DNA of 64,000 nt from an uncultured Gemmatimonadaceae bacterium (lineage in GTDB: Bacteria > Gemmatimonadota > Gemmatimonadetes > Gemmatimonadales > Gemmatimonadaceae). Within the stretch, counting starts at the first letter, position 1. Each line of letters starts with the position of its first letter. The notes beneath the pieces are model-generated. The model was not told the DNA's origin. It worked only from the letters and a program-made list of their open reading frames with translations, and made no database searches. The stretch spans positions 544,001 through 608,000 of the forward strand of contig CAWHHI010000020.1 in assembly GCA_963829055.1 (NCBI GenBank). The letters are read 5' to 3'. Shown here piece by piece: positions 1 through 64,000 of the stretch. Position numbers and translations under genes: made by a program.

Positions 1-845
1 TCGCTCAGGTCGAGACGCCCGTCGCGGTTGAGGTCATCCATCCGGCCGTCGCCGTTCGCGTCGATGATCACGTCCGCTGCGTCACCGTACTGGTGACGGC
101 TCGCGCGCGCAGCACCTTCGGCGACGATCCGCTCGTTGTAGTACGGCGCCCGGAATCCGCTCAGCACCCTGACGCGGTCCGTCGCCACGCCGTGCGCGGC
201 GAGATCCGCGAGCACGAGCTCGAGCTTGTCGATCAGCGGCTCCTGCAACACCGCGTACTTGGGCCACACATCGCGCTGGTCGTGCGTGAGGAAATCGGCG
301 AGCACGAAGTGCTCGGACAACCTGAGTCCCGCGGTCGCCGGCGTGACTTCGATGAAGCCGTCCGGGTTCCAGTACTTCCGCCCCATCATCCATCGCTCCG
401 ATGGCCATCGACCGAGGCGGTACCCCTGAAGCACCTCACCCCGCTTCTCGCCGAACGGCCGCAGCACGATGAACGCGAACGGCGTCGACGACCCATTGGC
501 CGCGACCTGATGAATGGCGGGCTCGCGTATCGCGCGCTCGCCGTACGTCGAGATGAAGCTGGGAAGTGCGATCGCGGTCACGCGCGTCAGCGTCTTGAAA
601 CGCAGCTTGCCGCTCTGCCCGAACAGCGTGTCCGCGACGGGGAACGACGACAGCGTGGCGACGTTCGCGGTATCGGGTGGCGCGGACACACCGGCGAGCG
701 CGTCGACGGCCTCGCTCTCAGGCGCGCGGAGCAGGTCTGCATCACCACGCGCCGTCGACACCGCGCGCGCGATGCCCGCGACGGCGACGACGGCGGCAAC
801 GAGCGCGATGGTGCGTCTGCCGGTGGGGGACCCGAGCCATTTCAT
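1..845 (-). CDS. Peptidase M15A-like (D-Ala-D-Ala carboxypeptidase family) exported protein, 3' end outside window
   Basis: Manual translation from ATG at 845 (MKWLGSPTGRRTIALVAAVVAVAGIA, signal/anchor-like). Contains SGFRAPYYN and SRHQYGDAAD Zn-peptidase motifs followed by DANGDGRMDDLNRDGRLD. Absent from the ORF track because it runs off the edge. Confidence 0.75.
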   Translation of the reverse strand, partial: MKWLGSPTGRRTIALVAAVVAVAGIARAVSTARGDADLLRAPESEAVDALAGVSAPPDTANVATLSSFPVADTLFGQSGKLRFKTLTRVTAIALPSFISTYGERAIREPAIHQVAANGSSTPFAFIVLRPFGEKRGEVLQGYRLGRWPSERWMMGRKYWNPDGFIEVTPATAGLRLSEHFVLADFLTHDQRDVWPKYAVLQEPLIDKLELVLADLAAHGVATDRVRVLSGFRAPYYNERIVAEGAARASRHQYGDAADVIIDANGDGRMDDLNRDGRLDLS

Positions 846-865
846 GTCCGCAATTTACCACCAGG

Positions 866-971
866 TGTCATCCCGAGCGTCAGCGAGGGACCTTGCGTGA
901 AGTACTGGTGGCCAGTCGGCTACGAGTACCTCACAGAAGGTCCCTCGTCGCTAGCCGCTCCTCGGGATGAC
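866..971. repeat. REP/REPIN-like palindromic element, family A (TGTCATCCCGAGCG subtype)
   Basis: TGTCATCCCGAGCGTCAGCGAGGGACCTT...AAGGTCCCTCGTCGCT...CTCGGGATGAC inverted arms; related copies at 5027, 26035 and 50779. Confidence 0.9.
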
Positions 972-978
972 GACCCCG

Positions 979-2646
979 TCACCAGGCGATCGCGTATGCC
1001 TCGCGACGCGGATCCGCGCCCGCCACTCGGCCGCCCGATGGCGTAAGCATGATCACCTGCGCGCCACCGAACTCCTCACTCGGCTCCTGCAGCGTCACCT
1101 GATGCCCACGCCGGGTAAGCGCCTCGCGGACGTCTGCCGCGATACCAGGCTCCACGCCGATGCGCTCGCGGCCATACCAGCGGAATCGCGCCGCCTCCAC
1201 CGCCTGCTGCGGCGTTAGGCCGAACTGCAGGATGTTCGTGAGCACCTGCACGAGCGTCTGCGGCTGCCCGTCCCCGCCCGGCGTTCCCACGACCATCATC
1301 AGCGAGCCATCGGGGCGGAGCACCATCGCCGGACACAGCGTATGGAACGGACGCTTCCCGGGGGCGATCACGTTCGCGTGCGTCGTATCGAGCACATACA
1401 GCGACCCGCGATTGTGGAGCGTGACGCCAGTGCCCGGCACCATCCGGCCGCTCCCGAAGGCGGCGAACAGGCTCTGGATCATCGACACCGCATTTCCGTC
1501 CTTGTCGATGACGCCGAGGTACACGGTGTCGCCCGTGCCATCGCGGTTCGCGTTCGCGTCGCCGTCATTGGCCTTGAGCTTGTCGCGCAGGCGACGCGCG
1601 AGATCCGCCGCGTAGTCCTTGGAGATCAGCTTCGCGACGGGCACCTCCGAGAACGCCGGATCGGCGACGTACTTGTCGCGATCCGCGTACGCGAGCTTCG
1701 CTCCTTCGACCAGCGAGTGGATGTAGTCCGCCGAGTTGCGGCCCATCGGCTTGAGATCCGATAGCTCGGCGATGTTGAGCTGTTCCAGCAGCGTCACGCC
1801 CTGCGTGTTAGGCGGAAACGCGATCACCGGGTTGCCGAGGTACGTGCTCGAGATCGGCTTCTCCCACGTGGAGTGGTGGCGCGCAAGATCGCTCGCGGTG
1901 AGCAGGCCGCCCTCCTTCTCCATGAACTGCGCGATCTGCTTGGCGAGCGCTCCCTTGTAGACGACGTCCGGCCCGCCGGCGGCGATCGCGCGCAGCGTAC
2001 GCGCGAGATCGGGCTGTTTGAGCAGCGACCCCACGGGCGGCGCTTCACCGTTAGGCAGGAAGATGCGCGCGAGCTCCGGATCCGCGGCGACCTTCTTCTT
2101 CGACTCGGTGATGTCGGCGTTGAGCCGCGGCGACACGGGGAATCCACGCTCGGCGTAGCGGATCGCCGGCTGCAGCGCCTGCGACAGCGTGATGGTGCCG
2201 TACTTCTGGAGCGCGTCGGCCCAGCCGCGGACAGCGCCGGGCACCGAAACGGAGAGGATGCCCGTGCCCGGCACGGCTTTCATCCCCTTGGCACTGAAGA
2301 ACGCAGGCGTCGCCTTGCTTCCGGCTCGGCCGCTGCCATTCAGTGCCACGATCTCGCCCGTCTTCGCGAGACGAATGAGCATGAAGTTGTCGCCACCGAC
2401 GCCGTTCATGTGCGGCCTGACGACGGTGAGCAGCGCCGCCATCGTGATCGCCGCATCGACGGCGTTGCCGCCGCGCTTGATCACTTCCATGCCGGCGGCG
2501 GACGCGAGCACGTGGTCCGACGTCACGGCGGCGTCGATTCCGCCGACATCCGGACGCATCGACGGCAGTTGGGCGATTGCCGGTGCCGCCAGGAACGGAA
2601 GCAGCGCGAGCGCGCGAGTGGTCGAAAGGAATCGAGGCATATGCAT
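979..2646 (-). CDS. ggt: Gamma-glutamyltransferase
   Basis: Signal peptide, GGNAVDAAI, NGVGGDNF, autocleavage Thr (GDTVY), PGKRPFHTL, GTPGGDGQPQ, GADPRRE. Confidence 0.95.
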   Translation of the reverse strand: MHMPRFLSTTRALALLPFLAAPAIAQLPSMRPDVGGIDAAVTSDHVLASAAGMEVIKRGGNAVDAAITMAALLTVVRPHMNGVGGDNFMLIRLAKTGEIVALNGSGRAGSKATPAFFSAKGMKAVPGTGILSVSVPGAVRGWADALQKYGTITLSQALQPAIRYAERGFPVSPRLNADITESKKKVAADPELARIFLPNGEAPPVGSLLKQPDLARTLRAIAAGGPDVVYKGALAKQIAQFMEKEGGLLTASDLARHHSTWEKPISSTYLGNPVIAFPPNTQGVTLLEQLNIAELSDLKPMGRNSADYIHSLVEGAKLAYADRDKYVADPAFSEVPVAKLISKDYAADLARRLRDKLKANDGDANANRDGTGDTVYLGVIDKDGNAVSMIQSLFAAFGSGRMVPGTGVTLHNRGSLYVLDTTHANVIAPGKRPFHTLCPAMVLRPDGSLMMVVGTPGGDGQPQTLVQVLTNILQFGLTPQQAVEAARFRWYGRERIGVEPGIAADVREALTRRGHQVTLQEPSEEFGGAQVIMLTPSGGRVAGADPRREAYAIAW

Positions 2647-2651
2647 CGTCG

Positions 2652-3393
2652 TTAGGTGTCGGATCGACCGGCCGGCATCGCGGACTGGTCGATCATCCAG
2701 ATGGTGCGTTCACGTGAAGAAACCATCGCGGCCGGATAGCGGCGGGCCGTGTCCTCCCCGGACAGGATCTCTCCGATGACCGGACGCTTGTCCGCACCCG
2801 CGATGAGGAACATCGCGCATCGCGCGCCATTCAGAAATGGGAGTGTCGTCGTGACGCGCGGTACGGCAGGCTGAACCGCCGTTGGCGCCGCGACGGCGAC
2901 CGCAAAGCGAGTCTGCTCCTCGAGCGCGGGCGATCCAGGGAACAGCGACGCGGTATGGCCGTCTGGGCCAACGCCCAGAAGGACGAGATCGATGCCGTCG
3001 CGGACGAGTCGGCGTCAGCGTCGCGTCGTAGGCAGCGGCCGCGGCATCCACCGTCGCCGTATCGGTTGGCACCGCGTGCACGCGCTCGTGCGGAATGGGC
3101 ACTCGCGAGAGCAACGCCTCGCGTGCCATCCTGTAGTTGCTGCGCTGATCGTCCGCGGGCACGAAGCGCTCGTCGCCGAAAACGATGTTGGTCCGCGACC
3201 AGTCGATCGCGTCGCGATGTCGCGTCGCCAACAGCTCGTACGTTCGCCGCGGCGTGTTGCCGCCCGCGAGCGCCAACGTGAACCGTCCGCGCGCCGCAAC
3301 GCTCTCACGAGCGATCGCCACGATCTCGTCGGCCGCGGCATCGCTCAACGCCTCGAGGTCGCGGAATGGTCGAACGTCGCGGGCGCTCGTCAT
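2652..3393 (-). CDS. pgl: 6-phosphogluconolactonase (apparent frameshifts near 3010 and 2760)
   Basis: LALAGGNTP and FGDERFVP in the first frame; DLVLLGVGPDGHTASLFP in another frame; C-terminus ...RTIWMIDQSAMPAGRSDT with TAA at 2652-2654; downstream of zwf. Confidence 0.9.
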
Positions 3394-3415
3394 CTCGTGC
3401 CAGAGCAACTCGTGG

Positions 3416-4975
<1,560 letters not shown>

Positions 4976-5026
4976 TGTAACGCGTCCCCGCTCGTTTGCA
5001 GTTCAGACCTAACGATTGGCAACCAC

Positions 5027-5158
5027 TGTCATCCCGAGGAGCGCCAGCGCTTGTCATCCCGAGCGACAGCGAGGGATCTTCTGTCCGGTCCTCGTGGATC
5101 GTCCGGCTACGATGCCATCACAGAAGGTCCCTCGTCGCTAGCGCTCCTCGGGATGACA
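5027..5158. repeat. REP/REPIN-like element family A with duplicated left end
   Basis: TGTCATCCCGAGGAGCGCCAGCGCT-TGTCATCCCGAGCGACAGCGAGGGATCTTCTG...CAGAAGGTCCCTCGTCGCTAGCGCTCCTCGGGATGACA, between gnd and zwf. Confidence 0.9.
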
Positions 5159-5162
5159 CAGA

Positions 5163-6068
5163 TCAGCTCTTCTTCACCGCGTGCCCGCCAAACTGATTGC
5201 GGAGCGCCGACAGCAGGCGGTCCGTGTACGATTCGGAGTCACGCGAGCGCAGACGCTGTAGCAGCGCCAGCGTGATGACCGGCGCCGGCACGTCGAGGTC
5301 GATCGCCTCCGCCACCGTCCATCGCCCCTCGCCCGAGTCCGACACGTACGGTGCGATGGACGACAGGTCCTGGTCGTCGTGCAGGGCGCGCGCCGTGAGA
5401 TCCAGCAGCCACGATCGTACCACGCTGCCCGTGCGCCACAGCTCGGCGATCTGCGCCAGGTCGAGATCGAATTCCTTCTTGTGCTTGAGGATCGAGAAGC
5501 CTTCGGCATACGCCTGCATCATGCCGTACTCGATCCCGTTGTGGACCATCTTCGTGAAGTGGCCCGACCCGACCGGACCGACGTGTCCCCAGCCCTGATC
5601 CTTTGCCGGCGCGAGCGTCTCGAAGATCGGGCGGATGCGATCGACTGCCTCGTTAGGTCCGCCAACCATGAGGCTGTAGCCCTCCGTCAGCCCCCAGATC
5701 CCGCCGCTCGTACCGGCGTCCACGAAATGCAATCCGCGCTCGGCGACCATGGCCGAGCGGCGGATCGATTCCTTGTAGTTGCTGTTGCCGCCGTCGATGA
5801 TCGTGTCGCCCGAGGCGAGCAGGTCGGCGAGCGCGCGCACCGTGTTTTCGGTGGGGTCGCCCGCGGGAACCATGATCCAGACCGCGCGCGGAGCCGCGAG
5901 CTGCTTGACGAGATCCTCGAGCGTGTTCGCGCCGCGAGCCCCGTTGGTCGTCGCGGCTTTGACGGCGTCCGCGGTCCGATCGAATGCGACGACCTCATGC
6001 CCACCGCGAACGAGCCGCGTCGTCATGTTCGCGCCCATCTTTCCCAGTCCCACCATCCCTAGCTGCAT
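5163..6068 (-). CDS. gnd: 6-phosphogluconate dehydrogenase, decarboxylating (short YqeC type)
   Basis: GMVGLGKMG, IIDGGNS, DAGTSGG, KMVHNGIEYG, DSGEGRWT, LRNQFGGH. Confidence 0.97.
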   Translation of the reverse strand: MQLGMVGLGKMGANMTTRLVRGGHEVVAFDRTADAVKAATTNGARGANTLEDLVKQLAAPRAVWIMVPAGDPTENTVRALADLLASGDTIIDGGNSNYKESIRRSAMVAERGLHFVDAGTSGGIWGLTEGYSLMVGGPNEAVDRIRPIFETLAPAKDQGWGHVGPVGSGHFTKMVHNGIEYGMMQAYAEGFSILKHKKEFDLDLAQIAELWRTGSVVRSWLLDLTARALHDDQDLSSIAPYVSDSGEGRWTVAEAIDLDVPAPVITLALLQRLRSRDSESYTDRLLSALRNQFGGHAVKKS

Positions 6069-6131
6069 GTCGCCCTCGGTTGACGGTATTTAAAACATGA
6101 CATGCTCGGCGCATGGATGGATGACTCGGAT

Positions 6132-6261
6132 CGCGGAAGGCGGAGGGCGGAGGGCGGAGGGCGGAGGGCGGAACGCGGGACGCGGCCGTTGGACGGGGAA
6201 CGGACGCGACCCACGGCGGTCGCGTTGTTCCGCCGTCCGCCCTCCGCTGTCCGCCTTCCGG
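6132..6261. repeat. Heptamer tandem repeat (GGCGGAG)n with an inverted degenerate copy
   Basis: GCGGAAGGCGGAGGGCGGAGGGCGGAGGGCGGAGGGCGGAA then TTCCGCCGTCCGCCCTCCGCTGTCCGCCTTCCG; similar tract near 50885. Confidence 0.8.
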
Positions 6262-6280
6262 CAGTCGGCGGCCGGTTCTA

Positions 6281-6302
6281 GAATTAGATACTTAGCTAAA
6301 TA
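6281..6302 (+). promoter_or_regulatory. Candidate autorepressor operator TTAG-N8-CTAA in an AT-rich promoter
   Basis: GAATTAGATACTTAGCTAAATA, an imperfect inverted repeat 12 nt upstream of the ArsR/SdpR start codon. Confidence 0.6.
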
Positions 6303-6314
6303 TTGAATTCTTGA

Positions 6315-6590
6315 ATGAACGACGTCTTCCGCGCACTCGCCGACCCAACCCGACGCGAAATCCTCAAGCTCCTGCGAGCAGGACCGCGCACGTCCGGCGA
6401 AATCGCCGACCGGTTCCCTTCCACATGGGCTACCGTCTCGCGACACCTTGGCATCCTCAAGGATGCCAAGCTCGTGTTGGCTGAGCGCGATGGGCAGAGC
6501 ATACGGTACGAGTTGAACACCACGGTATTTCAGGAGGTCGTCGAGCACATGCTCGATTGGACCAAGCCCCCACGGAGGCCCAATGCGTAG
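6315..6590 (+). CDS. ArsR-family (SdpR-like) transcriptional repressor
   Basis: FRALADPTRREILKLL, VSRHLGILKDAKLV, YELNTTVFQE; overlaps the downstream SdpI-like gene. Confidence 0.9.
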   Translation: MNDVFRALADPTRREILKLLRAGPRTSGEIADRFPSTWATVSRHLGILKDAKLVLAERDGQSIRYELNTTVFQEVVEHMLDWTKPPRRPNA

Positions 6591-7236
6591 GTGGTTGCCG
6601 GCAGTGCTGATCGCCGGCGCAGTGCTATTCTCGCTCGCAGTTTATTCGAGACTTCCCGATCAGGTGCCCGTCCACTGGGGATCTTCAGGCGAAGCCAACC
6701 GTTACGGCACTCGCATCGAGGGCGCGTTCCTCATGCCGGCGCTCATGATCGCATTGCTGGTGATCATGCGCTGGTATCCATCGCGCGATCCACGCTCGGC
6801 AAACATCGCCAAGTTCCGTGACGCGTACGACACGGTAGTCACCGGAACGATCGCCCTGTTGACCGGAATCCACGTGCTCGCCCTGGGGGATGCACTCGGG
6901 TGGCAGGTCGACATGGCCAGAGCGGTCATGATCAGCATCGGCGTGTTGTTCATTCTGGTGGGCAACCTGCTCCCGGTCGTTCGATCGAACTTCATCCTCG
7001 GCATCCGGACGCCGTGGACGTTGTCGAGTGAGACGGTGTGGACGCGCTCGCACCGCGTGGGCGGCTACGCCATGGTCGGCGCCGGCGTGATCACGATTGT
7101 CGGCGCGCTGGTGGCCCGGCCGTGGGGACTCGCGGTTGCATTGGTGAGCTTACTGATCTCCGCCGCGATTCCGATCATCTACTCATACGTATTGTGGACG
7201 AGGGAGCACGGCCGTCCGTCGGACGAGCGACCCTAG
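6583..7236 (+). CDS. SdpI-family membrane protein (DUF1648 + SdpI domains)
   Basis: LPDQVPVHW, NFILGIRTPWTLSSETVWTRSHR; about six hydrophobic helices. Confidence 0.9.
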   Translation: MRRWLPAVLIAGAVLFSLAVYSRLPDQVPVHWGSSGEANRYGTRIEGAFLMPALMIALLVIMRWYPSRDPRSANIAKFRDAYDTVVTGTIALLTGIHVLALGDALGWQVDMARAVMISIGVLFILVGNLLPVVRSNFILGIRTPWTLSSETVWTRSHRVGGYAMVGAGVITIVGALVARPWGLAVALVSLLISAAIPIIYSYVLWTREHGRPSDERP

Positions 7237-7324
7237 CGGGGGGCTGAGCCGGCGGTCAAGCACGCGCCGTGCAATGCGTTGGTGGGAGTGGGTGCGATTC
7301 CGGCACTCGGAGTCGGCTCGCGGG

Positions 7325-7357
7325 CCGATTCCCAATTCCCGATTCCCTATTCCCGAC
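7325..7357. repeat. Heptamer tandem repeat (GATTCCC-like)
   Basis: CCGATTCCCAATTCCCGATTCCCTATTCCCGA; reverse-complement relatives near 26009 and 32755. Confidence 0.65.
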
Positions 7358-7359
7358 GG

Positions 7360-8169
7360 ATGACCGCAGCCGAGCGCCGCAACGAAGACCGAGGACGATT
7401 CCGGGTTCTCTGGGATCTCGTGTTCCGCGGGCTTCGCATGTCATACGGCCACGTCCATTCGTTCACGACGGCGCTCGGGTTGTTTCTCGTCGCGGGCGGA
7501 CTCGTGGCGATCGCGTTCACGTACGCGTTCGCGAGGATCGCGGAGCTCGTGCGAAGCGGCTACACGCAGCCGTTCGATGAGTCGGTGCTTCGCTGGATGG
7601 AACGGCATCAGACGCCGCTGATCGAGCGACTGATGGTCGAGGTCACGATGCTCGGCACCTGGATCGTGGTGCTCAGTATCGTGAGCATCGCGGCGCTATT
7701 CCTCTGGCTGACGCGCCACAAATACTCGGCGACGCTGCTGCTCGTGGCGACGGCCGGCGGTATTGGCCTCAACAACATCCTCAAGGTCGGCTTCTCGCGT
7801 CCGCGTCCTCAGGTCTTCGAGTGGGGCACGACCGCAAGCAGCTCGTCGTTTCCTTCGGGCCATGCGATGAGTGCGACTGTCGTGTACATGACGGTCGCGT
7901 ATCTGGCGGCGCGCCTCCAGAAGACGCACGTCGCGCGGCTCGCGACGCTCGCGGTCGCCGGATTTCTCGTCGCCATCATCTGCTTCAGCCGTCTGTACCT
8001 CGGCGTGCACTACCCATCGGATGTCGTGGCGGGCGTGCTCGTCGGGCTCGCGTGGGCGGCGTTCTGCATGGCGACGCTCGAGGCCATTCAGCGCTTCGCG
8101 AAACGCAATGCGAAGGAGGTGCTCAAGGACGAGGCCCCCGCCCCAGAGCCACAGACGGCGAAGGCCTGA
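7360..8169 (+). CDS. PAP2-family membrane phosphatase (undecaprenyl-PP phosphatase-like)
   Basis: KVGFSRPRP, SFPSGHAM, SRLYLGVHYPSDV catalytic motifs; ATG at 7360. Confidence 0.92.
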   Translation: MTAAERRNEDRGRFRVLWDLVFRGLRMSYGHVHSFTTALGLFLVAGGLVAIAFTYAFARIAELVRSGYTQPFDESVLRWMERHQTPLIERLMVEVTMLGTWIVVLSIVSIAALFLWLTRHKYSATLLLVATAGGIGLNNILKVGFSRPRPQVFEWGTTASSSSFPSGHAMSATVVYMTVAYLAARLQKTHVARLATLAVAGFLVAIICFSRLYLGVHYPSDVVAGVLVGLAWAAFCMATLEAIQRFAKRNAKEVLKDEAPAPEPQTAKA

Positions 8170-8181
8170 GCGGTTGTTCCG

Positions 8182-8934
8182 CTATCGGTGCGCCGTTACT
8201 CCAACCTGGCGGCAGTACTCGAGCACCGGACACGTCGAGCATTTGGGAAGCCGCCCCGTGCAGATGTGCTTCCCGAAAGGCACGAGCAGTCGGTTGATCT
8301 CGATCCAGTACTCGCGCGGAAGCTTCCCCTCGAGCGCGACCATCGTCGCTTCGGGAGAGCTCGTCGCGACGTAGCCCCACCGATTCGTGACACGGTGGAC
8401 GTGAATGTCCACGCTGATCCGCTCAGCCCCGCAAGCGACGCCCATCGTTAGGTTCGCGCACTTGGGGCCGACGCCGCGGAACGATGTGAGGACGTCGAAG
8501 TCGCACGGGAGCTCGCCGCCGAACTCGTCCACCGTACGTCTCGCGATCTCGCGGATCTGGGCGGCCTTCGCCTCGTGAAAGCTGCTCGCGCGGATCAGCG
8601 TGTCGATCTGCGCCACGGACAGCTTCGCCATCTTCTCCGGCGTCGGCGCGCGCTCGAGCAGCTCGATCGCGACCGGCAGGCTCACCTCGTCACGCGTGCG
8701 GATCGAGATGATGCACGCGACGAGCTGCTGGAACACGCTCTTGAACCCGCGCTCTGCGAGGTCGAACATCGCCGCATCGGCATGCTCGGCCACCGCCGCA
8801 CGAATGCGACGGAGCACCGTGTGAATGTCGAAGCGGCGCTTCGATCCCTCGTTGCGGTCGGCGCGCGCGCCACGCGCCGCGGTGGTCTCACGAGTTCGCA
8901 CGAGCACCTGAAGCGCAGAAGCAATGCCGTGCAC
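8182..8934 (-). CDS. nth: Endonuclease III (HhH-GPD, 4Fe-4S); start codon uncertain
   Basis: LTSFRGVGPKCAN HhH, VDIHVHRV, CTGRLPKCSTCPVLEYC cluster motif. Confidence 0.92.
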   Translation of the reverse strand: MHGIASALQVLVRTRETTAARGARADRNEGSKRRFDIHTVLRRIRAAVAEHADAAMFDLAERGFKSVFQQLVACIISIRTRDEVSLPVAIELLERAPTPEKMAKLSVAQIDTLIRASSFHEAKAAQIREIARRTVDEFGGELPCDFDVLTSFRGVGPKCANLTMGVACGAERISVDIHVHRVTNRWGYVATSSPEATMVALEGKLPREYWIEINRLLVPFGKHICTGRLPKCSTCPVLEYCRQVGVTAHR

Positions 8935-9005
8935 CGTCGCACTGGCGGGAAACGCCGTGCCTGCCGAAGCTCATGAGCCTGGCGCCAATCCCAAAAAACA
9001 CACTG

Positions 9006-11013
9006 ATGCGCATCGAACTTTCACTATTGGTCGTCGCGACACTGCTTGGTGCGCCCCTCGTCGCTCAAACGCGTCCGGCGACGGGCGTCGACACGACCGG
9101 TGCCGTGCGTGATGGTCGGCCGACTCCCGGACCCGTCTACGAGATCCCGGAGTTCTCGCGAGCGGTCGAGCGGGGCACGCGTACGCGCACGGGACAACCG
9201 GGCCCGAAGTACTGGACCCAGCAGATCCGCTATCGGATCGACGCCCGCCTCGACCCCGCAGCCGCCCGCATCCGCGGGACCGAGAGGGTGACCTACACGA
9301 ACCGCTCGCCGGACGCACTGCGACAGATCGCCATTCATCTGCGCCAGAACGTGTTCGCGCCCGGCAGCCCGCGGCGGGAGTCCGCTCCGCCCACCGATGG
9401 GATGACGGTCTCGCGCGTGTCGGTGAATGGCCAGGCTGTGCGAGCGGCCCCTCCGGGAACGAATCCCAACCGCGCGCCCGCGGGTACGTTCGCGGTCGAC
9501 GCCACCGTGATGTGGATCTCGCTGTCCGCGCCGCTCCAGCCTAACGACAGTGTGTCGCTCGACATCGCCTGGTCCTACTCACCCGCGCCATCGCCTTCCG
9601 ACGGTCGGCAGGGCCGAGAGAGTGACGTGTACATCACGGGGTACTGGTATCCGCAGGTCGCGGTGTACGACGACGTGCACGGCTGGGTGGCTGACCCGTA
9701 TCTGCTCGAGGCCGAGTTCTACATGGAGCCCGCGGACTACGACGTGCGCGTCACGGCCCCGCGCGGCTGGGTCGTTGGCGCGACGGGCGTGCTGCTGAAC
9801 GCCGACTCCATCCTGTCGTCGGACGTCCGCGCGCGACTGGCCGATGCGCGGCGAACGGGCGATGTCGTTCACGTCGTCACGCCAGCACCCGATGCGTCGC
9901 GTGCAACGAGTGGCCGGGCCCCGACCATCACCTGGCATTTCTCGGCTGACTCCGTCCGCGATTTCGCGTGGGGCGCCGGCAATCACTACGTGTGGGACGC
10001 AACGCGGGCGCTCGTCAGGCGTCGCGACGGCGCGCCCGATACGGTCATGATCCACAGCTTCTTCCGCCGGAGCGCGCCGGCCGCCGCGTGGGCCGTCGGT
10101 GGCGCGCGCTACACGCGCGACGCGATCCAGGAGCTCTCGAAGTACCTGTGGCCGTACCCGTGGCCGCAGATGACGTCAATGGAAGGCGTGCTGACGGGCG
10201 GAGGCATGGAGTACCCGATGATGACGGCCATGCAGCCGTGGGCGGATACGCTGTCGCTGGCCGGAGACCTGATGCACGAGACCGGCCACATGTGGTTTCC
10301 CATGCAGGTCGGCTCGAACGAGACACGCTACCCGTGGATGGACGAGGGATTCACCCAGTTCGACGCCGCGCAGGCAATGCGCGTGCTGTACGGGGAACCG
10401 CGGAGCGGCGGCAGGCCTAACGATTCTGAGCCGGGGCAGCGCGGGCGGTATCTCCGAGCTGTTCGATCCGGGAACGACGCGCCGCTCATGACGTTCGGCG
10501 ACGACATGCCGCGCGACTCGTATTCGGCGATGTACTACGACAAGACATCGCAGGTGCTCGCGGCGCTTCGCGCAGTACTCGGTGAGCAGACCTTTCACCG
10601 CGCGTTCCTCGAGTACGGGCGGCGATGGACGGGCAAACACCCCTACCCGTACGATTTCTTCAACACGATGGCGGACGTCACCGGGCGCGATCTGTCGTGG
10701 TTCTGGTCCGCGTGGATGTACGAGGCGTGGCCACTGGACCAGGCGATCGAGTCGGTGACCACGAGTGGTGATTCCGTCGCTGTCGTCATCGCTGACCGCG
10801 GCCTCGCGCCCATGCCGGTGCTTGTCGCCATCACGCGCGCAGATGGCACCGTGCAGCGGATCGAGCTTCCGGTAGATGCGATGGCTGCGCGGCGAGCGCC
10901 GGCAAACGCTACGGATCTCTGGCAGGCCAGCGATCACGCGAATCGAGATAGACCCTGATGGTCTTTTCCCGGATGTCGATCGTCGCAACCAGGTATGGAT
11001 GCCTAACAAGTGA
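9006..11013 (+). CDS. M1-family exported metalloaminopeptidase (apparent frameshift near 10880)
   Basis: Signal peptide, GGMEYPM, HETGHMWF...WMDEGF; C-terminus IEIDPDGLFPDVDRRNQVWMPNK continues in another frame to TGA at 11013. Confidence 0.9.
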
Positions 11014-11031
11014 TGGCCGGTCGTCCGGCAA

Positions 11032-11481
11032 GCATCATCGCGCCGGGGCCGGTGGGAACTACGATTGGGCGGATGAACGGCAAAACAACCGGATAGGTGT
11101 CATTCCGAGCGAGCGGCAGCGAGTCGAGGAATCGCGATCGTCCGGATCGAGGGGCCACTCTGCCAGTACCCTCACGATTCCTCGACTTCGCTCGGAATGA
11201 CAGCCCGGCTTTGCATTCACGCATCATTGCGCCGGGGCCGGTGGGAACTGCGATTTCGCGGATGACGCGGAAGAAGCAGGATGATCGCGTCGGTAGATCC
11301 GGCTCCTCACGCAACGAGCCGGGACTCTTTGGGAACGGCCGCTCGGGAGACTCCCGCGTCCCGAGCGGCCGTTCCCATTTCATTCAGGGCCGCGGCGAGG
11401 GCCAGCGTCGCTGCAAAGCAGTATCCGGCAGTTTTGCAGTTGATCCGCCAAATCGTAGTTCCCACCGGCCCCGGCGCGATG
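11032..11481. repeat. Composite repeat element family B, copy 1 (two direct ~60-80 bp units, internal hairpins, one inverted unit)
   Basis: Unit CATCGCGCCGGGGCCGGTGGGAACTACGATT.GGCGGAT...CCGGATA at 11032 and 11221, inverted at 11421-11481; same layout at 54019-54348. Confidence 0.85.
11098..11202. repeat. REP/REPIN-like element family A (TGTCATTCCGAGCG subtype), nested in the family B element
   Basis: TGTCATTCCGAGCG...GTCGAGGAATCG...CGATTCCTCGACTTCGCTCGGAATGACA; similar to 45172-45309. Confidence 0.9.
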
Positions 11482-11498
11482 AAGAGGAACCGACGAGG

Positions 11499-11891
11499 TC
11501 AACGACCCGCGACGTCGATGGGCCAGCTGCCCGTCCGCTCGTCTGATGGAGCTCCCGGCCGGTACATGATGACCCGAGCCCGTTCCAGCGTGATGAGTCC
11601 GCCGCCGATCATTTCATCGAGCTCGGGGAGGATCGCCTCGATGCGCTCCTCGGTCTCGACGCACTCCACGACGATCGGAAGGTCGAGCGAAAGCACTTCG
11701 ACACGATCGGTGCGGACGTGTGCACTGGCGCCGAATCCCATGATGGCTCGGAACACGGTCGCGCCGGCATAGTGACGGGCCCGCAGCAACTCGACGATCG
11801 CCTGATAGAGCGGCTTCCCGGATTTCGGGTCCTTGTCGCGCTCTCCTATGTGGATGCGCATGAGGGTGCGTTCACCCTTGAAGCCGTGCAT
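11499..11891 (-). CDS. DUF190 (PII-like) protein associated with crcB
   Basis: LMRIHIGERD, AGATVFRAIMGFG, LSLDLPIVVE; directly downstream of crcB. Confidence 0.92.
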   Translation of the reverse strand: MHGFKGERTLMRIHIGERDKDPKSGKPLYQAIVELLRARHYAGATVFRAIMGFGASAHVRTDRVEVLSLDLPIVVECVETEERIEAILPELDEMIGGGLITLERARVIMYRPGAPSDERTGSWPIDVAGR

Positions 11892-11924
11892 GACGTGCCT
11901 CCGCCTGAACCGGGACTCGTACCC

Positions 11925-12320
11925 CTACATCGACCGTCGCGCCGCGAGCAGCTGCCCGGCCGCCGCGATGCCGAGGAACGTCGCGACGAGCGACACCAGC
12001 ACGCTCGCGCCGATGTAGATCGCGGCGCGTCGATAGTCACCATCCTCGATGAGCGTCATCGCGTCGTAGCTGAACGTCGAGAACGTCGTGTACCCGCCGC
12101 AGAATCCGGTCGTAAGAAGCGCGCGAACCTCCGCCGAGACGGAGGGCGAGCCGAGCGCGTACCGGAGCACGAACCCGAGCACGAGTGAGCCGGTAACGTT
12201 CACGATCAAGGTGCCGATCGGAAACGTGCTCGACGCGCGCTGCTGGATGAACATCGAGAGTGCGTAGCGCGACGCACCGCCGACGGCGCTTCCGAGCGCA
12301 ACGTACCAGAGCAGGTTCAT
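11925..12320 (-). CDS. crcB: Fluoride channel Fluc/CrcB
   Basis: ALGSAVGGASRY, FPIGTLIVNVTGS, LLTTGFCGGYTTFSTF; ATG at 12320 after GGAG. Confidence 0.96.
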   Translation of the reverse strand: MNLLWYVALGSAVGGASRYALSMFIQQRASSTFPIGTLIVNVTGSLVLGFVLRYALGSPSVSAEVRALLTTGFCGGYTTFSTFSYDAMTLIEDGDYRRAAIYIGASVLVSLVATFLGIAAAGQLLAARRSM

Positions 12321-12346
12321 GGATCTCCGCGCGCGCGGGACCGAAC

Positions 12347-12383
12347 GAAAAGACTCCCACGCGTTAGGTGACGCGTAGGAGTC
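12347..12383 (-). terminator. Intrinsic terminator forming the riboswitch expression platform
   Basis: Minus strand GACTCCTACGCGT-CACCTA-ACGCGTGGGAGTC-TTTTCG: 13-bp stem (one G-U) plus U-tract; the 5' arm overlaps the aptamer 3' end. Confidence 0.85.
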
Positions 12384-12424
12384 ATCAGCCGAAATCGGCG
12401 GTTCACGGCGAACTCCATCGCCGA
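12375..12424 (-). ncRNA. Fluoride riboswitch (crcB motif)
   Basis: Minus strand GGCGATGGAGTTCGCCGTGAACCGCCGATTTCGGCTGATGACTCCTAC fits the consensus GGCGATGGnGTTCGCC...AAC...GCT(A/G)ATGACnCCTAC; upstream of crcB. Confidence 0.96.
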
Positions 12425-12511
12425 CCACGCTCCGTGGTGCGGCAATCCTACCGAGTCACGGCCCTCCCTGTCAACGCGACCGTGGTCGCGGTTGGGCCAG
12501 AGCGGGCGTGC

Positions 12512-12862
12512 TCACGCCGCCGCTTTGACCCGCTGGAACAGCGAGCCGAGCGCTCGGACGACCGTCTCGTTTCCCTCGCGGAGGAGCGCGGCGAGAATGT
12601 GCTTGCAGATCCGCTCGCGCCAGATGTGGTCCCCGCAATCACACCGGGGAATGGAGGTGGTGTAGAGGTCCACCCAGTGGTCGTGATCCCCGCCAACGAC
12701 GTGGTAGCGGCCGTTTCCAACTCGCCGCCCATCCAACGCGAGGCTTCGTTCCAGACGGTCCAGATCGACGCCCCCAGCTGCCTCGAAATCGATTGCGACG
12801 CGTGCTGCCGCGCCTGCTGCTACGTGTGCCATGCCCATCTCCATCCCTGTAGTCCAAGCCAA
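12512..12862 (-). CDS. Small SWIM zinc-finger protein; start uncertain
   Basis: CDCGDHIWRERICKHILAALL fits the SWIM CxCx(n)CxH motif. Confidence 0.8.
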   Translation of the reverse strand: MAWTTGMEMGMAHVAAGAAARVAIDFEAAGGVDLDRLERSLALDGRRVGNGRYHVVGGDHDHWVDLYTTSIPRCDCGDHIWRERICKHILAALLREGNETVVRALGSLFQRVKAAA

Positions 12863-13121
12863 TTATTCGCAACGGTAAAGCGTCCCAAATATACTCCGAA
12901 ACACCTCTCGGGTTTCGATATTCCCAGAGCGAATTGCTTACGAAATACCCTGCACTCGAGACGTGGAAACGGGCTCCGCGCTGAAAGATTTTCAGCGAGA
13001 TGTGAGACTTGGCGGGCGGTCGTCTCGTACTGACCTGAATCAGAAAGTGGCGTGATCGCGTTGCTCGCGCCGATCGTGTCCGTTTGACTCTGATTTGATA
13101 CCTCCTGCTTTGATTACGGTC

Positions 13122-13586
13122 ATGTCCTCATCGCCCAACACCGCCCCCTGGCAGCTCGCACCTGTGTCCGCAGCTCCGCGGGTCGCCGCGGCCGCGCTCG
13201 CGGTCATTGCCATCGATTCGACGTTCGCCTGGCAGTCGATGCCGCTCCTCGCGTCGATCGCGTTTCTGATCATTCCACTGCTTGTGGCTATCCGCGTCGT
13301 GCGCGGGTTTCCTGGGTCACTCAGCGCCAGCGCCGTCACCCTCGGCGTTACGGCAGCGCTCGCCGGTCGCGCGCTCGTTGCATCGACACCCTCTCGACCC
13401 GCATACGTCTCGTCTGCCCTTCTGGTCGCAGCGATCGTGAGCGCCGTCGGGCTAGCAGCCGTCGCGGTCGCCTGGTGGGGTCGGCGGCAGCACGCACCGA
13501 TCATTGCCATCGAGATCACCGACTCTGGCGAATTCGCGGTCGTCCGGAGCTGGTCACGCCGGGCCCGCAACCGGACATATCGATAG
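13122..13586 (+). CDS. Hypothetical membrane protein
   Basis: About four hydrophobic segments; no recognised motif. Confidence 0.45.
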   Translation: MSSSPNTAPWQLAPVSAAPRVAAAALAVIAIDSTFAWQSMPLLASIAFLIIPLLVAIRVVRGFPGSLSASAVTLGVTAALAGRALVASTPSRPAYVSSALLVAAIVSAVGLAAVAVAWWGRRQHAPIIAIEITDSGEFAVVRSWSRRARNRTYR

Positions 13587-13852
13587 CGCAGTCATCCTGG
13601 AACATGACGAGGGCAGCCGACTTTCGGACATTGTCGGCCATTTTGTGCAGAAAACGCATTATTTCTTGCGCGACGTCTCAGGTAACAGCTAGATTCTGAG
13701 ACCAACGCAACGGTTTTTCTGTCGTTTCTGCACGTTTTACAGAACGCCAGCGGGCCTTACATCGTGATGGCGCGACGTTAGGCCCGCCTCGTCGTTTTCC
13801 GAACCTGCCCTGTCCGCCCGCCCTCGAGCCTTCGTCCGGGAGTCTTCGACGC

Positions 13853-16090
13853 ATGCCATCAACCAGCTCAACGCCGCGAAAAGCCGCGATCCAGTCGATC
13901 GCCGGCCGAGCCGCCACCAAGCCAGCGCACCCTAACGCGTCCGAGAACGGCGGCCCGCCGCCACGCCCGACTTCCGACTACTTCGGCATCAACACATTCG
14001 GCTGGCGCCAGATGCGCTCGAAGCTGCCACGCGAGGTCTACGCGAAGCTTCTCGCCTCGGTCCGACACGGAAAGAAGCTCGATGGCGAGATCGCGCCGAC
14101 GGTCGCGCAGGTCATCAAGGAATGGGCGATTTCGCGCGGGGTCACGCACTTCACGCACTGGTTCCAGCCCATGACGGGGCTGACGGCCGAGAAGCACGAC
14201 GCCTTCCTCTCGTTCGATGATCAGCGTCAGCCGGTCGAGACGTTCTCCGGCGCACAGCTCATCCAGAGCGAGCCGGACGCGTCCAGCTTCCCGTCGGGCG
14301 GATTGCGCGCGACGTGGGAAGCGCGCGGCTACACGGCGTGGAACCCGGCGAGCCCGGTGTTCATCGTCGAGTCCGGCGGCGCACGCACGTTATGCATCCC
14401 GTCGGTCTTCATCGGCTACAACGGCGAAGCGCTCGACGAGATGACGCCGCTCCTCCGCTCGAGCGACGTCCTCTCCGAGAAGGCGATGGGGCTGCTCGAG
14501 TTGTTAGGCGACACCGGCATCATCCGCGTCTACACCACGCTCGGACCGGAGCAGGAATACTTCCTCATCGATCGCACCCACTTCGCGCTCCGCCCCGACC
14601 TCGTCATGGCAGGCCGCACGCTGGTCGGTGCGCCGCCGCCGCGCGGCCAGCAGCTCGAAGACCACTACTTCGGCGGCATTCCCGAGCGCATCCAGGCGTG
14701 CATCTCCGAAGTCGAGACTGAGCTGTACAAGCTCGGCGTCCCGATCGTCACGCGGCATAACGAGGTCGCGCCCTGTCAGTTCGAGATGGCGCCGAACTTC
14801 GAGGACACGGACATCGCCGTCGACCACAACCAGCTCGTGATGGCGACGCTGCGCAAGGTCGCGTTGCGCCACGGACTGCAGGCCGTGCTGCACGAGAAGC
14901 CGTTCGCCGGGATCAACGGCTCGGGCAAGCACTGCAACTGGTCCATGGCCATCTCGGCCGACGGTCCGCTCGATGGCGTGAACCTGCTCAAGCCGGGCAG
15001 GACGCCGCATCAGAACATCCGCTTCCTCATCTTCCTCGCGGCCGTTCTGAAGGGCGTGCACAAGCACGCGGGACTCCTGCGCGCCGGCATCGGCACGTCG
15101 GGGAACGAGCACCGGCTCGGCGCGAACGAGGCACCGCCCGCCATCATCTCGGTGTTCATGGGCGCCATGCTCACGCGTCTCATCGAGAACATCATCGCCG
15201 GCAAGGAAGCGGGCAAAGGCGCTGAGCAGCAGCTCATCAAGCTCGGCGTCGCGAAGCTGCCGGAGATCGAGAAAGACAACACGGATCGCAACCGCACGTC
15301 GCCGTTCGCGTTCACCGGCAACAAGTTCGAATTCCGCGCCGTCGGCTCGTCGCAGTCCATCGCGTTCCCGGTCACGCTGCTCCATGCTGCGGTCGCCGAA
15401 GCGATCGGCGAGCTCACGGATCAGCTCCGCGAGACGCTCAAGCGCACGAAGAACGTGAACGACGCGGTGCTCAAGGTCGTACGCGAGTCGTTCAAGGAGA
15501 CGAGCGCGGTGCGCTTCGAAGGGAACAACTACTCGCAGGAGTGGGTGGACGACGCTGCCAAGCGTGGCCTGCTCAATCTGCGTCGCACGCCGGAAGCGCT
15601 GGCACAGCTCACGACGAAGTCGTCGCGCGCCGTGTTCACGAAGCTCGGCATCCTCGCGAAGGCCGAGATCGACTCGCGCTACCACGTGCGGATGGAGCGC
15701 TACATCAAGGACATGCTCATCGAGCTGCACACGTTAGGCCAGATCATCGATACGATGATCCTGCCGGCGTGCTACTCGTATCATGGACTGCTCGCCGAGG
15801 CGGCGTCGAATGCGACGGCGGCCGGGATCAAGTCGATTCCACAGATCGCGGCGGCGAACGAAGCCGGCGCGCTCATCGAGCAGCTGCAGACCCGTCGCGC
15901 GGCACTGGCGAAAGTGATCGAGAACGCGGAGCACAAGCACGACGACGTCGACGGCTGTGGCCGGCTGCTGACGTCGGACGGCGCCGACGCGATGGCGGCG
16001 GTGCGCGAGACGTGCGACGCACTCGAGCTCATCGTCGGTGACGAGTACTGGCCGCTGCCGAAGTACCGGGAGATGCTCTTCCCGGTGTAG
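13853..16090 (+). CDS. glnA: Glutamine synthetase type III
   Basis: THWFQPMTGLTAEKHDAF, EPDASSFPSGGLRAT, HEKPFAGINGSGKH, DRNRTSPFAFTGNKFEFRA, WPLPKYREMLF; 745 aa. Confidence 0.96.
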   Translation: MPSTSSTPRKAAIQSIAGRAATKPAHPNASENGGPPPRPTSDYFGINTFGWRQMRSKLPREVYAKLLASVRHGKKLDGEIAPTVAQVIKEWAISRGVTHFTHWFQPMTGLTAEKHDAFLSFDDQRQPVETFSGAQLIQSEPDASSFPSGGLRATWEARGYTAWNPASPVFIVESGGARTLCIPSVFIGYNGEALDEMTPLLRSSDVLSEKAMGLLELLGDTGIIRVYTTLGPEQEYFLIDRTHFALRPDLVMAGRTLVGAPPPRGQQLEDHYFGGIPERIQACISEVETELYKLGVPIVTRHNEVAPCQFEMAPNFEDTDIAVDHNQLVMATLRKVALRHGLQAVLHEKPFAGINGSGKHCNWSMAISADGPLDGVNLLKPGRTPHQNIRFLIFLAAVLKGVHKHAGLLRAGIGTSGNEHRLGANEAPPAIISVFMGAMLTRLIENIIAGKEAGKGAEQQLIKLGVAKLPEIEKDNTDRNRTSPFAFTGNKFEFRAVGSSQSIAFPVTLLHAAVAEAIGELTDQLRETLKRTKNVNDAVLKVVRESFKETSAVRFEGNNYSQEWVDDAAKRGLLNLRRTPEALAQLTTKSSRAVFTKLGILAKAEIDSRYHVRMERYIKDMLIELHTLGQIIDTMILPACYSYHGLLAEAASNATAAGIKSIPQIAAANEAGALIEQLQTRRAALAKVIENAEHKHDDVDGCGRLLTSDGADAMAAVRETCDALELIVGDEYWPLPKYREMLFPV

Positions 16091-16107
16091 TCGTCCTACA
16101 CGTCCTG

Positions 16108-16505
16108 CTACACGTCCTGCCGCGTTAGGGCGCGAGGAGTACGGCCGTCCACATCGGTCACGCCGTACTCCTCCGCCACCGCAGCCGCGACCAGCACCTC
16201 GCCGCTCCGCCGCAACACGTTCTCGTCGCCGGCCAGCGCCGCGATCACTAGCCGCCCCACGCGTTGTTCACGAGATGATCGATACGACCGTGCCTGGCGT
16301 CGATCTGCGCGAACACGCGCTCGACCTCCGCATCGTCCGTGTGATCGCACGGTACGCGGATCACGTCCGGCGGGAGGTCAGCGTCGGCGACCGTTCGGCC
16401 GGTCGCGTACACGGTCGATCCGGTTTCCGCCATGCTGACGGCAACGCCGCGACCGACGCCGCGGCTCCCGCCCGTCACGAGCGTTACGGTGTCCGCGAGC
16501 GCCAC
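16108..16505 (-). pseudogene. Internally deleted SDR oxidoreductase (DHRS1-like)
   Basis: N-terminal VTGGSRGVGRG...LVNNAWGG joined out of frame to C-terminal VIAALAGD...AEEYGVTDVDGRTP; the catalytic YxxxK segment is missing. Confidence 0.8.
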
Positions 16506-16595
16506 GACGACACCTCCACGATTCTGGCAACGTGAGTAACGTTCATCATGGTGATGGTGAAAACCGACGACGACCATGATGCCGCGGCTCGTTGA

Positions 16596-17123
16596 ATGAC
16601 GCCACCGACAGTTCGACTCGTGCCGTACGACAGCACGTGGCCATTGGAGTTCGCCACCGAAGCCGAGCGTATCGAGCGAGCGTGTGCCGGCCTGCCGATC
16701 AGGCTCGAACACATCGGGAGCACGTCGATTCCCGGGCTGTCCGCGAAGCCCGTGATCGACATTCTCGCCGGCCGACCCGGCAACGTTCGCGGCACAAGTT
16801 ACGTCGAGGCGTTCAAGCAGCTGGGCTACGAGCACAAGGGTGCGTTCGGTATTCCGGGACGAAACTATTTCCGCCGCGGCACGCCGCGCACGCATCACGT
16901 GCATCTGGTGAACTGGTCGAGCGACCTGTGGAGCGATCACCTTCTCTTCCGTGACTACCTCCGCATGCATGCCGAGGTTGCGCGCGAGTACGAGACGCTC
17001 AAGCGAGAGCTCGCCGGACTGTACTTGCACGACAAGGAGCGGTACACCGACGCCAAGGGCCCCTTCGTTCGTTCGATCGTGCGTCGCGCCCGCGAAGAAG
17101 GCTTCGCCGACGCCTACCGCTGA
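16596..17123 (+). CDS. GrpB/UPF0157-family nucleotidyltransferase-fold protein
   Basis: EHIGSTSIPGLSAKPVIDI, HLLFRDYLR, YTDAKGPFV. Confidence 0.93.
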   Translation: MTPPTVRLVPYDSTWPLEFATEAERIERACAGLPIRLEHIGSTSIPGLSAKPVIDILAGRPGNVRGTSYVEAFKQLGYEHKGAFGIPGRNYFRRGTPRTHHVHLVNWSSDLWSDHLLFRDYLRMHAEVAREYETLKRELAGLYLHDKERYTDAKGPFVRSIVRRAREEGFADAYR

Positions 17124-18385
17124 TGCCACCGCGTAGCCCACGTCGCTCGGCCGCACAGTCGAAGGCCGACAAACTGACTGGGACGATCGAGCCGACGACG
17201 GCGTCCGCTGAGCTCGCGACGCTCACCGCACTCGCTCAGGCGCTGAGCGGACCGGCCGATCTGGCGACGTCGCTCGAGGCCGCGCTCGCGACCGTTGCCG
17301 ACCTGCTCGGTCTCGAGACGGGATGGGTGTGGCTGCTCGACGCGTCGAACGAGCCGACGCTCGCCGCCGCTCGCGCTCTGCCGCCGTCGCTGCGTGATCA
17401 CCCTGACGCGATGCACGGCGACTGCTACTGTCTCAAGACGTTTCGTGCAGGTGATCTTCGCGGTGCCGCGAACGTGAACGTCGTCTGGTGCAGCAGGCTC
17501 GCGCTGCTCCACGACGATGACGGAGGCGACGACGACGTCGGTCGACTGCAATGTCACGCGAGCGTCCCGCTCGCGGTGGGTGACCGCAGGCTCGGGATGT
17601 TGAACGTCGCGAGCCGTGACTGGCGTGTGCTCTCGGATGCAGAGCTGAGCCTGTTGACGACTGCCGGTGCGCTCGTGAGCCTCGCCGTGGAGCGCAGTCG
17701 GCTCGAGGCCGCGACCGTTCGCGCGCGCGCCGCGGAAGAGCGCAATCGCCTTGCGCGTGAGATTCACGACACGCTCGCCCAGGGACTCGCCGGCCTCACC
17801 ATGCATCTCGAGGTCGCGGACGCACTCACGAGTACCAGCGCGCCCGGCGACGAGCGACTCGGTGCCGCTGTCAGGCGGGCACTCGCGCTTGCGCGGTCGA
17901 CACTCGACGAAGCGAGACGGTCGGTGCTGGATCTGCGTGAGGCACCACTCGAGGGGCGAACGCTTCGGGAGGCGATCGACGCGCTGGCCCACCACACCCG
18001 GGCCATGAATGCGGAGCGCGTCGAGATCGAGACCGCCGTGTCCGACGAGGTGGACGACGGCCTAACGCCGGCCATCGCCACCGGTCTCTACCGGGTGGCC
18101 CAGCAGGCCGTCGCCAACGCGCTGCAGCATGCCCGAGCGCGACACATCCTGGTGCGCCTCACGCGAGACACCGGCACCCTCCGGTTGCGCGTCGAGGACG
18201 ACGGGACCGGCTTCGATGCGGGTGACGTATCGGCCGACCGCTTCGGGCTCGTCGGCATGCGGGAGCGCGCGCACCTCATCGGCGGCACGCTGACGGTGGA
18301 GAGCGCGCCGGACGCCGGGACGGCGATCAATGTGGTGGTGCCGGTCGACGTTAGGCGTGGGCGTCCGCGGCACGGGCAGCCATGA
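17123..18385 (+). CDS. Cytoplasmic GAF sensor histidine kinase (HisKA_3) with Cys-rich GAF (AirS/YhcY-like)
   Basis: EERNRLAREIHDTLAQ, VEDDGTGF, FGLVGMRER; GAF has CYC-x19-CSRL...CHASVPL; no transmembrane segment. Confidence 0.92.
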   Translation: MPPRSPRRSAAQSKADKLTGTIEPTTASAELATLTALAQALSGPADLATSLEAALATVADLLGLETGWVWLLDASNEPTLAAARALPPSLRDHPDAMHGDCYCLKTFRAGDLRGAANVNVVWCSRLALLHDDDGGDDDVGRLQCHASVPLAVGDRRLGMLNVASRDWRVLSDAELSLLTTAGALVSLAVERSRLEAATVRARAAEERNRLAREIHDTLAQGLAGLTMHLEVADALTSTSAPGDERLGAAVRRALALARSTLDEARRSVLDLREAPLEGRTLREAIDALAHHTRAMNAERVEIETAVSDEVDDGLTPAIATGLYRVAQQAVANALQHARARHILVRLTRDTGTLRLRVEDDGTGFDAGDVSADRFGLVGMRERAHLIGGTLTVESAPDAGTAINVVVPVDVRRGRPRHGQP

Positions 18386-19047
18386 GCAACCCTGACACGC
18401 CAGGGCGGATTCGCATCGCCGTCGCCGACGATCACCCCGTTGTTCGCGACGGCCTGATCGCGATGCTCGAGACGCAACCCGATTTCACGATCACGGGCAG
18501 CGCGGGAACCGGCGCCGAAGCGCTCGCGCTCGTACGGTCGAGCGACCCCAATGTCCTGCTGCTCGACCTCGAGATGCCGGACCTCGATGGCGTGGCGGTG
18601 CTGCGCCGCCTGCGCGAAATGAACGGACGTGTGCGTGCGATCGTGTTTACTGCCTTCGACACCGACGAGCGCATCATCTCGGCCGTGGAGGCCGGAGCGG
18701 CCGGGTATCTCCTCAAGGGCGCGCCGCGCGCGGACGTGTTCGCGGCTGTGCGCGTGGTGGCCGGCGGCGGCTCGCTGCTCGCGCCACTCGCGGCGTCGGC
18801 GGTGCTGCGTCGCGTCCGCGGTGAATCGCCTCCAACCACCGCGACGAGTCCGGGCCTAACGCCGCGCGAGCGGAGTGTGCTCGAGCACCTGGCGCGTGGG
18901 CTCGGCAACAAGCAGATCGCGGCGCGACTCGGGATCTCCGAACGAACGGTCAAATTTCATGTGAGCTCGGTGTTCACGAAGCTGGGCGCCGCGAACAGAA
19001 CGGACGCCGTGGCGCGGGCCGCGCAGGCCGGGATCATCCAGCTATAG
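18382..19047 (+). CDS. NarL/LuxR-family response regulator
   Basis: ADDHPVVRDG, LLDLEMP, LTPRERSVL...NKQIA...TVKFHVS; ATGA overlap with the kinase. Confidence 0.96.
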   Translation: MSNPDTPGRIRIAVADDHPVVRDGLIAMLETQPDFTITGSAGTGAEALALVRSSDPNVLLLDLEMPDLDGVAVLRRLREMNGRVRAIVFTAFDTDERIISAVEAGAAGYLLKGAPRADVFAAVRVVAGGGSLLAPLAASAVLRRVRGESPPTTATSPGLTPRERSVLEHLARGLGNKQIAARLGISERTVKFHVSSVFTKLGAANRTDAVARAAQAGIIQL

Positions 19048-19116
19048 CATTCGACGCGTCGCAGCGAGCGGTGCTCAGTGACGGGATGTGCTTCGGGCAG
19101 GTCGGCAGCGAGCGCT

Positions 19117-21786
19117 TCACTCCTCCCGCATGGCCGTGAGGACGTCCACGTGCAAGGCATCACGCGCCGGCAGATAACACGCGAGCACAGCCGCCGCCGT
19201 AAGTAACAGCGCCACGCCCGCGTACGTCGGCAGATCGAGCGCCGTGACGCCGAACAGCAGCGTCGCCATGTAGCGAGACAGCGCCACCGCTCCCGTCAGG
19301 CCCACGACGAGCCCGATCACCACGGGCCGCATCCCCTGGGAGATGATGAGCCGGAGCACGCTCGACGTACTCGCGCCGAGCGCCATGCGCATACCGATCT
19401 CCGTGCGACGGCGCGACACGCTGTACGACAACACGCCGTACACACCGGCAAGCGCGAGCAAGAGCGCGACAGCCGCCAGCGACGCGAGCAGCAGCATCGT
19501 GAACCGGCGCGCGGCGACTGACTCTCCCACCATGTCGTCGAGTGTGCGGACGTTCGATAACGGCGTCGTCGGCGCCACCTCCTTCATGATCGCGCGGACG
19601 CTCGGAATGAGCGCCGACGGGGCCGAGTTGGTGTGCACGATGAAATGCACCGGCGTCATCCCGCCGCCATTGTACGGCATGTAGACCGCGAGTGACGGCG
19701 TGTCGGCGAGATCCCAGTCGCGCGTGTCGCCGGCGACGCCGATGACCTCCGCGATGTCCTCGTTCTGCCCCTTCCAGAGCACGATGTGGCGACCAACCGC
19801 GCTTTCACCGGGCCACAGACGTTCCGCGACGCGATGGCTGATGATGACGCGCCATGGCTTCCCGATGACATCCTGGTCGGTGAAGTCGCGCCCCGCCTCC
19901 AGCGGCACACCCATGGTCTTGAAGTAGTCACGCGTGATCATACGCCAGCCCGCCCACGGAATCGCATCGCGCGCGGGTGACGGCTTGTCCTGGGCGGCGA
20001 ATCCCATGCCGGTCCCGATGCCGCGGAGTAACCCCATGCTCACCCCCGCGACGCCCTGCACCTGCGGCAGCGCCTCGAGGCGCGTCTTGAGCTGCGTCAT
20101 CGCGGCGGTGAATCGCTGCGCGTCCGCGTCGTTCTGCGGGCCCGGCAGCGTCACCTCGAACGTGACGCGGTTCTCCGTCTTGAAACCGCGGTCGACGGCG
20201 AGCACCGCGCCGAAACTGCGAATGAGAAGCCCAGCGCCTACGAGCAGCACGAGCGACAGCGCCACCTCGATGCTCACGAGCGCGGCGCGCAGGCCAACCG
20301 TGCGACGATTGCCGACGACGCTCCGTTCGCCCTCCCTGAGCGCGGCGACGATGTCGTGGTACGGCGTCCGTAGCGCCGGGACGAGCCCGGTGATGATGCT
20401 CGTGAGCAGCGCCGCGCCTAACGTCAACGCCAGCACCGCCCCGTCCACCGACACCTCGGCCAGGCGCGGAATGTCTCCGGGGTCGAACGCGCGCAGCAGG
20501 CGCACGACGCCGAACGCGATCCCCAGTCCGACGGCCGCACCAACAAGGCCGAGTAACAGCGACTCGGCGACCGCCGTCTGCACGATGCGCCCCCGCGACG
20601 CACCCAGCGCCGACCGCACCGCACGCTCACGAACGCGACCCGTGGATCGCGCGAGCAGCATGTTCGCCAGGTTCACGCACGCGATGAGCAGCAGGAAGCC
20701 GACCGACGCCATGAGAACCCACAGTGCGCGGCGCAGCGAGTCGCTCGCGACCCAATCTGCGGAAGGCCCAACGGTGATGCCCATGCCTTTCGCTTGCGGG
20801 TACTGACTCGCGAGTTGGCGGGCGACGCGCTCCAGATCCGCGTGCGCGGCCGCAACCGTTACGCCAGGCTCGAGACGTCCAACGACGGTGAGCTCGAAGC
20901 TGTCCCTGTCCTCACGCGGCCCGCGCGTCAGTGGAAGAAACAGGTCGCCCGCGTCGAGCCACGGCGTGCCGGGTGGCAACACGCCGATCACGCGGTAGCC
21001 GCTCCCACTCAGCGTGATCGTGCGCCCGACGATACCACGGTCGCCGCCGAACTGCGTCGTCCACAACCGATGGCTGAGGATGGCGACGCGCGTGTCCGCA
21101 CCGGCGCGATCCTCTCCGTCGGCCAGTGTCCGGCCGGCGAGGGGCGTGACGCCTAACGCGCGGAAGAATCCCGTGGTGACATACGCTACGTTCAGCCGCT
21201 CCGGGCTGTCCTTCCCCGCCAGCGTTATCGACCCCCACGTGATCGCGCCCATCGCGGTGAGCGTGCGATTCATGTCCTGGACGTCCCAGAAGTTCGCGTG
21301 CGTGAACGACGACTGGGTCCAGCCGCGGTCCTGACGCGCCTCCCAGATCTGAACGAGGCGGTCCGGCTCCGGGAACGGCAGCGGACGGAGCAGCACGGTG
21401 CGCACGACGCTGAAGATGGCCGCGTTGGCGCCGATACCTAACGCCAGCGTCAGCACGGCGATCGCGGTGAACGCCGGCTGCCGGATCATCGCCCGGGCGC
21501 CGGACCGCAGGTCAGCCACGAGGGTCGTCATCTTCTCACTCCCGTTGAGTGTCGGTTCACGCACAGGTGGTGCAACCAGAGGCCCGCCGGTGAGCAACGC
21601 GAGGCGCAGCCGCAGCGCGAAACCGGGGACCTGACGACGGTACCATCGGTTGGCCGATCGACGACCGTCACGCGTTAGGCGCAGGACATACCCTTCACGA
21701 AGCTCCTCGAGCGCCTCGTCCCGCACGGCTTCGGGGAGCAGCAGACGAAGCACGGCGGCGGAGAGCCGCGGCGGCGTGGCTGTCAT
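19117..21786 (-). CDS. Duplicated orphan ABC permease (ADOP, 2x MacB_PCD+FtsX) with PPRL-type N-terminal prefix
   Basis: [47 protein letters not shown]-coupled to the upstream PadR. Confidence 0.93.
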   Translation of the reverse strand: MTATPPRLSAAVLRLLLPEAVRDEALEELREGYVLRLTRDGRRSANRWYRRQVPGFALRLRLALLTGGPLVAPPVREPTLNGSEKMTTLVADLRSGARAMIRQPAFTAIAVLTLALGIGANAAIFSVVRTVLLRPLPFPEPDRLVQIWEARQDRGWTQSSFTHANFWDVQDMNRTLTAMGAITWGSITLAGKDSPERLNVAYVTTGFFRALGVTPLAGRTLADGEDRAGADTRVAILSHRLWTTQFGGDRGIVGRTITLSGSGYRVIGVLPPGTPWLDAGDLFLPLTRGPREDRDSFELTVVGRLEPGVTVAAAHADLERVARQLASQYPQAKGMGITVGPSADWVASDSLRRALWVLMASVGFLLLIACVNLANMLLARSTGRVRERAVRSALGASRGRIVQTAVAESLLLGLVGAAVGLGIAFGVVRLLRAFDPGDIPRLAEVSVDGAVLALTLGAALLTSIITGLVPALRTPYHDIVAALREGERSVVGNRRTVGLRAALVSIEVALSLVLLVGAGLLIRSFGAVLAVDRGFKTENRVTFEVTLPGPQNDADAQRFTAAMTQLKTRLEALPQVQGVAGVSMGLLRGIGTGMGFAAQDKPSPARDAIPWAGWRMITRDYFKTMGVPLEAGRDFTDQDVIGKPWRVIISHRVAERLWPGESAVGRHIVLWKGQNEDIAEVIGVAGDTRDWDLADTPSLAVYMPYNGGGMTPVHFIVHTNSAPSALIPSVRAIMKEVAPTTPLSNVRTLDDMVGESVAARRFTMLLLASLAAVALLLALAGVYGVLSYSVSRRRTEIGMRMALGASTSSVLRLIISQGMRPVVIGLVVGLTGAVALSRYMATLLFGVTALDLPTYAGVALLLTAAAVLACYLPARDALHVDVLTAMREE

Positions 21787-22112
21787 GACGGCTCCGCGAG
21801 CGGATCGCCGGCGCGCCACAACCGCTCGAACGTCCGCCGTGACTCGGCGAGCTTGGTCTTGCCCGCCGCGGTGATCTGAAACTCGCGGCTCCCTCGCCCG
21901 CCCTCGCCGGGTCGGGCTTCGCGCTTCGACGAGCGCGCGTAGCCGCGCTGCTCGAGTCGCCTCAACGCCACGAACACCGCGGCGGGTGAGATCGTGCGGC
22001 CCGTCGCCGCCTCGAGCTCGAGCACGATCGGCGCGCCGCGAGACCGGCCGCCGAGTCGAACGAGGGCGAGCATCACGTGATGTTCGAACTCGCCGAGGGC
22101 CATGCGTGACAT
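21783..22112 (-). CDS. PadR-family transcriptional regulator (LGEFE subtype)
   Basis: LGEFEHHVMLAL, AVFVALRRLEQRG, FQITAAGKTKL. Confidence 0.88.
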   Translation of the reverse strand: MSRMALGEFEHHVMLALVRLGGRSRGAPIVLELEAATGRTISPAAVFVALRRLEQRGYARSSKREARPGEGGRGSREFQITAAGKTKLAESRRTFERLWRAGDPLAEPS

Positions 22113-22185
22113 GCGTTGGCTCCTGCGTTGGTCGGCTGGATCAAACTTGCAGTGATAGTATGGTCGCGCATCGGACGAGGCAATA

Positions 22186-22203
22186 CCTGTCCGAATGGAC
22201 AGG
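22186..22203. promoter_or_regulatory. Perfect inverted repeat CCTGTCC-N4-GGACAGG, candidate regulator site
   Basis: Lies in the divergent padR/SDR intergenic region, followed by a partial copy CTGCCCGAT at 22209. Confidence 0.55.
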
Positions 22204-22314
22204 GCGCTCTGCCCGATCGCTCAATGCCGGGAGGCTCGGAGCGACACGATCGTTCGATCACCGGTGGTCGTCACCGGACATCGAACGGACGGAGTCTCAC
22301 AAAGCCTTGTCGCC

Positions 22315-23055
22315 ATGACAGCCAACATCGACCGAACGGCGCTCATCACCGGCGCCTCACGCGGACTCGGCCTCGCGCTCTCACGCGCGCTCGCCACGCG
22401 TGGATGGAATCTCATTCTCACCGCTCGCGACCCGGAGCGGCTGCGACTCGTGCGGGACGAGCTCGCCCGCGTCACACACGTCGCCGCGATCGCCGGTGAC
22501 GTCATCGACCCCGCACATCGGAGCGCGCTCGCGGTACTCGCGCGCGGTCACGCCGGGCTCGACGCGATCGTGAACAACGCCGGCGTGCTCGGACCGAGCC
22601 CGCAGCCGACACTCCTCGAGTATCCGCTCGAGGCGCTCGTCGAGGTGTTTCTCGCGAACGTGCTGGCGCCGCTCGCCGTCATCCAGGAACTCCGAGGCGA
22701 GCTCAAGCCCGGCGCCCGGATCATCAACGTGACGAGCGACGCCGCGGTCAACGCGTATCCAGGCTGGGGCGGATACGGCGCGAGCAAAGCGGCGCTCGAG
22801 CAGCTCTCGGCGGTTCTCGCGGCGGAGAATCGCGACGTGCGTGTGTATTCCGTCGATCCGGGAGACATGCGCACGGACATGCATCAAGCGGCATATCCAG
22901 GCGAGGACATCAGCGACCGGCCACTCCCCGAGTCGAAGGTGCCGGGATTCATTGCCGTGCTCGAGGGGGATCTGCCGAGCGGGCGGTATGTCGCCTCGGA
23001 CGTCGCGGATGGTGCGCGCTCTCACGCGTTGACATCCGCATCGGTGGCCGCATGA
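22315..23055 (+). CDS. SDR-family oxidoreductase
   Basis: ITGASRGLG, VNNAG, YGASK; ATGA-coupled to the QueA-like gene. Confidence 0.93.
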   Translation: MTANIDRTALITGASRGLGLALSRALATRGWNLILTARDPERLRLVRDELARVTHVAAIAGDVIDPAHRSALAVLARGHAGLDAIVNNAGVLGPSPQPTLLEYPLEALVEVFLANVLAPLAVIQELRGELKPGARIINVTSDAAVNAYPGWGGYGASKAALEQLSAVLAAENRDVRVYSVDPGDMRTDMHQAAYPGEDISDRPLPESKVPGFIAVLEGDLPSGRYVASDVADGARSHALTSASVAA

Positions 23056-24221
23056 GTCACGCGCTTCGAGCACGACCCATCGAGCTCGTTGCGCGGACGC
23101 CAGACGAGTCGGTCGACTTCGAGTCGCTCGACTTCGAACTTTCCGACGCGCTGCTGGCGCACGAGCCGCCGGAAGCGCGTGGACTCTCGCGGGACCAAGT
23201 GCGCCTGCTCGTGACCGATCCGACCAATGATAGCGTTAGGCACGCCGTGGCCCGCGACCTGCCGACCTACCTCGACGCCGGCGATCTGCTCGTCGCCAAC
23301 TCCAGCGCGACGATCAATGCGGCACTCGATGCGTGGCGCCCAGCCACAGGTGGCGCATCTGACGAGTTGATCGCGCTGCATCTGTCGTCGCCGGTGCCGG
23401 GTGCGGCGACTGATGATCGCTGGGTCGTCGAGCTACGCCGGTTGACGCCCGACGGTACTCGGCCGCTGCTCGACGCGCGTGCTGGCGAGCGGATCGGACT
23501 CCGCGGCGGCGCATTCGCGACGCTGATCGCTCCGTTCAGGCGTGGTGCCGCGGGCGGCCCGCCTAACGACCAAACCCGCCTCTGGGAAGCCGAGCTCTCT
23601 TACCCGGGCGGTGCACTGGCGTACGCCTGGGAGTTCGGGTCGCCCATCCGCTACGGCTATGTGCACGACCGCTGGCCACTCGCCACGTACCAGACGGTAT
23701 TCGCCGATGAACCGGGAAGCGCCGAGATGCCTTCTGCCGGCCGACCGTTCACGCCGGAGCTGGTCGAACGGATCCGATCGCGCGGCGTGGCGATCGCATT
23801 GCTGACGCTTCACACAGGCGTGGCGAGCCTCGAGTCAGGCGAGTCGCCGTATCCCGAGCGCTACCGCGTTCCGCGCGAGACCGCGATCGCGGTGAATCGC
23901 GCCCGTGCCGCTGGCGGCCGCGTCGTCGCCATCGGGACGACGGTCGTGCGCGCGCTCGAGACGGTCGCGGACATCGACGGGACCGTGAGCGCCGGTGAGG
24001 GGTGGACGGATCTCGTGATCACGCCGGAGCGTGGCGTACGAGCGGTGGACGCCCTGCTCACCGGGTTCCACGAGCCGCGTGCATCACACCTCGCGATGCT
24101 GGAAGCCATCGCGGGGCGACGGCATCTCGCCGCCGCGTACGGCGCCGCGATCCGAGAGCGGTATCTCTGGCACGAGTTCGGCGATGTCCACCTGATCATG
24201 CGCCGATCGGGAGCGGGGTGA
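23052..24221 (+). CDS. Divergent QueA-like protein (SAM:tRNA ribosyltransferase-isomerase fold)
   Basis: GDLLVAN, YQTVFA, TLHTG, VAIGTTVVRALE, LLTGFHEP, YLWHEFGD. Canonical PLPPYI and AAPTAGLHF are replaced by PIRYGYV and AEMPSAGRPF. Confidence 0.88.
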   Translation: MSHALRARPIELVARTPDESVDFESLDFELSDALLAHEPPEARGLSRDQVRLLVTDPTNDSVRHAVARDLPTYLDAGDLLVANSSATINAALDAWRPATGGASDELIALHLSSPVPGAATDDRWVVELRRLTPDGTRPLLDARAGERIGLRGGAFATLIAPFRRGAAGGPPNDQTRLWEAELSYPGGALAYAWEFGSPIRYGYVHDRWPLATYQTVFADEPGSAEMPSAGRPFTPELVERIRSRGVAIALLTLHTGVASLESGESPYPERYRVPRETAIAVNRARAAGGRVVAIGTTVVRALETVADIDGTVSAGEGWTDLVITPERGVRAVDALLTGFHEPRASHLAMLEAIAGRRHLAAAYGAAIRERYLWHEFGDVHLIMRRSGAG

Positions 24222-24266
24222 TAGCTTGCGTCGGCCACGCTACGCGCCATTGCTCTCATCGCCTCC

Positions 24267-26003
24267 ATGCGCCGACTCCATTCGCTATCGCCTCTCATCG
24301 CCAGCGCGCTCATCGCGTGCACTCGTGCCGTGCCGGGCACGTCCACGCCGGTCGCCGCTGGCGAGCTGCCACGAACGCACGTCGCCAGGCCGACGACGGG
24401 CGCGATAGACCCGGCCGATCTCATGACGCGCTTGTACGTGCTCGCCGACGACTCGATGCTCGGGCGCGAAGCGGCGACGCTGGGCAACGTGAAGGCGACG
24501 GACTACATCGCGCGCGAGATGCAGCGCATTGGACTCGCGCCCGGCGGCGAGAACGGGACGTACTTCCAGACGGTGCCGGTGCTGATCGCGCGAATAGACA
24601 CGACGCGCACGATCTCCGTCGAGGGAACGCGACTCGCGCTCGGCAGCGACGTGCTGCCGTTCTCGGCCAACACGGCGGCGACCATGCTGCCACGTGGTGC
24701 GACGATCCGCTCGGTGGACGGCGCGCAGGTCGTCTACGGCGGGCTGCTCGGCAGCGGCACGCTCATCGCCCCCGAGCAAGCGGCGGGCAAGGTGGTCGTG
24801 TTCACGGTCGCGCCCGATTCGACCGGACGGCGCGACTACCGCTTCTACCTGAAAGGGCCGCTCACGCAGTACGGCGACGCCGCCGGCATCGCGGCTGTCG
24901 TGCTGGACGTCGTGCCGCCTAACGTGCTCAATCGCTTTCGCGGCGCGGCGATGCGCATCCATCGCGACGATCCGACAGGAACGGCGCCGACCATCATGCT
25001 GGTGACACCCGCGGCCGCGCAGCGGATGCTCGGTGTCGCGCAACTCGACCGAATTAGCGTCGGGACTGTCGGGAAGACGCTGAGTGGGACGGTCGCGATC
25101 ACAGAGGCGCCCACGCTGTATCCGGCTCGCAACGTGATCGGTGTCCTGGCCGGCTCCGACCCCGCGCTGCGCGGCCAGTACGTCGCCGTCGGTGCGCACA
25201 ACGATCACATCGGCCTAACGAATCGTCCGCTCGACCACGACTCGGTGGAGGCGACGAATCGCGTCATCCGCCGGCAGGGAGGTCAGGACCCGGTGCGCGC
25301 GGCGACGCCGGAAGAATCGGCTCGCATCACCCAGCTCCGCGACAGCCTGCGTCAGGCGCACGGCGGCGTGCGGATGGATTCCGTGAACAACGGCGCCGAC
25401 GATGACGGCTCGGGCACGGTCGCGATGCTCGAGATCGCGGAGCGGTTCGCCACGGCGCCGCATCCGAGGCGGTCGCTGATCTTCGTCTCGCACACGGGCG
25501 AGGAGAAGGGGCTCTGGGGGTCTGACTGGTTCACGGACCACTCGACCGTTCCACGCGACTCGATCGTCGCCCAGTTGAACATGGACATGGTGGGGCGCGG
25601 GAAGGCGACGGACGCGATGGGTCGCGGCCCGAACAACATCCAGATGATCGGCTCGCGCCGCCTGTCCACGCAGCTCGGCGATCTCATCGACTCGTTGAAC
25701 ACGGCGCGCACGCCGCACATGGACCCGGACTACTCGTTCGACACGCCGGGCCATCCGCTCAATCGGTACTGCCGCAGCGACCACTATATGTATGCGCGCT
25801 ACGGCATCCCGATCACCTACTTCTCGCTCGGCTACCACACGGGATATCACCAGGTCGTGGATGAGCCGCAGTACATCGACTACGACCACATGGCCCGGAT
25901 CGCCAGCTTCGTGCACGACATTGCCGAGGCGGTGGCGAACCGACCGCAGCGTCTGATCGTGGACAAGCCAAAGCCGGATCCAAAGGCGGGTTGTCGGCAA
26001 TGA
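24267..26003 (+). CDS. M28-family peptidase, probable lipoprotein
   Basis: Lipobox-like LIAC; GAHNDH, NGADDDGSGT, GEEKGLWGS, NMDMVGR, RSDH, YHQVVD. Confidence 0.92.
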   Translation: MRRLHSLSPLIASALIACTRAVPGTSTPVAAGELPRTHVARPTTGAIDPADLMTRLYVLADDSMLGREAATLGNVKATDYIAREMQRIGLAPGGENGTYFQTVPVLIARIDTTRTISVEGTRLALGSDVLPFSANTAATMLPRGATIRSVDGAQVVYGGLLGSGTLIAPEQAAGKVVVFTVAPDSTGRRDYRFYLKGPLTQYGDAAGIAAVVLDVVPPNVLNRFRGAAMRIHRDDPTGTAPTIMLVTPAAAQRMLGVAQLDRISVGTVGKTLSGTVAITEAPTLYPARNVIGVLAGSDPALRGQYVAVGAHNDHIGLTNRPLDHDSVEATNRVIRRQGGQDPVRAATPEESARITQLRDSLRQAHGGVRMDSVNNGADDDGSGTVAMLEIAERFATAPHPRRSLIFVSHTGEEKGLWGSDWFTDHSTVPRDSIVAQLNMDMVGRGKATDAMGRGPNNIQMIGSRRLSTQLGDLIDSLNTARTPHMDPDYSFDTPGHPLNRYCRSDHYMYARYGIPITYFSLGYHTGYHQVVDEPQYIDYDHMARIASFVHDIAEAVANRPQRLIVDKPKPDPKAGCRQ

Positions 26004-26034
26004 GCGCTGGGAACGGGGAACGGCGGAGCTGAGC

Positions 26035-26143
26035 TGTCATCCCGAGCGTCAGCGAGGGATCTTCTCGAACGTGATCGTGGCTTGGCCAGCTACAATGACA
26101 TTCACACGAGGGTCCCTCGTCGCTGGCGCTCCTCGGGATCGAC
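26035..26143. repeat. REP/REPIN-like element family A
   Basis: TGTCATCCCGAGCGTCAGCGAGGGATCTT...AGGGTCCCTCGTCGCTGGCGCTCCTCGGGAT. Confidence 0.88.
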
Positions 26144-26189
26144 GATAACGTGGCTGGCGCGGCCACGCGCCAGTTACCATTGTACCCCA

Positions 26190-29075
26190 ATGCTTTCGCC
26201 GTTCCGTCGCACAGTCGTCGCGCCTGCGCTGGTCGCTCTCGTCGCCAGCACCGCATTGCAGCAGTCCTCGCTCCCGCGCACGCCAAACGAAGTGGTACGC
26301 GCCGCCGAGCGAGCCGTGACCGCGCGCCGGGCCGCCGTCGTGCGACAGGAGTGGCTCGGACGACTCCGACGTGAGCCCGCCAATCGGCTCGCCAGGCTTG
26401 GCGTCGCGGCATTCGCGCGACTGGCGTACGACTATGCGGCCGCCGACTCGTTCGCCGCTCCACTGCTCGCTCGTAGTGGCGATCGGCCCGACGGCATCGC
26501 GGCGTGGGCGCGCATCGAAACCGCCCTGGCACTTGCGCAGCAATGGCGGCTCGGAGAAACCGATTCGCTACTCACGATCGCCGCGAGCGAAGGAGCCGCG
26601 GCCGGCGACGGGACAGCCGAGGGCGTCGCCCTCGCACGCCTCGCGCTGCTGCGTGGTCGCACGCAGGGCGTGGACGCCGGGCTCGCCCTGCTCGATCGCG
26701 CAGTCCGCGCTCTCCCACCGGCCGATTCCGTCGACCGCGCGCTCGCTCTCGCCTATCGCGCGCAGCTCGTGCTGGCGCGCGGGACGCCCGGTGCCGGGCC
26801 GCTCGCCGACTCCGCGCTCCGACTCGCGCGACGTACCGGCGCCGCACGCATCGAAGGATTGGCCTACAACATCCTCGGCCGCGAACAGCTCCGCGTAAGG
26901 CGCGCCGACTCCGCCGAGGTGCTGTTCAGTCGCGCAGTCGAGCGGTTGCGCGCCGCGGGCGATCTCGCCGGCTACGCAGGGTCGCTCCAGTGGCGCGGCT
27001 ATCTGCTTCGCTCGCGCGGCGAGCTCGGGGCGGCCGAGCGCGACCTCCGCGCGGGTCTCGCCGTCGGACGCATTGCGGGGCAAGTGGTGCTCGGGTGGAC
27101 GGAGATGAACCTCGGGCAGGTCGCGATGTCGCTCAACGACTGGGGCGAAGCGCGACGTCACCTCACGTCGTCGCAGGCGCTGCTCGATTCCGCGCGTGAT
27201 CGCTGGGGCGGGGCCACTGCGACGCAGCTCGAGGCGTCGGTTCGCTGGGCCGTGCGCGATTGGGCAGGCGCCGACTCCCTGCTCCGCGCCGCCGAGCAGC
27301 AGCTCGCGCAGTCGGGCAACACGTCGCAGATCCTGGACACGCGCGTGCAGCGACTCCGCTATGCGCTCGCGCGTCGCGACTGGCCGCATGCGGCGGAGAT
27401 GCTCGCGCTCGCGCGCGACTCGACGATCCGGGGACGCTCCGCCGAGTACGTCGACCTCGACTACTACGACGCACTGCTCGCGCTCGGCACCGGACGGCCT
27501 AACGATGCTCGCCGCGCGCTCGATCGATCGCAGCGCGAGAGTGCGCGCAGCGGAGAAGCCCCGACCTACCTGCAGCTCGCCCGCGCCGCGGAAGCCGAGG
27601 CGCTCCTCGGGCGTCTCGATACCGCAGAAGCGAAGTTAGGCGAGGCGATGAAGGTCTTCGAGCGGTACCGCGCGTCGCAGGCGACTCGGGAGCAACGACT
27701 CGCCGCTCTCGGCGTCGCCGGCGACGCCGATGATCCCAGCGTTGGCGTCGCCACGGTCGTCGCGTCGCTCGCGCGCGCGGGCCGCACGGCCGCAGCCTTC
27801 AACTTCGCCGAGCGAACGAAGGCGCGTGAGCTGCTCGATGGGATGACGCGTCGAGAGGCGCTGCGCGATCCGGGCAACGATCGCCCAGAGACGCGTGAGG
27901 CGGCGCTCGCGAACGTGTACGCGCGGCCCGTGACGCTCGCCGAATTGCAGTCCGCTCTGCCGGAATCGACGGCGGTCGTGCACTTCAACACTGGAACGTG
28001 GAACGAGCCGACGACCGCATTCGTGCTCACGCGCGAGGGCACGTCGGCATACGTGCTCCCGCCCGCGGATTCGCTCGTCGATCCTGTTCGCCGACTCGTC
28101 CTCGCCATGCAGGCGAAGAGCGACATTCGCATCCAGGCCCGAAATCTGGGCAATGCGATCGCCGCGCCGATTGCCGCCGCGATGCCAGCCGCCATCACGC
28201 GCCTCGTCATCGTTCCAGGGGCGCCGCTGAACACATTGCCGTTCGACGTGCTCACGCTGCCGGATGGCCGCATGATGATCCAGCGGTTCGAGCTGTCGTA
28301 CGCGCCGAGTGCGTCGGTGTACGCCGCGCTGCGGCGTCGCGCAATCGACGGCGCGGGCGACCACACGAATGCGACGACGGTTGGAGGGCCCGGGGTGCTC
28401 GCGTTCGGTGCGCCGGAGCGGTCGCGAAAGTCCGGCGTGGCGCGATGGGACACGCTTCCGCCACTGCCCGCGGCCGCAGCCGAAGCGCGCGACGTCGCCC
28501 GGTCCGCACCGCGATCACTCGTTAGGCTCGGCCGCGATGCGAGCGAGGCGGCGCTCAAGCAGGCGGCGCTCTCCGACGTCGCCGTGCTGCACTTCGCGTC
28601 GCATGCCGTGGTCGACCCGGCCGGACTGCGAGGGACGGCACTGCTGCTCGCGTCAGGCGGAGGCGAGGATGGCGTCGTGCGGCCCGAGGAGCTGAGCGCC
28701 CTCGCGCTCGACACGGATCTCGTCGTGCTCTCAGCGTGTTCGACGGCGTTGAGCGGCGGTCACGCGGGTGACGAGGGCCTTCGCGGGTTGGTCGCGCCGA
28801 TGATCGAGGCCGGCGCGCGGGGCGTGGCCGCGACGCTCTGGGCGGTGGACGACGAGGCCCAACGGCTGCTCGTCCGTCGCTTCTATCAGCGACTGTCGCG
28901 AGGAGAAACCTCTGCCGCGGCGCTGCGGGGGGCGAAGCTCGAGGCCATTCGCGACGGCGCGATCCCGCGTGACTGGGCGGCCATGGTGCTGTGGGGCGAT
29001 CCACTCACCCGGCCGCTCGGCGGAGCCCGCCAGCTGGGCGGTAACGTTCGCCCGAGCTCGAGCCGCCGACCCTGA
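26190..29075 (+). CDS. TPR-CHAT (caspase/separase-like) protease with predicted signal peptide
   Basis: MLSPFRRTVVAPALVALVASTA leader; helical TPR-like region; intact catalytic dyad VLHFASHA and LVVLSACST; ATLWAVDD; DWAAMVLWG. Confidence 0.9.
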   Translation: MLSPFRRTVVAPALVALVASTALQQSSLPRTPNEVVRAAERAVTARRAAVVRQEWLGRLRREPANRLARLGVAAFARLAYDYAAADSFAAPLLARSGDRPDGIAAWARIETALALAQQWRLGETDSLLTIAASEGAAAGDGTAEGVALARLALLRGRTQGVDAGLALLDRAVRALPPADSVDRALALAYRAQLVLARGTPGAGPLADSALRLARRTGAARIEGLAYNILGREQLRVRRADSAEVLFSRAVERLRAAGDLAGYAGSLQWRGYLLRSRGELGAAERDLRAGLAVGRIAGQVVLGWTEMNLGQVAMSLNDWGEARRHLTSSQALLDSARDRWGGATATQLEASVRWAVRDWAGADSLLRAAEQQLAQSGNTSQILDTRVQRLRYALARRDWPHAAEMLALARDSTIRGRSAEYVDLDYYDALLALGTGRPNDARRALDRSQRESARSGEAPTYLQLARAAEAEALLGRLDTAEAKLGEAMKVFERYRASQATREQRLAALGVAGDADDPSVGVATVVASLARAGRTAAAFNFAERTKARELLDGMTRREALRDPGNDRPETREAALANVYARPVTLAELQSALPESTAVVHFNTGTWNEPTTAFVLTREGTSAYVLPPADSLVDPVRRLVLAMQAKSDIRIQARNLGNAIAAPIAAAMPAAITRLVIVPGAPLNTLPFDVLTLPDGRMMIQRFELSYAPSASVYAALRRRAIDGAGDHTNATTVGGPGVLAFGAPERSRKSGVARWDTLPPLPAAAAEARDVARSAPRSLVRLGRDASEAALKQAALSDVAVLHFASHAVVDPAGLRGTALLLASGGGEDGVVRPEELSALALDTDLVVLSACSTALSGGHAGDEGLRGLVAPMIEAGARGVAATLWAVDDEAQRLLVRRFYQRLSRGETSAAALRGAKLEAIRDGAIPRDWAAMVLWGDPLTRPLGGARQLGGNVRPSSSRRP

Positions 29076-29181
29076 GCGCCGCACCGACGCAACAGTCAGC
29101 ATCCTCTGCTGGCTTCCGCTGGCGACGGTCGCGGGTGTCGTTGCAATATCCGCGTGTGGCCTCCCTTCCTATCCGAATCCG

Positions 29182-29739
29182 ATGTCGAGCGTGATGCGGG
29201 CCGATCCCGTATCGCAGGCACTCGAGTCAGTGATGACCCGCTACTCGGGCGTGCTCCGAACGGTCGGGGCGCGCTACCGGCTACCCAGTGCCGACCTCGA
29301 CGAGCTGGCCCAGGAGGTCCGGGTGCGATTGTGGGGCGCGCTCAACTCAGATGAGAGGATCGACGCCGTAAGTCCGTCCTATCTCTACAGGGCGGCGACG
29401 ACGGCAGCGATCGACATCGTGCGGCGGCGGCGTTCGTCCCGGGGCGATTCGCTCGAATTGGTGGACGACGCCGAGTTGAGTCAGCGGCGAGCGCCGCGGA
29501 CGCCGGATCATGACGCGTCGATGAAGGAGCTGGGCGAGCAGGTGGAAGCGGCATTGCAGTCGATCGCGCCGTCGCGGCGCCCGGTGGTTCGGATGTATCT
29601 CGCCGGCTACGGCACGACCGAGATCGGCGAGTTGTTAGGGTGGACGGAGGCGAAGGCGAGGAATCTCGTCTATCGCGGGTTGGCTGATCTTCGCTCACGG
29701 CTTCGCGCCATGGGCATCGAAGGCGGGGGAGACACTTGA
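29182..29739 (+). CDS. ECF RNA polymerase sigma factor
   Basis: DLDELAQEVRVRLW, SYLYRAATTAAIDIVRR (region 2); EIGELLGWTEAKARNLVYRGLADLR (region 4). Confidence 0.9.
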   Translation: MSSVMRADPVSQALESVMTRYSGVLRTVGARYRLPSADLDELAQEVRVRLWGALNSDERIDAVSPSYLYRAATTAAIDIVRRRRSSRGDSLELVDDAELSQRRAPRTPDHDASMKELGEQVEAALQSIAPSRRPVVRMYLAGYGTTEIGELLGWTEAKARNLVYRGLADLRSRLRAMGIEGGGDT

Positions 29740-30365
29740 TGCACTCGAACGACGAGCAGCTTCGCCTCGCCTACGGCGCCTCACTCGCGAGTGGGGGGGG
29801 CAGACGGTCGCACGCGACACCTGAAGCGCTACTGGCACTGGCCGAGCGCTCCGGGAGCGAAGCGTCGCGGCTCGAGGTGCTCGATCACGTGATGGCCTGC
29901 GACGCCTGTCGTCGCGAGCTCGATCTCGTGCGCGCCTCTATCGCCGCGGCCGGGGTACCGCGCCAGCGTACGTGGTTTCGGTCGCCGTCCATAGGGCTGA
30001 TGGCCCTCGCCGCGACGCTGCTGATCGTCGCCGGCGTGCGGATGTATGTCGTGTCGCAAGAGCCGGATGCGGGATCGCTCATGCGCGGTGGGTCCGGCGT
30101 GTCGACGTATCCGGTGCGGTGGCTGCCGTCCGTTGGTGCCGGGCTGGCGTGGCGCCCGACTGCGGGCGCAGCAAGCTATCGGCTCGAAGTCGTCGACGAA
30201 GCAGGCGTTGCCGTCGTCGATTCGACGATGCGCGACACCACGTTCCTCGTGCCGGTTTCCGCGTTGCGCGACCGCCGCGGACTTTTGTGGTCGGTGACCA
30301 CGACGCTTTCCGACGGATCGACGGTGACTTCCCTCCCCGTTCCTCTCGTCTCGCCGGCACGGTAG
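29739..30365 (+). CDS. Zinc-finger (zf-HC2/ZAS) transmembrane anti-sigma factor
   Basis: HATPEAL...DHVMACDACRRE, one TM helix, extracytoplasmic beta-rich domain; TGATG coupling to the sigma gene. Confidence 0.85.
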   Translation: MHSNDEQLRLAYGASLASGGGRRSHATPEALLALAERSGSEASRLEVLDHVMACDACRRELDLVRASIAAAGVPRQRTWFRSPSIGLMALAATLLIVAGVRMYVVSQEPDAGSLMRGGSGVSTYPVRWLPSVGAGLAWRPTAGAASYRLEVVDEAGVAVVDSTMRDTTFLVPVSALRDRRGLLWSVTTTLSDGSTVTSLPVPLVSPAR

Positions 30366-30476
30366 AACTCGCAGCAGCACGAGCGTGAGGCGCCACGACG
30401 CATGTCGCGTCGTGGCGCCTTCCACATCGCCTGAGTTTGCCGCTCGGCAGCAAACTTGCGCACGCTGCTCGCCGCA

Positions 30477-32154
30477 ATGACCACTCGGCCTCGCATCGCC
30501 ACCAACGCCATGCGCGCGTTCATCCTGCTCTTTGGCGCGGGGGCCCTCTGGCTCGCCCGCGATGGGATGAACGCCGACGGCATCGCGTACCTGGACGCCA
30601 GCGACGTCTATCTCGCGGGCGGATGGCCCGCGTCGGGCAGCGGGTACTGGAGCCCACTCTATCCGACGCTCCTCGCGATTGCACGATTCGTAGGAGGCAC
30701 AGCGCCCGATCGCGAGCTCGCAATCACGCAGGCCGTGAACTTCGCGGTCTTCATTCTCGCGTTTGCGGCCCTCGAGTTTCTGATCCGCAGCGTCCGAGCC
30801 GCGACGCTGGCGCGGCAGCCCGCGGGCGAGCCACCTAACGATTTCACCTGGCGCGTCCTCGTCTACGCGCTGTTCGTCATCGCGACCATCGGCTGGATCC
30901 GCGTGTGGATCCTGACGCCGGACATGTGTGTCGCCGCGATCGTCTTCGCGGTGGCCGGTGTGAGCGTCCGCATCGCGAGCGGACGCGCCGGCCGGGCAAG
31001 CTCCATCGGCCTCGGCGCGCTCCTCGCGCTGGGCTACCTGGCCAAGGCGGTGCTCTTTCCGTTCGGCATTTTCGTGGTCGCGACGCTCGCGATCATGCTT
31101 CGCCGGAAACGGCAGCTCGGCCGAGTCGCCATCGCGGCGCTCGTGTTCCTCGTCGGCTCGGCGCCGCAGATCGTATACGCGTCGCGTCTCAAGGGTGCGC
31201 CCACGTTCAGCGACGTTGGACGACTCACGTACCTCTGGTTCGTCGCCGATGTGCCCGGCCCGGTGTCGTCGGCCTTTCCCCTGCCCGCCCGACTGCCGTC
31301 ACCGTCAGCGACGCACCAGACCCTCGCGCGGCTGGACCGGACCAGCGGAGTTCATCCCGCCGTGTACGACATCGACGCCCCCATCCCCGGCACGCTACCG
31401 ATCTGGTACGACGCGGGCCACTGGTACCGCGGCGTAGTCGCGCCGTTGCTCCCCATCGCGGTGATCCGGAGCGCTCGTTAGGCACGCGCGGGTGTACCTG
31501 GAGATGTTCGGGCTGCTGGTCGCCGGCGCGCTGGCGGCGGCGTTCACCCGCCGCGTGACCTGGCGCGAGACAATCGCCATGAGGCCTCTCCTCATCCTCG
31601 TCATTCCCGCAGTCGCGGTCCTCGCCGCGTATGCGCTCATGTTGGTGCAGGACCGCTACGTCGCCCCATTCGCGCTGCTCCTGTTCGCCGGTCTCGTACC
31701 GCCGTGGGCAACGGATGACCTCTCGCGCCGCGTGCGGGTCGGCCTGGCGACGGGCGCGCTCGTCGCCGTCGCACTCGTCCTCCACCAGGCCCGCGTCGAT
31801 GCCACTTACTGGCGCGGTTCGGCACGCTCACGCGCGAACGTCGTCGCCGCACTCGAGGCCCGAGGCATCCGACCGGGTTCGCGCGTCGGCTTCATCGGCG
31901 AGGCGTACGACGCGCTCTGGGCGCGCCAGGCACGCCTGCGATTCGTGTCACTCGTCCCGCTCGCGGAGGCCGAGCGGTTCTGGGAGCTGGATGCGGCGGG
32001 ACGAGCCGCGGTGCTTGCACACATGCGCGACCAGGGCGCCACGGCCATCGTCGCCGAGTCGCCGGCGCTGGGCGTGAACATCGAGGGATGGGAGCGACTG
32101 CCGTCCGCCGGCGTTCCGCGCTCGGAGCTCATCGTGTACGTCGGATTGCGCTAG
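30477..32154 (+). CDS. Polytopic membrane protein, possibly GT-C glycosyltransferase-like (frameshift near 31475)
   Basis: Two adjoining hydrophobic ORFs; DGIAYLD, GYWSPLYP and LGYLAKA motifs. Confidence 0.6.
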
Positions 32155-32162
32155 TATTGCGC

Positions 32163-32801
32163 ATGTCCTTCGATCAGCTCGTGAGCCTCGCGGTTGCCAA
32201 CCGCTGGGAAGTCCTCGCCGTGGTGTTCGGCATCGTGAGCGTGTACCTGAGCACGCGCGAGCACATCTGGAGCTGGCCCACCGCGCTCGTGAACGTCGGG
32301 CTGTACTTCGTCGTGTTCTATGAGGCGAAGCTGTACGCGGACATGGGGCTCCAGGTCGTGTACTTCGGGCTCTCGCTCTATGGCTGGTACGAATGGCTGT
32401 ACGGCGGCGCCAACCGCACGGAGCTCCACGTCTCGCGCACCACACGACCGCTCGGCGTTAGGCTCCTGATCATCGGCATCGTCTGCGCGGCGGTGCTCGG
32501 CACCCTGCTCGCCCGCTTCACCGATGCTGCGCTGCCGTACGTCGATTCGGCCACCACGAGCACGAGCCTCGTCGCGCAGTGGATGATGACGCGGAAGATT
32601 CTGGAGAACTGGGCGGTCTGGATGGCGGTAGACGTCGTCTACGTCGGGATGTTCATCTACAAGCACCTCTACCTCACCGCCGGACTGTACACGGTGTTCT
32701 TCGTGCTCGCCGTGATGGGGTATGTGCAGTGGAAGCGGTCCCTGGCGGAAAGACGGGAATCGGGAACGGGGAACCGGGAACTGGAAATCAGCCGCGTGTG
32801 A
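32163..32801 (+). CDS. pnuC: Nicotinamide riboside transporter PnuC
   Basis: IWSWPTAL, LYADMGLQVVY, YGWYEW, PYVDSATT, AQWMMTRKILENW. Confidence 0.92.
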   Translation: MSFDQLVSLAVANRWEVLAVVFGIVSVYLSTREHIWSWPTALVNVGLYFVVFYEAKLYADMGLQVVYFGLSLYGWYEWLYGGANRTELHVSRTTRPLGVRLLIIGIVCAAVLGTLLARFTDAALPYVDSATTSTSLVAQWMMTRKILENWAVWMAVDVVYVGMFIYKHLYLTAGLYTVFFVLAVMGYVQWKRSLAERRESGTGNRELEISRV

Positions 32802-33361
32802 GCGGCTCGCACACCGGCCATCGTGCGGTTCCCGTTGTCGTGGTGACGGGGTCTGAATCGACGGGCAAGACCACGCTCGCGGGCGATCTCGCGCGTCATT
32901 TCGGCACGGTGTGGGTGCCAGAGTACTCTCGCACCTATCTCGACGAGAAGACGGCGGCGACAGGGATGCCGCTCGATGCGAACGACGTCGAGCCGATAGC
33001 GCGCGGGCAGATCGCGGCTGAAGATCGCGGCATCACACAGGCGCACGGCCTGCTCGTTCTCGACACCGATCTCGTGAGCACCACCGTGTATGCTCGTCAC
33101 TACTACGGGAGTTGCCCGGCGTGGATCGATCAGGCCGCGCGCGAGCGTCGCGGCGATCTCTACCTGCTCTGTGACATCGACGTCCCATGGGTGCCTGACG
33201 AGGCGCGCGATCGCCCGCATGAACGCGCGCACATGCACGGACTGTTCGTCGGTGCGCTGGAGACGTTAGGCGCGCGGTACATCACCGTTCGCGGCTCGTG
33301 GGCGGAGCGCCGAGCGGCCGCGATCGCGGCGACGACGGCGCTCCTCGCCGGCAGTCAGTAG
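32798..33361 (+). CDS. NadR-like ribosylnicotinamide kinase domain protein (AAA_28)
   Basis: TGSESTGKTTLA P-loop, VPEYSRTY, LDTD, DVPWVPD; GTGA-coupled to pnuC. Confidence 0.88.
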   Translation: MSGSHTGHRAVPVVVVTGSESTGKTTLAGDLARHFGTVWVPEYSRTYLDEKTAATGMPLDANDVEPIARGQIAAEDRGITQAHGLLVLDTDLVSTTVYARHYYGSCPAWIDQAARERRGDLYLLCDIDVPWVPDEARDRPHERAHMHGLFVGALETLGARYITVRGSWAERRAAAIAATTALLAGSQ

Positions 33362-33927
33362 CGAAGCACGTTCGTGCAGCTGACGGTGCCCTTCACGGCG
33401 ACGCCGGGCTGCGGCTGGAGGTCGAGCACTACGCGCGCGTCCTTCCCGTGGTCCTCGAGACGAACGGTTCCGCTACCTCCCTTGCGGCCACTCGTGGGGT
33501 TCGACCCGGACATGTAGAACGTGCCGTTCTTCGTGTCCATCACGGGACCGAATGAAAGAGACGCCTCGTAGTCGGCCGCCGGCGCAGGGCCTGTTCCGCT
33601 CGCGTCACGAATGCTCACGACGACGAATGTGAGCGCCCTGGGGTCTTTCGACCGAGCATCCGATTCCGGGATGCCGAAGTTCACGGAGAACTTCTTCGGC
33701 TTGCCGGCGCGTTCGGAGATCATGCATCCGACATCGGGCGGTGAGGCGAGTGTGTAGCTGCCGGCGTGTGGCCCGCCAATGACCTCGACGGTTGCCGTGC
33801 TCGAACGTCCCTGCGCGTGGAGATCGAGAACGCCGAAGACACAGAGCGCGGCGACACCCAGAGAATAATGCAAGCGAGACATCGAGTTCCTCGGTGAATG
33901 ACAGAGTCGGTTGGTCGTGGCGATCAT
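33355..33927 (-). CDS. Exported hypothetical protein, paralog of 37747-38322 (start may be 33882)
   Basis: Signal-like MSRLHYSLGVAALCVFGVLDLHAQ; two Cys; aligns by eye with the 37747 protein. Confidence 0.7.
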   Translation of the reverse strand: MIATTNRLCHSPRNSMSRLHYSLGVAALCVFGVLDLHAQGRSSTATVEVIGGPHAGSYTLASPPDVGCMISERAGKPKKFSVNFGIPESDARSKDPRALTFVVVSIRDASGTGPAPAADYEASLSFGPVMDTKNGTFYMSGSNPTSGRKGGSGTVRLEDHGKDARVVLDLQPQPGVAVKGTVSCTNVLRY

Positions 33928-34593
33928 GGCGCGGGTCGCTTCGCGGCACTCGCGGGCGGCACCGGCAGCGGCGCGGCCACCACCTTCTCCACCATGTTGG
34001 CGATGGCGGACTGCAGCGCCTTGCCTAACGGCGAATTGAGGAACGCCTGCGTGCTCCCCAGATCCCAGGCGCCGAGTGAGGTCCAGGCGGTGCCGGAGAA
34101 CTTGTTGTTCGTTTCCTTGCCGGTACTTCGCAGGCTGGCGATCTGCTCACCGCTGGCGACGTCGTAGAGCTCTCCCTGCAACGTGACGTTGGCCGTCACG
34201 GATCGGACGCCGACGTTGAGCGCCGTGCCGCGGATGCGTGGGAGCCAGCCACTCCTGGTCGACTCGTCCACACGCGCTTCCAGCACGGTGCCGACGAAGA
34301 CCACGTCCACTTTCTGCTGTCGACCGATCGCGACCGCCCGTGGCGCGATCCAGTTCCTCGATGCGCATGGCGGGATCGACGGTCAGGACGCGCGCCTCCA
34401 TCGCGGTGGCGTGCGCGACCTGGTCGTGCATCGTTAGGCTGACCGCCGGTCCGACAGCGCTGTTCCCGGAAGCCGTGGCGTCGCGGAACGGCAGGATGCC
34501 GAGCGTGATCGGTGCCGACCGGTGGCCTGCCGGGAGGCTCGTCATGGCGAGCACGGACAACGGCGCGATCCAGCGCCAGAGCATTGCGGTCAT
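33924..34593 (-). CDS. CsgG/TolB-N-like exported protein (frameshift near 34340)
   Basis: Signal peptide, ITLGILPFRD, AIGRQQKVDVVFVGTV, LYDVASGEQI, PLGKALQSAI; ATGA overlap with the upstream gene. Confidence 0.65.
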
Positions 34594-35501
34594 GGCTTCC
34601 CTCCTCCGAGAAGAACGCTCTGGGCGCCCGCGGGATCGTTGTTCACGCGCGCCGGATTCACCAACACGTAGCCCTTGGCTGTCTCGAGCGATCCCGCCTC
34701 GACCATTTTCGATCCAGAGCCATTGTTGAGCTCCAGGTAGCCCCCTCCCTTTCTGCTCCACAGTTGCGCGAGTGTCTTCCCCTGGTCACTCGAGAGTCCG
34801 AACCACCCGCTGGCGCCATTGCCCTGCGCGCCCATCCAGGCTTTCGCCTGGCCGACGGACGCAACCACATTCGATGTTTTTGCGTTCGCCACCATCGAGA
34901 TGCGATTGGCCCCCCCGAAGTACAGAACGACGCCGATGTCATCAGTCATGCCGGCACCGAGCACGATGTGGTTGCCCTCCGGATTGCCGACCACGACGCG
35001 ACCCGCCGAGGCCGAGCCCTGCTCCACGCGAAACAGCGACTGTCCGTCGCCATCTACCACGACGAACGGTGCCCGCACGACGCGCGCGCCATTGGCTTTC
35101 GCGTTGCCGACCGCTTTCAATTGCGCCTGTGCCGCCTTCACGGCGGCGAGCGACTTCTCCGTGTTCGCGAGCGCCTTCTGCGTCGCATCCAGCTGTTGTT
35201 GCGTCGTGCCGAGCGACTTGGCCATGCGCGCGATGACGTCCTGCATCTTGAGCATGTTCTCGCTCATGAGATCGACCTCGTCGAGGTCCGCCGCGCGTCC
35301 CTGCTCGAGCTCCGTGACGCGGAGCGACAGCTTCTGCACGATGACCTGGAGCTTCACCAGATCGGCGGCCGCGGCAGGAGGCTTGACCTTTGCCGGCGCA
35401 GGCGCCTTTGCCGGGCCCTGTGCCTGGACGACGCTCGGAACCAGGGCGATTCCGCTCAGCGCGAACAATCCAATCCATCGGAGGTGTGACATAGCATCCA
35501 T
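34590..35501 (-). CDS. Exported coiled-coil protein with Gly-rich beta-repeat C-terminus
   Basis: Signal peptide, heptad-like region LQVIVQKLSLRVTELEQ...LAAVKAAQAQLKA, then APFVVVDGDGQSLFRV and short beta strands. Confidence 0.7.
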   Translation of the reverse strand: MDAMSHLRWIGLFALSGIALVPSVVQAQGPAKAPAPAKVKPPAAAADLVKLQVIVQKLSLRVTELEQGRAADLDEVDLMSENMLKMQDVIARMAKSLGTTQQQLDATQKALANTEKSLAAVKAAQAQLKAVGNAKANGARVVRAPFVVVDGDGQSLFRVEQGSASAGRVVVGNPEGNHIVLGAGMTDDIGVVLYFGGANRISMVANAKTSNVVASVGQAKAWMGAQGNGASGWFGLSSDQGKTLAQLWSRKGGGYLELNNGSGSKMVEAGSLETAKGYVLVNPARVNNDPAGAQSVLLGGGKP

Positions 35502-35544
35502 TCAGCGTTAGGGTCGGCGTTAGGAGAACTGCGTTTCGTCTGAT

Positions 35545-36639
35545 TCAGAGCCTGGCGGCGGCCAGGCGGGCGAGCTTTACGGCCGCGCCGGCGCCCGCGC
35601 CCGACATGCCGTACTGCACGGCGATCATCCGATCGCCCTTCACGAAGTAGAAAGTCCCGTCGGTACCACTCGATGCCTCGTCCCACGGGCCGTCCAGCGT
35701 GTCGGCCGCCGTCTGGTTCGAGAGCACGCGCCCGACGAACTGCGTCGCCCCGGCGAGCATCTTGAACGACGCAACACCATCGCTCCACGTCGGCGTCAGG
35801 ATCAGCGCGCGATGCTTGCCGAGGTAGTACGTGCAGCTCGCACCGTCGCCTCGGGCGAGTATGCTCGACTCCCGCGAGCGGTACGGACTCACGACGAGCG
35901 CCCCGAGCACGGTCGTCGCTTCACCTGGCGTGACGAGCGCGCAGGGATCATGGCCCGTCGCGGCGACGTCGGGGTCGCCCTTCATCTGCGTGAAAGGCAG
36001 ATCCGGGATGCCATCGACAAGACGCTTCGCCAGACTGTCGAGGCGCGCCCTGCCTAACCACGGAGCCTGGTCGCCCATCATGATCGAGATGTGCCCCTGC
36101 CGAGCTCCGTAGATCCCGGACACGCCCCCAGCCCAATCCAGTCCACCCTCGGACGCGGCTTCGCCCGGCGATGTCTTCGCCATCTGGGCCTCACCCAGTC
36201 CCGGGAGCTGCGCACCGAGTCCGGTCTCGAGCGTCAATCCGCCGTCGATGATGACCTCGACGGCCAACGCATACGGCTCGCCACCTAACGCGACGCGCGG
36301 CTGATAGAGGCACCCGTTCCCGTCGGGCGCGGGGTCCGCCCGCTCGGCGCCAACGATTCGCACCGGGTCCGCGGCCAGCGGACCGAGGACTCGCTCGACG
36401 CTATCGCGTGGAAGCCAGGCGCACGGATCGTGTGCGACGAGCTGCACCCGCGTCGACGGTAGTGCTGCGGATTGCGCCGCCATCGCGGCGGACGTCGATG
36501 CTTCCGCGCCGCGCGCGTCTGACCGCCCGCATGCCGCGCTGACCAGGCATACGGTCACGTACGCCATATGCCACGGACGACGCACGCGGTGCAACAGTGA
36601 TCGTTCCATGCTCTGCCTCGTTAGGTCCAGGGAGCTCAT
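35545..36639 (-). CDS. Probable lipoprotein with two tandem DPC...CxY (DUF3558-like) domains
   Basis: VSAAC lipobox; HDPCAWLPRDSVERVLG...GCLY and HDPCALVTPGEATTVLG...SCTY. Confidence 0.7.
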   Translation of the reverse strand: MSSLDLTRQSMERSLLHRVRRPWHMAYVTVCLVSAACGRSDARGAEASTSAAMAAQSAALPSTRVQLVAHDPCAWLPRDSVERVLGPLAADPVRIVGAERADPAPDGNGCLYQPRVALGGEPYALAVEVIIDGGLTLETGLGAQLPGLGEAQMAKTSPGEAASEGGLDWAGGVSGIYGARQGHISIMMGDQAPWLGRARLDSLAKRLVDGIPDLPFTQMKGDPDVAATGHDPCALVTPGEATTVLGALVVSPYRSRESSILARGDGASCTYYLGKHRALILTPTWSDGVASFKMLAGATQFVGRVLSNQTAADTLDGPWDEASSGTDGTFYFVKGDRMIAVQYGMSGAGAGAAVKLARLAAARL

Positions 36640-37742
36640 CGTGACGCGCCAGCCGGGCAGGGCCGCGTCAGTTCCACGCGGCGGTTGCTCGCACGCCCCT
36701 CGAGCGTCGCGTTCGATTCGCGCGGGCGCGTCGCGCCGCGGCCCACCGCCCGAAGACGCGTCGCCGCCACGCCCAACCGCACCAGCGCCGCTCTCACCGA
36801 CTCCGCGCGGCGGAGCGAGAGCACCTGATTCGCGGACACACCGCCGATGCTGTCCGTGTGCCCCTCGATCACCAGATTCCAGCTGGGGTGCCGGTCGATG
36901 AGCCGCTGCGCGTCGGCGATCGCCTGCTCCGACGCCGGCTCGAGCTCGGCGCTGTTATACGCGAAGTACACCCCGGGAAGCTCGGCTTCACACTTCGCAG
37001 CGAGCGCCGCCTCCACATCGGCTCCCGACGACATCCCGGGGACTTCGACGCGAACGACCTGCAGCACGTCGGAACCGGTGACGATCTTGAGCAGCAGCGG
37101 ATGCGCGCGATCGGCGAGCACCCAGAAGTCGATGTCCACATGCTTCTCGCGGAGCGCGAAGCGCCCGCGCAGCGCGAGCACGGGAACCGACACGCGCACG
37201 CCGTTCACCAGCAGCGGAAACGGCATCGGCGCCGCGGACGCACGCGACAGCGTTCCCTTGAACAGCGCTCGGCTGTTGAAGATCATGCGCGCGATGCCCA
37301 TGGCGGCGAAGCCATCGGGGCCATCGAGCATGGTGTACGCGTATCTGACGTCGCGCCCCGCGCTGACCTCGTCGTACGCCGCGGTCGACAGCGTGAACGC
37401 CGTGTACCCCGGCGTCTCCGACTCGTCGCCGCTGAAGTACACGGTGTTGAGCCTCGGGGCACCAACGAGATCGGCGCGGCGAACGAACCGGTTGAGCTCC
37501 GCCACCTGCTGCTCGCCGCCACGACGCTCGCGGAGATGCCATCGGTACGAGACACCCGCCGACGATGCGTCCTGCACGACGACCACATTCTCCCGATCAC
37601 CTTCGGGAAAGCGCAGCGCGGACACTATCGTCAGCCCCTGAACGAGCGGGATCCGGGCGCGGTCCTGCGCGTACGCGGCTGACGTCGCGGCACTCGAGGC
37701 CAACCCGAGGGTCAGCGTCAGGCGGCTCCATACGTTAGGCAC
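36636..37742 (-). CDS. OmpA-family peptidoglycan-binding domain protein
   Basis: Signal peptide; VYFAYNSAEL, IEGHTDSIG, NQVLSLRRAESV, NRRVEL. Confidence 0.9.
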   Translation of the reverse strand: MPNVWSRLTLTLGLASSAATSAAYAQDRARIPLVQGLTIVSALRFPEGDRENVVVVQDASSAGVSYRWHLRERRGGEQQVAELNRFVRRADLVGAPRLNTVYFSGDESETPGYTAFTLSTAAYDEVSAGRDVRYAYTMLDGPDGFAAMGIARMIFNSRALFKGTLSRASAAPMPFPLLVNGVRVSVPVLALRGRFALREKHVDIDFWVLADRAHPLLLKIVTGSDVLQVVRVEVPGMSSGADVEAALAAKCEAELPGVYFAYNSAELEPASEQAIADAQRLIDRHPSWNLVIEGHTDSIGGVSANQVLSLRRAESVRAALVRLGVAATRLRAVGRGATRPRESNATLEGRASNRRVELTRPCPAGASR

Positions 37743-37746
37743 GAGC

Positions 37747-38322
37747 TCAGCGCTCCTCGATGTTGGCGCAGTCGATCGTCCCGGTCAGCGTCACGCCTTC
37801 GTGCGTCTGCGCGTTGATGAGGAACCGGCCGGTGTCACCCGAGCGACGGACGATGACCGATCCACTTCCATAGAACCGGCCGTCGACGGAGCGCGTGTTC
37901 ACGACGTGCATCGTGCGAGACTGCGGATCCCCGAGATCGCCGAGCGTCGCTTCGAGGTAGAACGTTCTGACGACGCCATCGCTCCGGACGTCGGGAATCT
38001 CCAGCCGGACATGGTTGAGCGTTCTCGGATTCCGTATGCGCGGATCCGACCGCAGGAACCCGAAATCCACGTAGAACTCCCGCGGGCCGCTCCCGCGAAG
38101 CGCGGTGATCCGGCAATCGATCACCATCGACCGCAGCTCCATTGGTGGCGGATTGCTGCCCGAGGCCGGTCGGCCGCCGACCGTGAGACGCGCCACCACA
38201 CCGGAGGCGCGAACGACCTGTGTTGGGCCGGTCGGCACCGTCGCCGCCGCCGAAGCGACGACGGCAGCGAGGACGGCGTACGTGGGAACCGAGCGCGGCG
38301 CGAGTGTTTCGAGCAGGGGCAT
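37747..38322 (-). CDS. Exported hypothetical protein, paralog of 33355-33927
   Basis: Hydrophobic leader; shared C.I...F.V.FG...PR.L...GSG.V...GV...GT..C.N pattern. Confidence 0.7.
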   Translation of the reverse strand: MPLLETLAPRSVPTYAVLAAVVASAAATVPTGPTQVVRASGVVARLTVGGRPASGSNPPPMELRSMVIDCRITALRGSGPREFYVDFGFLRSDPRIRNPRTLNHVRLEIPDVRSDGVVRTFYLEATLGDLGDPQSRTMHVVNTRSVDGRFYGSGSVIVRRSGDTGRFLINAQTHEGVTLTGTIDCANIEER

Positions 38323-38456
38323 GGCCGGATGACCGAGGAGTGCAGCGTGTGTCCCCGAGTCTGGAGCGCCGGCGTTACAGGGCCGTCCGTCTGGCCGTTA
38401 CTTCGCCGAGTAACGGCGCAATGTCCTGCGGTGCGCTATTATGGACGCGCCTTCCT

Positions 38457-41339
38457 ATGCCTCGACTCTTCACCCTGGGCCGATTCGAGCTGCAGTCCGA
38501 CGACTCGCCGCGCGGCGCCATCGTCTCGACGCAGCCCAAACGACTCGCGCTGCTCGCCTATCTCGCCGTCGCGACACCGCGCGGCGTTCACCGGCGCGAC
38601 ACTCTACTCGGGCTCTTCTGGCCCGAGCTCGGTCAGGACGAAGCTCGGCGTGCGCTGCGCCAGGCGCTCTATCACCTGCGACAGGTACTTGGCAGCGACG
38701 CCATCGTCGCTCGCGCCGATGACCAGGTGGGCCTGCTGGACGACACGCTCTGGTGCGACGTCGTCGAGCTCGAGCGAGGTCTCGACGCGGGCGATACCGC
38801 TAAGCTCTCGAGCTCGGTTGCGCTCTACCAGGGCGACTTCCTCGCCGGGCTCTTCATTCCGGACGTCTCTCCGGATCTCGAAGAATGGATCGACCGCACC
38901 CGCTCCAGACTCCGCCAGCGCGCCATCGACGCCGGGTGGAAACTGGCCGAGCAAGGGGAGGCGAGCGGAGACCCGTCGGCCGCGGCCGACGCGGCGCGGC
39001 GCGCGCACGAGCTCGCGCCTAACGACGAGGTCGGACTGCGCCGGCTGCTTGGATTCCTGTCCAGACAGGGGCGCCGGAGCGAGGCGTTGGAGACGTTCGG
39101 CGCGTTCGCCCGCCGGCGCGAACTTGACGGCGACGACCCGCCCAGCCCGCAAACACGCGCGTTGGTCGACCAGATTCGCACCAGTCCCGCCGCTCTGGAC
39201 AGAGCTGAGACGTCCGTCTCGCCAAGCCCGGACGTCACCCGACCCTCGATCGGGGACGTCGCGTTGCGCGAGCTGCCCCGTTCAGATCCATCGCCGACGT
39301 TGCCTGCGGCAACCTCCGCACCCGGCGCCTCGGCCCGCCGTCCATGGCATTGGGCGGCGGTGGCTGTGGGCATCCTGACCGTCGCGACGGGCGCAGTGTT
39401 CGCACTCCGTAGTCACGAGAATGACGCCACGCGCACCGATGGCGCGACGCTCGCACCGCGCGACCGCGTTCTTGTGGCGGACTTCGTCACGCGTTCCCGC
39501 GATTCGACGGTCGGTGGCATCGTCGCCGAGGCGCTCCGCATCGACCTGGGACAGTCGCCGCTCATTCGCGTGATGACGACCGCACAGACGCGCGGCGCGC
39601 TGCGCGGGATGGAGCGTCCCGTCGAAGTGTCGTTGGACGATTCGCTCGCCCGCGCCGTGGCGCTGCGCGAAGGGGTGAAAGCGTTCGTGACGGGAGACGT
39701 CAGCGCGCTCGGCTCCTCCTATGTGCTCTCGGTCCGAGTGGTGGCGGCACTGACCGGAGACGAGCTGACGGCGCTCCGCGAGACCGCGCGCGATTCGGCC
39801 GACCTGATCGACGCGATCGACCGTCTTTCCGGACGTCTCCGGCGCCAGATCGGTGAAACGCTGCGCGCCGTCCGCGCCGACCCGCCGCTTCCCCAGGTGA
39901 TGACCGGGTCACTCGAAGCGCTGCGCTTATACACGCGGGCGATGAACGCGAAGGATATCGCAGGCGATCGCGCGACCGCGGTGCGTCTTCTCGAGGAGGC
40001 CATAGCACTCGATCCCGCGTTCGCGACCGCCTACCGCATGCTCGGGTCGACGTACGCGTCGATGGCCGAGCCGGGCCGCGCCGAACGGGCGCTGGAACGC
40101 GCGTTCGCGCATCGTGATCGGCTGCCGCTGAGAGACCGCTACCTGACGATGGGCAGCTACTACCGGAACGTGACCGCCGAGTACTCGAAGGCCGCGGCGG
40201 CGTACCGGTCGTTGCTGGAGCTGTATCCCACGGATCTGGCCGGCCTCAACAACCTCGGTCTCGTGTTGATGCGGGAGCGTCAGTACGCGGCGGCGGAGAG
40301 TCTCTTCCGGCGGGTGCTCGCCGTGGATTCCACCATCCCATTGGTGCATCTGGGGCTGGCCGAGGTGCTCACCATGCAGGCGCGTCATGACGCGGCGCGC
40401 CTAACGCTCGACGACGTGTGGCGTCGATTCCCGGACTACCCCACGACCGAGCTCACCGAGACGTACGCCGCGGCCGCGCAGCACGACTGGTCGTCGGCAC
40501 AGCGACACATCCGACGGCGATTGGCACAGTCCAAGGGGCAGGCGACGAACGAGTCCGATGCGTTGTTGACGCTTGGACAGATCGAGCTCCTCAGCGGCCG
40601 GCTGGCTGACGCGGAGCGTGACCTCCTCGGCTCGATGCGTCTGTCGTCGAAGGAGGAGTCGCCGGGTCGGTACTACGCGGGAGCCATCGCGCTCGCGTGG
40701 CTCGAGCTGCGCTACCGCGGGCGGATCACCCACGCGCTCGAGCGGGTGAGCGACGTGCTCGCGCGATACCCGCTCGACAGCATTGCGGTCGCCGACCGTC
40801 CATACGGAGAGCTGGCGGAGTTTCTGGCCGCCGCTGGCCAGCGGTCGCGTGCGCGCGCGTTGCTCATCGCCGTCGAACGCGATTCAGCCGCTATGCGGCG
40901 GCTTGCCGCGAGCGAGCTTCACGCCGTGCGCGGGGCCGTCGCGCTGGCCGAAGGGCGCGGCCGTGATGCCGTCGCCGAGTTCACACAGGAGGACAAGGCC
41001 GAATCGTGCCCCGTGTGCGCCCTTCCCGATCTCGCGAGGGCGTACGAGCAGGCGGGCGACATCGAGTCGGCGATCGCCGCGTACGAGCGTTATCTCGACA
41101 CACCGTGGATCTGGCGGTTCGAGTCGGACGCCCCGAACCTCGGGTGGTCTCGACGTCGGCTCGGAGAGCTGTACGAGCAGCAACGGCAATTCGGTAAGGC
41201 CGCGGATCAGTATGCGAAGCTGATCGCGCTCTGGAACGATGCCGACCCGCAATTGGGCGCCGCCCTCACCGACGTTCGCGCTCGTTATGCTCGGCTCCGC
41301 AATGCCGACGTTAGTCGAGCTCCATCTGCCGGACGTTGA
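38457..41339 (+). CDS. SARP/BTAD one-component regulator: wHTH+BTAD, TM helix, TolB-N-like and TPR extracytoplasmic region
   Basis: QPKRLALLAYL, RRDTLLGLFWPE, LRQALYHLR, YQGDFLAG, TM WAAVAVGILTVATGAVFAL, TPR repeats; ATG at 38457. Confidence 0.88.
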   Translation: MPRLFTLGRFELQSDDSPRGAIVSTQPKRLALLAYLAVATPRGVHRRDTLLGLFWPELGQDEARRALRQALYHLRQVLGSDAIVARADDQVGLLDDTLWCDVVELERGLDAGDTAKLSSSVALYQGDFLAGLFIPDVSPDLEEWIDRTRSRLRQRAIDAGWKLAEQGEASGDPSAAADAARRAHELAPNDEVGLRRLLGFLSRQGRRSEALETFGAFARRRELDGDDPPSPQTRALVDQIRTSPAALDRAETSVSPSPDVTRPSIGDVALRELPRSDPSPTLPAATSAPGASARRPWHWAAVAVGILTVATGAVFALRSHENDATRTDGATLAPRDRVLVADFVTRSRDSTVGGIVAEALRIDLGQSPLIRVMTTAQTRGALRGMERPVEVSLDDSLARAVALREGVKAFVTGDVSALGSSYVLSVRVVAALTGDELTALRETARDSADLIDAIDRLSGRLRRQIGETLRAVRADPPLPQVMTGSLEALRLYTRAMNAKDIAGDRATAVRLLEEAIALDPAFATAYRMLGSTYASMAEPGRAERALERAFAHRDRLPLRDRYLTMGSYYRNVTAEYSKAAAAYRSLLELYPTDLAGLNNLGLVLMRERQYAAAESLFRRVLAVDSTIPLVHLGLAEVLTMQARHDAARLTLDDVWRRFPDYPTTELTETYAAAAQHDWSSAQRHIRRRLAQSKGQATNESDALLTLGQIELLSGRLADAERDLLGSMRLSSKEESPGRYYAGAIALAWLELRYRGRITHALERVSDVLARYPLDSIAVADRPYGELAEFLAAAGQRSRARALLIAVERDSAAMRRLAASELHAVRGAVALAEGRGRDAVAEFTQEDKAESCPVCALPDLARAYEQAGDIESAIAAYERYLDTPWIWRFESDAPNLGWSRRRLGELYEQQRQFGKAADQYAKLIALWNDADPQLGAALTDVRARYARLRNADVSRAPSAGR

Positions 41340-41482
41340 AGCGCAACTGCCGACTGGGCTCGGAGACTGATGCCTGACACCTCCTACTCAACGCTGGCGT
41401 GCTGAGTGACTGGCCAAGCCCTCGAGATGATGCCGGACGAATAACGTCGTTTCAGGCCAGTCGTGCGCTGCGCGATGGCGGA

Positions 41483-42022
41483 TCAGTCGAGCTCCATCTG
41501 GCGGACGTTGAACCGCGCAATCTGCGTCTGCACGATGGAGCGGATCTGCCCCTGCACGGCGTCCGGATTCTTGATCGCATGCAGCACGACGCGCGGCGTG
41601 CTCGCGTCGGCGCTCATGACCTGCACGTCGCCGAGACCGGCGACGCGCGCCCAGAACGGCCGCAGGATGAGTGAGTCGCGGACGCGACGCAGCTCGAGGT
41701 CCTGCGTGACAGTCGACAGCACGCCGGTGGTCACGCGCAGTCGCTCGGTCGTCAGCACGTACTTCGTGGTGCTGACCTTGAGGTACGTCACGAACGCGCC
41801 GATGCCGCACAGCACCCAGATCGCGACGATGATCCACGGGACGAGCGGACGCAGATTCACGTCGGTCGTCGCGCTGGGAGCGGGGCGGAGGTACAGCAAC
41901 CCAACGGTCGCCACGATGACACCCAGCCCCAACATCAAGTACACCGGCAGGTTTACCGCCTGCGACGGCGACCCCTGCCACACCGTCTGCTCCCCCGTCT
42001 GATTCGGCGATCGCTCGGACAC
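41483..42022 (-). CDS. Membrane-anchored bacterial PH-domain (bPH_2) protein
   Basis: VWQGSPS, two TM helices, KYVLTTERLRVTTGVLS, GLGDV. Confidence 0.85.
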   Translation of the reverse strand: MSERSPNQTGEQTVWQGSPSQAVNLPVYLMLGLGVIVATVGLLYLRPAPSATTDVNLRPLVPWIIVAIWVLCGIGAFVTYLKVSTTKYVLTTERLRVTTGVLSTVTQDLELRRVRDSLILRPFWARVAGLGDVQVMSADASTPRVVLHAIKNPDAVQGQIRSIVQTQIARFNVRQMELD

Positions 42023-42195
42023 GCGCTCCTCGGCTGACGTTCAGCGTGAGTGGTCGCGCCAATGCTATGCGGGCGCGTCGGCCGCGACAAGACAGAGAGA
42101 GACGCGCCGGAACACGCCGAAACGCGAACGGCCGGTGCAATGCACCGGCCGCTCATTTGCGCGAGGTCGAGCTCAGATCGAGCTGCTGGTCAGTG

Positions 42196-42938
42196 CTACC
42201 GGTTGGAGCGGTAGGATGATCGGTGATACCGATCCTTTCGCGGAATGTCGACCTTGCCCTTCACGCCGTCATAGTCGATCGACCCGCTGCCGTCGTGCTC
42301 GACGACGAAGTCCCCGCCGACGCGCGAGACGTCGATGCTGCCGGAGCTGTCACGGCCGACACGCACCGAACCGGTGACGTCATAGATCTCGATCTCGCCG
42401 GAGCTGTCCTCGTCGATGTCGACCGACCCCTTCACGCCGCGGATGTCGATGCCACCCGAGGAGTCGTCGATCCACAGGTCGCCGCCAGCGTCGCGCACGC
42501 GAATGTTCCCGGAGCTGTCCTCGATGCGTGTCTTCGCCGCCACGCTCTCGATCGTCATGTCGCCCGACGAGTCGTTGATGTCCAGCGGCAGAGTCGCGGG
42601 CGCCTCGATCACGAGATCGAGTAGCGCCTGGTATTCCAGTTGGTGTCGTGGTAGTCCGGCAGGATGGCGCGGACGGTCACCTCGTTTCCGTTCCGAACCG
42701 CTTCGAGCTTGATGTCCGCGAGCAACCCGCGGCTCGACGCGCGCGCGGTCCCGCGGACGCGAACCTCGGTGATATCGGTCCGACCGGTCACGCGCAGCTG
42801 GCCAGCACGGGCGTCGATCTTGAGCGTGGTCGCGCCGGCGGCGTTCACGGTCGCGTTGCGTGGCTCATCGTAGTCCTGCGCCCACGCGGCGGTCGGGAGC
42901 ACGACGACGAGGGCGAGCGTGGCAAGCTGGAGTTTCAT
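42196..42938 (-). CDS. DUF4097-like exported beta-repeat protein (frameshift near 42640)
   Basis: MKLQLATLALVVVLPTAAWAQ signal; five D(S/G)SG-x-I repeats in the second frame. Confidence 0.8.
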
Positions 42939-43107
42939 ACGAGTTCCTTGGGATTGGCCGGTCCTTGTTCGACAGGCCGAAGGTCCAGGAGGTTTGAATG
43001 GCTGGCATCCCGTGCTGCTCCACACAGCACGCGGCCGCTGTTGGTAGCACACAGCGAGCGGCCGATGCGACGTGCAAGCAACAAGGAGCAAATCACGTAG
43101 CTCCGTC

Positions 43108-45138
43108 CTACTTCTCGAGCCTGAATGCAACAATGCTGTCGCTGAGCCCAAAAACCTCCCCGTCCCCGCCCGCCGCGATCACCACGTACTGCCGACCGTC
43201 CCGCGGACCCCGGAACGTCATCGGCGTCGCCTTGCCGCCAGCCGGCAGCTCCCCCTTCCACAGCTCGCGACCCGTCTCGACGTCGAACGCGCGAAGCGCG
43301 TGGTCCAGCGTCGCCGCGATGAACACCACGCCGCCCGCCGTGCTGATCGCACCGCCGAGGTTGATCGATCCGAGCGCCGCTGCCTGCGCCGCCGACGTCC
43401 CGGGCGGTAGCATCCCGCCTAACGTGCCGAGCGGGACGTCCCATTTCCGGGTGCCGGTGTTGAGGTCGATGGCGACGAGCGAGCCGAACGGCGGCGGTGA
43501 GCATGGCGCGCCACCTGGGCCGAAGATGAACTGGCGACGCATGACGTACGGCGTGCCCTTCATGTCCGTGTACTGTGGCCCTGGCCCGCGCACCTCGGAC
43601 GCGTTCGTCGTCGTCCGGCGGTCGAACGACTCGCGCGGGATGAGCTTTACCTCGATCGCGATGCGATTGACCGGAACGATCACGATCTGCCGCTGTGGAT
43701 CGAACGTCACGCCGCCCCAGTGCGCGCCGCCGATGCTCGACGGATAGACGAGCGTTCCCCGCTCACTCGGTGGCGTGAACGGGCCTTCGTTCCGGAGTCC
43801 GGCAATCCGCGCTCGGCACGCGGCGCGGTCGGCGTCGCTGCCGCCGAACGCATCGTCAGGCGTTAGGCGTTGCGGGCTGAGCGCCGGCAGCACCGTGTTG
43901 AACGGCTGCGTCGGGCTCGCGCGCTCGCCGGCCACGTCGCTCGTCGGCACCGGACGCTCCTCGACCGGAAACACCGGCACGCCCGTCTCGCGGTTCAGCA
44001 CGAACAGCTGTCCCGTCTTCGTCGCCTGCAGCACGACGGGGATGTCTCGCCCGTCCTTGCGGAGGGTCACGAGCGCCGGCGGTGACGCGACGTCGTAGTC
44101 CCACAGATCGTGGTGCACGACCTGGAAGTGCCACACGCACGCGTCCCGTGGACGCTCGCAGCGCGACGATGGAGTTTGCATAACGATTGTCGCCGAGACG
44201 CTCGCCGCCGAAGTAGTCGGGACTCGCGCTGCCGGTCGGCACGAGCACGATGTCGCGCGCCGGATCGGCGGCAATGACGCTCCACGCGTTAGCGGCGCCC
44301 GTCTCGTGCGCGCGCGGGCCAATCCACGTCCGCCATGCGGCGTCGGTGGAGTCCTGCGGAATCGGATCCCACGTCCAGCGCAGTGCGCCTGTCCGCGCGT
44401 CGTAGGCGCGCACTTCGCCGCTCGCGGCGTTGGTACGGCTGTTGTCCGCGACGGCGGATCCGAGAACGACGATGTCGTTGATGATCGCTGGCGGCGATGT
44501 GATCTCGTACTCCGCGGTCTCGTACGGCTTGTTGCGGAGCGAAGCGCGGACGTTGACGGTGCCGGCGGCGCCGAACGACGCACACGGCGTTCCCGCGCGG
44601 GCGTCGAGCGCGATGAGTCGGCCGTCGATGGTCGCGACGAACACGCGACGCACGCACGGTCGCGATGCCTGCGCACCCGTTAGGCGGCCGTCGATCCAGT
44701 ACGAGACGCCCCGGCTCGTGAAATCACCGAACCCGACATTGCGGTCGACTTCGGGATCGAACTTCCACAGCTCGCGTCCCGTTTCCGGGTCGAGCGCAAT
44801 CACGCGACCGAGCGGTGTGCTGATGTACATCCGGCCGTCGACGACGAGCGGCGTGACCTCGAGCGAGCGCTGGCGTCGCCGGCCGGCGAACTCGGGCGCC
44901 GTCTCGCCCGTGTGATACGTCCACGCCGGCTGCGAGCCGTCCTACGTTCTCGCGCGTGATCTGCGTCGAGCGGAGACCATCGACTCCCGAGCGCATCGCG
45001 TCCGTACGCGCGCCATTCCCCATCGGATGGTGATCGCGGCGCGGTTTGCGCCATCGCGGCGCCCGCGACTGCGGCGGCCATGACGACCGAGCACGTGACT
45101 CGCATGAGCGAGACCGCAAAGCCGGATCTTTCAGTCAT
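43108..45138 (-). CDS. PQQ-dependent glucose/quinate-type dehydrogenase (several frameshifts)
   Basis: EWRAYGRD, WHFQVVHHDLWDYDV, GGAHWGG, PCSPPPFG, LPAGGKATPMT, QYVVIAAGG across three frames. Confidence 0.9.
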
Positions 45139-45171
45139 GACGAGGGCCGGGGTCTGAGAAGTTGATAGCGC

Positions 45172-45309
45172 TGTCATTCCGAGCCGGCTGTCATTCCGAG
45201 CGGAGCGAAGCGCAGTCGAGGAATCGCGACCGTCCGAGTAGAGGGCCCTCTACCGGTACGGTCGCGATTCCTCGACTGCGCGCCTTCGGCGCTCCGCTCG
45301 GAATGACAG
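45172..45309. repeat. REP/REPIN-like element family A (TGTCATTCCGAGCG subtype) with duplicated left end
   Basis: TGTCATTCCGAGCCGGC-TGTCATTCCGAGCGGAGCG...GTCGAGGAATCGCGACCGT...ACGGTCGCGATTCCTCGAC...CTCGGAATGACAG. Confidence 0.9.
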
Positions 45310-45329
45310 CGCTACTTTCGATCGATCAC

Positions 45330-46862
45330 CCCGCTCACGAGGTACCGCGTCGTCCGAGTGGCCGAGAGCCAGGTACACCTTCGCAATCTCGTACGACGGA
45401 ACATACGCGCGAGTTCCCCGTCTTCGATCGACGCCACGCCTCACGCGCCTCATTCGCGGCTTCTAGCGCCCACCCCTTCGGCGATCCGTACAGGCGGCGG
45501 TGGTATCAGGCGTCCACGCAGCACGCCGACGATCTCGCGCGAGATGTCTTCCTGAATCGCGAAGACGTCGGTCATCTCACGATCGTAGCTCTCGGACCAG
45601 AGCTGATAGCCGTCGCCCGCGTTCGCCAGCTGTACGGTGATGCGGATCCTGTCGCCCGCCTTTCGCACACTGCCCTCGAGCACCGTCGCGACGCCGAGTC
45701 GTCTTCCCACTTCACGGACGTCGGAGCGGCCGTCTCTGTACGCGAACGCCGACGTACGCGCGGCGACGTGAACGCCGTCCACGTGCGTGAGCGTGTTGAT
45801 CAACTCGTCGGTGATGCCGTCGCTGAAATACGCGTTGTCTCTCGCCGGACTGAGGTCCGTGAACGGCAAGACGGCGATCGATGCCGCCGGCGCGCCCGGC
45901 ACAGAGCGCGCTCTCCCGTAGACAAGTCCGACCACGATCAGCAACGCGAGGCCAAGAGCCAGCAGCATGCCGAGCCTGCTCGGCCGTGGTCGCGGGCGCG
46001 GAACGCTATGCTCGGACAACGGCGAGTACACGATCGCGACGTTAGGCATCGTCTCCAGAGGCGCGGACGCGACCGGTGTCGGCTCGGGATCCGCCGGTGC
46101 CGCCGCGACTGGCTCGCGCGGCGTCGCAACGAATGACGACTCGGCAGGCTCCGCCTTCAGCCGCTCCACGAGCTTCAGCACCGCAGTGTTCGGCGACGCC
46201 CCGAGCTCTTCACGAAGCAGCGTCGTGTGCGTCGTGGCGTGTCGAATCGCGGCCGCTGAGTCACCGACCGCCGCCAGTGCCTGCATGAGACGCAGCGCGA
46301 CACGAGAGCTGAATGGATCGTGCCCGGCGAGACGCCGCCACCACGCGACGGCCTCGTCCAGCGCGCCCCTCGACTCGGCGTTCTGCGCCAGTGCGTCGAG
46401 CACACCTTCATAAATGCGAGCGAGACGCGCGCGCTCGCCATCGACCCACCGCTCGAACTCGGAACCGTCTACGAGATGAACGCCGTCGAGTAACGGACCT
46501 ACATAGAGCGCGGCCGCGCGCTCGCGGTCTTCCGCCTCGACGGCGCGCTCGAACTCCGCCACGTCCGACGAAATGATGTCCGCGTTGAGCCGGAGCTCAT
46601 CGCCCATCGCGACGATCGCTTCGCCGCCGACCGCCTGGTTGATGCGGTAGACGGAGTCGGAGAGCAGGGGCCGACCGCGCTCGCCATCTGCCTCGGGCCA
46701 GAGGTACGCGACGAGCTTCTCGCGACCGACGCCGCGGCCGCGCGCCTGTCCCGTTGCGAGAATCGCCAGCAGGGCCAGACGACGCCGCTGGACCGCTCTG
46801 CCGGTGAGCGGACCTGCCGGTCCTTCTATGGAAGCAGCGGCTAAGAGCTTGAGATGATACAC
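45330..46862 (-). pseudogene. SARP/BTAD-TM-TolB-N regulator lacking most of its TPR region
   Basis: QRRRLALLAIL, REKLVAYLWPE, SIAVLPFTDLS, YFSDGITDELI, LWSESYDR; stop at 45450, then a detached C-terminal piece YVPSYEIAKVYLALG. Confidence 0.7.
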
Positions 46863-46871
46863 GATATCACA

Positions 46872-46910
46872 GGCGACGAGGTGACGACGAGCGGGCGACT
46901 GGCGGGCGAG
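46872..46910 (+). promoter_or_regulatory. Four G(G/A)CGA(C/G) direct repeats at exact 11-bp phase, candidate SARP operator
   Basis: GGCGAC 46872, GACGAC 46883, GGCGAC 46894, GGCGAG 46905; between the SARP gene and its divergent neighbours. Confidence 0.6.
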
Positions 46911-47008
46911 ACCCGCTGGCCATTTTGCGCGCGCCTCACTTGAGGTAACGCAATCCGCTCACGCTGCCGGTCACCGGCGGCCGAATCATCTAACTCGAGG
47001 ACACATCA

Positions 47009-47613
47009 ATGAAGCAACGCTCGACACTATCGTCGTCTTATCGCCCCGCCCTGCTGCTGCTTGCCGTCATCACCGCGGCGTGCTCCGAATCACGTGCCCC
47101 GCTGAACGCGCCGCAAGCCTCGGCGGATCTTCAGGCGACGAACCCCATCCCCGGCATCGGGGACCAGCTTGGCCGTCTTCGCTCCCTCACCGCGCGGTTT
47201 CACGACTTCGATAGCACGACGCAACCCGGTGGCGAGTACTCGCGACCAGATCACGGGTTGCATCGAGAACAAGTCGTTGGGCGGCGGCATGGGTTTCCAC
47301 TATGCGAAGCCGGGCACGATCGACGGCACGATCAATCCGGACGAGCCCGAGGTGCTGCTGTACGAGCCGCAGACAGAATGGCAAGCCCAGGCTGGTCGCG
47401 GTCGAGTTCCTCGTCCCATTCGCCATCGTGCCCGCCAATGCAACGGCGCCAAGAGCGTTCGACACGGACTTTGTCCCGGACGCCACCTTCCCGTTCTGGA
47501 CGCTTCACGTGTGGCTCTGGAAGAACAACCCGTCGGGCTTGTTCAAGTCATTCAATCCGAACGTCAATTGCAACGCGGTACCGGCCGCGCAGCGCCAGTC
47601 CATGATTCACTGA
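47009..47613 (+). CDS. Hypothetical lipoprotein with conserved-looking His motifs (frameshifts near 47230 and 47375)
   Basis: ITAAC lipobox; GMGFHY, PEVLLYEP, LVAVEF, WTLHVWLWKNNPSGLF..FNPNVNC across three frames. Confidence 0.7.
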
Positions 47614-47626
47614 TCTGAATCGGTCG

Positions 47627-47899
47627 ATGCCTCGCTACCTCATCGAGCGAAACATCCCGGGGGCCGGCGGTTTTTCGGCCAACGATCTGCGTGCGATCGC
47701 TCGAAAGTCACGGGACGTGATCCGCGACATGGGCCCCGACATTCAGTGGCTGGAAAGCTTCGTCACCGCCGATCACGTCTTTTGCCTGTACGTGGCACCG
47801 TCGGAGGAGATGGTGCGCGAGCACGCGCGGCGTGGCGGCTTTCCAGCAGACCGGGTCACCAAGGTAGTGGCGGTCATCGATCCAACAACGGCCGAGTAG
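47627..47899 (+). CDS. DUF4242 (SCO4226-like) protein
   Basis: MPRYLIERNIPG, IQWLESFVT, FCLYVAP, EHARRGGFPADRV. Confidence 0.88.
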   Translation: MPRYLIERNIPGAGGFSANDLRAIARKSRDVIRDMGPDIQWLESFVTADHVFCLYVAPSEEMVREHARRGGFPADRVTKVVAVIDPTTAE

Positions 47900-47957
47900 A
47901 CGGTTGTCATTCCGCGGGTAGCGAGGAATCCTCGTCGTCCTGACCGAAATCCAGATC

Positions 47958-47992
47958 CAAAGGGGTCAGAGTCGTCGACTCTGACCCCTTTG
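47958..47992. terminator. Perfect 16-bp-arm hairpin between convergent genes (bidirectional terminator or GGGGTCAGAGTC-type REP)
   Basis: CAAAGGGGTCAGAGTC-GTC-GACTCTGACCCCTTTG; a half family A REP precedes it at 47905-47940. Confidence 0.75.
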
Positions 47993-48015
47993 AATCTTTA
48001 CAGCATCGGGACGAT

Positions 48016-50656
48016 CTAGCCTTCGCGCATCGCCTCCATGGGCGACACGTTCGCCGCCCGCCGTGCCGGCAATAGCGATGCAACGAGCGCGACGATGAGG
48101 AACACCCCTGTCGCCGCGAGCAGCGTCTTCGGATCGGCGCCGCTCACGTCGAACAGCACGCCTTCCAGCCGTCGCCTAACGACGTAGGATACGAGCAGCC
48201 CGATCACCGCCCCCGGCACTGCGTACGCCATCCCTCGGCCGACGATCATGCCGATGACCTCGCGACGTGACGCCCCTAACGCCACGCGGACGCCGATCTC
48301 ACGACGGCGGGCGGCGACGAGGTACGAGAGCATGCCGAAGATGCCGATCGCCGCGAGCGAGAGTGCGGCGACGGCGAAGCCGCCGAGCAGCGTCGCCCAG
48401 TGCCGCTGCGGCGCCACGGACGTATAGACGCGATCCTCCAGTCGGCCTGCGTCATCGAGGGCCAGCCCGGGATCGATGCTGCGCACCGCGTTGCGAACGC
48501 GATCGACCGCGTCGCCAGCACCAGGCGCCGTTCGTACGAACAGGTTGAACGACGACGCCCAGTTCTGCGCCGCCGCCACGTACATCGCCTCGCCGTTACC
48601 GTCGAGTCCCTGATACTTCACGTCGCCCACGACGCCGACGATCGTGAACGGCGGACACGTCGTGCAGCCGCCACCTTGTAGCTGACGCCCGATCGCCGGC
48701 CGATCGGCCGAGTAGTGACGCACCCACGCGCGGCTCACGATCATGACCGGAGGTCCGCTTCCGGTATCGGCGTCCGTGAACACCCTGCCCTCGAGCAGTG
48801 GGACTCCCGCCGCCGCGAAAAATCCGGCACTCGCCGCGGCGTAAGGTGCAGTCGGCTGGGCGTCGCCGGGAGCAACAGGGCGGTCGACGAGATCGAAGTT
48901 GTTGATGTCGCCCGGATCGTCAGGCGGCATTGCCTGATTGATGCCGGCGGCCACGACCCCCGGCTGTTGAGCGACCTGCGCGAGCGCGCGATTCCAGAAT
49001 GCGGCGGCATCGTTAGGCCCGCCATAACGAGATGCCGGCAACGACACGTTCACGTAGACCAGCGAACGTGGGTCGAAGCCCGCGTCCACGCGCTGGAGCC
49101 GGACGAAGCTGTTGAGCAGGAGCGCCGCGGTCGCCAGCAACGGCAGCGCGAGCGCGAACTGCGCGGTCACCAGCGCGCCGCGCAGCACGTGCGTCGAGCG
49201 CCCCGCGCCGATCTCGCGATCGCCGCTTCGCAATGCTCCTGAAAAATCACGACCCATGAGCGAGATCGCCGGGTAGAGCCCGACCAGAATTCCCGTCACC
49301 AGCGCGAGCACCGCGGCGAAACGCGATCGCGCGCAGGTTCACGCCTGCCTCGCTCAGTCGCGGGATCGGCGGTCCGATCGTGAGGAGCACGCGGAGCAGA
49401 AACGGCGCGAGCACGGCGCCAGCCGTGGCACCTAACGCGGAGAGCACGACGCTCTCGGTCACCAGCAGTCGGGCCACGCGCGTCGTCGACGCGCCGAGCA
49501 CCGTGCGCAACACCGCCTCACGCGAGCGACTCGTGACGCGGACCAGCGTCAGGCTGGCGACGTTCGCAACCGCGATGAGGAGCACCAGCGCGACCGCAGC
49601 CCCGAACAGGCCGAGTGTCTGACTGGCGTTTCCGAGGATGGTCTGGCGCAACGAGTACGGCGTGAGCCGCGCGCTCCGATCCTGAAACGTCGATGCCCAC
49701 TGCGGGAAGATCTGCTGGCTCACGGACGCGAGGTCGCGCGCGGCCGACTCGATCGACACACCGTCCTTGAGCCGCGCGATGACGCGGAGACCGAACGGCC
49801 CGCGGCGTTGCGGCGTCTTGAGCGTGAGCGACGACCAGACCTCCGAGCGCAGACCCGCGAGATCTTCCACGCCGGGACCGAGCACGCCAATGACGGCGTA
49901 CGCCACGCCGTCGATCGTGATCGTTTTCCCCAGCGCGGCGGACCCGTCGCCGGCGAACTCGCGCTTCGCGAACGCGTCGCTCACGACCGCGACGAAGTCG
50001 CCAGCATTCCCATCTCCGGCGCCAACCAGCCGGCCGTGCGCGGCCCGGATGCCGAGCGCGCTGAAGAACCCCGGATCGCCGGCCGCGACCACGCCTCGGC
50101 GCACGTTGTCGCCGACGGAGATCGCGGCCTCCCGGCGCTGTACCGCGCCGACGGCGGTGAAGCTCCGCTGCAGTGCCGCGATCGCCTGGTAATCGACGAC
50201 GGACAGGCCGAAGCGATTGGTCGGGGAGTTCTGCTCGAAGATGCGAACGAGGCGATCGTCGGCCGGATACGGCAGGCGCGAGACGAGTACCGCATCGACG
50301 GCGCTGAAGATTGCGGTGCTCGCACCGATGCCGAGCGCGAGGACGAGTGTGGCGGTAATGGTGAAGCCGGGACTGCGCCGCAGCGCGCGCGCGGCGTAGC
50401 GCACGTCCTGCACGATGTCCTCGAACCAGCGCACGCCGCGCGCATCCTGATGGGCCTCGGTGTACCGGTCGACTCCGCCGAATGCGACGGCGGCGCGTCG
50501 TCGGGCTTCGTCAGGCGGAAGCCCCTGGGTGCGCGCGAGCTCGCTCGCCTCCATATCGATGTGCGCGCGCATCTCGTCGGCGACATCGCGGTTGAGCGTG
50601 TCGCGATGGATGAGTGCGCGGAGTCGTCGCGCGAAGCGGCGTGTGAGGTCGGTCAT
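48016..50656 (-). CDS. Duplicated orphan ABC permease (ADOP) with prefix domain (frameshift near 49318)
   Basis: DVADEMRAHIDM...AAVAFGG, RRSPGFT, LLIAVANVASL, RRREIGVRVALGA. Confidence 0.9.
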
Positions 50657-50778
50657 GGTGGAAGCCTGTTTCGAGGTGTCGGCACTGATACCTCAAGCTT
50701 CGACAACATGAGTCCAAAAAGGGTTCGGCCGCAAGGCCGAACCGCAGGCCCTAGGAAGGAGGCCGTAGGAAGGAGGAA

Positions 50779-50876
50779 TGTCATCCCGAGCGTCAGCGAG
50801 GGATCTTCTGTGAAATCATCATAGCCAGCCGGCCACGATGACTTCGAGAAGGTCCCTCGCTGCGCTCGGGATGACA
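50779..50876. repeat. REP/REPIN-like element family A flanked by AGGAAGGAGGCC inverted tracts
   Basis: TGTCATCCCGAGCGTCAGCGAGGGATCTTCTG...AGAAGGTCCCTCGCTGCGCTCGGGATGACA. Confidence 0.9.
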
Positions 50877-50949
50877 CGCTTTTTCTCCGCCATCCGCCGT
50901 CCGCCCTCCTCCTTCCTCAGGCCTCCTTCCTACGGCCTCTTCCGAAGCC

Positions 50950-53598
50950 TCAGTCCGCTCTCAACGCCACCACCGGATCCACCCGCGTTGCCCTTCGGGC
51001 CGGGAAGTACGACGCCAGCACCGCCACCAGGCCGAGCACCACACCAACGAGCGCGAACGTCATCGGGTCCAGCGCGCTCACACCGTACAGCATGCTCACC
51101 ATGACGCGCGTGAGCGCCGCCGCGGCGAGCAGACCCGTGACCACGCCGATCGCCGTTAGGCGCGCACCCTGTGACATGACCAGTCGCAGTACCGCCGGCC
51201 GATCGGCGCCGAGGGCCAGGCGGATTCCCATCTCACGCGTGCGCTGTGTGACCGAGTAGGCGATCACGCCATACAGTCCGACCGTCGCCAGCACGAGTGC
51301 GAGTCCGGCGAACACGATCAGCAGCGACATGTTGAAACGCGGGCCCGCCAGCTGGTTCGCGAGTTGCGACGCCACCGAGCTCACGTCGCGCACGCGGATG
51401 CCGGCATCGACGGCCGCTGCCTCACGCGACAATCGCCGGGCGAGATCCGGCACCGCGCTCGTCGGCCGGATGATGAGCGTCGCCGACTCGAAGTCCTCGG
51501 CGAACGGGAAGTACATCTGATAGTCCATCGATCCGCCCACCCGACGCCCCGTGCTCGGCACAGTCACGTTGCGGGCAACACCGACGATCGTGCTCCACTC
51601 GCCTTTCGCATCCAGACGCAGCCGGCGACCCACCGCCGAGGAGCGCGGCCAGTACTTCTTGGCCATCGCCTCGTTGATGATGATCTCCTTCCCGGACGTG
51701 TCGGCGCCGAACGTTCGCCCGGCCACGATCGGCAGGCGGGTCAGCTTGAAATACTCGGGCCTCGCGAACTGCGACCATAACGCGGACACGCGATCTTCTT
51801 TCTTGAACGTCGTGCCCTCGATCTCGAGGTCGCCGAACATCATTCCGGTTCGCGGCGGCACGCCCATGGCCCACGTCACCTCGCCGATGCCGGGAATCGC
51901 TTGCAAGCGCTGCATCAGCTGACCGTATACGACCCGACGCTGCTCGCGCTTCGGGTAGCGCTGTTCCGGCAGCTGAACGCGCGCCGAGATGAGGCCGGAT
52001 GGGTCGAAGCCGATTTCGGCCCGTCGCATCTTCACCATCGTGCGCACGAGCAACCCAGCGCCCACGAGCAGCATGACCGACAGACACACCTCACCGACGA
52101 CCAGCGCACTCCGGAAGCGTCGCGCACGTGCGGTGCCGGAGGCTGATCGCGTCGCGCTCTTGAGCGAGTTGCCGATGTCCCGAGCGGCCGCGAACATCGC
52201 CGGCGCGAGGCCGAACAGCACACCCGTGAGCATCGTCAGCCCGAAGCTCACCGCGAGCACGGTCGGCGACAGGCGCACCTCATCCAGCTCCGCCAGGCTC
52301 TCGGGGCGCAGCGCGATGATCACGTCGAGACTGCGGTACGCGACGAACAGGCCTAACGCGCCTCCGGCGAGCGCGAGCAGCGTGCTCTCGGTGAGCAACT
52401 GTCGCACGATGCGCCAGCGTCCTGCGCCGAGTGCAGCGCGGATCGCGAACTCGCGCTCGCGCGTCGACGCGCGGGCGAGCAGGAGATTGGCGACGTTCGC
52501 GCAGGCGATGAGCAGCACCATGCCCACGGCGCCCAACAGCACGAGCAGCGTGTCGCGCGTTTGCGACCCCAGGTAGTCCTGCGGCTTGAGCGCGAGTGCT
52601 TTCCATTCCTTGAACTCGGGATGCTCGACCGAGAGCGCGACCATCACGTCGCTCAGTTCCTTGTTGAGCCGGTCGCGATCGGTACCTGGACGCATCTTCG
52701 CCATCGCCTGAGCGCCCTGCGCATCCGGGTTGTCTTCGAGCGGAAGCCAGAGCTGACGCATGCCGCCATCCATGAACGGCACCGTGAAGTCGCGCGGCAG
52801 GACACCGACGATGGTGTATGACGTACCATCGATCGTCATCGCCTGCCCGACGATGTCCTTGGCCCCGCCGAACCTCCGCTTCCAGAGGCCGTGGCCGAGC
52901 ACCACGACTTTCGGCGCACCGATCTTCGTGTCTTCGGCGAGAATCGCCCGCCCGAGTACCGGCGCCACGCCGAGCAGCGGCAGCACGTTCGGGGAGAGCA
53001 GTCCGGCCTTGATGTCCTCGGGGTCATCGCCGTCAGTGACAACGACGTCCTTGTATCCGAACGTCGCGATCGCCTCGAGCGAGTGTGCGCCCTTCCGCCA
53101 TGCTTCCACGAGCTTCGGCGTTGGCGTCACGTACATGTTCCCCTGCAGGTTCGACCGGTTCAGGTTCACGATGCGGTCGCCATCCGGGTACGGAATCGGA
53201 TCGAGCAGCAGTCGATTGACGACGCTGAAGATCGCGGTCGTCGCGCCAATGCCGAGGGCGAGCGTGATGATGGCGAGGGTGGTGAACCCGGGGCTGCGGC
53301 GCATCTGCCGTGTGGCGAAGCGCAGATCGGAGCCCAGCTCGGCCAGGACATCTCGGCGTTGCTGTTCGTGGATCGAATGCTCGTCCATGGTTCGGCAATA
53401 CTCCCTGGCGTCGCTCATGTCGCCGAACCGGCGCAGCGCTTCGCTGTGCGCGGTGTCCGGCGGCACGCCCCGGGCACGGAGCTCGGCGATGCGCATGTCG
53501 AGGTGAAACTGGAACTCGTCGTCAATGTCGCGCCTAACGCGGACTCGGCTCCGCCACGGGAACCGGATCAGCCGGCGGAGGCCACGCATGTCGGGCAT
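50950..53598 (-). CDS. Duplicated orphan ABC permease (ADOP) with prefix domain
   Basis: RRDIDDEFQFHLDMR...[53 protein letters not shown]. Confidence 0.95.
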   Translation of the reverse strand: MPDMRGLRRLIRFPWRSRVRVRRDIDDEFQFHLDMRIAELRARGVPPDTAHSEALRRFGDMSDAREYCRTMDEHSIHEQQRRDVLAELGSDLRFATRQMRRSPGFTTLAIITLALGIGATTAIFSVVNRLLLDPIPYPDGDRIVNLNRSNLQGNMYVTPTPKLVEAWRKGAHSLEAIATFGYKDVVVTDGDDPEDIKAGLLSPNVLPLLGVAPVLGRAILAEDTKIGAPKVVVLGHGLWKRRFGGAKDIVGQAMTIDGTSYTIVGVLPRDFTVPFMDGGMRQLWLPLEDNPDAQGAQAMAKMRPGTDRDRLNKELSDVMVALSVEHPEFKEWKALALKPQDYLGSQTRDTLLVLLGAVGMVLLIACANVANLLLARASTREREFAIRAALGAGRWRIVRQLLTESTLLALAGGALGLFVAYRSLDVIIALRPESLAELDEVRLSPTVLAVSFGLTMLTGVLFGLAPAMFAAARDIGNSLKSATRSASGTARARRFRSALVVGEVCLSVMLLVGAGLLVRTMVKMRRAEIGFDPSGLISARVQLPEQRYPKREQRRVVYGQLMQRLQAIPGIGEVTWAMGVPPRTGMMFGDLEIEGTTFKKEDRVSALWSQFARPEYFKLTRLPIVAGRTFGADTSGKEIIINEAMAKKYWPRSSAVGRRLRLDAKGEWSTIVGVARNVTVPSTGRRVGGSMDYQMYFPFAEDFESATLIIRPTSAVPDLARRLSREAAAVDAGIRVRDVSSVASQLANQLAGPRFNMSLLIVFAGLALVLATVGLYGVIAYSVTQRTREMGIRLALGADRPAVLRLVMSQGARLTAIGVVTGLLAAAALTRVMVSMLYGVSALDPMTFALVGVVLGLVAVLASYFPARRATRVDPVVALRAD

Positions 53599-53616
53599 CT
53601 GTCGCTCCGCGCTTGC

Positions 53617-53949
53617 TCAGGCCGACTCGAGCACGCTGAAGATCGCCGTCGCGTACTGGCGCCACGTGTTCGCTTCGGCGCGTAGCTCCTGGCGTCCGCG
53701 CGCGGTGAGGTTGTAGAACTTCGCCTTGCGGTTGTTCTCGGAGAGCCCCCACTCGGCTTCGATGGAACCGGCGCGCTCGAGGCGATGAAGCGATTTGTAC
53801 AGCGCGGCGTCCTCGATCTCGAGCACGCCGCGGGTGCGCTCGTCGATCCAGCGCGAGATGCCGTAGCCATGCATCGGGCCCCACGAAAGCGTCTTGAGCA
53901 CGAGCACGTCGAGCGTGCCGTGCAGTAGATCGATCGGATCGCGTGCCAT
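53617..53949 (-). CDS. PadR-family regulator, acidobacterial subtype
   Basis: LLHGTLDVLVLKTL, PMHGYGI, LYKSLHRLE, WGLSENNRKAKFY; ATG at 53949. Confidence 0.95.
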   Translation of the reverse strand: MARDPIDLLHGTLDVLVLKTLSWGPMHGYGISRWIDERTRGVLEIEDAALYKSLHRLERAGSIEAEWGLSENNRKAKFYNLTARGRQELRAEANTWRQYATAIFSVLESA

Positions 53950-53952
53950 CGC

Positions 53953-53975
53953 TTCCCCTAACCTAGTTGTTGGAA
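53953..53975 (-). promoter_or_regulatory. Candidate PadR operator overlapping the RBS
   Basis: Minus strand TTCCAACAACTAGGTTAGGGGAA is an imperfect palindrome TTCC-n3-AAC-n3-GTT-n3-GGAA, 3 nt upstream of the padR ATG. Confidence 0.5.
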
Positions 53976-54018
53976 TAAATGGCCGCGGGCCACAGATTTG
54001 TCCAGTGCCTGGCTCGGT

Positions 54019-54348
54019 GCGCCGGGGCCAGTGGGGACTACGATTGGGCGGATCTGCTGACTGCGAAACTGCCGGATACGACTTTGCATTCACGCATCAT
54101 CGCGCCGCGGTTCGGTGGGAACTACGATGGCGCGGATGAAACGGAAGAATCAGGATAGCTCTCGACAGGGACAGTCCCTCGCGCAACGAGCCGGGATTAT
54201 ATGGGAACGGCCTCGGGAAGCTCATGCTACCCGAGGCCGTTCTCTCACGCTTCCCACGCCTTGTGTGGGGAGTCCTAACGCGTCAGGCAGTATCCGGCAG
54301 TTTTGCAGTCATCCGCGCCATCGTCGTTCCCACCGGCCCCTTGCGCGA
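54019..54348. repeat. Composite repeat element family B, copy 2
   Basis: Direct units with GCGCCG at 54019 and 54102, CGCAACGAGCCGGGA, GAACGGCCTCGGG...CCCGAGGCCGTTC hairpin, inverted unit 54289-54348. Confidence 0.85.
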
Positions 54349-54380
54349 CCGACTATCCGCCTGATCCAGCGCCGCGACCC

Positions 54381-56824
54381 CTATTCGACACGGAGCACTA
54401 TCACGGGGTCGACGCGCAATGCGCGGCGCGCGGGAATCGCGGCCGCGATCACAGCGACCGCTACGACGACGAGCGGCACGATGATGAACGTCATCGGATC
54501 GGTCGCGCTCACACCATAGATCAGCGTGCGAAGGAGTTGTGCGCCACCTGCGGCCGCGATCATCCCGACGACGACGCCGATACCCACGGTGCGCAGCGTT
54601 TCGCCGACCACCAGTACCTGGACGTGCGATGCGCGCGCGCCGAGCGCCATGCGGACGCCGAGCTCGCGTGTTCGCCGAGCGGTAGCGAACGACACCACGC
54701 CGAAGATTCCCACTGCGCCGAGGAGAAGTGCCAGCGCCGCAAACGTCCCCACGAGCGTCACCTGAAATCGTGGCTGTCGGAGCGCCGCCGACGCGAGCTC
54801 GCCAATTGTCGCCACCTGCACGGCGCGCGCTTCTGCGTCAACCTCCGACACCGCGCGCCGGAGTGAGGCCGAGAGCAGCGCCGGGTCGCCCGCCGCGCGC
54901 ACGACGAGATGGTTCAGTTTCCACGGGCTCTGTGTGTAGGGCACGTACACGTCGAGCGATTCCACGCGCGGGTCGCGATACCGCGCGGCCCCGACGACGC
55001 CAACGACCTCGACCCACGGCGCCGGGGAATCCGGCGGTCCCCACTTGAGCCGCTTGCCGATTGGCGACGCGTTAGGCCAGAAGCGACGCGCCGTCGCGGC
55101 GCTCACGATCACGACTCTGGGCGCCTTCTCATCGTCGGCGTCCGAAAGCGGGCGGCCCTGGATTACCGGGATGCCCGCTGCCTGGAAGTAGCTCGGTGTG
55201 ATCGCCTCGTAGTTCACGAGCGGCTGCTTGCGTTGCGTATCCGCGTCTGTACCCTCGAGCGACAGCGGATAGTCGAAGCCATCCGGACCAGCGAGTGGCC
55301 GCAGCAGCACCCCGCTCGCCGCCACCACTCCGGGGAGTTGATTCACCCGAGCCACAGCGTCACGGAAAAAACCGCGCGTCTTCGCGGGATCGGCGTACTT
55401 CGTGTCCGGCAGGAACAGCTCGGCCGTCAGCGTGTGTTCGCGATCGAAGCCTAACGGGGCTGCGTTCAAACGCGCGAAGCTCCGGAGCAACACGCCTCCT
55501 CCGATCAGCAACATCACCGCGAGCGCGACTTCCACGGCGACCAACGTACGCTGCGTCTTACGAGCTGACCCGCTGCCGGTCGTCCGCCCCGAAGCTGCCC
55601 GTAGCACCGCCCCCGGCGCGACGCGCGTCCCGCGCAATGCCGGGAGGACGCCGAACAACAGGGTTGTCGCGACCAGCAACGCCGCGGTGAACGCAGCGAT
55701 CCGCACGTCGATCTCGACCGCAGCTCGCACGGTAGAGGTCCGCTGGAATCATTGCGCGCGATCGCGCCGCGACCAGCAAAGCACGCCCCGAGGCCGACGA
55801 CGGCGCCGATGGCGGCGATCACCGCCGCTTCCACCAGCAGCTGACGCACGAGCCTGGCGCGATCGGCGCCTAACGCCGTGCGCAAGGCAATCTCACCTTC
55901 CCGCATTGCTGCGCGCGCCAGCAGCAGATTCGCCACGTTGGCGCAGGCGACGAGCAGTACGAGCCCCGCGGCGGCAAGCAGCACGACCATCCCCCGTCGA
56001 GCGTCTCCGATCAGCTCATCCGCGATGGGCGTCAGTTGCGGCGCTGCGACGACGCTACGCGGCGTGCCCGCCGCGGCGGCGGACCGCGCGAGCAGGCGGT
56101 CGGTCTCCTGACGCGCGCCATTGATTGAAACCCCTGGCCGAACTCGCCCCACGAGATTGAGGAACGCGATCTGGCGGTTGTCGACCAGCGAATCGATCGC
56201 GGGCACGAGCGCTATCCAGGCTTCGGACCCGCGCGGGTACTCGAATCCCTTCGGCATGACCCCGACGACGGTGTAGCGAGTCCCGCTCACCTCCACGCGA
56301 CGCCCGAGCACAGCGCCATCGCCGCCGAACTTTCGCGTCCAGATACCGTACCCGAGTACGATGACTGGTGCCGCGCCGCGATGGTCATCCTCAGGAGTGA
56401 GTGTCCGCCCGAGCATTGGGCGTGCGCCGAGGACATCGAACAGGTTGCCCGACGCGCCGATAGCCGCGAGCGGCTCATTGGCGGTGCCGTCTGTCCAGAC
56501 CGACGGCTGCAATGCCGATGGGACCGCGGCGAGCCCCGCGAACGACTTCGTCCCGTCTCGAAGCTCGCGATACTCGGGGTAGGTCGTCTCGACCGAGCCA
56601 GCACTGCCGGGCCGCTCGCGCCGGACGATCACGAGCTCCTCGGCGTTCTGGAACGGTAGCGGCGCCAGCAATACCGCGTCGACGACGGCGAAGACGGCCG
56701 CGGTCGCCCCGATGCCCAGGGCCAACGTGGATATGGCAACAAGGGCGAAACCAGGGCTCCGCCGAAGTTGGCGGAGAGCGACAGCCGCGTCGAAGCGCAA
56801 CTCGTGAAGCCACGTCTGGCGCAT
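54381..56824 (-). CDS. Duplicated orphan ABC permease (ADOP) without prefix domain (frameshifts near 55735-55790)
   Basis: [52 protein letters not shown]. Confidence 0.9.
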
Positions 56825-57189
56825 GGCAGATACTCGAGAACTGGGGTAACGGCAGTCGCCGCTTGGGAACACCCGGGCGACAATGCGGTCGGCTCTACTC
56901 TGCCGCCAGTGGGCATGGGACGTACGGGGACGCTCGCACTTTTATCCGTATCACGTGCCAAACACGTTTCCGCCACAGCGTAGCCAGCTGATGCATGGCC
57001 GGGCAGCGTTAGCTGAGTGTCAGCTATCCAGAAAGTCTGTGGCGCTGGCGCATCACTGGTGCGGACTTTCCGCATCAATGTGCCCTAACCCGCGTTAAAC
57101 CACGAGGCTGGCACTTCGTTGCAAGTTGTTACCGGCTAACGCGATAACGGAAAAAACGTGGCGCCTAACGAGGTGGTCTTATTCGGTTC

Positions 57190-57217
57190 TGGACATTTGC
57201 ATGATCACCATTACAAT
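57190..57217 (+). promoter_or_regulatory. Candidate sigma70 promoter of the polysaccharide locus
   Basis: TGGACA-16 nt-TACAAT in an AT-rich island, followed by overlapping palindromes at 57225-57247. Confidence 0.45.
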
Positions 57218-57426
57218 GAGTTGGGTTGGTTAACCAACGTTAACGTTTGTCGGTGGATCGAGGACTGAGCGCGCCGCCACGACGCCGGAGTCGGCGGATT
57301 TGACGTGGTCGACGCTTGGCGCTTCGAAATTCACAGCTCGCTGCTGAGCGGTGACGCCAATGTTGGTCGTTGATGTTCGCCATGGCGGACTGCGGTGGGG
57401 GGGGCGTTGCTGTCTTCGACTTCTCT

Positions 57427-59309
57427 ATGACCGAGAGCCGGCACGAGCACGTTTCTCGACGTCGGCCGTGGGTAAGCGTCGCCACGCACGCCATCCTGGT
57501 GGTGCTGGCGTATCTGACCGCGTTCGCGCTCCGGTTCGACTTCGAATTCACTTCGGCCCGGGCGTGGCAGTTCGTCGTCACGCTGCCCGTTCTGCTCCCG
57601 GTGCGACTCCTGGTATTCTGGCAGTGCGGAATTTTCCGACTGTATTGGCGCCATATCGGATTCCGCGACCTCTTCGGGCTGCAGAGCGCGGTGACGCTCA
57701 GCTCACTCCTGTTCGTTTTCGCGCTGTACTTCGTTGGTCTGCTCGATGGCATGCCGCGGTCGGTGCTCATCATCGACTGGTTCTTGACCATCTTCTTCTG
57801 CGGCGGCGTGATGTTCGCGACGCGCTACATGAGGGAGATGCGTCCGCGCTTCGAGCCCGCGACGGGACGCCGCACACTCCTGGTTGGGGCGGGAGCCGGC
57901 GCGGAGCAGTTGCTGCGGCAGGCACAACACAGTCGCGAACACGACCTGTTGATCGTCGGTATTGTCGACGACGATCCGTCGACGCACGCGCAGTTGCTTC
58001 ACGGCGTCCCGGTCCTCGGCGCCACACGCGACATGGCGCGACTCGTGGCGCGGTTACCGCTCGAGCTGGTGGTGATCACCGTGCAGCACGCGACGAAGGA
58101 TCAGATGCGCGATCTCGTCGATCGCTGCGCTGCCACGGGCGTCGAGTACAAGATCCTGCCGTCGCTCACCGAGATGCTTACGGGCCCGACTGCCGGGGGA
58201 CGACTTCGCGACGTGCGCATCGAGGATTTACTGGGGCGCCAACCGGTATCGCTGGACCTTGGGATCCGTCGCGCGCGAAGTAACCGGGCGGACCATCCTC
58301 GTCACGGGCGCGGCCGGATCCATCGGCTCCGAGCTCGCCAGACAGCTCGCCGGCTTCCGGCCGTCTCGGCTGATCCTGTTCGAGCGCGCAGAGACGCCGT
58401 TGTACTTCGTAAACCTCGAGATCACGCGGGCGCACCCTGAGATCGAGGTCGTTCCCGCCATGGGCGATGTCACGGACCACAAACGCGTCGACCAGATCTT
58501 CGCGCGGTTCCGACCCGACTACGTGTTTCACGCGGCCGCGTACAAGCACGTGCCGATGCTGGAAACGAACGTCCGTGAGGCCGTCCGAAACAACGTCGTC
58601 GGTACTCGCCACGTGGTCGCGACAGCGCCCTTCGCTACGGCGTCCGCAAGTTCGTCCTGATCTCGACCGACAAGGCGGTCAATCCGTCGAGCGTCATGGG
58701 GGCCACCAAGCGCATCGCCGAGCGAATTCTTCTCGGGTCGGCAATGCAGCCGACAGACGTCCACCGAGTTCCGCGTCGTGCGCTTCGGGAACGTGCTCGG
58801 CTCCGACGGCAGCGTCATTCCGCTCTTTCAACGACAGATCGCCGCCGGCCAGCCGCTGACGGTGACGCACCCGGAAGTGCGGCGGTACTTCATGACGATT
58901 CCGGAAGCGGTACAGCTGGTGCTGCAGGCAACGGTACTGCCTGACGCGGCCGGCCGGATCTGCATGCTCGAGATGGGCGAGCCGGTTCGCATCCTGTACC
59001 TCGCCGAGCAGATGATCCGTCTGTCAGGGCTCACGCCGTACAAGGATGTGCCGATCGTGTTCACCGGGCTGCGTCCTGGTGAAAAGCTCGATGAGGAGCT
59101 GACGTCGGAGATCGAAGCGACGATGCCGACGGTCGTCGAGAAGATACGGCTCGTGAGAACGGACGACGTCGATCGCCGATACGCTCGCCTACGGGCTCGA
59201 GCGGATCAGCACTCTGCTCGCGGAGGGCACCGACCACGAGGTACGCGAAGCGCTTCGAGCACTCGTGCCCGAGTATTGGGAAGTTCGCCCCGCGAGCACC
59301 GCTCGCTGA
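57427..59309 (+). CDS. Membrane-anchored NDP-sugar 4,6-dehydratase (CapD/WbpM/PglF type), multiple frameshifts
   Basis: N-terminal TMs, [75 protein letters not shown]. Confidence 0.92.
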
Positions 59310-59474
59310 TGTCGAGGTGCCAACTCTACGGCACGGGACGGGGCGTGGCCGATCGCGCCGGCAGCCCGCACGTCCAGATGCTTCGACGTATGGTCCCGCT
59401 AGCGAGCGCCGGTCGATGCGGTCACCGCGACGATCAACGTCGCCCGGGCGTCGTGATCGAGGCGGAAATCGCGA

Positions 59475-60113
59475 ATGCGGAACGCAGCGCGTGAAGCGCA
59501 CGCTCGACCTGGCGGGGAGCGTGATCGGTCTTGTCGTGTTCGCCATCCCGATGGCGGTCGTCGCCGCGCTCATTCGCCTAACGCTTGGGTCGCCGGTGAT
59601 CTACCGTCAACCGCGGCCGGGGCTGCACGGCCGCACGTTCGATATCTACAAGTTCCGAACGATGCGTGACACGACGGACGCGGCGGGCAACCCGCTGCCC
59701 AATCGACTGCGTATCACGGCACTCGGTCGATTTCTCCGGCGCACGAGCCTCGACGAGCTCCCTGAGCTGATCAACGTCCTACGCGGCGAGATGAGTCTCG
59801 TCGGACCACGACCACTCCGCGTCGAGTACCTCGAGCGGTACACGCCCGAACAGGCACGCCGGCACGACGTGCTGCCGGGCATCACGGGTTGGGCGCAGAT
59901 CAACGGCCGCAACACGCTGAATTGGGACGAGCGGCTCGCGCTCGACATCTGGTACGTCGACCACGCGAGCGTATGGCTGGATCTGAAAATCCTGATGCAG
60001 ACGCTTTTCAGCCTGGTCCGCGGCATGCTGACGTCAGCGCCGACGGCTTGGATGTGCCGGAATTCCTGGGAACGACACGTAGGGATCGACAGTGCACCTT
60101 TAACGGGGGTTAA
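59475..60113 (+). CDS. Polyprenyl-phosphate phosphoglycosyl transferase (PglC/Bac_transf), frameshifted at both ends
   Basis: KRTLD, YKFRTM, SLDELPELINVLRGEMSLVGPRP, PGITGWAQINGRN. Confidence 0.92.
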
Positions 60114-60117
60114 GGAG

Positions 60118-60420
60118 ATGACGACGGTCGAGCAGGAGATCCGCACGTTTCTGGCGGAGAATTTTTCGCTCGGTGGTGACATCAACCGCCTGCCGGGAAA
60201 CCGGTCGCTCACCGAACGCGGCATTCATCGACTCGGTCGGAATCGTCGAGGTGCTCACGTTCCTCGAGACGCAGTACGACATCCAGATCAACGACGACGA
60301 GACGGTTCCCGAGAACATCGACACGATCGACAACATGGTGCGGTTCGTCGCGACGAAGCGCGGCGGCGCCGAGGCCCGGTACGTGCCGCTGGCGCCTAAC
60401 GTGTCGCATGCCCGACCTGC
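60118..60420 (+). CDS. Acyl carrier protein (frameshift near 60217; end approximate)
   Basis: [18 protein letters not shown], then [21 protein letters not shown]...PENIDTID with the phosphopantetheine Ser. Confidence 0.85.
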
Positions 60421-61385
60421 TCCGCATCGACCCGGAGCAGGCGACCGCCGAGATCACCGCCGCGCATCGAGTCGGCGGTGACCCGGCGAATGCGGAAGCG
60501 CGGCGTTGTCGTCGGGCTGTCGGGTGGCGTGGACAGCAGCGTCTGCGCCGCGTTATGCGCGCGCGCGCTCGGACCCGAGCGCGTGCTCGGGCTGCTCATG
60601 CCGGAGCGCGAGTCGTCGTCCGACATCGCTCGAGCTCGGCCGCCTCGCCGCCGAGAGCTTCGGCATCCCGACGGACGTCGAGGACATCACCGCGGTGCCT
60701 CGACGCCGCCGGATGCTACGCGCGGCGCGACGACGCCATCCGCTCGCTCATTCCCGAGTACGGGCCCGAGTGGCGGTGCAAGGTATGCTGCCGAGCGTCG
60801 TCGACAGCGACCAGTACCGCATCTTCTCCGTCGTCGCGCAGGCGCCCGACGGCACGCAGCGTCGTGCGCGCGTCACACCGACGGCGTATCTCGAGCTCGT
60901 CGCGTCGACGAGCTTCAAGCAGCGCACGCGGAAGATGATGGAGTACTACCACGCCGATCGGCTGCAATTACGCGGTCGTCGGCACGCCGAACCGGCTCGA
61001 GTACGACCAGGGCTTCTTCGTGAAGAACGGCGACGGCTCGGCCGACATCAAGCCGATCGCCCATCTCTACAAGAGCCAGGTCTACCAGCTCGCGGAGTAC
61101 CTCGGCGTGCCGGATACGATCCGGATGCGTCCGCCGACGACGGACACGTACTCGCTGCCGCAGACGCAGGAGGAGTTCTACTTCTCCCTGCCGTACGACA
61201 AGATGGACCTGTGCCTCTACGCGCGGAACAACGGCATCGAGGCCGCCGACGTCGCGGCGGCGTTAGGCCTGACCGAGCAGCAGATCGAGCGCGTCTTCCG
61301 CGACATCGATTCCAAGCGACGCGCGAGCCGCTACCTGCACCTCGAGCCGCAGCTCGTCGCCGAGGTCATCGAGGTCGGAGACTGA
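60408..61385 (+). CDS. NadE-like (NH3-dependent NAD synthetase fold) protein, multiple frameshifts
   Basis: [14 protein letters not shown]-loop, [54 protein letters not shown]. Confidence 0.88.
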
Positions 61386-61459
61386 CGGCCGCGGTCTGCG
61401 TCGCGGCGCGGAATCACGAACCCTGGAACACCCCGACGGGGTGATGGCGGGAGGCGCAC

Positions 61460-63524
61460 GTGTGCGGTGCTGGCGGGAATCTACGGACGACCGGGGGAGA
61501 ATGCCTCGCGCGAGCTGCTGTGCGCGATGGCCGGCGAGCTGCGACATCGCGGCCCGGACGGGACCGGGCTCTACCTCGACCGCCAGTTCGGGATGGTCAA
61601 CACGCGACTCGCCATCATCGACCTCGCCGGCGGCGATCAGCCGCTGTCCGACGAGCGCGGCCGCTACTGGGTGATGCAGAACGGCGAGATCTTCAACTAC
61701 CCCGAGCTCCAGCGCGAGCTCGCGGCGCTCGGTCATCGCTTCGCGACGAACAGCGACACGGAAGTGCTCGCCCACGCCTACGAGGAATGGGGCGTCGACT
61801 GTCTCACGCGCCTGAATGGCGAGTTCGCGTTCGCCGTGTGGGATCGGGAGACTTGCGAGCTGTTCCTCGCCCGCGATCGATTCGGCATTCGACCGCTCTT
61901 TCTCCTCGAGAGTGGCGGCCGTCTCGCGTTCGCGTCCGAAGCCAAGGCGCTGCTCCGACATCCGGACGCGGTCCGCGCGCTCGACCCCGCGTCGCGATCG
62001 TTCAGGCCTTCACGCTCTGGGCGACCGAGCCCGACACGGTCATCGTTTCCCGGTATTCGCGAGCTTCCGCCCGGACACTGGCTGCGCGTGAGTGCCGCCG
62101 GGACGGTCGAGCGAGCGATGCTGGTGGGACCTGCGCTTCGCGTCGCCTAACGAGATGCGCGCCGGAGCCGGAGGATGTCCTCGTCGAGGAGCTGACTGCG
62201 CTGCTCGACGACGCGACACGACATCCGGCTGCGAGCCGACGTGCCGGTCGGCACGTACCTGAGCGGCGGTCTCGACTCGTCGGCGGTCACGGCGCTCGCC
62301 CAGCGACACACGCGCCACCCGGTGCACGCGTTCGCGATCGGCTTCACCGACGCCGCGTTCGACGAGACGGAGCATCAGGACCTCGTCGCGAACACGGCTC
62401 GGCACGGAAGTGACGCGCGTGATCGTCGACGGGCCGGCGATCGCCGAGCTCATGCCGCGCGTCGTGTTCCTCTCCGAGAAACCCACGCTCCGCACCGCAC
62501 CGGCGCCGCTGCTCAAGCTGTCGGAGACCGTGCGCGCGTCCGGGTACAAAGTCGTGCTCACTGGCGAAGGCGCGGACGAGATGTTCGCCGGCTACGACGT
62601 GTTCAAGCTCGACAAGGTGCGCCGGTTCTGGGCGCGGCGTCCGGACTCGCGATGCCGACCGCAGCTGCTCCGTCGACTGTACCCGTACCTCGCCCAGGAC
62701 CTCGGGCGTGCCGGGCGAGTCTCCTGCCTAAGGTCTTTCGCCGCCGGTCTCACGGAGACCGACGACCCGCTGTACAGCCATCGCACCCGGTTCGACCATG
62801 CGGCGCGCGCGCTTCGCTTTCTCGACCCCGAGCGTGCGAGACCGTGCGAACGCTGCCGGCGACCCGCGCGATGCCGTGTGCGCGCGCCTGCCCGAAGGCT
62901 TCGCGCGTTTCAGCGACGCTCGGGTCGCGCGCAGTACCTCGAGATCATCACGTTCCTCACCGGGTACCTGCTGCACTCGCAGGGCGACCGCATGTTGATG
63001 GGCAACTCGGTCGAGGGTCGATTCCCGTTCCTCGACCACCGCATTGCGGAATTCGCCGCGCGTCTCCCGGACGGCGCGAAGCTGAGCGGATTGCGCGAGA
63101 AGCATACTTCTGCGCCGTGCCGTTCGCCCGCTGCTGCCTGCCGACATCGTCGCTCGCGAGAAGCGTCCCTACCGGGCGCCGATCCTGCGCGCGTTCATGG
63201 GGCGCGGCGCGCCAGCGTACGTCAGCGAGCTGCTCGACAGTGAACGACTGCGCGAGCGCCGGCATCTTCGCGCCCAGCGCCGTGGAGCAACTCGTCCAGA
63301 AGTGCCGACGAAATGCCGACGGCTTCGTGAGCGAGAGCGATGAGATGTCGCTCGTGGGCGTGCTGTCCGTGATGCTGCTCGACGAGCAGTTCGTGCGCAA
63401 CCCGGTGCTCGCCGCTCCGGCGGAGCCGACCAAGGTCGTCATCGGCGCGACACTCGTCGCGCCCGCCTACCCGAAACTCCAAGGAGGAATGCGTGAGCCC
63501 GCGGGCACAGCGCCTATTGCATGA
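61460..63524 (+). CDS. asnB: Asparagine synthase (glutamine-hydrolysing) family amidotransferase, multiple frameshifts
   Basis: MCG Ntn start, HRGPDG, NGEIFNY, ARDRFGIRPL, YLSGGLDSS, LTGEGADEMFAGY, SVEGRFPFLD. Confidence 0.92.
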
Positions 63525-64000
63525 CGCGCTCGTGGCGTCGACGGACCGCAGCCCGGGAAAGGTCGCGGTACTCGCCGACGGCGCGGCGTACTCCTACGAG
63601 GCGCTCCTCGACGCGGCGCTCCGCTCGCCCGTGCGCTGCAGGACAACGGCGTTAGGCGCGGCGATCGGGTAGCCGTCTACCTCGAGAACTCCTGGCCGGC
63701 CGTCGTCGCGATCTACGGGACGCTGCTCTCGGGCGGCGTCCTCACGGTGCTCAATCCGCAGACGAAGGCCGAGAAGCTCGCCTACATGCTGCCGACAGCG
63801 AGGCGAGAGCGCTCGTGACCGAGCAGTCGCTCGCGCCCGTCTTCACCGCGGCGCTCGCGCAGGTGCCTAACGTGCGAGTGCGTGATCTGCAGCGGCGGCC
63901 TGCCGGACGACGGGCGTGACGTTGCAGCCGCTCGCGGCTACAGGCTGCTGGGGTTCGACGAGGCGCTCGCCAGCGCCGAGCCGCAGCCGTTGTCGCGTGG
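63493..64000 (+). CDS. AMP-binding adenylate-forming enzyme (acyl-CoA/ACP ligase), partial and frameshifted
   Basis: AAGGAGG RBS, GTG start; manual translation RLLHDAL...PGKVAV...YSYEAL, then GVRRGDRVAVYLENS...LNPQTKAEKLAYML. Confidence 0.85.

What the first reader, a model, noticed from the sequence alone, without database searches (positions are those of the whole stretch)
1213..63872. Window-wide over-represented non-palindromic motif (C)GTTAGG(C): candidate DNA-uptake or HIP1-like chromosomal signal
SEEN: a manual scan found about 72 GTTAGG/CCTAAC sites (about 34 forward, 38 reverse; roughly one per 0.9 kb). About 63 extend to CGTTAGG and about 45 to CGTTAGGC. Examples: 1213, 2049, 3788, 4531, 9539, 15732, 18060, 21151, 24917, 28520, 33264, 39017, 43861, 49011, 55070, 61261, 63865. 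At about 68% GC a zero-order model predicts about 7 CGTTAGG and 2-3 CGTTAGGC over both strands. Only about a dozen TTAG/CTAA tetramers fall outside the motif. Most copies lie inside unrelated genes in different frames, using codons rare at this GC (TTA-GGC, CTA-ACG, GTT-AGG, CCT-AAC). One copy supplies the pgl stop and one lies in the riboswitch terminator. KNOWN: Neisseria and Pasteurellaceae uptake sequences and cyanobacterial HIP1 are dispersed and imposed on codons in the same way; Chi and KOPS are strand-skewed; restriction sites tend to be depleted. INFERENCE: a DNA-level signal maintained by an unidentified sequence-specific protein (uptake receptor, nucleoid organiser or methylation-linked process). 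I know of no description of it. The text also matches the integron core GTTRRRY and the TTAGGC telomere unit, which may be coincidence.
Basis: partly seen in the sequence, partly recalled or inferred. Interest (0 to 1): 0.88.

Follow-up and report, generated by a model that had tools for sequence, protein, structure and literature searches.

The report
Hyper-abundant self word in Gemmatimonadaceae genomes
One eight-letter DNA word, CGTTAGGC, is written thousands of times into this soil bacterium's genes against its own codon habits, much like the DNA-uptake tags of Neisseria and Haemophilus, but in another phylum and with an unknown reader.

Summary
The window holds 72 GTTAGG and 47 CGTTAGGC, against 5.8 and 0.95 in shuffles. 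The genome, a Gemmatimonadaceae MAG, holds 5004 copies and it is the top 8-mer. Synonymous-codon shuffles predict about 160 copies in genes; 3324 are seen.

Features of the copies:
- They arise by substitution, not insertion.
- They are kept at orthologous places 2-3 times more often than other 6-mers.
- They are strand-symmetric and not polar.
- They avoid each other below about 300 bp.
- They pile up at gene 3' ends.
- They are missing from foreign or chimeric stretches of the same assembly.

Enrichment is patchy across 41 relatives. One genus carries a private dialect, CGTTTGGC. A cultured strain, Gemmatirosa kalamazoonensis, has the word, and its published methylome does not include it.

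The word equals the attC crossover core of this order's integrons, but the integrase does not track enrichment. Vsr, methyltransferases, pilins and competence genes do not track it either.

Best reading: a DUS/USS-like self-recognition word. The scan had already found this word in two other genomes.

The parts
1213..63872 (.). 72 dispersed copies of the core GTTAGG/CCTAAC (34 +, 38 -). 47 of them are the full word CGTTAGGC. Mean spacing is about 0.9 kb.
2651..2656 (+). Core copy (variant CGTTAGGT) whose reverse strand supplies the TAA stop of the minus-strand pgl gene.
   Evidence: the translation ends ...SDT* with ACC TAA CG.
12363..12368 (+). Core copy in the loop of the intrinsic terminator that follows the fluoride riboswitch aptamer (12369-12431, minus strand).
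14503..14508 (+). Copy inside the type III glutamine synthetase gene (TTG TTA GGC, Leu-Leu-Gly). All 6 g1 genomes compared and L006 keep it. Motif-poor relatives read CTG/CTC CTC GGC or carry Ile at the middle codon.
15732..15739 (+). Lineage-specific gain in the same gene (ACG TTA GGC, Thr-Leu-Gly). Same-genus relatives read ACG CTG GCG and the like, so an amino-acid change is tolerated.
23234..23241 (+). Copy in queA, kept in all five same-genus genomes compared.
62146..62151 (-). Copy in a split asnB gene. It reads Pro-Asn in the true frame. The apparent TAA stop comes from an upstream frameshift in the assembly.

Best explanation
CGTTAGGC (core GTTAGG) is a lineage-specific 'self' word of some Gemmatimonadaceae. 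It is recognised as double-stranded DNA by a still unidentified sequence-specific reader, and it has accumulated through biased transmission or selection of point substitutions. The most likely mechanism, by analogy, is that of DNA-uptake-enhancing sequences. A surface DNA receptor of the transformation machinery prefers fragments that carry the word. Alleles with the word therefore replace alleles without it by homologous recombination. Copies build up wherever the cost is lowest: stop codons, 3' spacers, and Leu-Gly, Pro-Asn, Leu-Thr and Val-Arg codon pairs. Shown here: the enrichment, its origin by substitution, site conservation, strand symmetry, short-range self-avoidance, absence from foreign DNA, patchy lineage distribution, and a one-letter dialect.
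For: 1. Size of the effect. The genome holds 5004 copies and the word is the top 8-mer. It is 21-fold over synonymous-codon shuffles. 46% of all TTA codons lie in the word.
2. All four stop-free frames are used, in both orientations. Density outside genes is 1.7 times that inside.
3. Copies arise by substitution, some of them changing amino acids, with no indels.
4. The core is kept at the orthologous place in 12/20, 12/20, 7/11, 5/15 and 11/20 sites in five same-genus genomes of about 76% DNA identity. All 6-mers in the same alignments are kept at 21-24%.
5. Not polar: 52.8% on the leading strand, against 83% for the KOPS-like control.
6. Self-avoidance below about 300 bp: g(r) is 0.28, 0.38, 0.54 and 0.80.
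7. Permissive-site pattern: 2.61 and 1.92 per kb around stop codons against about 0.65 inside genes; convergent spacers 1.50 and divergent 0.97.
8. Six core-free stretches of at least 12 kb, where 0.12 are expected. The three largest carry divergent second copies of single-copy genes, so they are foreign or chimeric DNA.
9. Lineage pattern. All 7 g1 genomes are rich, as are G014 and L006. Most relatives fall below the reversed control. 13 poor genomes sampled have no word of their own.
10. Dialect. G010 holds 925 CGTTTGGC against 110 for the control, dispersed and interleaved with the main word. No other genome of the 41 exceeds about twice its control.
11. Transformation parts are present in G000: ComEC, DprA, secretin, pilins and a ComEA-like hit.
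12. These features match what the 2025 preprint's abstract and introduction describe for DUS/USS.
Against: No uptake experiment exists, and I know of no report of natural transformation in this phylum (one search found none). Every competence gene tested is equally present in motif-poor relatives. No pilin follows the word, so nothing ties the word to uptake specifically. Unlike DUS/USS, there is no excess of inverted pairs: 16 '+-' and 14 '-+' pairs within 100 bp, and 75 against 59 attC-like pairs. The word is 6-8 bp long rather than 9-12 bp. Site conservation, self-avoidance and absence from foreign DNA are equally expected for an intracellular self-tag or a binding site under selection. The gene tree could not resolve whether enrichment arose once or several times.
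Confidence: 0.4

Rival explanations
1. An intracellular self-tag or coverage site. A DNA-processing machine inside the cell (a non-polar Chi-like regulator of a nuclease/helicase, a repair or recombination loader, or a nucleoid protein) needs a site every kilobase or so, and selection keeps them.
For: Sites are conserved, they avoid each other at short range, and foreign DNA lacks them. The megaplasmids of the cultured strain carry the word at densities (0.72 and 0.40 per kb) within the range of the rich genomes. The HIP1 study read conservation of that octamer as selection for a chromosome-structure role (abstract).
Against: There is no strand polarity, which is the defining trait of Chi and KOPS. 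There is no 3-120 kb periodicity in 0 of 4 contigs, unlike HIP1. Selection per site would have to be strong enough to change amino acids. No candidate protein was found.
Confidence: 0.3
2. Integron-linked. The integron integrase, or a relative of it, reads the dispersed copies as R-box-like or secondary (attG-type) sites, for instance as docking places for cassettes just behind expressed genes.
For: CGTTAGGC is exactly the R' box of true attC sites in cassette arrays of this order (L081, L083, L084). Copies are concentrated just after stop codons. G000 has an integrase at C20:208041-208958 with attC-like pairs beside it.
Against: The integrase is over its cut-off in 24 of 41 genomes, many of them motif-poor. 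It is not over the cut-off in the rich G002, G004 and G014, where it lies in three pieces. Dispersed pairs show no excess of attC hairpins, 7 against 4. The G010 dialect GTTTGGC falls outside GTTRRRY (the consensus is recalled from memory). Copies arose by substitution, not by cassette insertion.
Confidence: 0.1
3. A methylation- or repair-linked drive (HIP1/VSP-like). An orphan methyltransferase plus biased mismatch repair converts near-words into the word.
For: The enriched one-off variants are mostly C-to-T at positions 1 and 8. A conserved Eco57I/MmeI-type methylase-helicase pair exists.
Against: Vsr was found in 0 of 8 rich genomes and C5-methylase in 0 of 8. PF01555 was found in 0 of 7 g1 genomes and PF02384 in 1 of 7. 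The Eco57I-type pair is equally present, and equally distant, in the poor G008. The SMRT methylome of the cultured carrier lists only RGATCY, ATGCAC and CCAGN7TCA (whole text). The core is AT-rich in a GC-rich genome, which runs against GC-biased repair.
Confidence: 0.05

Closest known systems
DNA uptake enhancing sequences: DUS of Neisseriaceae and USS of Pasteurellaceae
   Same: A short non-palindromic word in thousands of copies at roughly one per kb, equal on both strands. It lies inside genes in the permitted frames and is enriched at gene ends. It is absent from foreign DNA, restricted to certain lineages, and has one-letter dialects (for DUS/USS).
   Different: A different phylum. The word is 6-8 bp rather than 9-12 bp. 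There is no excess of inverted pairs in terminators. No receptor has been identified and no transformation shown. Close relatives have no word at all rather than another dialect.
HIP1 (GCGATCGC) of cyanobacteria
   Same: A hyper-abundant octamer, conserved at orthologous sites, imposed on coding sequence, with its function unsettled (abstract).
   Different: HIP1 is a palindrome, is methylated, and is periodic at 10-90 kb (abstracts). This word is not a palindrome, is not in the methylome of a carrier, and is not periodic.
Integron attC/attI core site (GTTRRRY; consensus recalled)
   Same: Identical letters: the R' box of this order's attC sites is CGTTAGGC.
   Different: The dispersed copies are single sites with no hairpin partner. 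They lie inside housekeeping genes and are independent of integrase presence.
Chi and KOPS
   Same: Over-represented words that are read by DNA machines and mark the organism's own chromosome.
   Different: Those are strongly skewed to the leading strand. Here the share is 52.8%, against 83% for a KOPS-like control in the same genome.

Membership tests
DUS/USS (DNA uptake enhancing sequences) | Short word in hundreds to thousands of copies, far above chance | tested here: met
   5004 copies; 21-fold over codon shuffles.
DUS/USS (DNA uptake enhancing sequences) | Both orientations equal, with no replication polarity | tested here: met
   2547 forward and 2457 reverse; 52.8% on the leading strand.
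DUS/USS (DNA uptake enhancing sequences) | Accumulates in permissive places and is absent from recently acquired DNA | tested here: met
DUS/USS (DNA uptake enhancing sequences) | Lineage-specific dialects | tested here: met
   CGTTTGGC in G010 only: 925 against 110 for the control. Only one dialect was found.
DUS/USS (DNA uptake enhancing sequences) | Frequent inverted pairs in terminators | tested here: not met
   No excess of close inverted pairs. Single copies do occur in terminators.
DUS/USS (DNA uptake enhancing sequences) | Transformation machinery present | tested here: met
   ComEC, DprA, secretin, pilins and a ComEA-like hit in G000. They are equally present in poor relatives.
DUS/USS (DNA uptake enhancing sequences) | The word enhances DNA uptake through a specific receptor | not testable with these tools
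   No pilin tracks the word. An uptake assay is needed.
Chi / KOPS | Strong co-orientation with replication | tested here: not met
HIP1-like | Palindrome recognised by methyltransferases | tested here: not met
   The word is not a palindrome.
HIP1-like | Long-range periodic spacing | tested here: not met
   0 of 4 contigs.
Integron attC site | R''/R' inverted boxes around an imperfect hairpin, in arrays beside intI | tested here: not met
   Met only for the arrays in L081, L083 and L084. Not met for the dispersed copies.

The most novel reading that the evidence does not exclude
This would be a third, independently evolved DNA-uptake-sequence system, the first outside Proteobacteria. Its word is the integron attC crossover core. 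A receptor tuned to it would preferentially import the cell's own DNA and also integron cassette arrays, which transformation is known to feed into integrons in Vibrio (abstract). That would couple self-recognition at uptake to cassette capture.
Probability: 0.12. Interest if true: 0.9.

Novelty: new variant of a known kind. Interest (0 to 1): 0.72.

Why it matters
According to the 2025 preprint read here, uptake-type self words are known in only two proteobacterial families. A comparable signal in abundant, rarely cultured soil bacteria would mean that sequence-specific self-recognition of DNA is more widespread than thought. It would also give a handle on gene flow in soil, and a simple marker for spotting foreign or mis-binned DNA in these MAGs, as searches showed. 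Because a cultured carrier with a closed genome exists, the question can be tested directly at the bench.

Tried and rejected
1. Dialects in poor genomes. 13 genomes were sampled at 100-200 kb each, and none has a hyper-abundant word. G012's GTTAGTCG is a 16-bp tandem repeat, not a dialect.
2. Pilin as receptor. Prepilin genes occur in 41 of 41 genomes. The C3 pilin has orthologues in rich and poor genomes alike, and the C11 pilin has no close orthologue in any of the five genomes tested. This is inconclusive.
3. Integrase as reader: rejected.
4. Solo cassettes at dispersed sites: no excess.
5. Vsr, C5, N6 and N4 methylases: rejected. The D12 methylase is in the three g1 genomes tested but not in G014. 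The Eco57I-type methylase-helicase pair is also in the poor G008.
6. Number of origins: the single-gene tree is unresolved.
7. Modification from reads: all runs are held as contigs only. The four runs laid showed 40 of 729 differences, none inside the sixteen 8-mer sites, which is too few to test constraint.
8. Indel errors next to the word as a hint of modification: in asnB the frameshift lies about 25-30 nt away, so the hint is not supported.
9. The 21-kb element of KBS708 could not be fetched.
10. HIP1-like periodicity: none.
Full report
**Observation.** The window holds 72 GTTAGG/CCTAAC (34 forward, 38 reverse), 63 CGTTAGG and 47 CGTTAGGC. Dinucleotide-preserving shuffles give 5.83 and 0.95, and 0 of 100 shuffles reach the observed counts. 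Only 12 of 84 TTAG/CTAA tetramers lie outside the core. The pgl stop is ACC-TAA-CG. One copy sits in the loop of the terminator that follows a fluoride riboswitch. The window itself encodes ordinary chromosomal genes: ggt, zwf, gnd, type III glutamine synthetase, queA and MacB-type permeases.

**Genome scale.** The window lies in a 7.78 Mb assembly of 20 contigs at 66.7% GC. It holds 5004 CGTTAGGC (2547 forward, 2457 reverse) and 7103 cores, and 80% of all TTAG lie in the core. The word is the top 8-mer by z-score and by ratio. An order-2 Markov model expects 2.6 in a 200 kb sample where 127 are seen. No conservation extends beyond about 10 bp, so this is not a mobile-element repeat.

I called genes crudely: 7178 calls covering 76% of the genome. 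On these calls the word uses all four stop-free frames: NCG-TTA-GGC 1311, G-CCT-AAC-G 926, GC-CTA-ACG 609 and C-GTT-AGG-C 453. Shuffling synonymous codons within genes gives about 160 copies against 3324 observed, and 46% of all TTA codons sit in the word.

**Lineage.** The nearest homologues of the glutamine synthetase are Gemmatimonadaceae and Gemmatimonadales MAGs at 70-80% identity. Among 41 related genomes:
- All 7 of genus g1 are rich (about 2500-5100 copies), and G014 of another genus has 6360.
- Several genomes are intermediate.
- Most fall below the reversed-word control.

Named relatives behave alike: L006 is rich, most have none, and 65 loci from other phyla hold 5 copies in 1.19 Mb. 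The intermediate genomes G010 and G040 carry the word dispersed, and it is still their top 8-mer. Thirteen poor genomes sampled at 100-200 kb have no hyper-abundant word of their own.

G010 alone has a second word, CGTTTGGC: 925 copies against 110 for the control. It is dispersed and interleaved with the main word, so together they make CGTTWGGC at 0.43 per kb. A look-alike word in G012 proved to be a tandem repeat.

**Origin and maintenance.** Orthologues in poor relatives show substitutions, not indels, for example CTG CTC GGC becoming TTG TTA GGC. Some sites also change amino acids. Against five same-genus genomes at about 76% DNA identity, the core is kept in 47 of 86 comparisons, while all 6-mers in the same alignments are kept at 21-24%. 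Gains and one-step decays are visible. In the glutamine synthetase gene, rich genomes carry 3-7 cores (the lower-density g1 genomes G003 and G004 carry 1 each), all nine motif-poor copies carry none, and the intermediates G010 and G020 carry 0 and 1. A few positions are shared across genera. The gene tree does not settle whether there was one origin or several.

**Anatomy of the distribution.**
- *Polarity.* The leading-strand share is 52.8%, against 83% for a KOPS-like control.
- *Spacing.* Sites avoid each other below about 300 bp, and there is no 3-120 kb periodicity.
- *Position in genes.* Density peaks at gene ends: 2.61 and 1.92 per kb around stops against about 0.65 inside genes. It is lowest in divergent spacers.
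- *Stop codons.* The core supplies the stop of 574 of my gene calls. Some of these are frameshift artefacts of this long-read assembly.
- *Empty stretches.* Six stretches of at least 12 kb lack the core, where 0.12 are expected. The three largest lie at or near contig ends and carry second copies of single-copy genes that are only 47-59% identical to the main copies. They are therefore foreign or chimeric DNA and act as an internal negative control.
- *Independent data.* Contigs from four other studies cover the region at about 98-99% identity.

**Integron link.** In motif-poor genomes the few copies cluster in one orientation about every 550 bp. These are textbook attC sites: R'' GCCTAAC, a hairpin, then R' CGTTAGGC. 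However, the integron integrase is over its cut-off in 24 of 41 genomes, including many poor ones, and is not over it in the rich G002, G004 and G014. Dispersed copies show no excess of attC-like partners or hairpins. The G010 dialect also falls outside the recalled GTTRRRY consensus.

**Search for a reader.**
- ComEC is present in 40 of 41 genomes.
- DprA, a secretin and a ComEA-like hit are present in rich and poor genomes alike.
- Prepilins are present in 41 of 41 genomes, and no PilA-like protein tracks the word.
- Vsr and C5-methylases are in 0 of 8 rich genomes.
- PF01555 is in 0 of 7 g1 genomes and PF02384 in 1 of 7.
- A D12 methylase is missing from G014.
- An Eco57I/MmeI-type methylase-helicase pair is equally present in the poor G008.

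**Cultured carrier.** Both megaplasmids of Gemmatirosa kalamazoonensis KBS708 carry the word. Plasmid 1 has 36 copies in 50 kb, where it is the top 8-mer, and plasmid 2 has 20 in 50 kb. I sampled only 100 kb of this strain, and its chromosome was not available to me. The published SMRT methylome, which I read in full, reports m6A only at RGATCY, ATGCAC and CCAGN7TCA. The word is therefore not an m6A or m4C site in that strain.

**Comparison with known systems.** The 2025 preprint on DUS/USS (abstract and introduction read) states that such sequences are known in two families only. It describes thousands of copies, dialects, permissive placement and absence from acquired DNA, all of which are seen here. 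It also describes frequent inverted pairs in terminators, which are not seen here. HIP1 (abstract read) shares hyper-abundance and conservation but is palindromic, methylated and periodic.

My searches found no description of this word or of uptake sequences in Gemmatimonadota. The library lacks most subscription journals, so this is not proof of absence.

**Verdict.** This is a real, strong, lineage-restricted, substitution-built and conserved DNA word. The reading I favour is a DUS/USS-like self-recognition signal (0.4). An intracellular self-tag or binding site comes next (0.3). An integron-linked role (0.1) and a methylation or repair drive (0.05) are less likely. The reader protein is unknown, and the uptake step is inference.

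Noticed in passing
G000:C6:6854-55038, C11:7377-44055 and C6:591809-623330: Three long stretches at or near contig ends lack the word. They carry second, only 47-59% identical copies of single-copy genes (ftsK, aroC, DAHP synthase, pepA, trpB, folD). They are probably chimeric joins or mis-binned DNA from another organism in this MAG.
   Followed up: partly
window 2640-3440, 43108-44136, 57370-59494, 61467-63243: Several genes (pgl, a PQQ dehydrogenase, a Polysacc_synt_2 gene, asnB) are split by frameshifts. In asnB two compensating shifts lie about 90 nt apart. These look like residual long-read indel errors rather than pseudogenes.
   Followed up: partly
window 12369-12431 (-): A fluoride riboswitch (RF01734, 62.4 bits) followed by a strong intrinsic terminator.
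   Followed up: yes
L081 (G027:C95:1-20000), L083 (G025:C3), L084 (G027:C80): Large integron cassette arrays with very uniform attC sites in motif-poor Gemmatimonadales. The integrase is over its cut-off in 24 of 41 genomes of the order.
   Followed up: partly
G000-G006 (genus g1), whole genomes: These 5.7-7.8 Mb soil genomes have almost no DNA methyltransferases of the three major families (PF00145 in 0 of 7, PF01555 in 0 of 7, PF02384 in 1 of 7), while many smaller relatives have several.
   Followed up: no
L254 6140-11595 (G001:C159); G000:C8:73551-79040: A conserved, translationally coupled pair: a 1060-aa Eco57I/MmeI-type methylase-domain protein and a 758-aa SNF2 helicase, set among housekeeping genes. 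It is present in rich and poor genomes. Its function is unknown.
   Followed up: partly
L234-L235 (G012:C72): Short arrays of a 16-bp tandem repeat (unit close to GTTAGTCGTTCTCGTN) at several loci.
   Followed up: no
L012: A contig labelled Candidatus Kuenenia stuttgartiensis groups with Gemmatimonadota in the glutamine synthetase tree (73% identity to the query). The bin is probably mislabelled or contaminated.
   Followed up: no

Follow-up and report, generated by a model that had tools for sequence, protein, structure and literature searches.

A GAF-domain kinase and NarL-type regulator predicted to control an SDR and QueA-paralog operon in an uncultured Gemmatimonadaceae bacterium

The window analyzed here is a 64,000-nt stretch of DNA from an uncultured Gemmatimonadaceae bacterium (GCA_963829055.1, contig CAWHHI010000020.1, positions 544,001-608,000 of the forward strand). 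Positions 17123-24221 hold a GAF-domain kinase, a NarL-type regulator, an inserted PadR-ADOP pair, an inverted repeat, a short-chain dehydrogenase/reductase (SDR) and a QueA-fold gene. A preliminary description had reported a kinase with a CYC-x19-C motif, a NarL regulator, a PadR-permease block, a perfect repeat and a translationally coupled SDR and QueA-fold gene, and all of these are present at or near the positions it gave, except that the repeat, placed at 22186-22217, ends at 22203. The features are as follows.

16596..17123, plus strand: GrpB-family gene (PF04229, 170 bits)
17123..18385, plus strand: soluble sensor histidine kinase with one GAF domain (Pfam)
17423..17557, plus strand: candidate metal or Fe-S ligand site in the kinase GAF domain (Cys101, Cys103, Cys123, Cys144, His145)
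18382..19047, plus strand: NarL/FixJ-type response regulator, receiver plus GerE helix-turn-helix (Pfam and NCBIfam)
19117..21819, minus strand: ADOP-family duplicated permease (TIGR03434, 875 bits against a cut-off of 622)
21783..22112, minus strand: PadR-family regulator of the permease pair (PF03551, 29.5 bits)
22186..22203, unstranded: perfect inverted repeat CCTGTCC-GAAT-GGACAGG (repeat search)
22251..22287, plus strand: imperfect 16-nt inverted repeat, 88% complementary, in the presumed SDR 5' leader
22315..23055, plus strand: classical SDR (PF00106, 123 bits), open reading frame open from 22195
23052..24221, plus strand: QueA-fold paralog, 389 aa (PF02547, 254 bits)
23643..23750, plus strand: paralog-specific motifs PIRYGYV (residues 198-204) and EMPSAGRPF (residues 225-233)

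The PF02547 match covers the full length of the QueA-like protein, and the protein scores below the NCBIfam equivalog cut-offs (NF001140, 191.1 versus 324; TIGR00113, 159.4 versus 267.45; NF002398, 109.3 versus 588). The AlphaFold model has a pLDDT of 90.5 and its Foldseek matches are QueA structures only (1VKY, 1YY3 and 1WDI, E about 1e-25); no ligand-bound QueA structure was present among the PDB sequence matches. The paralog thus has the same two-domain fold as QueA (EC 2.4.99.17, tRNA preQ1(34) S-adenosylmethionine ribosyltransferase-isomerase), at 28-32% identity in the Foldseek alignments. A phylogenetic tree places 77 paralog rows on one side and 34 canonical rows, the latter from three phyla only, on the other side of a single branch with ultrafast bootstrap and SH-aLRT values of 100/100; four rows with stops in the match were left out. 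The QueA-like gene is a separate paralog clade and not canonical QueA. As had been described, PIRYGYV and EMPSAGRPF take the place of the canonical motifs; across the paralog clade PIRYGYV and AEMPSAGRPF are kept, whereas PLPPYI and AAPTAGLHF are those of the canonical QueA encoded in this genome. In the 77 paralogs, residues I199, Y201, A224, E225, M226, S228 and R231 each reach 90% conservation or more, and at every one of them canonical QueA conserves another residue. Overall, the two clades share the same residue, at 90% conservation or more in each, at 39 positions, while 19, taking in both signature motifs, are conserved within each clade and different between them. Common to the two are most of the conserved polar positions of canonical QueA (R47, D78, N83, Y213, Q214, H254, E269, T296, T297, R300, E303, H340 and D378), and 49 positions are invariant in 85 sequences from seven phyla. 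By this alignment, the catalytic core of QueA is kept in the paralog.

Does this enzyme act in queuosine synthesis? A canonical ruvB-queA-tgt cluster lies on a second contig of the genome (C4; queA, 429 bits), with QueF on a third (C3), all outside the window. PF02547 was found in 101 of 101 Gemmatimonadota genomes, 100 of them above the cut-off and most scoring about 350-450 bits, the canonical range, and an extra copy of 247-254 bits was found in two of them only (G000 and G186). Among 151 sampled Actinomycetes genomes, 47 carry PF02547, always as the paralog only, and 18 carry TGT, with zero overlap; the carriers, which include one genome flagged as unpublished (G040), have full-length matches of 202-257 bits, with three genomes giving partial matches only (50-182 bits). 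The paralog is the sole PF02547 gene in three actinomycete isolates from which TGT is absent. QueF was found in none of five paralog carriers, and QueC matches in the carriers tested were partial only (21-35 bits). The separate clade, the scores below cut-off, the canonical cluster elsewhere in the genome and the absence of TGT from all 47 Actinomycetes carriers are the reasons for which we regard the paralog as not a queuosine enzyme, and a non-queuosine role is strongly supported by these comparisons. The preliminary description had anticipated this outcome: it noted that tgt and que genes were missing from the window, proposed a non-queuosine substrate, and named the phylogeny and a separate canonical queA and tgt among the checks to make.

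A search of a one-genome-per-species collection confirmed at least 591 related stretches, of which the 80 best matches, from seven phyla, were compared in detail; many are kin, so counts over these loci are of non-independent samples. The SDR lies directly upstream of the QueA-like gene on the same strand in 77 of the 80 loci, and the 4-nt overlap (ATGA) seen in the window between SDR stop and QueA-like start recurs in 53. One locus (L046) has the kinase, the regulator and the QueA-like gene without the SDR. The most likely SDR start is 22315, from which homologs align and where two related loci (L004 and L012) have an ATG. The protein is a classical SDR with a Gly-rich TGxxxGxG, NNAG and Ser-Tyr-Lys; across 67 orthologs S141, Y154 and K158 show no variation, and N115 almost none. 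Its nearest solved relatives, YciK, YIR035C and sepiapterin reductases, include SDRs that share TGxxxGxG, NNAG and S-Y-K, while the window subfamily is marked off from the sepiapterin reductase/YciK type by a conserved C-terminal DPGDMRT...PGEDISDRP. No further biosynthetic genes recur beside the pair across the 80 loci examined; the recurrent neighbors are regulators, with transporters in a few loci.

The kinase consists of GAF_2 (residues 46-190), HisKA_3 (206-275) and HATPase_c (320-408) domains by Pfam, and it belongs to the HisKA_3 (NarX/DesK) class (PF07730, 55 bits; PF02518, 53 bits). No membrane helix was found in it (maximum Kyte-Doolittle 19-residue score 1.35). The regulator belongs to the NarL/FixJ class, with Response_reg (PF00072, 86 bits) and GerE (PF00196, 79 bits) domains, and its gene overlaps that of the kinase by an ATGA. 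Upstream, the stop codon of the GrpB-family gene shares 1 nt with the start of the kinase gene (TGATG), and the GrpB-family gene is possibly co-transcribed with the kinase; among the 80 loci it precedes the kinase in L012 as well and is absent from the other 79. Cysteines lie at residues 101, 103, 123 and 144, forming CYC-x19-C. In an alignment of 127 kinases, mostly close relatives with four rows from other phyla, C101, C103, C123 and H145 are invariant and C144 is present in 123, a pattern compatible with a metal or cluster site. The preliminary description had likened this site to AirS of the AirSR system of Staphylococcus aureus, a [2Fe-2S] sensor kinase with a regulator, AirR, which we take to be of the NarL class like that of the window. 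The likeness holds for the C-x-C followed by a distant Cys in an N-terminal sensor region. It is a partial one: AirS has Cys-X7-Cys-X-Cys-X17-Cys, as given in a review (PMC4601167), and measured against that motif the window kinase has C-x-C-x19-C alone, with no Cys eight residues before Cys101 as the first ligand and a spacing of x19 in place of X17, Cys144 and His145 being its further conserved candidates. Orthologs of the same sensor adjoin SDR-QueA-like pairs in Gemmatimonadota, Chloroflexota, Bacteroidota, Acidobacteriota and one Rubrobacteraceae MAG. In Actinobacteria, the GAF domain of the kinases adjoining the pair holds few cysteines or none, so sensing through cysteines cannot be a general property of the kinases beside it.

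Between the regulator and the SDR-QueA-like operon of the window lie 3 kb of inserted genes. The PadR and ADOP permease genes occur in L004 and L012 only among the 80 loci; another locus (L117) lacks them, and there the kinase, regulator, SDR and QueA-like genes follow one another directly on a single strand. Judged from this gene order, PadR and ADOP were inserted later, splitting the module without being part of it. The repeat CCTGTCC-N4-GGACAGG lies 112-129 nt upstream of the likely SDR start. An exact search gave one match in the 7.78-Mb genome versus about 2 expected from composition, and with up to one mismatch there was one match in the window versus 0.31 expected; the repeat by itself is weak evidence and statistically not unusual. 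It gains weight because it is conserved at the same place in orthologous loci. The arms are kept in L004 and L012 with a different spacer, L117 has CCTGTAC-CGAC-GGACAGG between regulator and SDR, and related forms occur in L044 (CTGTAC-CAAA-GTACAG) and L008 (CCTGTAC-GAAG-GTACGGG). The pattern CTGTMC-N4-GKACAG has a single occurrence in the genome, the window repeat, and CTGT[AC]C heptamers are found upstream of the SDR in 8 of 8 loci with the same kinase type (four further phyla) versus 11 of 67 others. The repeat is likely to be the operator of the NarL-type regulator. Downstream of it, the imperfect 16-nt repeat has a 5' arm, GATCGTTCGA, that is kept in L004 and L012; it gave no match to Rfam.

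The regulators beside the pair differ between lineages. Within the 80 loci, 31 have a GAF kinase and NarL regulator, 14 have SoxR and 15 a SufR-like protein; of the 75 loci with sufficient flanking sequence, 15 had none of the three types within 4 kb, and the remaining five loci had too little flank. The SoxR proteins pass the NCBIfam equivalog cut-off (191.6 and 176.1 versus 116.9), while the SufR-like proteins match SufR (TIGR02702) over their full length but below cut-off (104.6 and 93.7 versus 178.8). Upstream motifs follow the regulator type: TTGACTT[ACG]AA is present in 12 of 14 SoxR-linked upstream regions versus 0 of 60 others, [AG]ATAAA in 11 of 14 SufR-like-linked regions versus 3 of 60, and a GGTCCTAGGACC-type box in 9 of 29 two-component-linked regions versus 0 of 45. 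SoxR regulons outside the enterics are small sets of oxidoreductases, monooxygenases and pumps, as in Pseudomonas and Streptomyces, and a literature search found no QueA-family target of SoxR. In the 14 related loci, the SoxR equivalog is encoded divergently from the SDR-QueA-like operon, and a palindrome overlaps TTGAC. In five of five SoxR-linked genomes, a single SoxR passes the cut-off and the box pattern occurs once genome-wide, SoxR and box alike lying at this operon, the pattern having been derived from the sites then found, such that diverged boxes elsewhere would be missed. The window has the two-component system in place of SoxR and does not itself belong to a SoxR regulon. SufR is an Fe-S-cluster-sensing ArsR-type repressor of suf operons, and the SufR-like proteins share its ArsR-type helix-turn-helix and C-terminal Cys pattern; their gene, however, is third in, or divergent to, the SDR-QueA-like operon, does not precede sufBCD and is absent from the window. 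Association with these regulators supports redox control of the operon. The preliminary interpretation is, as a whole, partly supported. Neither of the outcomes that it had named as refuting turned up, since the protein falls apart from canonical QueA in the tree and the four genes do co-occur in other genomes, and its proposal of redox control gains, beyond what it had described, from the exchange of the two-component system for SoxR or a SufR-like protein in other lineages.

On balance, we consider it somewhat probable that the GAF kinase and NarL regulator control, via the conserved repeat, a translationally coupled SDR and QueA-paralog operon that stands outside queuosine synthesis and whose predicted reaction, under redox or Fe-S stress, uses SAM on an acceptor other than tRNA. 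The Cys/His site of the kinase would bind an Fe-S cluster or metal whose state sets kinase activity, and the phosphorylated regulator would bind the repeat and turn the operon on. The QueA-like enzyme likely still splits SAM, with adenine, methionine and a five-carbon unit derived from ribose as products, since the catalytic core of QueA is kept. The five-carbon unit would go onto a nucleophile other than preQ1-tRNA, and the NADP(H)-type SDR would probably reduce a carbonyl of the acceptor or product.

Other explanations have to be weighed against this model. The paralog might be a second QueA isozyme, genuine although diverged, that still turns preQ1-tRNA into epoxyqueuosine-tRNA, for instance as a stress-tolerant back-up, with the SDR and regulators as mere neighbors. 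It has the fold and the 39 shared core positions of QueA, and its substrate exists in this genome and in two others (G004 and G005), which have TGT and the Q pathway; however, that substrate cannot exist in the paralog-bearing Actinomycetes, where TGT (0/47) and QueF (0/5) were not found, and the clade, the cut-offs, the 19 residue switches and an SDR partner fixed in 77 of 80 loci make such an isozyme very improbable. Equally hard to credit is a catalytically dead protein that serves the SDR as a subunit for binding or regulation: the signature motifs are altered, but the 49 invariant positions and the retention of most conserved polar positions of canonical QueA speak against this.

The link between kinase and operon could also be questioned, in that the two may share only a historical adjacency and the repeat may belong to the divergent PadR-ADOP promoter. 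The 3 kb of inserted genes and the position of the repeat in an intergenic region common to padR would fit this, yet L117 retains the repeat between regulator and SDR without PadR-ADOP, the same kinase type and its heptamers recur in four further phyla, and the site is unique in the genome, so that we find an unrelated kinase improbable. Less easily dismissed, but still rather unlikely, is a specialized-metabolite cassette in which the SDR and QueA-like pair builds a ribose-derived cyclopentane compound from SAM, such as a signal or protectant, with no modification or detoxification of an incoming compound. QueA itself forms an epoxy-dihydroxycyclopentane ring from SAM (PMC5699537, PMC9092360); the pair is frequent in Actinomycetes (47/151) and its regulators are dedicated. 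Against this, the 80 loci are without further recurrent biosynthetic genes, and SoxR-type control suits at least as well a response to redox-active compounds, be they external or internal.

Returning to the redox-controlled operon that we favor, we tentatively offer a broader and more doubtful hypothesis from the same comparisons: that the SDR and QueA paralog form a widespread stress module, the main output of Fe-S-based sensors (SoxR, a SufR-like repressor or a Cys/His GAF kinase), that neutralizes redox-cycling compounds or makes a protective cyclopentane metabolite. SAM would then have a second known role as a ribosyl (carbocycle) donor, here onto a small molecule. A literature search found no paper on the SDR and QueA-paralog pair. 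If the hypothesis is true, the module would be a previously unrecognized one, in which the acceptor of the SAM-derived carbocycle is a small molecule rather than tRNA.

ORF listing and family scans place the following features at the locus, in window coordinates:

16596-17123, + strand, GrpB
17123-18385, + strand, histidine kinase
18382-19047, + strand, NarL-type response regulator
19117-21819, - strand, ADOP-family permease
21783-22112, - strand, PadR regulator
22186-22203, perfect inverted repeat CCTGTCC-N4-GGACAGG
ORF open from 22195, likely start 22315, end 23055, + strand, SDR
23052-24221, + strand, PF02547 (QueA-fold) gene
24267-26003, + strand, M28 peptidase

ATGA overlaps join the kinase to the regulator and the SDR to the QueA-like gene. 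The gene order, overlaps, repeat and motifs reported in the preliminary description are all present, and its coordinates are in place except for the SDR start, which is likely 22315, and the end of the repeat, which lies at 22203. The GrpB stop shares one base with the kinase start (TGATG), and GrpB also lies upstream of the kinase in the related locus L012, perhaps heading the kinase operon in this lineage only. Within the presumed SDR leader, a 16-nt imperfect inverted repeat occupies 22251-22287; its 5' arm (GATCGTTCGA) is kept in the related loci L004 and L012, where another downstream pairing partner is possible. An Rfam scan of 22100-22340 gave no match, and a sigma-70 consensus scan of 21700-24400 found no promoter-like site.

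A fundamental question is whether the QueA-like gene encodes the queuosine enzyme, and the evidence is that it is a distinct paralog and does not. The protein scores 254 bits on Pfam PF02547 but only 191 and 159 against the two general QueA equivalog models of NCBIfam, below their cut-offs of 324 and 267. Elsewhere in the genome, contig C4 carries a ruvB-queA-tgt cluster whose queA is canonical (429 bits), and contig C3 carries QueF, so that the separate queA and tgt whose presence the preliminary description had proposed to check do exist. Comparison with this canonical QueA bears out the motif replacements described earlier, as PIRYGYV and EMPSAGRPF stand where the canonical protein has PLPPYI and AAPTAGLHF. 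PF02547 is matched in all 101 sampled Gemmatimonadota genomes (above its cut-off in 100), mostly in the canonical range of ~350-450 bits, some fragments aside, and a second copy, at 247-254 bits, occurs only in the genomes G000 and G186. The canonical queA of one further genome of this phylum matches as two adjoining pieces in different frames (G200:C1:1899925-1900976, positions 2-232 and 231-322), probably through a frameshift or sequencing error.

Phylogeny, the test suggested at the outset, places the QueA-like protein outside the canonical clade: in a maximum-likelihood tree of 111 rows, with canonical rows from three phyla only and 4 rows with stops in the match left out, a single branch (100/100) parts 77 paralogs from 34 canonical sequences. 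A Saprospiraceae genome carries a third PF02547 gene (G005:C1:2115165-2116349, locus L116; 319.7 bits) besides its canonical queA (452.5) and paralog (261.3), and this gene falls on the canonical side of the tree on a very long branch.

The decisive result against a queuosine role for the paralog is the phyletic pattern. Among 151 sampled Actinomycetes genomes, PF02547 is found in 47 (G040, flagged unpublished, included) and TGT in 18, and no genome has both, in agreement with the non-queuosine role first proposed from the sequence. The full-length matches in this class score 202-257 bits, and three genomes have partial matches only, at 50-182 bits. In three actinomycete isolates (L028, L038 and L040) the paralog is the sole PF02547 gene and TGT is absent. 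QueF was not found in any of the five paralog carriers examined, and QueC gave only partial matches of 21-35 bits in these five. With TGT and preQ1 absent, such genomes hold no substrate for QueA; source annotations nevertheless name the paralogs 'S-adenosylmethionine:tRNA ribosyltransferase-isomerase' there as elsewhere. The 18 TGT-bearing Actinomycetes genomes have no PF02547 gene at all, as is also the case for a Corynebacterium control, an arrangement compatible with salvage of queuine or a precursor without QueA.

How, then, does the paralog differ from canonical QueA at the level of residues? The two clades share the same residue at ≥90% in each at 39 positions, which take in most of the polar ones (R47, D78, N83, Y213, Q214, H254, E269, T296, T297, R300, E303, H340 and D378). 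A further 19 positions are conserved within each clade yet differ between the clades, and these cluster in the two signature motifs and in a C-terminal YLWHEFGD. The AlphaFold model of the QueA-like protein (pLDDT 90.5) matches three QueA structures only, and a PDB sequence search returned no ligand-bound QueA structure among its matches. The median net charge is -9 for the 77 paralogs versus -4 for the 34 canonical proteins (pI 5.8 versus 6.2), a difference too slight to bear on RNA binding either way. A search of the ESM Atlas yielded nothing beyond generic names.

The paralog is not confined to this lineage. Searches of a one-genome-per-species collection with the paralog-specific peptides YLWHEFGD and PGSAEMPSA found at least 598 stretches, of which at least 591 were confirmed, and the best 80 of these were compared; they come from Gemmatimonadota, Chloroflexota, Actinomycetota, Acidobacteriota, Deinococcota, Bacteroidota and Dormibacterota and hold many close kin, so that the counts describe this sample. 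All counts rest on tblastn, since a crude GC3-based caller lost or merged genes in roughly one-fifth of the loci. The SDR and the QueA-like gene are a fixed pair: 77 of the 80 loci have an SDR orthologue (45-84% identity) immediately upstream in the same orientation, and in 53 the SDR stop and the start of the QueA-like gene share 4 nt. Two of the three remaining loci have a contig that ends at the QueA-like gene, and the third (L046) consists of kinase, regulator and QueA-like gene without the SDR. S141, Y154 and K158 of the SDR are kept in all 67 aligned sequences, and the solved structures closest to it are those of YciK, YIR035C and sepiapterin reductases. The remaining window genes do not accompany the pair: ADOP and PadR recur in no more than the two closest loci and GrpB in one, whereas neither the M28 peptidase nor the upstream 745-residue gene recurs in any of the 80.

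Longer, fused forms gave 18 matches, L064 among them, several of which combine regulator, SDR and QueA-like domains; 17 are single-sequence clusters, and the one with five members (P0129) joins PF02547 to PF01464. We rejected these as real fusions, since read-through or faulty gene calling is their most likely cause. Four Amycolatopsis loci (L040, L060, L066 and L083) have an NCS1 nucleobase-type permease immediately ahead of the SDR in the same orientation, with an NMT1/THI5-like binding protein and an ABC ATPase downstream; these transporters were encountered in a single genus and may be a clue to a heteroaromatic acceptor.

Which regulators accompany the pair? In a census by domain-specific tblastn within 4 kb, re-sorted with the tblastn of the loci, a GAF kinase and NarL regulator adjoin the pair in 31 of the best 80 loci, SoxR in 14 and a SufR-like protein in 15; another 15 have none of the three types within 4 kb, and five have too little flank to tell. 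SoxR and SufR are Fe-S proteins in characterised relatives. The SoxR proteins here carry CIGCGCLSLxxC, are encoded divergently to the SDR and score 191.6 and 176.1, above the NCBIfam equivalog cut-off of 116.9. The SufR-like proteins match SufR over its full length at 104.6 and 93.7, below the cut-off of 178.8, and their genes either follow the QueA-like gene on the same strand after a gap of 39-96 nt or lie divergently upstream.

The upstream motif differs with the regulator type. Of 14 SoxR-linked regions, 12 contain TTGACTT[ACG]AA, which opens a palindrome such as GACTTAAAC-ATTA-GTTTAAGTC, versus 0 of 60 others; [AG]ATAAA, joined in several loci of GC-rich genomes by ACAAG-N-CTTGT palindromes, is present in 11 of 14 SufR-like-linked regions versus 3 of 60; and a GGTCCTAGGACC-type box in 9 of 29 two-component-linked regions versus 0 of 45. 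From this adjacency and these motifs we infer that the neighbouring sensors regulate the operon. In GC-rich genomes an AT-rich element, AATAAA..ACAAG-N-CTTGT..TATATT, lies ~45-55 nt before the SDR start and only beside a SufR-like gene (L019, L025-L029, L035, L037, L047, L049, L052, L059 and L068); it may be the operator of a SufR paralog with targets other than the suf genes. All five SoxR-linked genomes searched (G004 and G256-G259; loci L073, L065, L015, L069 and L077) have exactly one SoxR above the cut-off and one genome-wide box match, both at the operon, although the pattern was derived from these same sites and diverged boxes could be missed; the reversed control pattern gave 0 matches in the five. 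The SoxR regulon in these Acidimicrobiia and Acidobacteriota may be the SDR-QueA-like operon alone.

In the window the sensor is the kinase, which comprises one GAF domain, HisKA_3 and HATPase_c and lacks any hydrophobic segment (19-residue Kyte-Doolittle maximum 1.35). Its cysteines lie at 101, 103, 123 and 144, which confirms the CYC-x19-C motif read earlier from the sequence. The kinases adjacent to the pair fall into two sensor types. The window type, with C[YW]C-x19/20-C, is found in loci from four phyla (L004, L012, L013, L018, L044 and L058), and L008 and L117 match it at the level of the sensor domain; the actinobacterial type shares an N-terminal GAF-like region, in which cysteines are few or missing. 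C101, C103, C123 and H145 are invariant in 127 of 127 aligned window-type kinases, most of them close relatives, and C144 is kept in 123. Staphylococcus aureus AirS binds a [2Fe-2S] cluster via Cys-X7-Cys-X-Cys-X17-Cys, as given in the reviews PMC4601167 and PMC8774646, and the kinase pattern overlaps this motif in part only.

The preliminary description had linked this two-component system to the pair across the intervening PadR-ADOP block. In L117, from the same order but another genus, that block is missing, and kinase, regulator, SDR and QueA-like gene follow one another directly on a single strand, which establishes their co-occurrence elsewhere along with the kinase and regulator beside the pair in the 31 loci; for this reason the block in the window (19117-22112), L004 and L012 is an insertion. 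The repeat at 22186-22203 is likely to be the operator of the NarL-type regulator and not of PadR, a prediction that rests on three observations. L004 and L012 retain the repeat around spacers of their own, L117 has CCTGTAC-CGAC-GGACAGG between regulator and SDR, and related sites occur in L044 and L008; one or more CCTGT[AC]C heptamers precede the SDR in 8 of 8 loci with the window kinase type versus 11 of 67 others; and CTGTMC-N4-GKACAG occurs once in the window genome, at the repeat. A DosR-type box was set aside on orientation, as its half-sites would face the other way. Directly upstream of padR, AACTTGCAGTGATAGTATGGTC at 22144-22165 is near-identical in L004 and L012 between divergent flanks and may be a PadR operator or promoter.

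Our model is that a cytoplasmic sensor would report a redox or Fe-S-related signal and switch on the two-gene operon, the sensor being the GAF kinase with its putative Cys3/His site in the window and SoxR or a SufR-like repressor elsewhere. Since the core of QueA is kept, the enzyme has likely retained SAM cleavage and transfer of the ribose-derived carbocycle, and the altered motifs point to a different acceptor, very probably not preQ1-tRNA. The SDR would likely reduce a carbonyl of the acceptor or product, and the pair could either disarm a redox-active compound or make a protective metabolite.

A survey of SAM-binding proteins gives QueA as the family for ribosyl transfer from SAM (PMC1282579), and the available portions of that survey, PMC5699537 and PMC9092360 treat canonical QueA only. 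A literature search, with most subscription journals outside its reach, returned nothing on a QueA paralog, an SDR-QueA-like pair or a SoxR link. A second, functionally distinct branch of the QueA fold would widen the known chemistry of SAM. This branch is common, with at least 591 confirmed stretches at one genome per species and 47 of 151 sampled Actinomycetes genomes, and its recognition would correct a systematic mis-annotation as tRNA ribosyltransferase-isomerase. Moreover, the operon appears to be the sole SoxR target in some members of the Acidimicrobiia and Acidobacteriota, which opens the physiological role of SoxR in these phyla to direct testing.
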